DNA of 35,711 bases from a virus (IMGVR_UViG_3300033143_002040:1-35711); one strand, 5' to 3'. Positions 1 through 35,711 are shown, numbered from the stretch's first letter. A program made the numbers and translations. The notes: generated by a model from the letters alone, not told the origin.

Positions 1-165
1 ATTCGTGAACTTGAAACACAGTTACGAAAAGCTCAGTTTGCAATCCGCGAACTTGAAATTAGTACACAAACAGTACGTGCCCTTTCTTTGAAAGAGGACG
101 AGGAAAACTTTGATCCCCGTAACACGGGTAAATTTAGAATGAACAACTGGAGGAACATACGATGA
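1..165 (+). CDS. Hypothetical protein, 3' partial (coiled-coil-like)
   Basis: Frame 1 is open from the window edge (IRELETQLRKAQFAIRELE...) to TGA at 163-165, which overlaps the next ATG (ATGA). Confidence 0.6.
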   Translation: MRELETQLRKAQFAIRELEISTQTVRALSLKEDEENFDPRNTGKFRMNNWRNIR

Positions 166-677
166 ACGAAGAATTACGTTTGTACACATTCACAAACTTT
201 TACTTGTCTTCGATACAGCAAGGCATTCAGCCGGCCCATGCCGCTGTACGTTTGATGCTTGCCGCATCAGTAGGTGATATGCCTAACAGTGACTTGCTGT
301 ACGATTGGGCAGACAATTGGGAGACAATGATTTGCTTGAATGGCGGTGACTATAGTGGTGTTAATGACTTGCACACATTCTTCCAAAGCACAGAGAATCC
401 ATTTCCGTTCATGCCGTTCGCCGAAGAGATTGGTGCAATCGGTCCGATGGAAATAATGACTTCTGTTGCAATCGTTTTGCCTGCATTTATCTTTGATACT
501 GCGCCGCTGTTGCGTAGGCTTCATAGATTGCCTGAGAACGTTACGTACACGCACGACAAGTTGCTTAACGAGCACCGCTTCGCATGGTACAAGAACGGCG
601 ATACTATTGTTCGGACGTACAGTGACTGGCAAATGGAACTTATGGGTCGCATGAACAAGTGTGGTCTAGCGAGGTAA
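162..677 (+). CDS. Peptidyl-tRNA hydrolase 2 (Pth2)-like phage protein
   Basis: SIQQGIQPAHAAV resembles the Pth2 AQxxHA motif, followed by W...TMICLNG and a C-terminal TSVAIVLP strand. GGAGG SD upstream. Confidence 0.5.
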   Translation: MNEELRLYTFTNFYLSSIQQGIQPAHAAVRLMLAASVGDMPNSDLLYDWADNWETMICLNGGDYSGVNDLHTFFQSTENPFPFMPFAEEIGAIGPMEIMTSVAIVLPAFIFDTAPLLRRLHRLPENVTYTHDKLLNEHRFAWYKNGDTIVRTYSDWQMELMGRMNKCGLAR

Positions 678-678
678 T

Positions 679-1422
679 ATGTCTTCTTATACTAAATATG
701 GTCGCTATAATCCAGCAGTATCGCAGATAGAATCATTAGCGAGAAAACTGTTTAACGGCGCAAATAACTCAATTGCAAAATTAATCCTCCAAAAAATGGA
801 ACCTGAGGAGATAATGAAGCACCTTGAAGGTGTGAAGTTGTCAGATGATTTGAAAACCCAAATTTTAATGACGTTCCCAAAAATGCACAAAATGATTGAT
901 GTTAATTCGCTTGACGCCGATCAACGTGTAATTCTTCTTTGCACTCGTCCTACGGTTGCGGCTCTGAAAAAGTTTGATGTGAATGCTGACGATCTTAAGT
1001 TGCGTCAGTATCGCTACCTACTGCAAGTCGGCGGCAGAAAAATCATGCAGTTTGTATATGACAATATATCAGACGAAAAAATTGCACTTTTTGGAGTTGA
1101 CGAATGGAGACATTTGTTAGCGTCTTGCAGAAATTCAGCACGGAGACTTAAGATTACGTATATTCGTAATCCTTCAGACTTACGAAATCTTGTTTTAGCC
1201 AAGCCATATGTCATGTATCATCAAACTGTTGAAGATATGCAAAACAGTGTGATTGATGCACCTACGTGGATTCGTATTATTACAAAAATGAAAGTAAAAG
1301 ATCGCGGACACATTCCAAAAGGATTTAAGGAGTGGGTGGGACGCGATGTTTTCAAGCAAAAGCTTACTGGACGCAAGTTCAAAAGTTTTTCACCTAACTG
1401 GGCAAACGGGTTGCAAGAATGA
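679..1422 (+). CDS. Hypothetical protein carrying the FKxKLxG motif (VFKQKLTG)
   Basis: 247-aa ORF with GAGG SD, tightly packed with its neighbours. Confidence 0.75.
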   Translation: MSSYTKYGRYNPAVSQIESLARKLFNGANNSIAKLILQKMEPEEIMKHLEGVKLSDDLKTQILMTFPKMHKMIDVNSLDADQRVILLCTRPTVAALKKFDVNADDLKLRQYRYLLQVGGRKIMQFVYDNISDEKIALFGVDEWRHLLASCRNSARRLKITYIRNPSDLRNLVLAKPYVMYHQTVEDMQNSVIDAPTWIRIITKMKVKDRGHIPKGFKEWVGRDVFKQKLTGRKFKSFSPNWANGLQE

Positions 1423-1850
1423 TTGCAGGACAGTTTAATTCTCCAAGAACGTTTAATTGGATGACAAATGATGAGCAAATGACGATCCACCTTCTCTTTA
1501 TACAGGAGGTGGATTTTATGCACTCAGACACAGAAACACACACATATGTCCTTGCTCCAGGATATGTTCAACAAGATGTTGGTTGGGCACAGCAGGACGA
1601 TATATCATTAGATTTACTCATTGATCTGGACGAACTGAATGACACGCCGCTTCCCTTCGGACAGATCATGTTCTTTTCTTATTATGAAGCAGGTGAATTC
1701 ATAATCGAAAGTGCAACAGCAGATTTCAACACGCATAAAGCTGTATTAGCATTCGAATCATTCGGTTACAAGGGCGCAAGCTTGCTAGCAAATTATATGC
1801 GTGTCTCAGAGCAAGATAAATTCAAACTTATGCTGAAATTCGGCTATTGA
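1419..1850 (+). CDS. Hypothetical protein with C-terminal KFKLMLKFG
   Basis: 143-aa ORF with an ATGA overlap with the upstream gene. Confidence 0.7.
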   Translation: MIAGQFNSPRTFNWMTNDEQMTIHLLFIQEVDFMHSDTETHTYVLAPGYVQQDVGWAQQDDISLDLLIDLDELNDTPLPFGQIMFFSYYEAGEFIIESATADFNTHKAVLAFESFGYKGASLLANYMRVSEQDKFKLMLKFGY

Positions 1851-1875
1851 CTCACGAAAATAATTAGCGTATAAT
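1847..1875 (+). promoter_or_regulatory. sigma70-type promoter, probably giving a leaderless mRNA
   Basis: TTGACT-N17-TATAAT. The ATG at 1882 is 6 nt after the -10 box and has no SD. Confidence 0.8.
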
Positions 1876-1881
1876 AGTGAT

Positions 1882-2427
1882 ATGGCAAACGAAACTCAGG
1901 AAATCGCAGAAATAATTGAAGAGGTTGTCGAAGCACCTCTTCCAGTAGAAACTGTTCCAATAGAAGAACTACCTGTTGAAGCTGTAGTGGATGTTATACA
2001 CCCACTTTGGGATGGATACTTAACTGTATTAGATTTCTTCCTTCCTATGCTGCTAGTGATTGGCGGATACATAGTTTTACGTCATTTAATATGGGGTTCT
2101 CTGAAATTCAATTATCATCACTATCTCCAATATGGTGAATTCGTATTGTGTTGGGGTGATGATGACAATGACCACGAAAAGAAAGAACGTAGATTAAAAA
2201 TAGCAAAAGAACATAAATGCGAAGCAGATTTTGTATCTTGGTTTGCAGCATTACTAATGTCAGCAGTTGTATTGTTTTTATTTGCTATAATTGCAATCTC
2301 TTGGCCTGTCACCGTAATACTTGTATTACCACTTATGGTTGTTCGTGGAATCGGATATCGTAAGAGAAAGAAAATTGAATTCACGCAGAAGCTAAAAGGT
2401 GAACATCTTGCTAAGGAACAAGCATGA
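1882..2427 (+). CDS. Membrane protein (about 3 TM helices) with C-terminal EFTQKLKG
   Basis: Hydrophobic stretches FFLPMLLVIGGYIVL and FAALLMSAVVLFLFAIIAISWPVTVILVLPLMVV. Confidence 0.75.
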   Translation: MANETQEIAEIIEEVVEAPLPVETVPIEELPVEAVVDVIHPLWDGYLTVLDFFLPMLLVIGGYIVLRHLIWGSLKFNYHHYLQYGEFVLCWGDDDNDHEKKERRLKIAKEHKCEADFVSWFAALLMSAVVLFLFAIIAISWPVTVILVLPLMVVRGIGYRKRKKIEFTQKLKGEHLAKEQA

Positions 2428-2786
2428 ATCTATTTAAACGATTCACAAGCGAGCCTGAACTATCTAAGAAAGAATTGGCTGATGCACTTGCATTCAAGAA
2501 CATACTTAAATATGGCGATGATGTAAACGCTATGTATGAAGCTGCATGTGATAAATCACATGAAGCATACGAAGAAAAAAAACTTGTATCGAAGAAGCTT
2601 GAAAAAATATACAAGTTTAAAAAACGCAAATTATATAACAACTGGACAAGCTTTAATATTTCTCTGTTTAAAGAATGTTCAAAGTCTCCGATAGGACATT
2701 GCCTATATGTATCGTATTATGGGGACAAAAGTCCTGAAAAAGATGATCCGACATATTGTGTAGCTTGTAAGAAGAAAATGTTTTGA
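2424..2786 (+). CDS. Hypothetical protein with C-terminal Cys4 zinc-finger-like module
   Basis: CSKSPIGHC...CVAC; ATGA overlap with the upstream gene. Confidence 0.7.
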   Translation: MNLFKRFTSEPELSKKELADALAFKNILKYGDDVNAMYEAACDKSHEAYEEKKLVSKKLEKIYKFKKRKLYNNWTSFNISLFKECSKSPIGHCLYVSYYGDKSPEKDDPTYCVACKKKMF

Positions 2787-3409
2787 AAATTGGATTCTAC
2801 TTTAGAACGAGAAATGAATACTGTGAGGTGTTCAATTATGTTCGGGCGTTAAATGACGAAACTAGAAAGATACCTAAGTTTCGTAATAAATTCTTATTGC
2901 GTGTTCATACGCGATACTTAGCTGATGACCAAAATTGGGATTCTAAGATTCCAAAAGAGCGCAAAGGTAAAAAGAAGTATATCGGGATAATTCATGGCAA
3001 TAAACATTTAATGAAAATGTGCGATGTTCATCCAGAAGAATTTTTAAAAGCATTAGGGCTAGAGCTTGTGCCGAAGGTTGCTGGCAAATCAAAGTACGTC
3101 GGCGAAAAAACAACTCATCCGATGATACTCAAAACACACAAAGAATTCAAAACTATTACATCTGTATTCAATAAGCGATACGGACATGGATGTTGGCGTA
3201 TACAAGGTCCAAAAAAGCTACAACACATATTACGACAAATTGAGCCACTACAGCATGTCGCAACTAATCAATTTACATTTAGTTTTGGCGATCACGAAAA
3301 AGATATGTATATGAAAAAGTATCCTGAAGGGGTTCCTGTTACGATAATCGTTAACGAATCTGATGCAGATGTTGCCAAACAATTATTCAAAGTGGTGTTG
3401 AAAGGATGA
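2783..3409 (+). CDS. Hypothetical protein ending LFKVVLKG
   Basis: 208-aa ORF with a TTG start overlapping the upstream stop. Confidence 0.7.
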   Translation: MKIGFYFRTRNEYCEVFNYVRALNDETRKIPKFRNKFLLRVHTRYLADDQNWDSKIPKERKGKKKYIGIIHGNKHLMKMCDVHPEEFLKALGLELVPKVAGKSKYVGEKTTHPMILKTHKEFKTITSVFNKRYGHGCWRIQGPKKLQHILRQIEPLQHVATNQFTFSFGDHEKDMYMKKYPEGVPVTIIVNESDADVAKQLFKVVLKG

Positions 3410-3849
3410 CTGAGTGGAACAGAATTTATGCTCGCGTAAAGATCAGTGGTTCTGATGGATTTACGTTCGTAACTATACCTAATGTTACGTGGCCTGAGGA
3501 TGAAGCGGAAAAATTCATCAAGAAACTTATGCCAAAAGAAAAACACGATAATGAATTTGCAATGAAACGTGCGATAGTTGATCCAATATCAGCTTTACGC
3601 ATGTACTTGTGCGCAACAATGTCATCTACATTTTGCATAGGTCGAGGATCTCTTGATCGACAATCAGTATTTTATGTCGGAGCAAGGCGTCCACAAGATA
3701 TATTCAAACTTCTACTTAAAATTCCTGACGCAACCAAAGTAACTGTGTGGGAATCAGGCATGAACTTTACAGTTCGGGTTGCAGAGAATGATGATTACGA
3801 CCCAGAGAAATTTAAGCGCGGCAACATACAACAAGGATGGACTTCATAA
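3406..3849 (+). CDS. Hypothetical protein
   Basis: 147-aa ORF with an ATGA overlap. Confidence 0.7.
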   Translation: MTEWNRIYARVKISGSDGFTFVTIPNVTWPEDEAEKFIKKLMPKEKHDNEFAMKRAIVDPISALRMYLCATMSSTFCIGRGSLDRQSVFYVGARRPQDIFKLLLKIPDATKVTVWESGMNFTVRVAENDDYDPEKFKRGNIQQGWTS

Positions 3850-4307
3850 TGTTTATAGTAGAAAATGGTAACTTGTTCGGAAACGTTGAGCATGGATTAA
3901 TCATACACGGCTGCAATGCGCAAGGCGTTATGGGATCAGGGGTTGCGAAGATTATACGGGACAAGTATCCTGTCGCATATCAAACGTATATGCAGCAAGC
4001 AGATACAGGATATATTCTCGGCGAAGTTATTCCTGCGATTGTTGAACCAAACCTTGTTATTGTGAATGCAATCACGCAAGAATTCTATGGAACGGATCGT
4101 GTGCATGTTGACTACGATGCCGTTAGACAAGTGATGAAGGGTGTTGAACATCTTGCAAAGTCTCAACTAATTAAAAGTGAGGATGTTCATTTTCCTTTGA
4201 TCGGTGGCGGGCTTGCAGGTGGCGATCAATTCAAATTGATACAAATTTTTAGTGAAGCTTGGAGCAACAGCGACATAACTGCTAGACTTTGGCTATATAA
4301 TCCTTAA
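3849..4307 (+). CDS. Macrodomain (ADP-ribose-binding/hydrolase, Poa1p-like) protein
   Basis: IIHGCNAQGVMGSGVAKIIRDKYP, IVNAITQ and FPLIGGGLAGG are macrodomain signatures. Start taken at the TAATG overlap (ORF track starts at 3837). Confidence 0.9.
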   Translation: MFIVENGNLFGNVEHGLIIHGCNAQGVMGSGVAKIIRDKYPVAYQTYMQQADTGYILGEVIPAIVEPNLVIVNAITQEFYGTDRVHVDYDAVRQVMKGVEHLAKSQLIKSEDVHFPLIGGGLAGGDQFKLIQIFSEAWSNSDITARLWLYNP

Positions 4308-4308
4308 A

Positions 4309-4334
4309 AATCAACGACTTATAACTCATTGATT
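4309..4334. promoter_or_regulatory. Two back-to-back inverted IHF-consensus sites (imperfect 26-bp palindrome)
   Basis: AATCAACGACTTA on + and AATCAATGAGTTA on - both match WATCAANNNNTTR. Confidence 0.5.
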
Positions 4335-4379
4335 CTCAAATCATAGTGTAACCTTTTGTTTCCTAACGGAATTTAGCTA

Positions 4380-4408
4380 TTGACATAGTGGAAAAATGTC
4401 AGTATAAT
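4380..4408 (+). promoter_or_regulatory. Perfect-consensus sigma70 promoter
   Basis: TTGACA-N17-TATAAT. Confidence 0.9.
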
Positions 4409-4439
4409 TATACTTGAGAATTAGGAATAGGACAAAACA

Positions 4440-4760
4440 ATGGCAAAGCGATATTTACAAATACGAGAACATAAGAACTTGAACATGTACGATTTTGACG
4501 GTTCTCTTGATTCAGTTGCTATGTTTATCAACGATCTTAAGCGTGAATATGGCGAAGATGCTGTCCTTGATTTTTCATATAATTTCGATGATGTTGAGGT
4601 CACGATTGCTTGGAATCGTCAGGAGACGGATCTTGAGCGTGACAAGCGACTCACGAAGGCGCGTAAGGCTCGTGGTGCGAAGAAAATTGCGAAGGCTGCA
4701 ACGGAAGAAGCAGAACGCGCAGAACTCGCACGTTTGCAAGCCAAGTACGCAGCGGAGTAA
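4440..4760 (+). CDS. Hypothetical protein
   Basis: 106-aa ORF with an AGGA SD, directly downstream of the promoter. Confidence 0.75.
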   Translation: MAKRYLQIREHKNLNMYDFDGSLDSVAMFINDLKREYGEDAVLDFSYNFDDVEVTIAWNRQETDLERDKRLTKARKARGAKKIAKAATEEAERAELARLQAKYAAE

Positions 4761-4764
4761 CAGC

Positions 4765-5139
4765 ATGATTCTCGCAGACTTTCTTAACACGATCAAAACA
4801 GCACCAATCGAAAAGTTTGGTGTTGTTTATCATGGTGCTGATCGCAAAACATGCATCGGTGTTAAGATGATTGCAAGCGGTGATTATGGTTCGATTCGCA
4901 ATATTAGTTTGCAGAAAGTTTTAGACGAGGCGTACAGACTCGGTGCTAAAGCAATGACTCTTGTACACAATCATCCTGGGACTGAGCAAGACAAACTACG
5001 TCCAAGTGAAGCTGATTTAGTTACGACTTACGCTATTCACGATGCTGGAAAGGCAAACGGAATTCCAGTTTTGAATCACATTATTTACGGTGCTGACAAC
5101 AGCGCATTTTCTTTCATTCACAATGGAATACATATCTAA
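4765..5139 (+). CDS. RadC-like JAB/MPN domain protein
   Basis: PIEKFGVV (catalytic E), VHNHP, PSEAD and VLNHII match the RadC JAB motif E...HNHP...PSxxD. Start set at ATG 4765; the track's upstream extension overlaps the previous gene. Confidence 0.85.
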   Translation: MILADFLNTIKTAPIEKFGVVYHGADRKTCIGVKMIASGDYGSIRNISLQKVLDEAYRLGAKAMTLVHNHPGTEQDKLRPSEADLVTTYAIHDAGKANGIPVLNHIIYGADNSAFSFIHNGIHI

Positions 5140-5528
5140 TGGCCAAGCGAACGAAAGTGAAACAGATTGTTACGCGGGATACGATTCGTACAATGCTTCG
5201 TAATCCTAATCCTCGCTACGTCGAAGTTGTTGTAGGTCGTGCGCTAGTCGCATTACTGCAACGTCAGACAGCAGACGAGCAACGTGCAAACGATACTCGC
5301 GAACACAACGGTGTCGGTTTCAGTGGTTGCGATGGTCGCAGCGGGACGCTTACTGCAAAGTCGTTTATAAAGAACGGTGGCTTGCTGGACTGGCAGATTG
5401 CAAGGTGGACGAAGCCCCAAAAGAATGGTTATCCTCGTTTGGCGAAGTATGCCAAGCAATTGAACGAAATCGCATTGGAGAAAGCAGCATTAAGGATCTC
5501 GCAAAGCGAGTTTTCACCGACACATTAA
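5139..5528 (+). CDS. Hypothetical protein
   Basis: 129-aa ORF with a TAATG overlap. Confidence 0.75.
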   Translation: MAKRTKVKQIVTRDTIRTMLRNPNPRYVEVVVGRALVALLQRQTADEQRANDTREHNGVGFSGCDGRSGTLTAKSFIKNGGLLDWQIARWTKPQKNGYPRLAKYAKQLNEIALEKAALRISQSEFSPTH

Positions 5529-5547
5529 AAGGCAAACGAATATTATA

Positions 5548-5754
5548 ATGAAAAACAAATTCGGAAACTCAACCTATTTGTTCACGCGCAAGTACAAGCG
5601 ACGAGGATCATTTGGTATGAGAATTAAACGAGCATGGACAGTAACACAAGGATCCGTTGCTGTAGACCACTTTGAGTTGAGTTGCCCTGGATATGAACTT
5701 ACTTCCGAGGGTCCAGTTATTATTGGCAAACGCAAAAACGAGGTTGTAGAATGA
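5548..5754 (+). CDS. Hypothetical protein
   Basis: 68-aa ORF that fills the gap in operon order. Confidence 0.55.
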   Translation: MKNKFGNSTYLFTRKYKRRGSFGMRIKRAWTVTQGSVAVDHFELSCPGYELTSEGPVIIGKRKNEVVE

Positions 5755-5861
5755 ACTGGTTCGGCATAGCAATATTTTTCTTAGTCGTTATATTTCCTTC
5801 GGTTGTATGGACGTTAGCTTTTTACAGTGCAATCGCTGGAAGACTTCCGTGGCAGAAATGA
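5751..5861 (+). CDS. Small single-pass membrane protein (36 aa; not in the ORF track)
   Basis: MNWFGIAIFFLVVIFPSVVWTLAFYSAIAGRLPWQK; ATGA overlaps at both ends; GAGG SD. Confidence 0.65.
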   Translation: MNWFGIAIFFLVVIFPSVVWTLAFYSAIAGRLPWQK

Positions 5862-6139
5862 GGTTGCTGACAATGCGTAACTATGTTATACTGCTAATAT
5901 TGATCGCACTGACTGGGTGCGCAAGTACACAAGAAGTGGTCAATACGATACCGAGTGCGGCTGGCACGATAGCAGCAGCAGCAATTTTTGGCGGTGAAGT
6001 TAGTATGAATCCTGATCCTGTTGACTACATCAAGCAAGACATTAACAGAGAAGGACGCATTATATATGGCGATGTACGACGCAATACCAAAGATATTATC
6101 GCCAATAGTATTAGGAAATTGTTTGAACCAACTAAATAA
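5858..6139 (+). CDS. Putative lipoprotein
   Basis: Signal peptide with lipobox: MRNYVILLILIALTG-C. Start at 5858 or 5873. Confidence 0.65.
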   Translation: MRLLTMRNYVILLILIALTGCASTQEVVNTIPSAAGTIAAAAIFGGEVSMNPDPVDYIKQDINREGRIIYGDVRRNTKDIIANSIRKLFEPTK

Positions 6140-6166
6140 TAATGTGTATATAATAAAAAGGAAGAT

Positions 6167-6481
6167 ATGGACAACGAGCGTACTAGAGAATTGGATTTTA
6201 TGATGAGAACTGGAGTTCCGATTCCAGTTACAGATTCACGCGCAGAGGAAAGGTTCCAAACAATATACTACGACGATTTCTACACAGTTTCAGAATTGGT
6301 CGAAGAAGGTCACATAGAATATGTCGGGCATCAAAAGGAATATGTTTGCTTACGACCGATGTCTAATTTTAAGGTATATATTGCAGGCGATGTGCGAGAA
6401 TTGCAAAGTGGCGAGATAGTAACAATGTCGCTAACTGAGAACGGGCGGGACGAATTTAATACGTGGCTTGATGCACAATAG
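6167..6481 (+). CDS. Hypothetical protein
   Basis: 104-aa ORF with an AAGGA SD. Confidence 0.7.
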   Translation: MDNERTRELDFMMRTGVPIPVTDSRAEERFQTIYYDDFYTVSELVEEGHIEYVGHQKEYVCLRPMSNFKVYIAGDVRELQSGEIVTMSLTENGRDEFNTWLDAQ

Positions 6482-6518
6482 CAAGCTAATTTGACACATA
6501 TACAGAAGGATTCAAAAC

Positions 6519-6761
6519 GTGACTGAGCATATCCTAGCGCAGGTAAAGGAAGATGTCGAATTTCTGTTGGAGTTCATGCCAGCAAAAGATCCATCGCAAG
6601 TCGCAGAAGGGCTCGCGTCTATGTTTTATGTTACTGGAACATACGAAGGTGACGTAAAACTTGCAGGACGAGTGCGGGACATTCGTGAACGATATGAAAT
6701 CGTTGCACAGAATGATGAGGAAGAAGATTTTGGAGAAGCTGGTAATTTACCTGATAAATAA
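6519..6761 (+). CDS. Hypothetical protein
   Basis: 80-aa acidic ORF with a GTG start and AAGGA SD. Confidence 0.65.
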   Translation: MTEHILAQVKEDVEFLLEFMPAKDPSQVAEGLASMFYVTGTYEGDVKLAGRVRDIRERYEIVAQNDEEEDFGEAGNLPDK

Positions 6762-6811
6762 TTTATCATTGAACAATACCTGTATTTCAAAACAACGTAT
6801 TTAATTTTCGT

Positions 6812-6819
6812 GATAAATA
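6812..6819 (+). promoter_or_regulatory. T4-late-like promoter box GATAAATA
   Basis: Intergenic, upstream of the 6847 gene; the same octamer recurs before other genes. Confidence 0.55.
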
Positions 6820-6846
6820 AATGTATACTTAACTAAGGATACATTT

Positions 6847-7371
6847 ATGAACGACGAAGATTTTGAGCAATTTATTACGCTCCTCGACGCTGCAATCGCA
6901 AGCGACGATCCCAAAATACAAAAAGCATTGAAGAAATTCGTATTTCTTATCAGACTAAACCTGTCTGACGAGGATTGCAAGCCAGGCCCATTTACTAAAA
7001 TGATGGAAACTATTGACGACCTACAACGTAGAGTCGCAGCAGTCGAAGGTCAAGGGCAAACATGGCCGCAAGCACAGCCATATCTCGGTAGTGGTGGAAC
7101 TTCTGTAGACCCATTTACACACTGGTACAATAACGGCACAAACACATTTACTGCTACTAATGCAGTATCAGCGGTGACTATTCCAGCGACAACTGCCACT
7201 ACAACAGGCAGCGTTACATTATCAGGCGGAACATCTTGCACAGGCTTTGCGGGTAATACACATCCAGGAAACACAACTACATTCACTTCTCCTATATATG
7301 AAGTAGATTCTGGTTCGAAAATCAAGGATGACATCAAGGCCAAACTTACGCAACTTGCAAAAGCAGCGTAA
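6847..7371 (+). CDS. Hypothetical protein with a Thr/Gly-rich low-complexity segment
   Basis: 174-aa ORF with a TAAGGA SD. Confidence 0.75.
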   Translation: MNDEDFEQFITLLDAAIASDDPKIQKALKKFVFLIRLNLSDEDCKPGPFTKMMETIDDLQRRVAAVEGQGQTWPQAQPYLGSGGTSVDPFTHWYNNGTNTFTATNAVSAVTIPATTATTTGSVTLSGGTSCTGFAGNTHPGNTTTFTSPIYEVDSGSKIKDDIKAKLTQLAKAA

Positions 7372-7381
7372 AGGTGCTATA

Positions 7382-7843
7382 ATGGATGATACGAAGGAAT
7401 GCTTAACGTGCGAGGAAGAAAAACCCCTTACGGATTTTTACACCCTCAAAAATAAAAGCAGGATGACAGCACAATTATCTTCGTATTGTAGACTATGTTC
7501 AAGAATAAGAGCATACACAGTTAAGCGTGAATTAACTGATAACAATTTTCAGAAATTATGGGAATATTTTACAAAAAATCCTTGCGTAGACTGCGGAGAA
7601 GATAACCCCATTGTATTGAGTCTAGATCACATTAGGCCAGGAAAATCTGCAAGCATAAGTGATTTATGTGGCAGAGTTGACTGGAGCAAAGTTGAAAATG
7701 AATTAACTTTATGCGAATCTCGATGTCATAATTGTCACGCAATAAAAACAGCAGCAAGCAGAGACCACTACAAAACAGAAGAATTACGAACATATTTGAA
7801 TAAGTGGGAATTAAATGAGCAAGCTTATGAGGAGTATAAGTAG
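7382..7843 (+). CDS. HNH endonuclease with zinc ribbons
   Basis: CLTC...CRLC, then CVDCG...LSLDHI...CESRCHNCHAIKT. The track start at 7328 overlaps the upstream gene. Confidence 0.8.
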   Translation: MDDTKECLTCEEEKPLTDFYTLKNKSRMTAQLSSYCRLCSRIRAYTVKRELTDNNFQKLWEYFTKNPCVDCGEDNPIVLSLDHIRPGKSASISDLCGRVDWSKVENELTLCESRCHNCHAIKTAASRDHYKTEELRTYLNKWELNEQAYEEYK

Positions 7844-8148
7844 TGGATCATCCATTTATTGATGCTAGAGAACTGACAAGCGAAGAATTGCAGCAACGCA
7901 TACAAAAATTGCAAAATATTTTGTATAAAGAAACAACGTTTGGTCATGCTGGTATGGTAGATAGTATACGGGATCAACTTATCGTTTACGAACAAGAATT
8001 TTCAGAACGTATATACTTGCAACGGGTCGAGGAGTTTGAAAAGAAATTTCCTGATGAAACTATTGAAATAGGAGTCATTGAGACAATAGAAAAAGTGGAT
8101 CCCGATGCAAATATTGAGATTCCAGTGAAAAGGCAAAAAGATTTATAA
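7843..8148 (+). CDS. Hypothetical coiled-coil protein
   Basis: 101-aa ORF with a GTG start and GAGGAG SD. Confidence 0.7.
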   Translation: MDHPFIDARELTSEELQQRIQKLQNILYKETTFGHAGMVDSIRDQLIVYEQEFSERIYLQRVEEFEKKFPDETIEIGVIETIEKVDPDANIEIPVKRQKDL

Positions 8149-8828
8149 TGGAATTTCCAACACCTGAACATAATTCATTTATTATTATACCACATAAATT
8201 TGCAGCAACAAGAATTTATGAAGAAAAAGAAGGAACTTCACAAATTTCTTCTACGACAATAACATTAAACATTTCTTGTGCGCCGATAGACGATGGAATA
8301 CTAACTCCCGATGAAATGGGAACAAAAGCAATGATAGGATTTCAACGACTTAAAGTTTGGCTTGAGGGCATTTTAGAATACATCATATTGATTGATAAAG
8401 ATTCGCCTTTGCTAGATATTATGCTAGATAAAACAGACAATCATGTTATGGTAATCCCAGGAAAACCTGATGATGCGTTACTAGCAGTATTATTACATTC
8501 AAAAATTAGTGCTATTACAGAAGAATTATTAGAAATTTATTCAATAGTGTTACAAGCTACAGACACGAATCAAGTTGAAAGAATATACCGATGTCCAGAT
8601 AAACAGTATCCACTACCTGGAATTGAATATTTCGGAAAGGAAACAGCACACGATGTTCCGTGGTGGGAACGACCTACTATTGATGTGTGTGATTTTGAGA
8701 AGACAGACGATGAGGAAAAAATGATCTGGTACAATACAGATCCTCTTGCTGATATAGGAAAAGAATTTTTGACAAATGACACAGAGGCAGATATAATAGT
8801 GTTTGACGCATGGAAAAAGAACAAGTAA
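8148..8828 (+). CDS. Hypothetical protein, possibly a degenerate QueD/T-fold
   Basis: 226 aa. FQRLKVWLEGIL...PDDALLAVLLHSKI loosely parallels QueD DFxxLK...NPTxENxA, but the Zn-binding His residues are not evident. The CDS is likely; the fold call is weak. Confidence 0.6.
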   Translation: MEFPTPEHNSFIIIPHKFAATRIYEEKEGTSQISSTTITLNISCAPIDDGILTPDEMGTKAMIGFQRLKVWLEGILEYIILIDKDSPLLDIMLDKTDNHVMVIPGKPDDALLAVLLHSKISAITEELLEIYSIVLQATDTNQVERIYRCPDKQYPLPGIEYFGKETAHDVPWWERPTIDVCDFEKTDDEEKMIWYNTDPLADIGKEFLTNDTEADIIVFDAWKKNK

Positions 8829-9340
8829 AAACAGACAAATACGGCAATGCTTTGCTAACTATAGAAGACGGCAAAAAGGCATTGTTGCATGGCATGGATA
8901 TAGATTTCGCTATCTTCGATAACGTACAAGAAGTGAATAACTTCAATCGTAATAGCGAACAAATATTAGGCTATGAAACAAACATACGTAATCCAATGTC
9001 AAATGATATGGATTTACAGGTATATCACGATATTTGCGCAGCAGATTGGGACATACCTAAAATGTATAAAGAGATTGATGCAAAAGAATTTTTGCTAATG
9101 TTATGTGATACAACAACTGAACGTAAAAGAGTGGAAACAGAATATAAGATGTTCGAAGAACGAGAACTTATTCCACTGTTACAATTTCTGATTTTCATTG
9201 TTGATTACATGCGTAAATACAAAATAGTGTGGGGCGTAGGGCGTGGCTCAAGTGTTGCATCATACTGTTTATATTTGCTAGGAGTACATAAAGTGGACAG
9301 CATAAAATATGATCTGCCCATTGAGGAATTTTTGAAGTAA
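8810..9340 (+). CDS. dnaE: DNA polymerase III alpha (DnaE)-like N-terminal palm fragment
   Basis: WGVGRGSSVASYCLYLLGVHKVDSIKYDLPIEEFLK matches DnaE GPGRGSxAGSLVAYxLxITxxDPxxxxLLFERFL. The protein stops before the PDxDxD catalytic motif. Confidence 0.85.
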   Translation: MEKEQVKTDKYGNALLTIEDGKKALLHGMDIDFAIFDNVQEVNNFNRNSEQILGYETNIRNPMSNDMDLQVYHDICAADWDIPKMYKEIDAKEFLLMLCDTTTERKRVETEYKMFEERELIPLLQFLIFIVDYMRKYKIVWGVGRGSSVASYCLYLLGVHKVDSIKYDLPIEEFLK

Positions 9341-9786
9341 TGGCTAAACGAACATATAGAAGCGCGAAAGGCAAAGTCGTAGACATGGAAGCTATGCGTG
9401 TCGCGAATGAAAAGACAATTGCTGCAGGCAATATGAAAGTCAATGCAAAGGGTGATCGTATTGAGGGCGGGAAAGTTGTACAAACTGCTAAAGAACGTGT
9501 AAAGCCAAGCTATACAACAGTTACACAGACCGCAAAAGTGAGTATGAAAAAGCCACTATCTAGATCAGATGCAGACGAAGTTTCTCCTAAGCCAAAGAAA
9601 GCACATGAGCCTATGAAAGCTGAAATGACTACAGAAACAGTCAAAAAACGCGACGACGGATCACAATATATAGAAGTGATTAGTCCTGATGGTGATATTG
9701 AAGTAAAAGATGTTGATCCGAAACCAGACAAAAAGAAAACAGTTAAAAAGAAAACAGCTAAAAAGACTAAACGACCACTCGTATGA
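9340..9786 (+). CDS. Hypothetical basic protein
   Basis: 148-aa Lys-rich ORF with a TAATG overlap. Confidence 0.75.
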   Translation: MAKRTYRSAKGKVVDMEAMRVANEKTIAAGNMKVNAKGDRIEGGKVVQTAKERVKPSYTTVTQTAKVSMKKPLSRSDADEVSPKPKKAHEPMKAEMTTETVKKRDDGSQYIEVISPDGDIEVKDVDPKPDKKKTVKKKTAKKTKRPLV

Positions 9787-10046
9787 CTACAGAAGAATTA
9801 GAAAGTAAAGAAGCGTTTGTAAAACGTTTAGACGGCACATTCGAGAAATTCGAGTCAATTGTATTAATGCGTGACGATTTATACAAGATGCAAGAAATGG
9901 TTGAACGTATGGAAACTTCAGGTTTGCGGCGCGAAACAATAGTCTTGCTACTACACGACCACACAAAACTCCCAAAGGGAACAATCAAAAAAGTATTAAA
10001 TGGACTCAAAGAGATTCCACTAAAATACTTTAAGGAAGAAAAATAA
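9783..10046 (+). CDS. Hypothetical protein
   Basis: 87-aa ORF. Confidence 0.7.
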   Translation: MTTEELESKEAFVKRLDGTFEKFESIVLMRDDLYKMQEMVERMETSGLRRETIVLLLHDHTKLPKGTIKKVLNGLKEIPLKYFKEEK

Positions 10047-10168
10047 TGAGTAACTCAGAAGTACAACAAGAAGGTAACGTATTTTATGTTGATACTGGCG
10101 ATCTATCTGTAGAAGAAATTAAAACTTTCCTCAAAGAATTTGCCAAAACACGCAAGGAAGAAAAATGA
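10046..10168 (+). CDS. 40-aa mini-protein with a portal-like FYVDTGD motif (not in the ORF track)
   Basis: MSNSEVQQEGNVFYVDTGDLSVEEIKTFLKEFAKTRKEEK; TAATG and ATGA overlaps; AAGGA SD. Confidence 0.7.
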   Translation: MSNSEVQQEGNVFYVDTGDLSVEEIKTFLKEFAKTRKEEK

Positions 10169-10494
10169 AACTCCGCGCACTAACTAATAAAATTTTATGC
10201 AACTATATTGAAAAGGGCCAGCAAACAACCGTAGGCGGAATCGTTCTTATGGATGATGATAACAGTGAAAGTGGTATACGCCCTCGATGGATGCAAGTAT
10301 ATTCAGTTGGTCCCGAAGTAAAAAGTGTTACTGAAGGACAGTGGGTTATGGTAGAACACGGTCGTTGGACACATGGCATGACAATGCGTGACGAAAACGA
10401 TGAAGAATTTACTTTGTGGGGTGCAGAAGAGGAAGCAATTCTCTTAGTAGCCGACGAAGAACCTAACACAGAGAGATCCGTATCTTCTGCTTGA
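10165..10494 (+). CDS. groES: Co-chaperonin GroES (Cpn10)
   Basis: MKLRALTNKIL...TTVGGIVL (mobile loop)...VYSVGPEVKSVTEGQWV...EEEAILLV. Confidence 0.85.
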   Translation: MKLRALTNKILCNYIEKGQQTTVGGIVLMDDDNSESGIRPRWMQVYSVGPEVKSVTEGQWVMVEHGRWTHGMTMRDENDEEFTLWGAEEEAILLVADEEPNTERSVSSA

Positions 10495-10519
10495 CGCTCA
10501 ATCGGCATTGTGTTATAAT
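10491..10519 (+). promoter_or_regulatory. sigma70-type promoter
   Basis: TTGACG-N17-TATAAT upstream of the clamp loader gene. Confidence 0.8.
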
Positions 10520-10551
10520 GTCCTAATGAATGAAAATAATAAGGGCATAAA

Positions 10552-11475
10552 ATGAAAGAACTCTGGGTAGAAAAATACCGACCAACAAAAATAAGCGAGT
10601 ACGTGTTTCGTGACGCAGCACAAAAAACACAAGTACAAAATTGGATTGATAGCAATGCGATTCCGCATCTATTATTTAGTGGTGGGCCAGGAACAGGCAA
10701 AACTACTCTTGCGAAACTATTACTGAACGAACTCGGTGTTGATGGCGGTGACGTATTATTCATAAACGCATCTTCGGAAACAGGCGTAGGTAATATGCGC
10801 GAGCGTATTTATAACTTTGCAACGCTAATGCCCTACGGAGATTTTCGTTATGTGCTACTTGACGAAGCAGATTATCTGTCACGAAACGCACAAGGAGCAT
10901 TGCGCGGGGTCATGGAGCAGTTTAGCAACTCTTGTAGATTCATACTAACATGTAACTTTTCGTATAAAATTATCGAAGCAGTTCATAGTAGGTGTCAAGG
11001 TTTTCATATTGAGAAACTTGATAAGGTTGAGTTTACTGCGCGAGTCGCAGAGATACTTATAACTGAAGGGGTCGAAGTAGACTTAGAAACACTTGATTTA
11101 TACGTAGCAGCAGAATATCCCGACTTACGCAAATGCATTAATTTGTGCCAGCAGAATTCACAGTCAGGCGCACTCGTAAAACCTCACAGTGAGGATTTAG
11201 GTTCGGCCGACTACAAAGTAGAAATGATTGCATTATTTCGTGATGGCAAAATTGCAGAAGCAAGAAAACTTATTTGTAAGAACGCGGCTGCAAGCGAATA
11301 CGAGGCAATATATCGTCACATGTACGAAAATTTAGAGTACTGGGGTGATGACATAGAGATACAGAAACGTGCTGTGATTGTGATTCGTAATGCACTTGTA
11401 AATCATATAGCGATTGCAGATGCAGAAATAAACTTATCTGCATGTTGTATTGAACTAGAATTATTGAGAATGTAA
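10552..11475 (+). CDS. Clamp loader small subunit (RFC/T4 gp44-like AAA+)
   Basis: LWVEKYRP, Walker A GGPGTGKTT, Walker B LLDEAD, FILTCN and SRC motifs. Confidence 0.93.
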   Translation: MKELWVEKYRPTKISEYVFRDAAQKTQVQNWIDSNAIPHLLFSGGPGTGKTTLAKLLLNELGVDGGDVLFINASSETGVGNMRERIYNFATLMPYGDFRYVLLDEADYLSRNAQGALRGVMEQFSNSCRFILTCNFSYKIIEAVHSRCQGFHIEKLDKVEFTARVAEILITEGVEVDLETLDLYVAAEYPDLRKCINLCQQNSQSGALVKPHSEDLGSADYKVEMIALFRDGKIAEARKLICKNAAASEYEAIYRHMYENLEYWGDDIEIQKRAVIVIRNALVNHIAIADAEINLSACCIELELLRM

Positions 11476-11476
11476 A

Positions 11477-11749
11477 ATGACAAAATATAATTGGGATGAA
11501 ATTTGTGAACTTAGGGATAATCTAGAGAAATACTATAGTCTTGAGTATGATAGTCACACAGAAGCAATGGAAGCACTATGTCGGCTATCACAATATCCTG
11601 ACTATATATCAGAAGAACTCTGGGATGCTGTAGTAATTGCAATGAAAAGTGAATTAAAAAATTACACAGAAAATTCAAAAATTATAACAACACCTATAAT
11701 GATTGCAAAAAACCTTGTCGAACTTGAATGGAACCATGAAAATATTTAA
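11477..11749 (+). CDS. Hypothetical protein
   Basis: 90-aa ORF. Confidence 0.7.
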   Translation: MTKYNWDEICELRDNLEKYYSLEYDSHTEAMEALCRLSQYPDYISEELWDAVVIAMKSELKNYTENSKIITTPIMIAKNLVELEWNHENI

Positions 11750-12089
11750 ATGGAAATTGCCCAAACCGTATGACTCAAGAGTTATTCCTGAGCATCCAGA
11801 AGATGAACCAGAGATTGAGTCTAGTGATCGTTTCGCTAAAAGTGCAACACCAAAGTATACACTTGACTGGTACGTAAAATGGATTGCTACAATAGTTGTC
11901 GTAGCTGCCGTGACTTCTAGAGCAACAGGAATTGAATCATTACGTATTTTTGATTTATGGGGCAGCTTGATCGGTGCAAGTTTATGGTGGTGGGTATCTT
12001 TCGTTTGGCGTGATCGTGCATTGATGGTAGTAAATGGTGTCCTTGGATTTATAGTGATGATCGGATTGATGAACTATTACTTCGGATGA
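11736..12089 (+). CDS. Small membrane protein (about 3 TM) with N-terminal IFKWKL
   Basis: Hydrophobic segments after LDWYVKW. Start set at ATG 11736. Confidence 0.7.
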   Translation: MKIFKWKLPKPYDSRVIPEHPEDEPEIESSDRFAKSATPKYTLDWYVKWIATIVVVAAVTSRATGIESLRIFDLWGSLIGASLWWWVSFVWRDRALMVVNGVLGFIVMIGLMNYYFG

Positions 12090-12388
12090 GATATACACTA
12101 AAATATATAACACGTAATATGTTTTATTATCCTTGCGATTTTGGTGCTTATAACGATTTCGGAATTGGCCAAAATCCAAGTGGATCGTATTTAGTATTGC
12201 ATTTAACAACAAGGCTAGCAGATGCATTGTTCTATGATACACCCGAAGAAGCTGAGTGCTTATCAGAATTTAATGTTGTGCATTCTGAGTCAGCAGATGA
12301 ATTTACTGAGCCAGATTACGGATCGTTTGAATTATTGGGTGTTATAGAAGTTTCTGAAAAGAAAATATTTAAGTTGAAATTAAAATGA
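12086..12388 (+). CDS. Hypothetical protein ending [11 protein letters not shown]
   Basis: 100-aa ORF with ATGA overlaps at both ends. Confidence 0.7.
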
Positions 12389-13026
12389 ATTGGACTGATT
12401 TGGAATTTTTCAAAGGCGGTGACAAAGTTGTTGCTGACAAACTTGCAGAAGATATTAATGCAGGCAAGTCTATCTGTCCGCCTATTCATCAAATCATGCG
12501 CGCCCTTGACATTACACATTTCGAAGATGTCAAGGTTGTTATTCTAGGCCAAGATCCTTATCCAACTGCAGGTCATGCTAATGGTCTTGCGTTTTCAGTT
12601 AACGCTTGTGTGCAACCATTACCAAAATCATTAAAAAATATTTATAAAGAACTAGAAGATGATTTAGGATACAAGCGGGCAAGCGGCAGTTTACGTGATT
12701 GGGCAGAACAAGGGGTACTATTATTAAACACTGTATTGACTGTTGAAGAAGGTTGTGCAGGCTCACATCAAGGAATAGGATGGGAAACACTGACAGATGA
12801 AGCGATACAGATGTTGAGCGACAAACGAGAAAATATTGTATTTATTCTCTGGGGCAAAAAAGCACAAACGAAAATTCCACTGATAAATAAAAACAAACAC
12901 CGCATTATTACTTCTCCACATCCGTCTCCACTATCTGCTTATCGAGGATTTTTCGGAAGTAAGCCGTTTAGTCAGGCAAACGATTATTTGTATAAAAATC
13001 GTAAAGTGGTAATTGATTGGCGTTAG
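12385..13026 (+). CDS. ung: Uracil-DNA glycosylase family 1
   Basis: [22 protein letters not shown] and [13 protein letters not shown] motifs. Confidence 0.97.
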
Positions 13027-13029
13027 TGC

Positions 13030-13058
13030 TTGACAAATAAACGGTTGTACGCTATACT
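13030..13058 (+). promoter_or_regulatory. sigma70-type promoter
   Basis: TTGACA-N17-TATACT. Confidence 0.85.
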
Positions 13059-13082
13059 GTTAAACTAATTAAAGGAATCTCA

Positions 13083-13436
13083 ATGAGCAGCAAAGGTGCT
13101 TATCTAATTTTAACGCATGTCCATCAGCCCATCAACAAGGGTCCAGATAAGGGCAAAATGCAAACACACGAAACTTGTGAATTTGTAGATCGCTATAAAA
13201 CTAAGCATTTGCAAGGCTCTACGATTATTATGGATGTAGTAAAACGCGAATTCATAAAGAACACATACAGGCAAGACGGCCTCTCATATGACCAAGTTGA
13301 GGAGCATGTAATTAAAGGTTATGCTGACAAATATACAAAATTTTTAGAGCTTGTGGGAGCACCGATTCCAGAAGCTTTACTTCTAGATAAAGAAGATATG
13401 GAAAAACTAATTGAACAAACCAAGGAAGAAGAATGA
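13083..13436 (+). CDS. Hypothetical protein
   Basis: 117-aa ORF with an AAGGA SD, downstream of the promoter. Confidence 0.75.
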   Translation: MSSKGAYLILTHVHQPINKGPDKGKMQTHETCEFVDRYKTKHLQGSTIIMDVVKREFIKNTYRQDGLSYDQVEEHVIKGYADKYTKFLELVGAPIPEALLLDKEDMEKLIEQTKEEE

Positions 13437-14518
13437 CAAAAGAAATAGATGACCTAAAAGAGCTACAAGAACTTACTAAAGACAACGATGAAACAGAAGT
13501 TGGTGAGTCTGATAGTCGTAGTTTTGCTACGCCAGACCCAACTTATGATGAGTATGAATGTGCAGAAGAAGAAGAAGGTACGCTAAAGGAAAACGCCCGA
13601 CAATGGGCAAAGGTCGGTGATGCTTATTTTCCAGCAGATATGACCGCAGATACTCTTCCTTCAGGTCAATACAGCATTGATTATTCTCACAGCAGAGGAC
13701 TATATTTTTCTCCAAAACCAATTAATCTTGATGATTTGCTTATTTTGCCCGATAGCGCGTCAGAAGAAATAATCAATAATATTGAAGAATTCTGGAAGAA
13801 TGAACACCTGTTCCGCAAACTTGGATTTCTATGGAAGCGCGGAGTATTGCTTTACGGTCCAGCGGGAAGTGGCAAAACTTCTACTCTACAGCTAATTACA
13901 AAGAAAGTTGTTGATCGAGGCGGCATCGCAGTTTACGTTAAAGAGCCAAAAGTAACAGCGCAAGGCCTAGAAATGTTACGTAAAATTGAACCTACTCGTC
14001 CAGTAATTGTATTGGTTGAAGATGTAGACGCAATTCAACGAACCTACGGCGAAGCAGATATGCTTGCATTGCTTGATGGTGATTTGCAAATTGACAACGT
14101 AGTATTCATTGCTACAACAAACTATCCTGAAAAGCTTGATAAGCGCATGGTCAATCGTCCAAGTCGTTTTGATATTGTACGCAAAATTGGAATGCCTACA
14201 GCAGAGGCACGTACAATTTATCTAACAGAACGAAACGAACGCATTGCAGGCACAGATGAACTTATTGAGTGGGTCGCTGCAACAGATAAATTCTCTATTG
14301 CACATCTTAAAGAACTTATTGTTTCTGTAGAAGCATTGGGGCAAGGGTTTAATGATACGATTGACAGACTACGAGTTATGATTGATACAACACCTGCTAG
14401 TACAGATGATGATGAATCAAAAGGCATAGGCTTTATGGCAGGTGCTGAAAAAAAGTCAGAAAGGGCGGCGACGACGGCGGCAAAGCCATCAACCCCGCCA
14501 GTCTCAAACAACTCATAA
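13433..14518 (+). CDS. Single-domain AAA+ ATPase (classic AAA, BCS1-like Walker B)
   Basis: KRGVLLYGPAGSGKT, VLVEDVD and the second region of homology ATTNYPEKLDKRMVNRPSRFD. No protease domain. Confidence 0.9.
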   Translation: MTKEIDDLKELQELTKDNDETEVGESDSRSFATPDPTYDEYECAEEEEGTLKENARQWAKVGDAYFPADMTADTLPSGQYSIDYSHSRGLYFSPKPINLDDLLILPDSASEEIINNIEEFWKNEHLFRKLGFLWKRGVLLYGPAGSGKTSTLQLITKKVVDRGGIAVYVKEPKVTAQGLEMLRKIEPTRPVIVLVEDVDAIQRTYGEADMLALLDGDLQIDNVVFIATTNYPEKLDKRMVNRPSRFDIVRKIGMPTAEARTIYLTERNERIAGTDELIEWVAATDKFSIAHLKELIVSVEALGQGFNDTIDRLRVMIDTTPASTDDDESKGIGFMAGAEKKSERAATTAAKPSTPPVSNNS

Positions 14519-14552
14519 AGAAATACGGCTTACGCCCGCCGAAAAAGAAACG

Positions 14553-15158
14553 ATGAATGATAAAATTATATTAACTGATGCAGATGGATGTTTATTCAAC
14601 TGGAACAATACGTTTAATGAATTTATGATTAATCGTGGATACAAAATTGTGCCAGGTGAGGAGGAAAATTATTCTGTTAGGGAACGATTTGGTTTGTCTC
14701 CTGGAACTAAAATGAATTTCATCAAAGAATTTAATCACTCAAATCGAATTGCCGAATTGCCTCCACTCGCAGATGCACAAGAATATGTTGCTAAACTGAA
14801 CAATGAAGGCTATAAGTTTATTGTAATTACAAGTCTCAGTGAAAAGCCTAGCGCATATGACTACAGAATGCATAATCTTAAAGAACACTTTGGTGATGCA
14901 ATCATAGGTTTACATTGCTTACGAATCGGCGTACATAAAGGTGAAAAATTAAAAGAGTGGGAAGGCACTGATATGTTTTGGATCGAAGATCACGTATCCA
15001 ACGCAGTTGCAGGCGCGAAGCTTGGACTTCGTGCGGTAGTCATCGACCACGTATACAATACACGATATTGCGAAGACGATCACTTACTTTATGCTCGCAC
15101 AACACAAGAAACACCTTGGGCAGATATTTACGAACTTGTTAAAGGGGCAGAAGAATGA
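14553..15158 (+). CDS. HAD-family 5'(3')-deoxyribonucleotidase-like phosphatase
   Basis: ILTDADGCL (DxD motif I), VITS (motif II), K and WIED. Start moved from 14442 to ATG 14553. Confidence 0.85.
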   Translation: MNDKIILTDADGCLFNWNNTFNEFMINRGYKIVPGEEENYSVRERFGLSPGTKMNFIKEFNHSNRIAELPPLADAQEYVAKLNNEGYKFIVITSLSEKPSAYDYRMHNLKEHFGDAIIGLHCLRIGVHKGEKLKEWEGTDMFWIEDHVSNAVAGAKLGLRAVVIDHVYNTRYCEDDHLLYARTTQETPWADIYELVKGAEE

Positions 15159-15406
15159 TACAAAATGGCATATTAAAAGTCGGAGATATAGTTCTTTACA
15201 AACGAAAAAAGAAAATTAAAGAATGGGAAATCAACGCCATTTCTCCATCTGGAGACTATATTGAAATAGAAAATGATGATTGGGATGAACGCTGGGTTTA
15301 TCTCGGCAACCTTCTTGAAATTATAGAAAGCAATGAAAACGAAGTTGAAATTACTATTTCTACTGTCAGTCAGCGGCCGCCAGTTATAGCTTCTAAATTT
15401 ACATAA
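15155..15406 (+). CDS. Hypothetical protein
   Basis: 83-aa ORF with an ATGA overlap. Confidence 0.65.
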   Translation: MIQNGILKVGDIVLYKRKKKIKEWEINAISPSGDYIEIENDDWDERWVYLGNLLEIIESNENEVEITISTVSQRPPVIASKFT

Positions 15407-15636
15407 TGAAATTTGAAACGGACGAATATAACATCCTAAAAATGAATATCTGGTTGCAGGAGCATCTAGAAACTTGTGCGTACTGGCAACCTAACGATCA
15501 CGGCATTCTTCCCCAAGGTGCGAACGGCGGAGCAATTACATATTTGTTCACGCCAACTAATATGGGATTAGTTGTAGAAGTGCAATGCTGCTGCGGCCAG
15601 AAAACTAACATAACAAACTATGATGAATGGCAATGA
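15406..15636 (+). CDS. Hypothetical protein
   Basis: 76-aa ORF with a TAATG overlap. Confidence 0.65.
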   Translation: MKFETDEYNILKMNIWLQEHLETCAYWQPNDHGILPQGANGGAITYLFTPTNMGLVVEVQCCCGQKTNITNYDEWQ

Positions 15637-16022
15637 ATCAGGATGATTTTGATAAGGCATATTTTAAAGCCAAGCTTGCAGGAATAGAAGCTTTAGGCGA
15701 ATTACTCTTACAACTCATGGGAACTGGCGAAGACCGCTTTGCCATGCAACTATTCCAACTCCATAATAAAGAATATGCTTCGATGCTGAATAATGATGCA
15801 GTATCAAAAGATCGAGTTTGTGAAAAATCTCCGTATCATTATTGTTTTTCAGTTCCGATGAGTAAAAACATAGAACACATAAATCCAGATTCTTTTTTTT
15901 GTATTTGGTGCAGTAAAATATATAGTGTAGATTTAACTAAACCTGAACGAGAATTTATCGAGGGTGGGCGAGTAGTTGGTTCACACAAACTATTACTAGG
16001 TATAGTCAGCGGAAAGAAATAA
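15627..16022 (+). CDS. Hypothetical protein with N-terminal YFKAKLAG and a Cys4 module
   Basis: CEKSPYHYC...CIWC. Confidence 0.7.
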
Positions 16023-16023
16023 C

Positions 16024-17133
16024 ATGAGAATCGAAGATTCAGTAAAACTAGATTACAGTGATGTATTGATACGTCCTAAGCGAAGCACATTAGTATCACG
16101 TAAAGAAGTAGATTTAGAACGTGAATTTGTTTTCCGTTATTCAGATGTAAAATATAAAGGCATCCCGATCATGGCTGCTAATATGGATACAACAGGCACA
16201 TTCGAAATGGCTCGCGCACTACTTAATTTTAATATGTTTACGTGCATACATAAACACTATGATATGAGTGGTTGGCGTGAGGGGCTTGTACTTGATACTG
16301 GAGCCGATCCTAGTGTTAAAAACTTAGCTATTTCAACTGGCATATCTAATACTGATTTTCTAAAAACAGTAGATATTATCTATGCATTTACAGAGATAAA
16401 CTATATCTGTGTTGACGTTGCTAATGGTTACACAGAAACATTTGTACAATTTATTCGTAAAATGCGCAAGAAATTTCCCAATAAAGTAATCATTGCAGGT
16501 AATGTAGTCACAGCAGATATGACAGAGGCACTTATATTGGCAGGTGCTGACATAGTGAAGGTGGGCATAGGCCCAGGAAGTGTCTGTACAACACGCAAGA
16601 AAACAGGCGTCGGCTATCCTCAACTATCAGCAGTTATTGAGTGTGCAGATGCAGCACACGGATTGAAAGGTCTTATTGTTGCAGATGGTGGGTGTACTGG
16701 CCCTGGTGATGTTGCAAAATCGTTTGCAGCAGGCGCAGATTTTGTAATGCTCGGCGGAATGTTAGCAGGCCACGCTGAAGGCGGCGGCTCAATTATATCA
16801 GGCTCAGGAAGGAAACTTGGCAGCGACACAGCACTCGATACTTACGACTTGGGCTACGGAGATATGTTTGTAGAGTTTTACGGTATGAGTTCTGAAACTG
16901 CACAGAACAAACATGGAGACGGACTTACAGGCTATCGTGCAAGCGAAGGCAAGCGTGTTTTGATTCCTTACAAAGGTAAAGTTGAAAATACTGTGAAAGA
17001 TATACTAGGCGGGGTTCGATCAGCATGTACATATACTGGCAGCATATCACTCAAGGAATTGTCAAAGCGTACAACGTTTGTTCGCGTCAACAATCAGCTT
17101 AATAATGTCTATGGTACAAATAGTGATGGATAG
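16024..17133 (+). CDS. guaC: GMP reductase
   Basis: [53 protein letters not shown] and YRASEGK match proteobacterial-type GuaC. Confidence 0.95.
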
Positions 17134-17338
17134 CTGTGCTTTATGGGGTTGTGAGCGATGTTTAACAACATATTTAATGTTTGAACCAGAAGACCACACT
17201 AACGGGCGTGGTGTATGTGAAAATTGCAAAAGCATTCAATGGGGCATATGGAACACAAACATATCGAAACAAGAATATTTCAAAAGCAAATTAACTGGTG
17301 AATACTTAAACGTAGTAAAATTAGAGCGCATAGGATAA
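17126..17338 (+). CDS. Small zinc-ribbon protein with EYFKSKLTG
   Basis: CERC...CENC. Start set at ATG 17126. Confidence 0.65.
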
Positions 17339-17571
17339 TGACTAATATGTTTGAAATAAGATGCCTCGGCAAAATGGATTGCCACAATCACTTTTTAATA
17401 AAGGCAAGTAGGATAGGCGAGCCAGTAGAGCAACCAAATTGTGAAGTATGTGGCAATAATAATTGGGATATGCGAGAAACAACAATGCCTGAAAAAGAAT
17501 ACTTCAAACGCATGTTAAAAGATCCTCACGGAACAATCGGCTATCATGTCATACATGAAGATTTGGTATAA
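17338..17571 (+). CDS. Small zinc-ribbon protein with EKEYFKRMLKD
   Basis: CLGKMDC...CEVC; TAATG overlap. Confidence 0.65.
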   Translation: MTNMFEIRCLGKMDCHNHFLIKASRIGEPVEQPNCEVCGNNNWDMRETTMPEKEYFKRMLKDPHGTIGYHVIHEDLV

Positions 17572-18178
17572 CTGTAGCCCAACAAAAGTCACATTGCGCT
17601 TTATGATACAATGTTAAATCATCTGCGTAGTAAGTCAAAATTCTTTCTTTCAATTCATCATCAATATCAACATCACCCTCAGAAGTATTGAAACGACCTA
17701 ACTCACCTAATCCACTTTGTTTCCACCAATATTCTAACATTTCAAGAGGTATCAATTTTGCAGATTGATTACCTTTATTTAATAATGTATTTTGCTGCTC
17801 CAAATGAATTTCTTTTACGCCAGAATCAATAAAATCCATTAGATCAACTGGTGACATATCTGCGAATAATTTTTTATAGCGTGATGATCCATTATCGCGA
17901 CACTTATTTTTCCAGAGTGAACAAAAGCGGTCTAGCGGGTGGCGAACAACAAAATACGCATCATCAGTAACTTGTCGGGGTTCGATAGAAGTTATATTAT
18001 CTGCTTGCTCATTCATCCAAACAAACTGTTTGATGCTAGCAGTACCACATTTTAACGAGATACCAAGTGAGAAATTTTCTTCTTTGAAATAGAACCAACC
18101 ATAGTATATCGCACCTCTCGGCATGGTCTGCTTGCCAAGCTTGAAATCTTCATCGGTGAGTGGTGGACGCATATACAT
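17549..18178 (-). CDS. Sulfotransferase (Sulfotransfer_2 / carbohydrate sulfotransferase-like)
   Basis: 5'-PSB-like LKCGTASIK, 3'-PB-like FVVRHPLDRFCSLW, HLEQQ and C-terminal YYADDLTLY. The likely start is the second ATG (18172). Confidence 0.75.
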   Translation of the reverse strand: MYMRPPLTDEDFKLGKQTMPRGAIYYGWFYFKEENFSLGISLKCGTASIKQFVWMNEQADNITSIEPRQVTDDAYFVVRHPLDRFCSLWKNKCRDNGSSRYKKLFADMSPVDLMDFIDSGVKEIHLEQQNTLLNKGNQSAKLIPLEMLEYWWKQSGLGELGRFNTSEGDVDIDDELKERILTYYADDLTLYHKAQCDFCWATVIPNLHV

Positions 18179-18185
18179 ATTTATC
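18178..18185 (-). promoter_or_regulatory. GATAAATA late-type promoter box of the sulfotransferase
   Basis: The minus strand reads GATAAATA-tgtat-ATG. Confidence 0.6.
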
Positions 18186-18309
18186 TATGCATATTATTAG
18201 CTGTTAATATAAATGACGAGTACCAAGAATAGCTGTTGGTCAGCGGTGTGTAGTTACTAGTATACATTCCTGTCGTCATGCTATTTACATAGCACCCGTC
18301 GCTATATAA

Positions 18310-18317
18310 TATTTATC
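18310..18317 (-). promoter_or_regulatory. GATAAATA late-type promoter box
   Basis: Lies just past the phoH stop, on the minus strand. Confidence 0.5.
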
Positions 18318-18323
18318 ATATAG

Positions 18324-19049
18324 TCAATCTGCATCCCCATAACAGCGTAAAACCTCCTCCACTATAGGGTCGCGTTCGATATGATCCCGTGTGAAGTTAG
18401 TCAGCGAAATGGTGTGTGAATTGCTGACCTTAAGTTTCTTAAAGAAATCGTGTAAACCATTTTCCCTCCTTAAGTCGGACTGATTCAAGTCTCCTGTGAT
18501 ATACATGCGTGTACCATCACCAATGCGGGTTAGAGCCATCTTCATTTGTGCTGATGTAGTGTTTTGTGCCTCGTCAAAAATAATGACACAATCTTTGAAA
18601 GTTCGGCCTCTCATAAAAGCAAGCGGACAAATCTCAATTGTGCCTTCTTCAAGCATTAGTGAAATCTCTTTAGGGCTATAATATTCCTCAAATACATCCA
18701 TAAGTGGACGTACCCAAGGAGCCATCTTTTTATTAATGTCGCCAGGCAAAAATCCGTGATCTTCGTCTACGGTAACTGCTGGGCGCGTAATGACCACGCG
18801 TGATACGTGACCATTCATAAATTCTTGTACTGCTTTTTGTACTGCTAGGTAGGTCTTGCCCGTTCCTGCGGGTCCTGTTGCGAACACAATACGTTGACTT
18901 TGATCGTGTAGATTCGCGATGTATTCCTCTTGTGCAATATTGCGAGGAATTAGTTTTACATAGTTCTTACGTTTTTGATTGATCTCCTTCCGTGGTTCTT
19001 CTTGGATGCGAATGATGCGCCCGTTCCTTTTCTTTTTTGTTCTTGCCAT
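18324..19049 (-). CDS. phoH: PhoH-family ATPase
   Basis: PRNIAQEEY, GPAGTGKTYLA, GFLPGD, PLAFMRGRTF, DEAQN and GDLNQSD motifs. Confidence 0.96.
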   Translation of the reverse strand: MARTKKKRNGRIIRIQEEPRKEINQKRKNYVKLIPRNIAQEEYIANLHDQSQRIVFATGPAGTGKTYLAVQKAVQEFMNGHVSRVVITRPAVTVDEDHGFLPGDINKKMAPWVRPLMDVFEEYYSPKEISLMLEEGTIEICPLAFMRGRTFKDCVIIFDEAQNTTSAQMKMALTRIGDGTRMYITGDLNQSDLRRENGLHDFFKKLKVSNSHTISLTNFTRDHIERDPIVEEVLRCYGDAD

Positions 19050-19216
19050 TGGTAATTCTCCATTAAAGGCTTGTGAGTTGATGTGATGGGGTCGTAGAAC
19101 ACAGCGCCTGAAAGAATATCAAGCAAGTGTGTGGTAATTGAGAAATTGGAATATTTCATCTACAGTATTATTTAGCACTAGTCGTTTTACCAATTACCAC
19201 GTATATTACAAATTAG

Positions 19217-19224
19217 GATAAATA
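19217..19224 (+). promoter_or_regulatory. GATAAATA late-type promoter box
   Basis: Followed 5 nt later by the ATG of a 26-codon ORF. Confidence 0.55.
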
Positions 19225-19229
19225 CGTGT

Positions 19230-19310
19230 ATGAGATTAATAGAATTTACAGCTGGAAGGTCGCCGCGTGATAGCAAGCTTATCCCTGTTGGATACTGGCA
19301 AATCAATTAA
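19230..19310 (+). CDS. 26-aa micro-ORF beginning MRLIEF
   Basis: MRLIEFTAGRSPRDSKLIPVGYWQIN; leaderless geometry; N-terminus resembles MRLFEL of the 33969 gene. Confidence 0.35.
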   Translation: MRLIEFTAGRSPRDSKLIPVGYWQIN

Positions 19311-19321
19311 ATCAGGGATAC

Positions 19322-19364
19322 TATAAATAATTTGATCTACTGATAGTCAGAAAGTTGATAAATA
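19322..19364 (+). promoter_or_regulatory. Tandem late-type boxes TATAAATA (19322) and GATAAATA (19357)
   Basis: The exact T4 late consensus plus a variant, upstream of the 19390 gene. Confidence 0.65.
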
Positions 19365-19389
19365 ACAGTATAATTTAAAGAGACATATA

Positions 19390-19977
19390 ATGCCAAAGAA
19401 AGTAAATGAAATCATGGCGCTTCTAAAGCGAGTTGGCGGAGAATCAACTTCTCTAGACATGCTTATGGAGATGGAAAAGACATTCGACAATGCTAATCTG
19501 TATGCTTATAGGAACTGGTTAGATGGAGAGTTAGTCGAAGGTCCGACTATTGATCGTTATTGGTTTACGACAATGTGGATGTACCCGCACAAAATGATGC
19601 CTGATCCTGCAGGAAGTTTGCGCTTAATCAAGTATGGTTGTAAAGTATCATTTGCACAAGACACACTACTCGAACCAAAGAGTGTTAAGAATCCAGAAAC
19701 GGATCTTAAGGGCGGATATTCTAACGAACGCAAACAAGCAAAGATTTTAGAAAAGCCTGTATGGTTAGTACAAATTGAAATGCCTCGTAAGTTTGTAGAT
19801 GAAGCACATGACGCACTTCTACAATTTGAGGATGACGAAATTGATATGGATGACATTAACGCTGCATACGATGAAGACTTAGATAATAATGAAGAATCTA
19901 AAGAGCAAGACGTAAGTGCGGAGACAGATGCGCGTGAAGCAGAGTTTGATGAATTCGCAGGCGAGGAACAAGTATAA
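19390..19977 (+). CDS. Hypothetical late-region protein with an acidic tail
   Basis: 195 aa; NLYAYRNWLDGELVEGP...MPDPAG core and a very acidic C-terminus. Confidence 0.8.
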   Translation: MPKKVNEIMALLKRVGGESTSLDMLMEMEKTFDNANLYAYRNWLDGELVEGPTIDRYWFTTMWMYPHKMMPDPAGSLRLIKYGCKVSFAQDTLLEPKSVKNPETDLKGGYSNERKQAKILEKPVWLVQIEMPRKFVDEAHDALLQFEDDEIDMDDINAAYDEDLDNNEESKEQDVSAETDAREAEFDEFAGEEQV

Positions 19978-20162
19978 TGAACGATATGCGCAAACTAATG
20001 GAAGCGGTTGATGAGCTAGAAGAAGCTACAGGCCCACTTGAAGGTGAGGCAACACATGTTGCTTTTATTGATGGATATATAGCAGGATGTGATAGTGGAG
20101 ACAGGTCTATGGAAGCGGCTAGAAATGCATACAAAGTATGGTTTCATAGACAGCAAGGTTAA
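19977..20162 (+). CDS. Small protein with the MNDMRKLMEAV leader (putative internal head protein)
   Basis: The first 11 aa are nearly identical to those of the 33225 gene. Confidence 0.65.
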   Translation: MNDMRKLMEAVDELEEATGPLEGEATHVAFIDGYIAGCDSGDRSMEAARNAYKVWFHRQQG

Positions 20163-20165
20163 TAT

Positions 20166-20831
20166 ATGAATTACAAAGCACATTACAACACGCTGATTGA
20201 GCGAGCTAGAACAAGATTGCTAGAAGGTTATTCAGAACGACATCATGTTGTTCCTGTGTGCATGGGTGGCGGGAATGAAACTGAAAACATTGTTCGCCTT
20301 ACTGCGGCAGAACATTATGTTGCTCATCAATTGCTTGTTAAGATTTATCCTGATAATTCGCGACTAGCTAAAGCAGCATATATGATGACTGTGGATAACA
20401 ATGGCGAACGTGTTACTAATCGTCTATATGGCTGGCTCAAGGAAAAAAATTCAAAAGCACAATCAAAATTAATGACTGGCAGCATTCCGTGGAATAAAGG
20501 AAAAAATAATGCATATTCCGCAGAATCAAAAGATAAAATTTCCAAAAGTTTAAAAATATACCATGCGAACAACGATCATCAGCGCGGTATGTTAGGAAAA
20601 AAACATACTGAAGAAACTAAAATAAAAATGTCAGAATCTAGAACCGGCAAGAGTAATGCGTTCTATGGAAAAAAACATACTGAAGAAACAAAACAAAAAA
20701 TATCCAAGGCTTTGAAAGGAAAAGTTGGATGGTTCAATAATGGCTGTGAAGAATGTTACGTAAAGATTAATTCGGCCCCTGCAGGTTGGATACGTGGCCG
20801 AACTTGCAAAACATTAAAGGAGAAAATATAA
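20166..20831 (+). mobile_element. Free-standing HNH homing endonuclease with NUMOD3 repeats
   Basis: YSERHHVVP...VRLTAAEHYVAHQLL and two GKKHTEETKxKxS repeats. Confidence 0.88.
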
Positions 20832-20832
20832 T

Positions 20833-21558
20833 ATGGGCCTCAGGTACCTGGAACTTTCTGGAATGATTTTACCCCTCATATCAGTAGACGAATTTACTCC
20901 GAAGATGGGAACTACAGAAGAAGTTATTGTAATTTCATTCTTTTGTAAAGATGAACTGCCTGCATTTGATCTAGATGAATTCATTGACAAGAGTGTTATT
21001 GAATTTCTAGATAGCGAAGTTAGTCCGAATCCTAATGAAGACGGCTTGTATCTTGTGTTTATCGAATTCAAACGTCAACCTAATTTCTGGCTTAAACTTT
21101 ATGATCTTGTAAAAGACATAGAAAACGTAACTGACAAACTCAACTGGAAAGTACAACCTTACTTAGTTGACAAACTGTATGATCTTAGCGATCCTGAATT
21201 ACACGATGTAGTCATTACAAAAAAACAATCATATGTTCCTCGTCAAGAATTTGAACAAACAGTAGAATCATATTTTCAAGATAGTGATTTGCTAACGTTT
21301 GAAGCAGACGATACACATATCAAAATTGGTGGTGCTGGCGTACAATGGGTATTTGAATTCGTTGGCTTTGGCACAACAGACAATATGGTTAAACGACTTA
21401 GACTAAATGAACAACACATAGACCTCATGCACACATCAATGGCGCTTGGTTCCTTGCGAGGAATGCTGGGCGGTAACTGGGAAATTCAGACAATTGGTGA
21501 TTTCTACTTTTTGAATAAAGTAGGCAATGAGAGAAGTGTAGTTCTAAGGAGTCAATAA
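20833..21558 (+). CDS. Hypothetical late-region protein
   Basis: 241-aa ORF with an AGGAG SD. Confidence 0.8.
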   Translation: MGLRYLELSGMILPLISVDEFTPKMGTTEEVIVISFFCKDELPAFDLDEFIDKSVIEFLDSEVSPNPNEDGLYLVFIEFKRQPNFWLKLYDLVKDIENVTDKLNWKVQPYLVDKLYDLSDPELHDVVITKKQSYVPRQEFEQTVESYFQDSDLLTFEADDTHIKIGGAGVQWVFEFVGFGTTDNMVKRLRLNEQHIDLMHTSMALGSLRGMLGGNWEIQTIGDFYFLNKVGNERSVVLRSQ

Positions 21559-22004
21559 TGCTTAATAAACACAGACAACGAGGTTTTGGCGGGATTGCAA
21601 TGTATATGGGAATTGTTTTACTTATAGTTCTTGCAGGTTCTGCAACATATTTCAAATGGTCTCAGGACAAACTAGCAGAAGCTAATCAATTAGTTGCTGT
21701 AGAAAAAGCTGGGCGCGCATCTGCTGAGGCAAATCTTACGTTCTTGCAAGAAAGTCATCGCAAGCAACAAGAAGCAATCGGAAGACTATCAAGTGCGTCA
21801 GCAGAAATTCGAAAAGAGCAAGAAGTGACAATTGACATTTTTGCAGAACATGATCTTCAAAGGCTTGCAGAACGTAAGCCTGGCCTGATAGAACGTCGCG
21901 TAAACAGTGCTACGGAGCGTGTATTTAATGAACTGGAAGATATTACAGATCCTATGAGTTATGTATCAAAGCCAGGCGGCGAATTCGTAAAGGATGAGAA
22001 ATAA
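21558..22004 (+). CDS. Inner-membrane spanin (Rz-like)
   Basis: N-terminal TM followed by a coiled coil, directly upstream of a lipoprotein gene. Confidence 0.75.
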   Translation: MLNKHRQRGFGGIAMYMGIVLLIVLAGSATYFKWSQDKLAEANQLVAVEKAGRASAEANLTFLQESHRKQQEAIGRLSSASAEIRKEQEVTIDIFAEHDLQRLAERKPGLIERRVNSATERVFNELEDITDPMSYVSKPGGEFVKDEK

Positions 22005-22369
22005 TGAGAATTTTACTAATTATTTCCACTTTACTATTGATTTCTGCATGTAGTGGTGTTAAAGTAGTAGACGTAAAGGCAGACGTAGTGGAGCAAACTG
22101 TTATACATCCGAATCTTCCAGCGCAATTGTCAATGCGTAAAGTAGATTGGACTGTATTTAACAGAGCGAAAATTGAAAAGTTATTAGCAGATTATCCAGA
22201 TCGAGAAATTGTACTATTTGCTTTGTCTGCGAAAGGATACGAAAATCTTTCGTTGAATGTTGGCGAAATTATACGTTACGTTAAGGAACAGAAAAACGTA
22301 ATTATTTATTACATAGAAATTCTCCCAGGAGCAGATACGCTTACCGAGGAGGATAATACGAAAGAGTAA
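22004..22369 (+). CDS. Outer-membrane spanin lipoprotein (Rz1-like)
   Basis: Signal peptide with lipobox LISA-C and a Pro-containing mature region. Confidence 0.75.
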
Positions 22370-22373
22370 GTTT

Positions 22374-23147
22374 ATGAACAGTAATCATTATTATGATGTA
22401 CTTGGTGTTAAGAAAAATGCATCAGCAGCAGAAATTAAAAAACAATACCGTAAACTTGCCCAAAAGTATCACCCTGATCGCAGTAGTGATCCTAACGCGA
22501 AGGAAAAATTCCAAGAAATAAATTCTGCTTATCAAACACTCAAAAATCCAGAGAAAAAAGCAGAGTACGATAATCCTCGGCAACAACAAGGCCAAGGCGG
22601 TTTTACATATACTACTAGCATGGACGGCGAAAGCTTGCACGATGCCCTTCGAAAAGCAATGGGCGGCGGCTTTCATCAGCGGCGGCATCAGCAAATGGCG
22701 CAAGTCAATATCACGCTAGAGGAAGCATTCTCTGGAACTACACGAACACTAAATGGAGAAAGTTTCAACATTCCTGCTGGAATGCGAAGTGGTAACCACT
22801 TGCAAGTTGGTGAATTTATTATCATCATTAACGTACATCGACATCACAAATTTCAACGCTCCCACGATGATCTATTAACAGGAATTGAGATTTCTGCAAT
22901 CGAAGCTATGCTCGGTGTAGAATGTGGAATTACAAATATCGACGGTAAAAAAGTAACAGTAAAAATTCCTGCAGGCATACAATATGGAAAACTTGTACGA
23001 GTTCCTGGAAAAGGAATGCCCAATCCTGAAATAAATCAGCGCGGAGATTTACTAATACAAGTGGTAATGTCAATTCCTGATGATTTGACAAATGCGGAAC
23101 GAGCAAGTATAATGAACGTTAAACATCGTAAAACATTTGATATATAG
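22374..23147 (+). CDS. dnaJ: DnaJ/CbpA-type J-domain co-chaperone (no Zn finger)
   Basis: HYYDVLGV...[12 protein letters not shown]-domain and a C-terminal domain with GKGMP...GDLLI. Confidence 0.92.
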
Positions 23148-23156
23148 GAGAATTAA

Positions 23157-25481
23157 ATGAGTCTGGGAAATAGCGAAAACGGCGACGAGCCGAATCGTAA
23201 TAATGAAGCAGTAAATAATGTCATGGAGCGAGCGCACATATTCGCTACTGAAAACTACCATGAGTACGTAACCATCGAACATTTACTGTGGTCTCTCTTG
23301 CATGAAAAAGATTTGCAAAGAATTCTTACGGACATCGGTGGCCGTCCAAATATCATTCGTAACGAAGTCGAGAATCATTTAAATACAGCTAACCTAGAAG
23401 TGCCAGTTGAAGCACAGATTGGATACACAGGTGCAGATCACACGACTGCACTAACTCGCGTATTTCAACGAGCTTTGACACAGTATATTTTCGCTGGGCG
23501 GCCAGAGATTACAACATACGGTTTACTTCTAAGCATAATGAATGAAGATCATAGTCACGCAGTTTTCTTTATACAAAAAGGAAGAATTTCGCGTAATAAA
23601 TTAGTAGAATATCTCAAAGAATACGATGGTAGTCAGAGTGACGCAGAGCTTGATGATGCGCTAGAAGAATACTGTCGCAACCTTAATGACGAATCCAAGG
23701 ACGGACTTATTGATCCGATTGTTGGTCGCGAGGAAGAAATTGCTGATACAATTGAGATATTGGCACGGCGCAAAAAGAATAATGTTTGTTATGTCGGACA
23801 CCCAGGCGTAGGTAAGACTGCACTAGCGGAAGGTCTTGCTAAAAAAATTGTTGACGGTGAAGTTCCTAAAGCACTTGAAGCTAAAGAAGTGTACAGTCTT
23901 GATATTGGCGCGCTGGTCGCTGGTACAAAGTACCGCGGCGATTTCGAGGAACGCCTAAAGAAAGTACTCAAAAGCATTCAAAAGAAAGGTAATGTAATTC
24001 TATTCATTGATGAAATACACATGATTATGGGCGCAGGCACAGCATCACAGGGTACAATGGACGCAGGAAACATTCTCAAACCTATGCTAGCAAAGGGAGA
24101 ATTACGCTGCATCGGTGCTACAACATTCGATGAATACGAGACTCACTTTGAAAAAGACAAAGCACTTAAGCGTAGATTCGGTAAGTATGAAGTAAAAGAG
24201 CCGAGTGTAAAGAATACTAAGCGAATTCTCAAAGGACTCGCAAAATACTATGAAAAATTTCATGGCGTGAAGTATGAAAAAGGCACACTCATCGCGGCTG
24301 TTGACTTATCCGAACGTTATATGAAGAATAAATTTCGACCTGACAAAGCAATTGACATCATGGATTTGGCTGGAGCTAAGGCTAAGCTTGCAGACGAACC
24401 AGTAGTTGATATGGATATGATTATCAAAACTACTTCTAAGCTTGCAAAGATTCCTACAGATATGATTGACATTAGAGAAAATGATGCCATCTCAACTCTG
24501 AATTCCAAACTCAAAGATCGTGTATATGGTCAGGCAACAGCAATTGAAACTTTAGTAGAAGCTATTGAAATCAGTAAGAGTGGCTTACGTGATGAATGCA
24601 AGCCAATCGGTTCTTATCTCTTACTTGGTCCTACTGGAGTCGGCAAAACTTATCTTGCAAAAGAATTATCTGAGGCACTCGGTGTTGAACTTGTTCGGTT
24701 CGATATGTCTGAATACCAAGAGAAACACTCTGTTTCTAAATTGATCGGAGCTCCTCCAGGTTATGTTGGGCACGGCGAAGGTGAGGCTGGCAGTGGACAG
24801 TTGATTAATAAAGTCGAAAACAATCCGAACTGCGTATTGCTACTTGATGAAATTGAAAAAGCAGCACCAGAAGTTACACAAGTACTTCTACAGGTTATGG
24901 ATGATGGTCGTTTGACTAGCAGCACAGGCAAAACGATTGATTTTACAAACGTAATACTCTTAATGTCATCTAATTTAGGTGCAGCAGAGGGTGAGAAACT
25001 TAATATCGGATTCGGGGATCAAGAAAAAGTTGGCGAAGATGATGCAGCAGTTAAACGTTTCTTCGCACCTGAGTTCCGCAATAGAATAGACGGCATAATC
25101 AAGTTTAACAAACTTGGCATTGACGAAATGAAGCTTATTGTTAGTCGAGAAATCGACAAACTAAATGATATGCTTGCTGACAAGAAAATTTCTGTAACTT
25201 GTATGGCAGCAGCTAAGAAATTACTCGCAACAGAAGGCTACGATCCAAAAATGGGTGCAAGGCCAATGGCAAGATTGATTCAAGAAAAAGTCAAAAAGCC
25301 AATTTCGAAAGAGATTTTGTTTGGTGATTTACAGAATGGCGGTAGAGTTAAGGTCGGTGTTGAAGACGGTGAATTGAGTCTAACAATAACTCCTGCGAAA
25401 GTAGCACTAATCGCGCCAACTGTTGATGAAGTATTAGTAAACGAAGTAACAATTAACAAAGAGAACCCCACACAAGACTGA
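23157..25481 (+). CDS. clpA: ClpA-type ATP-dependent unfoldase subunit
   Basis: Clp N-domain, D1 [14 protein letters not shown]2 [15 protein letters not shown], pore loop GYVG and IGF ClpP-docking loop. No ClpB middle domain. Confidence 0.93.
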
Positions 25482-25507
25482 CCTCCTATTCGTCAAGCTG
25501 TGGTCCA

Positions 25508-25537
25508 GGATAGCCTTTCGGGGCTATCCTTTTTTTT
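25508..25537 (+). terminator. Rho-independent terminator
   Basis: GGATAGCCT-TTCG-GGGCTATCC followed by T8. Confidence 0.9.
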
Positions 25538-25549
25538 GCGCGTCTTTTT

Positions 25550-25557
25550 GATAAATA
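25550..25557 (+). promoter_or_regulatory. GATAAATA late-type promoter box
   Basis: Lies right after the terminator and before the structural block. Confidence 0.65.
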
Positions 25558-25587
25558 CTAACAATACTAAGCGTAATAGGAAAAATT

Positions 25588-26037
25588 ATGGCAGTCACAC
25601 CAGCTAGAAAATCAGTTTTAATGATGACCAATACAGGACGAAATCATAATCTGACAGGCGATAAAATTCGTGCTGATGGATATTATGGTCGCACCGATGG
25701 CATACACACAGTACAGGTTGTTGTTGCTAATTTCACAGGCAGCTTCGGAATACAAGGCACGTTAGCAACTGAGCCAGATGAAGCTGATTGGTTCGATATT
25801 AATGTGAATGTCAATCAAAATGTATCTAGCGCAAGCCCATATGCATCATTTCCTGTTAACCCAGCAGCACCAACAAACCCAGGCGGCAACGGTGATGATG
25901 CTACCTTAGCATTCACTTTCGTAGGCAATTTTGTATATCTACGTGCAATACTTGATCGAAGCACAATCACAGAACCATCTGAGCTAGCAGCAGTAACAGA
26001 ATTAGGAGTAATTAGTAAAGTATTATTGAGTATGTAA
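25588..26037 (+). CDS. Putative virion structural protein (beta-rich)
   Basis: 149 aa, first gene after a late box. Confidence 0.65.
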   Translation: MAVTPARKSVLMMTNTGRNHNLTGDKIRADGYYGRTDGIHTVQVVVANFTGSFGIQGTLATEPDEADWFDINVNVNQNVSSASPYASFPVNPAAPTNPGGNGDDATLAFTFVGNFVYLRAILDRSTITEPSELAAVTELGVISKVLLSM

Positions 26038-26047
26038 GGAGAACATA

Positions 26048-26275
26048 ATGGCACATGAGAGCGAAGCAGAGGCATTAGGTAAGGCAGCATTTATAGCAGG
26101 TAAAACGAGACAACCGATGAAAGATCATGCACTTGTAAAATTGTTACAAGGACATGGATCAGAAGATCATCACCCAAATTCGCCTGGAGCAGAAATGTCT
26201 CCAGCAGAAAGGCGCATTATGGAAAGGAAAATAAACGACTGGAAACACGGCTGGGATGAAGAACGAGCAAAATAG
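26048..26275 (+). CDS. RMF (ribosome modulation factor)-like small protein, paralog 1
   Basis: LGKAAFIAGKTRQP...DWKHGWDEE, compared with RMF RGYQAGIAGRSKEMCP...QWLGGWREA. Confidence 0.45.
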   Translation: MAHESEAEALGKAAFIAGKTRQPMKDHALVKLLQGHGSEDHHPNSPGAEMSPAERRIMERKINDWKHGWDEERAK

Positions 26276-26286
26276 TTGAGATAATA

Positions 26287-26580
26287 ATGAATAACATTAA
26301 TGCGAATGGAAGAGGACGAGCATCATACGGCAGAGGCAAAGCACGCCAACCTATGAACGATACACGGTTTGTAAGACTGATGTATGCAGAAGTCGAAGGA
26401 AGCGACGATAATCCCCGTGAAGTTAAAGCGCATTATATTACAGAATGGAAGAATGGTTGGAATGAGGCTAAGACAGAAAATACAAAATCAGTTGCTAGCA
26501 AGACGGCAAGCAAAGCTAAGAAAAAAGCTAAAAAGAAATCAAAAAGAAGGCTAAATAATGACACATCACATAGTTTATGA
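26287..26580 (+). CDS. RMF-like small protein, paralog 2, with a basic tail
   Basis: RGRASYGRGKARQP...EWKNGWNEA. Confidence 0.45.
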   Translation: MNNINANGRGRASYGRGKARQPMNDTRFVRLMYAEVEGSDDNPREVKAHYITEWKNGWNEAKTENTKSVASKTASKAKKKAKKKSKRRLNNDTSHSL

Positions 26581-27139
26581 AACTAAATGTCTAATATCAA
26601 ACAAAATATATGTGGGTTGTCATACCACAGAGAACATAGATGATGGCTATTTAGGTTCAGGAAAGATATTACGTCAAGCAATCAAAAAATATGGAAAGAA
26701 AGATTTTCAACGAACAATTCTTAAAGAATTTTCTAATTCTAAGGATATGTTTGAATATGAAAATCACGTTGTAAATGAGGAATTTATAGCATTACCAAAT
26801 ACATATAATATTGTTGTCGGTGGATCAGGTGGGTTCAATGTGCAAGATAAAGAAGACTGGTTGCGAAAAATAAAAATTGCTGCTGGTAACAGAACACACA
26901 ATCCTGCGCTAGGAAACAAACATACAGAAAAAGCCAAAAAGCTTATTTCAGATGCTAATAAAAAACGAGGGCACGATCACCTTTTAATACAAGCACAACT
27001 AAAGCGGGGATCAAAGTGGTGCAATAACGGAATCAAAGAAAAAATGTTGCAGGAAATACCTGAAGGATGGGTGCAAGGACGAATCTGTAAAACATTAGGC
27101 CGTCCAAAGATACAGGAGAAGAACATTGACCAGAATTAA
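26558..27139 (+). mobile_element. Free-standing GIY-YIG (Seg-like) homing endonuclease
   Basis: IVYETKCLISNKIYVGCH...DGYLGSG and a NUMOD3-like GNKHTEKAKKLIS. Confidence 0.88.
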
Positions 27140-28400
27140 TGCCGGTAACACGCTCGCAAATCAGTACGCACCGCCGTTTGTAATTACAGATAATGTTACT
27201 ACAAACTGGCATCTACGTTGGAATGCTGATTTAATAGCGTTTGAGGCATATGACCCAAGCGAGAGTGTTGTTGAATCAGGATTTGATAGTATTGAATCTG
27301 CACTTTTCACTGATGTTACACAACAAGTATTTGTTGTGCCGTGGGAAGCAGCAACTAAAGAGTCTGTATTCATTACTATACAAGGTGTTAAACAGCAACA
27401 AGATGCCTATACAATAGTAACAAATATTGGCAGCGGGTCAACAACAGTAACACTAGCTGATACGGTATCTGTTGAAACAGTCGAAATCTTAGGTCTACAA
27501 ACTTCTGGTGGTGCTAGTATAGAAGTATATTTAGAAACTGCTGTCGGTGCACAAACACTATTTCCAACATCAGGTAGTATCGGTTGGTATCCTGCAAGTG
27601 AACAATCTCTTATTGTAACTCATAACGGTCTAAAATTAACTACTACAGAATATAGTATCATACCTAATGCTACATTCACTGGCGCACAAGTTAGCATTGT
27701 ATCAGGATTAGTGGTTGATGCAGATGTAATTGAAGTTCTCGGCATCGTCACAGCAGGAGAAACTCCTGCTAGCCCAGTTGAACTTGTAAATCTTACTCCT
27801 TCTGATGTAACACTATTTTCAGCAAAACGAGTTGCAGGTGAAACACAGTTTTTCGATATTAAAGGATTAACTGAAGGTACAAATATTACACTAACAGCAG
27901 GCGGAAGTTCTATTACAATCGACGCTGATATTGGTGATTTTGCAAATGTAGGAGGCGGCGAACCAGTTGCACTTATCGGAAGTCTTTCAGAAACTATTAC
28001 TCCGACCAATGAACTAGAATTTAAACGTCTTTTTGCATCCATTACACCAGTAGATCGTATCACGTTAAGCAGTACTGCTGACACAATTACGTTTGCATAC
28101 AACATAGGTTGGAAAACTATTACTGATACTGATTCTCCGTATACCGTGCTTGCAGTAGAGAGACTAATTGCTATCAACGGATTATCAGCAATTCTAGGCA
28201 TAACACTTCAAGATCCTAGCACATTACCGAATGGCGAAACAATTACTATTAAGAATCAAACAACAGGCACATTCGCAATAACTCTTACGCCAGCAGCAGG
28301 GTTTATTGACGGTGCTGGCACATACGTCATCAACACAGCATACGGATACGTTACACTTTACAGCGACGGAAATCACTATTACATAATTTCTGAGGGATAA
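27126..28400 (+). CDS. Virion structural protein (baseplate/fibre-associated)
   Basis: 424 aa, Thr/Ser/Gly/Val-rich beta composition, in the late block; TTG start with an AGGAG SD. Confidence 0.7.
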   Translation: MTRINAGNTLANQYAPPFVITDNVTTNWHLRWNADLIAFEAYDPSESVVESGFDSIESALFTDVTQQVFVVPWEAATKESVFITIQGVKQQQDAYTIVTNIGSGSTTVTLADTVSVETVEILGLQTSGGASIEVYLETAVGAQTLFPTSGSIGWYPASEQSLIVTHNGLKLTTTEYSIIPNATFTGAQVSIVSGLVVDADVIEVLGIVTAGETPASPVELVNLTPSDVTLFSAKRVAGETQFFDIKGLTEGTNITLTAGGSSITIDADIGDFANVGGGEPVALIGSLSETITPTNELEFKRLFASITPVDRITLSSTADTITFAYNIGWKTITDTDSPYTVLAVERLIAINGLSAILGITLQDPSTLPNGETITIKNQTTGTFAITLTPAAGFIDGAGTYVINTAYGYVTLYSDGNHYYIISEG

Positions 28401-28401
28401 G

Positions 28402-29568
28402 ATGGCTGGTCTAACTCGGATTAAAACAAACAACATTCTTGACAGAGAGGTTCGGGAACAAGACCTAGCTGACGCAGCAGTTACGTTCGATAAAATCAAT
28501 ATTACTTCAGGCGGTTCAGTAGGCGAATCTCTTAAGGTTGGCGCTGGCGGCACACTACTCTGGGAACTTGCCTCAGGCTCTACTAACGCACTTGACACCT
28601 TAGTTGATGTTGATACAATAGGCAAACTAAACGGCGATAGTCTCGTTTATGATGTCGGAAGCGGACTATGGAAAGCTGGAAGTAATGTTCCTAGTAGTCT
28701 CGGGCTCAACAGTCTTACTAATGTTACACTTACTACGCCACTCGTTCAAAATGAATTTTTACGTTATGATGGCATTGAATGGATTAACGATGCTATTTCA
28801 GTTGTATATATTGACGGCATACAACCTGTTGCAATCACTGGCTTACTTGATAATCTTGTAGATGTTGTCGTACCTAGTCCAACAGTAAATCAACATTTAG
28901 TATTTGATGGTAGTGTATGGAGAGCTTCTGATGCTGCCAATGTCGGTAGCATAGATCAATTAGACGATGTAGATACTACTACAGTTACACCTATCAGCGG
29001 TGATGCACTTGTATGGGATGGTGTTGGCGATTGGGCTCCTTTTGCTATCGTCGGTCTCGGCGCATCAAGTAATACATTCATGGTTGCTGACATTACTGCT
29101 AGAGATTTACTAACTCCTGCAGATGGTGACCAATCATTTGTACGTAGCGGCGCTACTACAAGTGAATGGGAAATGTATATTTGGGATGTACTCGCAGGGC
29201 CCGCAGCATGGATTCTTATTAGTACACAAGATAGTGCAAGCACTGATGCTAAGACAATCGAAGCAATTGTTGTACCAGCCACAATTAGCCCAGTGTTGCT
29301 TGGCAACGTTAGTCCTGATTCGCGTGTTACGGTTGTAACAATTGAAGTCACAATAGCCTTTGATGGATCACCAACATTAAGTGTAGGTGACAGTGGAGAT
29401 AATGCACGACTTATTGATGATTCATTACATGATCTGAGCGAACTCGGCACATATAGTACAACAACTGACTACGTGTATGGTGGTAGTACAGATACGGATA
29501 TTAATGGATATTTCTCTGCAGGCGGAGCTACAACTGGTTCTGCTCGTATCCTCGTAACGTATGTATAA
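28402..29568 (+). CDS. Fibre-type virion protein with LxxLxDV repeats
   Basis: Four repeats (LDTLVDV, LNSLTNV, LDNLVDV, IDQLDDV), each followed by LxYD/FD/WD...W, as in trimeric fibre repeats. Confidence 0.75.
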   Translation: MAGLTRIKTNNILDREVREQDLADAAVTFDKINITSGGSVGESLKVGAGGTLLWELASGSTNALDTLVDVDTIGKLNGDSLVYDVGSGLWKAGSNVPSSLGLNSLTNVTLTTPLVQNEFLRYDGIEWINDAISVVYIDGIQPVAITGLLDNLVDVVVPSPTVNQHLVFDGSVWRASDAANVGSIDQLDDVDTTTVTPISGDALVWDGVGDWAPFAIVGLGASSNTFMVADITARDLLTPADGDQSFVRSGATTSEWEMYIWDVLAGPAAWILISTQDSASTDAKTIEAIVVPATISPVLLGNVSPDSRVTVVTIEVTIAFDGSPTLSVGDSGDNARLIDDSLHDLSELGTYSTTTDYVYGGSTDTDINGYFSAGGATTGSARILVTYV

Positions 29569-29584
29569 TTTTTCCTTTAATTAG

Positions 29585-29592
29585 GATAAATA
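29585..29592 (+). promoter_or_regulatory. GATAAATA late-type promoter box
   Basis: Intergenic, upstream of the 853-aa fibre gene. Confidence 0.65.
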
Positions 29593-29622
29593 CAACATAG
29601 AATGAATTAATAGGAACCCACA

Positions 29623-32184
29623 ATGGCAGACACAAAGAATTATGGATTGAAAGGCGTTGGTGATGACGTACAGTTTGGTAAAGCTGGCGGTCGCTTTGTC
29701 TTCAATACGGGTGCGAGTGATTTCCGTGCTACAACAGACGGCACAACACTAGCCCACTTACAAGTATTAACCCCCGTAGGTGATACTGACGCAGCTACTA
29801 AACTTTACGTAGATGATGTAGCATCAGGCTTAGATGTTAAGGACTCTGTTACTTGTGCAAGTACAGCAGATGTAACTGGAACATATGTCTCTACAAACGG
29901 CCCAAACGCTAACGGTCAGCACACAGGTGTCCCAGCAACAATTGACGGCGTAACACTAGCACAGGGTGATCGTGTTCTTCTTAAAAACCAATCACCAGCT
30001 GATGAAAACGGCATTTACGAAGTACAAGCAACCACCACAACACTTAATCGCGCTAGTGATTTTGATACTGATGCAGAAGTTACTGCAGGTGCATTTACAT
30101 TTGTTGAAGAAGGAACAACTAACTCAGACAGTGGTTGGGTACTGCAAGGTCCAGATCCGCTAACAGTTGGTACTGGTTCAGGTAGTAACCTTAACTTCGT
30201 ATTATTCAGCACATCAAGTGATATTATTGCTGGTGACGCATTAACAAAAACGGGTAATAATATTGATCTTGACTTTGTTACTGGTGGTGGACTAACTAAC
30301 TCAGTAGCTATAGCAGTTGGCGACTTTATTGCATTCTCTGATACAGATAACTCAGACGCGATGCAATTGCGTTCATTGACAAACGTCCTAGCTGATCTTG
30401 ACGTTGTTAACTTGGCGTTCGGATCAGGCGGTTTGATTACTCAGACGGCAGCAGATACATACGTCGAACGTTCAATTGCTGCATCAGCAGTAGCAGGCGA
30501 CGAAGGTATCAGCATTGTTAACGGCAATGGTGTATCAGGCAACCCAACGATCGGTGTTGACATTCAAGGCACAACAGCACTAGGTGTAGCAGTCGCAACA
30601 GGTGACTCGCTATTGATGTTTGATACGACAGCGGGAACTAACTTAGAAGTAACAGTTGACCAATTAAAGACATTTATGAACGCTGGTACGTCCAGCACAA
30701 GTATTACAGAAGGTGATAGCACACTAGCTATTGCTGACTCTGGTACTGGTACATTAACAGCCAACTTTGATGGTACTGACTATTGGGTGAGCCAGGCATC
30801 AGATACAACGTTTGAACACAATGTAAACTTCGAGGTAACTACAGCAACAACAAATGCTGACATTCCAGTTATCACAGTTAGCGCACGTAGTTCAGGCACA
30901 CCAGCAGCGGGTATTGGCCCAAGTATCCAGTTTGAATCTGAAACTGCTGCAGGCGCTCCAGGTAACTTAGAGATTGGTGGTTTGTTTGCATTAGAAGCAA
31001 CTGATGTTACTGGTGCGTCAGAAGACTTTGACTTTGTATTCCAACTAATGGCTGGCGGCACAGCAGCAACAGAAGTTGCACGTATCACAAGTACGGGTAA
31101 TATAACTTTATCAGGCACGGTCGATGGCATAGACATCGCAACAGATGTAGCAGCTAACACAGCTAAAGTAACTAACGCCACGCATACTGGTCAGGTTACT
31201 GGTGCAACAGCACTAGCACTAGACGTTACCGCCGTTACAGCACAACCAGCGAGTGGAGTAATCATCGCAACAGACACCATCATAATCAATGATGGCGGTG
31301 TATTGTCAGAAGCTACGTTCACACAGATGAATACGTACTTCGATTCATCATTAAGCTTTGGTTCTGGTACAGTAACATCATCTGGTACGCCACTTAACAA
31401 CGAAGTTGCTGTATTTGCTACAGCTACAGACATCAATAGCGATTCTACGTTTACATGGGATGCTACGACACTTATTGTTAACGAACTTAGTTTCGCTGGC
31501 GACACAATCAGTAACAATACTACTGACCAACCTATAATCTTGCGACCAAATGGAACTGGCTCAATCATATTCCAAAATGGTTCAAGTGAAGAAATTCTAG
31601 AACTTAACGATACTGTTTCAGCAATCAACGGACTTGCTATCACAGCAGGTGCAACAGGTGTCGCGCCAGATATTAGTATCGGCACAGGCGGCGAAGCAAA
31701 CATCGACATTGGTTTTACAACTAACGGAACAGGCGTACTAAGTGTTACAGCAGGTTCAGGTAACTATGAAGATAATGTTACAGCAGACGATGATCTACCT
31801 AACAAAAAATACGTTGACGATGCCATTGAATCACTAGGCGGCTCTGGTTCACTTGATACTGTTACAGGTACAGTTGACCTAACAACAGCATCCGTACAAA
31901 ACATCGGTGCAGCAACAGGCATTCCAGCTTCATGTACAATTATGAGTGTAATGCTAGAAGTTGATACGGCATCAGATGCAGTAACAACAGTTACAGTCGG
32001 TGACGTAACGAACGGTGCAGCGAGCTATATGGCAGCAACAGAAAATGATCCAGAAGTTCTAGACATTTATGTTGCAGATGGTCGAGTAGCTAACGCAGCA
32101 GCAACAAGACAAGCAACAGCTACGGTGGCAACAGCAGGAACTGTCGGCGCAGCAACTTGTATCATCACATTCAGACACAATTAA
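29623..32184 (+). CDS. Long fibre/whisker-type virion protein
   Basis: DAATKLYVD and PNKKYVD knots, an IDGVTLAQGDRVLLKNQ...ENGIY module and T/G/A/S-rich composition. Confidence 0.8.
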   Translation: MADTKNYGLKGVGDDVQFGKAGGRFVFNTGASDFRATTDGTTLAHLQVLTPVGDTDAATKLYVDDVASGLDVKDSVTCASTADVTGTYVSTNGPNANGQHTGVPATIDGVTLAQGDRVLLKNQSPADENGIYEVQATTTTLNRASDFDTDAEVTAGAFTFVEEGTTNSDSGWVLQGPDPLTVGTGSGSNLNFVLFSTSSDIIAGDALTKTGNNIDLDFVTGGGLTNSVAIAVGDFIAFSDTDNSDAMQLRSLTNVLADLDVVNLAFGSGGLITQTAADTYVERSIAASAVAGDEGISIVNGNGVSGNPTIGVDIQGTTALGVAVATGDSLLMFDTTAGTNLEVTVDQLKTFMNAGTSSTSITEGDSTLAIADSGTGTLTANFDGTDYWVSQASDTTFEHNVNFEVTTATTNADIPVITVSARSSGTPAAGIGPSIQFESETAAGAPGNLEIGGLFALEATDVTGASEDFDFVFQLMAGGTAATEVARITSTGNITLSGTVDGIDIATDVAANTAKVTNATHTGQVTGATALALDVTAVTAQPASGVIIATDTIIINDGGVLSEATFTQMNTYFDSSLSFGSGTVTSSGTPLNNEVAVFATATDINSDSTFTWDATTLIVNELSFAGDTISNNTTDQPIILRPNGTGSIIFQNGSSEEILELNDTVSAINGLAITAGATGVAPDISIGTGGEANIDIGFTTNGTGVLSVTAGSGNYEDNVTADDDLPNKKYVDDAIESLGGSGSLDTVTGTVDLTTASVQNIGAATGIPASCTIMSVMLEVDTASDAVTTVTVGDVTNGAASYMAATENDPEVLDIYVADGRVANAAATRQATATVATAGTVGAATCIITFRHN

Positions 32185-32210
32185 TAATTAATCAATAATT
32201 GGAGAACAAT

Positions 32211-32696
32211 ATGAGCGAGAAAAGTAAAGCTGCAAAAGCAGCAGCAGAAGCGGCCAAGCATGCCGCAAAAGCAGCAAACGGAACTGCTGGTCAAGCACGA
32301 AATGAAGCTAAGGAAAGCGGAATAGATACAGCAACAGCAGCAGCCGAAGCAGCAGAACATGCAGCAGATCGTTCTGAAGCAGAAGCAAGAAAAGCTGACG
32401 CAGCAGCACAACAGGCAGAAGCAGAAGCTAGGAAAGAAGCCGCTAAACCTGAAGATAAAGAAGACGCAAAGACAGCACGGGAACACGCAAACGAAGCTGC
32501 AATTGCAGCTACAAACGCACACGGACACGCAAACGACGCAATTGCTGACGCACCAAACCCACCAGTGTATCCAGCACCAACACCAAGAAAGAAAAGTGAT
32601 ATACGCAAAAAAGCTATCATCATCGGTGGTGCAATGATCGCAGGCGCATACATACAAACTTATGTATGGCCGTATATTTCAACATACATTCAGTAA
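32211..32696 (+). CDS. Ala/Glu/Lys-rich helical protein with a C-terminal TM anchor
   Basis: AAEAAKHAAKAA-type runs, a Pro-rich linker, RKK and then AIIIGGAMIAGAYI. GGAG SD before ATG 32211. Confidence 0.7.
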   Translation: MSEKSKAAKAAAEAAKHAAKAANGTAGQARNEAKESGIDTATAAAEAAEHAADRSEAEARKADAAAQQAEAEARKEAAKPEDKEDAKTAREHANEAAIAATNAHGHANDAIADAPNPPVYPAPTPRKKSDIRKKAIIIGGAMIAGAYIQTYVWPYISTYIQ

Positions 32697-32728
32697 TACC
32701 TTAGGACTAGCACGAAGGCTAATTCGAC

Positions 32729-32751
32729 AAAGCCCCTTACGAGGGGTTTTT
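32729..32751 (+). terminator. Rho-independent terminator
   Basis: AAAGCCCCT-TACG-AGGGGTTTTT. Confidence 0.8.
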
Positions 32752-32778
32752 GTTTGGCTGGTTATTCTACACAATGCT

Positions 32779-32786
32779 GATAAATA
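32779..32786 (+). promoter_or_regulatory. GATAAATA late-type promoter box
   Basis: Lies after the terminator and before the holin. Confidence 0.65.
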
Positions 32787-32818
32787 CACATGAGAAGATT
32801 TATTAGGAGAGACCCACA

Positions 32819-33223
32819 ATGGTATGTGAGAAGTGCGGAGAATGTGAAACTTGTGGCGCTGAAAAGAGCGCAGTTTCACAACCCGAAGATCATTTAGAAC
32901 ACGGATTTAAGAGATTTTGGCGACCTGCTGCTGGATATATTTTTCTAGCAATTTGTCTGTTTGACTTCATGCTTGCTCCGCTATGGATAGAACATGCAAA
33001 TCAAACAGTTAATGTTGCTGCATTTGCAGAGATTAGAAAGTTCGAAGATAAGGAAGTACAAATGAAAGCTATCGAACACGTTGAACTTGGGAACCGTACT
33101 TGGGAACCGCTTACAACAAGAGGTAGCGGGCTATTCTTCTTGGCGTTTGGTTCTATACTTGGTATAGCGGCATTTTCACGCGGTAAAGAAAAAATAGCAG
33201 CAATTAATACAGTAGGACAATAA
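32819..33223 (+). CDS. Holin (GTA 3TM-holin-like family)
   Basis: WRPAAGYIFLAICLFDF...LFFLAFGSILGIAAFSRGKEK resembles the WRP...LGxxxxRxxEK pattern of this holin family. Confidence 0.7.
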   Translation: MVCEKCGECETCGAEKSAVSQPEDHLEHGFKRFWRPAAGYIFLAICLFDFMLAPLWIEHANQTVNVAAFAEIRKFEDKEVQMKAIEHVELGNRTWEPLTTRGSGLFFLAFGSILGIAAFSRGKEKIAAINTVGQ

Positions 33224-33224
33224 T

Positions 33225-33965
33225 ATGAATGAAATGCGAAAACTAATGGAAGCAGTACAGCTTAACGAATATTTCGTCAGGGAAGGCGAAACATTTAAGG
33301 ATGTATGGATAATGTTCTTTTCTGATCTAGTAAATGATGCAAAGATTTTCCAAAACGAAGGAGAAAGTGAAGCAGCCCGCCAATTCTTAGCAGTTAGCAA
33401 AGAGGTTGCTCCACTAAAACAAAAAATAAAACCACTATTAAATACGCCCTTGCCGATAATTGACTCAGACGATGATGAATATTGGGATGAAAGCCCAATC
33501 TCAAAATTGGACAGACTGGGTGAAATAGTTAGCAGTAATGATCCTACAGAGGATGGCGTTCTTAGTGGTATAATAGAAGCATTCTATGAAGCGTATTACA
33601 TCATTGGTGAGCTTGCAGATGAAGCACTAAATGTTAACGAAGCTAATCAAGGTGGTAAGACTGAGCATAGTGGTGCGAAACACGGAAAAGGTGCATACTA
33701 CGGTCGTAAGAAAGAAGCTAAGAGAGATAGCAACAAGAATCGTCGCAACGCAGACAAATTTCAATCTAAAGAAATTACTGAAATTACTACTGGATATGGT
33801 ATTGAAGAAGATTTTAATCCACGTGAATCAACTGTTGCGTTACATGAGCTAATGGATGAAGGTATCCTTGATGCTCGAACAGTTGCAGATGCATGTTTGA
33901 ATTATATGTCAGAAGCAGACGTAGAAGACATGGCTGAGTCAAACTATTTTTTCGGCGACAATTAA
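33225..33965 (+). CDS. Putative internal head protein with the MNEMRKLMEAV leader
   Basis: Modular acidic and basic segments separated by LNE/VNE/ITE/IEE sites. Confidence 0.6.
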   Translation: MNEMRKLMEAVQLNEYFVREGETFKDVWIMFFSDLVNDAKIFQNEGESEAARQFLAVSKEVAPLKQKIKPLLNTPLPIIDSDDDEYWDESPISKLDRLGEIVSSNDPTEDGVLSGIIEAFYEAYYIIGELADEALNVNEANQGGKTEHSGAKHGKGAYYGRKKEAKRDSNKNRRNADKFQSKEITEITTGYGIEEDFNPRESTVALHELMDEGILDARTVADACLNYMSEADVEDMAESNYFFGDN

Positions 33966-33968
33966 ACA

Positions 33969-34547
33969 ATGAGACTGTTCGAACTAGCACAGCTTACAGA
34001 AGCTAAAAACGATACTGTTGTGTTCACTTTTGGCAGATTCAATCCGCCGACAATCGGACACCAAAAACTTGTATCCAAAGTTTCAGAAGTCGCAGCTAAT
34101 CAAAATGCTGACCAAATTGTATACTTGTCAAAGACACAAAAACCAGGAAAGGATCCACTTTCTTGGCAGGACAAATATGATTTGTTTAAGAAAATGTTTC
34201 CGTCTATTAATGTTAGTAGAGATCATGCAATCATAAATCCATACGTAGCTCTAGAAACATTAGGAAAGAAATACAAAAATATAATCATGGTTGTTGGCTC
34301 AGATCGTGTTGAACGTTTTAGAGGTGATATGCAAAAGTATCTATCTGAATGGGGCATTGAAAACTTCGAAGTTGTAAGTGCTGGAGAACGTGATCCAGAC
34401 TCAGAAGGCGCAGAAGGCATGAGTGCAAGCAAGGCTCGACAACTAGCAACAGACGGAAATTTCGCTGAATTCGCAAACGCATTACCATCAAGTATCAATA
34501 ATGCCACTAAGAAAGTGGTCTACAATAAGATTCGTAAAAACTCATAA
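33969..34547 (+). CDS. Cytidyltransferase-like (HIGH-motif) nucleotidyltransferase
   Basis: VFTFGRFNPPTIGH, MVVGSDRV and SAGERDPD...MSASK, as in the T4-like phage cytidyltransferase family. Confidence 0.85.
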   Translation: MRLFELAQLTEAKNDTVVFTFGRFNPPTIGHQKLVSKVSEVAANQNADQIVYLSKTQKPGKDPLSWQDKYDLFKKMFPSINVSRDHAIINPYVALETLGKKYKNIIMVVGSDRVERFRGDMQKYLSEWGIENFEVVSAGERDPDSEGAEGMSASKARQLATDGNFAEFANALPSSINNATKKVVYNKIRKNS

Positions 34548-34551
34548 TCGG

Positions 34552-34580
34552 TTGACAAACGTGGAGACTGGACGTATACT
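34552..34580 (+). promoter_or_regulatory. sigma70-type promoter (leaderless HNH transcript)
   Basis: TTGACA-N17-TATACT; ATG 8 nt downstream with no SD. Confidence 0.8.
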
Positions 34581-34588
34581 TTATCATT

Positions 34589-34993
34589 ATGAAAAGGTAT
34601 TTTCCGAACGGCCAAGTTCATCCAAACTGCGCTAATCTGTATTGTACCCGGCCCACTATGATTCGCTTCATACTCAAAAGCGGCCTGTATAACTATAAAC
34701 CATTTTGCTCTTCCTGTACCCGCGCAGCAACAGGAAAGCAGAGTTATAAGCCGAGAGTGGTTCCTATCAAGAAATCATACTGTGAAAATCGAGACGGCAG
34801 ATTAGGATTTGGGTACAAGTGCCCTACAAGAAATCTCAAAAGAATTAACAGTCATCAACTTGACCTTGACCACATCAACGGCAATAGAGAAAATAATCAT
34901 CACTCCAATATGCAAACAATTTGTTCCAATTGTCATAGAGAAAAGACGCACAGAGAAAATGATTGCGCTGGTCATAAATACGGAACACGCTAA
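34589..34993 (+). CDS. HNH endonuclease
   Basis: LDLDHINGNRENNHHSNMQTICSNCHREKT with upstream Cys pairs. Confidence 0.85.
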   Translation: MKRYFPNGQVHPNCANLYCTRPTMIRFILKSGLYNYKPFCSSCTRAATGKQSYKPRVVPIKKSYCENRDGRLGFGYKCPTRNLKRINSHQLDLDHINGNRENNHHSNMQTICSNCHREKTHRENDCAGHKYGTR

Positions 34994-35011
34994 CCACGTT
35001 ATTCAAGATAC

Positions 35012-35040
35012 TTGACAACTCCTTGTAAATATAGTACAAT
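35012..35040 (+). promoter_or_regulatory. sigma70-type promoter
   Basis: TTGACA-N17-TACAAT. Confidence 0.8.
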
Positions 35041-35066
35041 ACGCTACTATAAGGAGAATTCTACAC

Positions 35067-35330
35067 ATGACTCATCAAGCAAAACACTATTCCTCAGACG
35101 ATGTACGACGCCTCACAGAACTGGTAAAAGAAGGTGTTATCGTTAAGCAGGAAGTAAAAGATTTAAATGAAGGACTAGCAGACACAGTTAAGGCAATCGC
35201 AGAAGAAATGGAGATTAAGCCAACTGTACTCAAAAAAGTTATCACAATCGCATTTAAGAACAGCCGCCTTGACGAACAAGCTTCGTTCGCAGAACTAGAA
35301 GAATTATTGGACGAAATCGGCATCAGTTAA
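35067..35330 (+). CDS. T4 DsbA / GapR (DUF2312)-like dsDNA-binding protein
   Basis: LTELVKEG...KDLNEGLADTVKAIAEEMEIKPTVLKKVI pattern; TAAGGAG SD. Confidence 0.65.
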   Translation: MTHQAKHYSSDDVRRLTELVKEGVIVKQEVKDLNEGLADTVKAIAEEMEIKPTVLKKVITIAFKNSRLDEQASFAELEELLDEIGIS

Positions 35331-35611
35331 TGCGAGTCATTCGCACAGCATTTCAATTTTGGAAAGAGACTTGGCTAACAAATAAGACGCTATTCTTAGC
35401 GGAAATGGCCGGCACTCTTACAGGCATGGCTGCTGCTGCAATGATCGGGTTTCAATCACCAACTCCAGATTTGTTTACGATTTTTATTTTGTATAATCTT
35501 AGTGCAGTATTTTTTATATATTCAAACTATATAAGACAGAGTGCATGGATGATTATGCTAATGATATTTTACGTAGGCACAAACACAATTGGACTTATAC
35601 AGGCAATATAA
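35330..35611 (+). CDS. Small membrane protein (about 3 TM)
   Basis: Three hydrophobic segments; TAATG overlap. Confidence 0.7.
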   Translation: MRVIRTAFQFWKETWLTNKTLFLAEMAGTLTGMAAAAMIGFQSPTPDLFTIFILYNLSAVFFIYSNYIRQSAWMIMLMIFYVGTNTIGLIQAI

Positions 35612-35711
35612 ATGTACGTAGATGCAATTTTTAATCCAAAAGATTCAACTATAAAAGTTGTTGAACGCAACAACGGAAAGCGTGTCTACAAGAGCTATCC
35701 TGGAATTTTTG
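35612..35711 (+). CDS. Probable family-B DNA polymerase/exonuclease, 5' partial
   Basis: MYVDAIFNPKDSTIKVVERNNGKRVYKSYP resembles the N-termini of large-phage PolB exonuclease genes as I recall them. Only 33 codons are visible. Confidence 0.45.
   Translation, partial: MYVDAIFNPKDSTIKVVERNNGKRVYKSYPGIF

Follow-up and report, generated by a model that had tools for sequence, protein, structure and literature searches.

Motif-bearing genes of the early region

The stretch of DNA analyzed here (the window; 35,711 nt, IMGVR_UViG_3300033143_002040) comes from an uncultured jumbo-type phage, in which about two dozen small accessory proteins carry the same short peptide motif. A sequence-only reading had listed nine copies of it in the window; all nine quoted peptides are present, in frame with plausible ORFs and within a few nucleotides of the positions given, and the observation of a shared motif is confirmed. 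The signature of the full motif is [ST]-[DE]-K-E-[LYIV]-F-K-x-[KR]-L-K-G, and the extended module with the preceding hydrophobic residue, [hydrophobic]-[ST]-[DE]-K-E-[LYIV]-F-K-x-[KR]-L-K-G, comprises 11-12 residues. Column statistics limit the information content to positions -4 to +6, plus positions -5 (S/T) and -6 (hydrophobic); the hydrophobic pattern at -6 and -8/-9 is weak, K/R occur at -3, +1, +3, and +5, and the core carries a net positive charge. The copies in the window are given below, with scores from either an iterated 12-column HMM or an independent HMM trained on 16 out-of-window copies only.

1336..1371, forward strand: motif VGRDVFKQKLTG, at residues 220-231 in protein 679-1422 (247 aa); 8.2 bits, independent HMM
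1806..1841, forward strand: divergent copy SEQDKFKLMLKF(GY*), C terminus of 1419-1850; 11.2 bits, iterated HMM
2374..2400, forward strand: weak copy IEFTQKLKG, predicted cytoplasmic tail past the last membrane helix of 1882-2427; 2.1 bits, independent HMM
2478..2516, forward strand: copy ADALAFKNILKYG, previously unlisted, near the N terminus of 2424-2786; low HMM score, 3.8-4.1
3380..3406, forward strand: weak copy QLFKVVLKG*, C terminus of 2783-3409; -1.2 bits, independent HMM
3688..3723, forward strand: copy RPQDIFKLLLKI, previously unlisted, internal in 3406-3849; 9.7 bits, iterated HMM
9801..9836, forward strand: copy ESKEAFVKRLDG, previously unlisted, N terminus of 9783-10046; 7.3 bits, independent HMM
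11736..11762, forward strand: MKIFKWKLP, N terminus of a DUF6552 membrane protein; -0.4 bits, independent HMM
12086-12388, forward strand: full-length member of Family A (see below), motif at 12353-12385
15648..15683, forward strand: N-terminal copy in 15627-16022; 9.2 bits, independent HMM
17264..17299, forward strand: copy in the Zn-ribbon protein 17078-17338, past its second CxxC knuckle; 10.4 bits, independent HMM
17488..17523, forward strand: copy PEKEYFKRMLKD in the Zn-ribbon protein 17338-17571, past its CxxC knuckle; 10.7 bits, independent HMM

Six window copies, those in the proteins starting at 17338, 17078, 15627, 12086, 679, and 9783, score at least 5 bits with the independent HMM, versus 0.10 expected. 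In the earlier list of nine, four entries (IEFTQKLKG, MKIFKWKLP, QLFKVVLKG, and DKFKLMLKF) are indistinguishable from chance by the independent HMM, three of the four being conserved in orthologs, and at least three copies (9801-9836, 3688-3723, and 2478-2516) had been missed.

The 679 protein retains R-D-[VI]-F-K-x-[KQ]-L-x-G-R-[KR]-F-K in 16 homologs (49-87% identity), within a conserved C-terminal block of ~40 residues. The DKFKLMLKF copy at 1806..1841 went unrecovered by the independent HMM (not among its 16 best matches, i.e., below -2.2 bits), and its orthologs retain SE[QA]DKFKLMLK[YH]GY and DDKSAFKLKLKYGY. Behind the predicted TM segment (113-159) of the 1882-2427 protein, the tail [EST]-F-T-Q-K-L-K-G is retained in close relatives and reads QVFVDKIKD in the relative G001, where the copy at 2478..2516 reads AFKARLKYG (AFKNKLKYG in other orthologs). 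Orthologs of the copy at 3380..3406 have KQLFKAVL[KE]G* and KHLFKVKLKV*. The copy at 3688..3723 is conserved in L221 and L223, and its G001 ortholog, SQKDIFKLKLKF, scores 13.6 bits. Among the clade's small proteins, 9783-10046 is the best conserved, and it retains its copy in five contigs as ESKEAFVKRLDG, ESPEAFKKRLDG, and ESKDAFVKRLDG. An L214 ortholog of the 15627 protein (39% identity overall), whose N-terminal part is helical and whose C-terminal part is Cys rich, retains FNKLYFKAKLGG. The 11703 protein stands apart: it matches Pfam DUF6552 (E value of 6e-13), its true start is probably the ATG at 11736, and its MKIFKWKLP is probably a chance resemblance to the motif. L216 reads MKIFKWELPK here and does not preserve the basic position, and this N terminus is absent from remoter DUF6552 homologs.

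Frequency, conservation, and range of the motif

The motif is real and selected and is restricted to a narrow phage lineage. The strict pattern FK.[KM]L has 7 matches in the region from 1 to 17,571 (5,697 aa), versus a mean of 0.14 in within-protein shuffles, which upholds the claim of an excess over a shuffled proteome, and 7 further matches in the rest of the 126.5-kb contig, versus 0.67 in shuffles. As a control for post hoc choice of the pattern, we counted every word of the form ab.cd: the most frequent is FK.KL, with 5 copies in the early region and 12 in the whole proteome, counts that some word attains in 0.3% of 300 early-region shuffles and in none of 60 proteome shuffles. The iterated HMM detects 23-28 copies in the real proteome but none in reversed or shuffled ones, and its matches number 24 in coding frames (42 k aa) versus 4 in off-frames (123 k aa).

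Across ortholog pairs, the motif has 60% identity, versus 37% for the remaining protein, which bears out the expectation of conservation among orthologs; F is kept in every pair, L in all but two weak copies, and the N-terminal copies are likewise conserved. For F, K, L, and G, the motif draws on every synonymous codon, roughly as genome-wide, with a mild third-position A excess. As the codons vary synonymously, selection acts at the protein level, as had been proposed. A chance, compositional, or DNA-level origin, such as a repeated DNA word, overlap with a ribosome-binding site, or a recombination site, might be entertained given the Lys-rich and AT-rich genome, the many copies at gene ends that overlap the ribosome-binding site of the next gene, and the A excess. 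It is contradicted by the shuffle, reverse, off-frame, and any-word controls, by the genome-like codon choice, by the presence of N-terminal and internal copies, and by the protein-level conservation; it is largely refuted, and we assign it a negligible probability.

The placement of the copies is also as had been described. They lie at most 5 aa from the C terminus in 14 of 28 cases and 6-20 aa from it in 6, while 4 are N terminal and 4 internal, so that 24 of the 28 fall within ~20 residues of either terminus. All 24-28 copies are encoded in three blocks of small genes and replication genes; blocks holding late/structural genes have 0 copies, versus 24 elsewhere at equal residue numbers. Some copies come directly after membrane helices and a basic run, and several of these membrane-linked copies are weak by the independent HMM.

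Beyond this contig, G001 has 11-17 copies, and further copies occur in L213 to L217, L221, and L223. There is no motif enrichment in phage PA5oct, in the relative contigs G002, G003, G005, and G006, or in 160 other IMG/VR loci (692 k aa). As judged from these sequence comparisons, the motif is peculiar to a single narrow lineage of uncultured jumbo-type phages related to PA5oct.

Family A and the diversity of motif-bearing bodies

The purest form of the motif is the C-terminal helix of Family A, a group of phage proteins of ~80 aa (70-100) known solely as unannotated metagenomic ORFs (42 metagenomic relatives), with the pattern MKYVI...LSxAxxFDTxEEA...EVTDKELFKARLKG, or, as given for the window member, MKY...LSxAxxFD..EEA...TDKELFKARLKG. 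An HMM of 79 positions built from 50 sequences matches the 12086-12388 protein over positions 1-77 (E value of 1.9e-17). Full-length matches are confined to this protein and 8 others, and the remaining bearers match only the last 12-24 positions; on 679, 9783, 15627, 17078, and 17338, the matches start at 56/60/64/68/70 and end at 78/79 (positions 60-79 only for 17078 and 56-78 only for 17338). No Pfam, PHROG, or NCBIfam model covers Family A, no solved relative was found, and a fold search returned a best Z score of 5.3, under the noise level of the tool.

The 12086 protein, the sole window bearer folded, was modeled with AF2 on an alignment of 48 sequences (pLDDT of 85.4, pTM of 0.74). The model has strands at 2-8, 13-23, 34-41, and 82-89 and helices at 53-60 and 91-99. 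The motif helix, which follows strand 82-89, has the highest confidence in the protein (pLDDT of ~97); the motif is thus predicted to be the integral C-terminal helix of a β3-α-β-α fold. Among the 48 sequences (22% mean column identity), this helix is the best-conserved segment, and F95 and L99 are the only invariant columns.

Elsewhere, the motif sits on other bodies. When the motif is excised, 45 bearers separate into 29 clusters by sequence, and hhalign comparisons between bearer families give a probability of ~0; with the motif kept, only 11-13 columns align. The families have different body signatures, each conserving its own. Sequence-profile tests have low power on fast-evolving proteins of 70-130 aa, so the seemingly unrelated bodies could be homologs diverged beyond recognition. 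Outside Family A, they appear to comprise Zn-ribbon, putatively all-α, larger, and membrane proteins, with the helix as the sole common part. The 9783 protein and the out-of-window g61184 look all-helical when their sequences are read by eye. The 17338-17571 protein has Zn-ribbon features in the ESM Atlas and shares its CxxC layout with the 17078 protein, the two having no significant similarity without the motif; they are probably tandem Zn-ribbon paralogs. The description of the bodies as unrelated therefore fits the near-zero profile similarity but not this probable paralogous pair or the 12086 protein, which belongs to a larger family. Membership of one larger domain, which would have accounted for the hits collectively, applies to 12086 alone, whose domain is uncatalogued; the other bearers share the helix only. 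No curated profile in Pfam, PHROGs, NCBIfam, or PDB sequences covers the motif in any bearer, and the bodies have just two curated matches, one to DUF6552 (11703) and one, in the out-of-window g41928, to an N-terminal piece of Gp23.

A candidate helical handle and its alternatives

Our preferred reading, held tentatively, is that the motif is a self-contained helix module placed on varied bodies, which may serve as a common handle for one lineage- or host-specific partner. The module would be an α-helix of 11-12 residues with textbook start and stop signals, namely, an N-cap Ser/Thr, a capping-box Glu, a hydrophobic staple, and a C-cap Gly, and with F and L as its fixed hydrophobic pair. It would lie at one end of 25-30 small accessory proteins encoded in the small-gene and replication-gene blocks. 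In Family A, it would close the small β3-α-β-α fold, and the same helix, with or without the preceding strand, would have been placed on Zn-ribbons, apparently all-helical proteins, a 250-aa protein, and tails past membrane helices. It could thereby offer a single basic surface to the partner, while the variable bodies would supply differing activities or targets. That the helix is the sole common part and the best-conserved part of each bearer suggests such a handle. The interpretation given in the sequence-only reading is thus partly supported: its portable short linear motif survives as a short selected helix on diverse bodies, but in Family A the motif is not a free peptide. Points against a handle are the predicted integral place of the helix in the Family A fold (pLDDT of ~97), the longer conserved block in which the 679 motif sits, and the weakness of several membrane-linked copies; in addition, the analysis turned up no partner.

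A purely structural closing helix is quite possible, if doubtful. All or most bearers would then descend from one small ancestor or repeatedly reuse a β-α unit without any common partner; the helix would merely cover the hydrophobic face of a mini-domain, and the motif would be the recognizable remnant after the bodies diverged. Helices are generically stabilized by an acidic N-terminal end, a basic C-terminal end, and caps, and since nearly all of the conserved polar positions appear to fit these helix-dipole and capping rules, such a role would also account for them. The AF2 placement of the helix after strand 82-89, at the highest confidence in the protein, several bearers outside Family A that match its HMM over the strand and helix (55-78), and the weak hydrophobic pattern at -6 and -8/-9 all agree with this explanation. 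It fits poorly with the orthologous conservation of copies at the extreme N terminus, with copies on all-helical-looking proteins (9783 and g61184, by eye) and just past membrane helices, and with families that differ in conserved body signatures and lack profile similarity once the motif is removed; moreover, a near-identical helix on a wholly changed sheet would be unusual.

The remaining readings give the helix a different target. Binding to a membrane surface or nucleic acid, which would bring the small proteins together there, at the membrane or along DNA/RNA, would be consistent with the net positive core (K/R at -3, +1, +3, and +5) and with the copies directly past membrane helices and a basic run. 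We consider it unlikely: a helix of this kind would be superfluous on proteins that are membrane embedded anyway, a peptide of 11 residues whose N-terminal end is acidic is poorly suited to binding nucleic acid, and, given the high confidence of the helix model, the hydrophobic residues are probably buried in Family A. Furthermore, there are only three hydrophobic residues, with the conserved Lys/Arg apparently inside their arc (helical-wheel angles of -100, -60, 0, and +40 degrees, drawn from the column statistics), unlike in membrane-targeting helices. The amphipathic basic helix proposed earlier is not supported, as the helix would not be cleanly amphipathic.

Also quite unlikely is the specific form of the earlier proposal, in which the phage ClpA-like unfoldase (with ClpP), DnaJ, or an FtsH-like protease would recognize the helix as a degron or adaptor-tethering tag and so set when early proteins are turned over or folded. 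Within the window, 23157-25481 codes for a ClpA-like protein carrying a Clp_N domain, and a DnaJ-like protein is also encoded; in relatives, genes for ClpP and an FtsH-like protease lie immediately upstream of where the window starts, and the motif, like known Clp recognition signals, occurs at either terminus. However, ClpA-like, DnaJ, and ClpP genes are present both in the motif-bearing lineage and in PA5oct, which has a PhoH-DnaJ-ClpA block and ClpP yet no motif enrichment, so their co-occurrence adds nothing to the idea and leaves it unsupported. The 160 further IMG/VR loci also lack the motif, a comparison that did not extend to the ClpA/ClpP content of those phages. In addition, the Family A model predicts that the motif is folded into a packed helix and is not a disordered tail, it is frequently internal or 6-20 residues from the end, and, to our knowledge, it resembles none of the known classes of Clp signals.

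Several known types of short element fit poorly as counterparts. A capsid-targeting or cargo-loading peptide, expected on late or virion-packaged proteins whose genes lie with those of the head, is disfavored by the finding of 0 of 24 copies in late/structural blocks. A T4-type sliding-clamp-binding tail was rejected because the tail of the phage polymerase is unlike the motif: the DNA polymerase (35612-38566) ends in ...ELMETLFDFS in both G000 and G001, which is acidic and aromatic and has no K-x-[KR]-L-x-G. MinD/FtsA-type membrane-targeting amphipathic helices have a continuous hydrophobic face of 4-6 residues with basic flanks, and this type was rejected because the hydrophobic positions are only -1, 0, and +4, with the K/R at +3 apparently inside the arc.

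Short terminal peptides that target or tether diverse cargo include the encapsulin cargo-loading peptides, the T4 capsid-targeting sequence, and the ClpX-binding tail of SspB. By analogy, the present motif would likewise be a short, conserved, terminal element on otherwise unrelated bodies, acting like an address or a handle. It differs in occurring at both ends of proteins, in forming a helix that is capped and probably packed, instead of a disordered tail, and in being encoded in small-gene and replication-gene blocks rather than with capsid genes, and there is no sequence likeness. A second parallel is offered by the F-box-like boxes of poxvirus ankyrin/PRANC proteins, C-terminal domains of ~40-50 aa with the host partner Skp1, in which the constant terminal element plugs into a hub. 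The phage proteins may similarly represent a lineage-specific expansion with variable bodies and one constant terminal element, although here the element has 11 residues and the host is a bacterium.

A compact motif selected at the protein level

A helix of 11 to 12 residues centered on FK.[KM]L, with the full signature [ST]-[DE]-K-E-[LYIV]-F-K-x-[KR]-L-K-G, recurs among the small proteins of this phage. All nine peptides quoted in the sequence-only reading were found in the sequence, and the excess over chance estimated there holds: the strict pattern FK.[KM]L occurs seven times in the 5,697 aa of the early region versus 0.14 in within-protein shuffles and a further seven times in the remaining genome versus 0.67. 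As a guard against post hoc choice of the motif, all gapped words of the form ab.cd were counted; FK.KL ranks at the top in both the early region (5 occurrences) and the proteome (12), and any such word matched its count in 0.3% and 0% of the shuffle trials, respectively. An iterated 12-column HMM converged on 23 to 28 copies and returned nothing from reversed or shuffled proteomes; it yielded 24 matches in coding frames versus 4 in off-frame sequence three times larger. Copies scoring at least 5 bits are confined to three blocks of small plus-strand genes (0.7 to 17.5, 41.9 to 76, and 107.7 to 116.3 kb). The remaining blocks, which include the late and structural genes and amount to an equal number of residues, hold none, as had been noted for the late part. 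The terminal bias remarked on earlier is likewise borne out, with 24 of 28 copies lying within 20 residues of a terminus, 4 of them N terminal. Synonymous codons for F, K, L, E, and G vary between copies, as had been claimed, approximately as they do in the genome, with a mild excess of A at third positions; selection therefore acts on the protein. We rejected two nucleotide-level candidates: an A run fitting a slippery frameshift site is present in only three copies, and overlap with ribosome-binding sites cannot account for the N-terminal and internal copies.

Searching IMG/VR with a DNA pattern for KEYFKKKLxG retrieved a single contig, the syntenic relative G001 (119 kb; median protein identity, 61%), in which 11 to 17 motif copies occur versus 0 or 1 in shuffles. 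Across 17 orthologous or paralogous pairs, identity is 60% in the motif versus 37% in the rest of the protein; the F is retained in all 17, and the L is lost only in two weak copies. Retention extends to the N-terminal copies of 9783-10046 in four metagenome contigs of the lineage; to the copy of 15627-16022 in an orthologue that is only 39% identical; and, in the closer relatives L221 and L223, to the copies of the genes starting at 679, 1419, 2783, 3406, 1882, and 2424. The motif is a compact helix module, confined to one lineage and under protein-level selection, that occurs at either end of many sequence-unrelated bodies. The original observation is confirmed, with some corrections. An independent HMM, trained on 16 copies all from outside the window, recovers six window copies at 5 bits or better versus 0.10 expected:

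Window bearers recovered by the independent HMM
679-1422, protein whose 16 homologues retain R-D-[VI]-F-K-x-[KQ]-L-x-G inside a longer conserved C-terminal block
9783-10046, copy at the N terminus, unlisted by the sequence-only reading
12086-12388, full-length member of Family A, an unnamed family of ~80-aa proteins with the motif as C-terminal helix
15627-16022, protein of the first gene block
17078-17338, Zn-ribbon protein
17338-17571, Zn-ribbon protein with only generic Zn-ribbon features in the ESM Atlas

All but 9783-10046 were among the nine copies proposed. The other four peptides, IEFTQKLKG, MKIFKWKLP, QLFKVVLKG, and DKFKLMLKF, are indistinguishable from chance under this model. Conservation in orthologues holds for IEFTQKLKG, QLFKVVLKG, and DKFKLMLKF, which may be divergent copies; MKIFKWKLP is probably a coincidence because its basic position is lost in a relative and distant DUF6552 homologues lack the peptide. 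Two more copies had been overlooked, at 3688-3723 and 2478-2516.

Anatomy of the motif and the bodies that bear it

When each body cluster counts once, the informative columns run only from -4 to +6 relative to the invariant F, as [DE]-K-E-[LYIV]-F-K-x-[KR]-L-K-G, and the flank favors Ser/Thr at -5 and a hydrophobic side chain at -6. Read by established helix-capping rules, this pattern suggests a complete short helix, with a putative hydrophobic staple (-6 with -1), an S/T N-cap, a capping-box Glu at -2, and a C-cap Gly; its acidic residues would lie at the N end and its basic residues at the C end. On a helical wheel, the hydrophobics at -1, 0, and +4 cover about 140 degrees, and the conserved K/R at +3 falls within that arc. 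The motif had been described as an amphipathic basic helix; the helix stands, but because of this K/R it is not a clean amphipathic helix of the membrane type.

After removal of the motif, the 45 bearers from the contig and G001 fall into 29 phmmer clusters. In hhalign comparisons of three family alignments the probability is ~0, and when the motif is retained, its 11 to 13 columns align and nothing more. The assertion that the bearers have no other visible similarity is largely upheld. The proteins 17078-17338 and 17338-17571 look like tandem Zn-ribbon paralogues with a common CxxC layout, although their similarity is not significant without the motif.

For Family A, an alignment of 12086-12388 with five proteins from 108 to 115 kb of the same contig and four from G001 was searched against 1.84 billion proteins. 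This recovered 42 unnamed metagenomic proteins of 50 to 104 aa, nearly all matching end to end, with the consensus MKYVI...LSxAxxFDTxEEA...EVTDKELFKARLKG. The AF2 model of 12086-12388 (48 sequences) is confident (pLDDT 85.4; pTM 0.74) and adopts a beta3-alpha-beta-alpha fold, in which the motif forms the last helix and has the highest confidence of the protein. Within Family A, the model shows the motif as an integral element of the predicted fold. When this model was compared with PDB Foldseek, AFDB clusters, VIA wide, and the Atlas, no known fold matched convincingly, as was also the case for a first, poor model; the best match, a 70-residue chain from a type I-C CRISPR entry (Z 5.3), is under the noise level of the tool, and TM values of 0.6 to 0.7 were reached against unnamed viral clusters only. 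Co-folding of two Family A copies scored 0.02, a value that favors neither self-association nor its absence.

Full-length matches to the Family A profile are limited to 12086-12388 and eight others; in all other bearers, the last 12 to 24 positions match and no more. These other bodies include Zn-ribbons, a 250-aa protein, tails following membrane helices, and, by eye, the apparently all-helical 9783-10046 and g61184. Searches of the bearers against Pfam, PHROGs, NCBIfam, and PDB sequences gave no match covering the motif. No other small protein of the lineage is as well conserved as the 87-aa product of 9783-10046 (84 to 93% identity in five contigs), which begins with its motif copy and has a weak match to an antidote-type HTH family and no other. 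Outside the window, the first 45 residues of a 115-aa bearer at 41928-42275 match the N terminus of the T4-type major capsid protein Gp23 (PF07068; 30.7 bits, above the cutoff). A second C-terminal motif, approximately K-H-K-M-L-R-E-A-Y-K-K-Y-K-F-L-E-E-L-x-G, is shared by three otherwise different G001 proteins and one protein of the contig studied here:

Proteins sharing the second C-terminal motif
L001 2654-2923, protein of G001, minus strand
L001 3353-3724, protein of G001, minus strand
L001 5727-6125, protein of G001, minus strand
G000 (the source contig) 46289-46708

Genomic setting and phyletic range

The source record is a single-contig virus of 126.5 kb, of which the window is the first 35.7 kb; it is estimated to be 35% complete, and the IMG/VR (CheckV) estimates for the contigs used here run from 35 to 44%. 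Among cultured phages, the closest is the Pseudomonas jumbo phage PA5oct, whose ClpA-like protein is 51.5% identical. From 1 to 17.5 kb, small orphan genes lie among those for a clamp-loader subunit, an AAA protein, GMP reductase, and the following:

Conserved-domain genes of the early region
3837-4307, Macro domain
4495-5139, RadC-like JAB domain
12385-13026, UDG-superfamily protein

G001 encodes homologues of all three, whereas searches of PA5oct and of the other contigs and loci yielded none. Among lineage-specific proteins lacking the motif, conservation is highest for the 129-aa product of 5139-5528, which belongs to no known family and is 84 to 91% identical in G001 and L221. A DUF6552 membrane-protein gene, situated between those for the clamp loader and the UDG protein, is flanked by the slots 11477-11749 and 12086-12388; these slots are occupied by different, mostly Family-A-type genes in the contig, G001, and the further relative L216 and look like hypervariable cassette positions. 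A family-B DNA polymerase begins at the window's end (35612-38566; 984 aa; 74% identical in G001); its C terminus, ...ELMETLFDFS, resembles the clamp-binding tail of the T4 gp43 type. Binding of the motif to the sliding clamp is unlikely, as this tail (...LFDFS) differs from it. In the relatives L221 (1-6175) and L223 (1-4780), the region preceding the start of our contig encodes an FtsH-like AAA+/M41 protease, RNase T, ClpP, and MazG; ClpP is found in G001 and PA5oct too. Together with the DnaJ-like and ClpA-like genes of the window, the FtsH-like protease and ClpP give the lineage a full proteostasis set.

PA5oct shows no enrichment (1 match versus 0 or 1 in shuffles), nor do four further relative contigs, and there are no matches in 80 IMG/VR loci around GMP reductase (272,608 aa) or in 80 around clamp loaders of ~60% identity (419,343 aa), indicating that the motif is private to a narrow lineage. 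IMG/VR scans with the 679-1422 protein and with 27126-28400 did not find relatives, and a word-index search for homologues of 12086-12388 returned only the self match.

Possible roles and related concepts

The sequence-only reading saw a portable motif addressing diverse cargo to one partner. This interpretation is supported in part: portability and helicity hold, and the addressing to a partner is a proposal. We tentatively suggest, at somewhat less than even confidence, that the helix might be a common handle for one partner. An unlikely extension is a lineage-specific address code, in which a single receptor, phage encoded or a host hub, would read the helix on about 30 early and accessory proteins and thereby sort, assemble, time, or destroy the set; this would be a tagging system invented in one jumbo-phage clade, with a tag movable to either end of new cargo. 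Proteins sharing the phyletic pattern expected of a partner, present in G001 and absent elsewhere, include the Macro, RadC/JAB, UDG-superfamily, and 5139-5528 proteins, and the list points to no particular one.

The ordinary explanation, and the main rival, is a helix that serves only to close the fold and that persisted after divergence or through reuse of a beta-alpha unit. Generic helix-stability rules account for most of the polar conservation, which weakens the argument from conserved charges; we consider this reading a serious contender, only a little less probable than the common handle. The earlier proposal of a degron or chaperone tag read by ClpA or DnaJ fares far worse. ClpA-like, DnaJ-like, ClpP, and FtsH-like proteins are all encoded in the lineage, but DnaJ, ClpA, and ClpP occur in the motif-free PA5oct as well, and the motif is predicted to fold, without disorder, which makes such a role very improbable.

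Most small accessory genes of jumbo phages still lack an explanation, and in this lineage a large fraction of them share one short, strongly selected element. Were the common handle real, identification of its partner would supply a common logic for dozens of orphan genes, and phage biology would gain a portable 11-residue tag. Were the helix only a closure of the fold, Family A would still be an undescribed, widespread mini-protein family and an example of one beta-alpha unit reused on many bodies. Under either reading, this uncultured phage lineage can be recognized in practice by the motif. Literature searches on the motif strings and on motifs common to early phage proteins turned up nothing pertinent; the nearest functional parallels, by concept only, would be short terminal peptides for targeting or tethering and the constant adaptor boxes found in expanded viral gene families.
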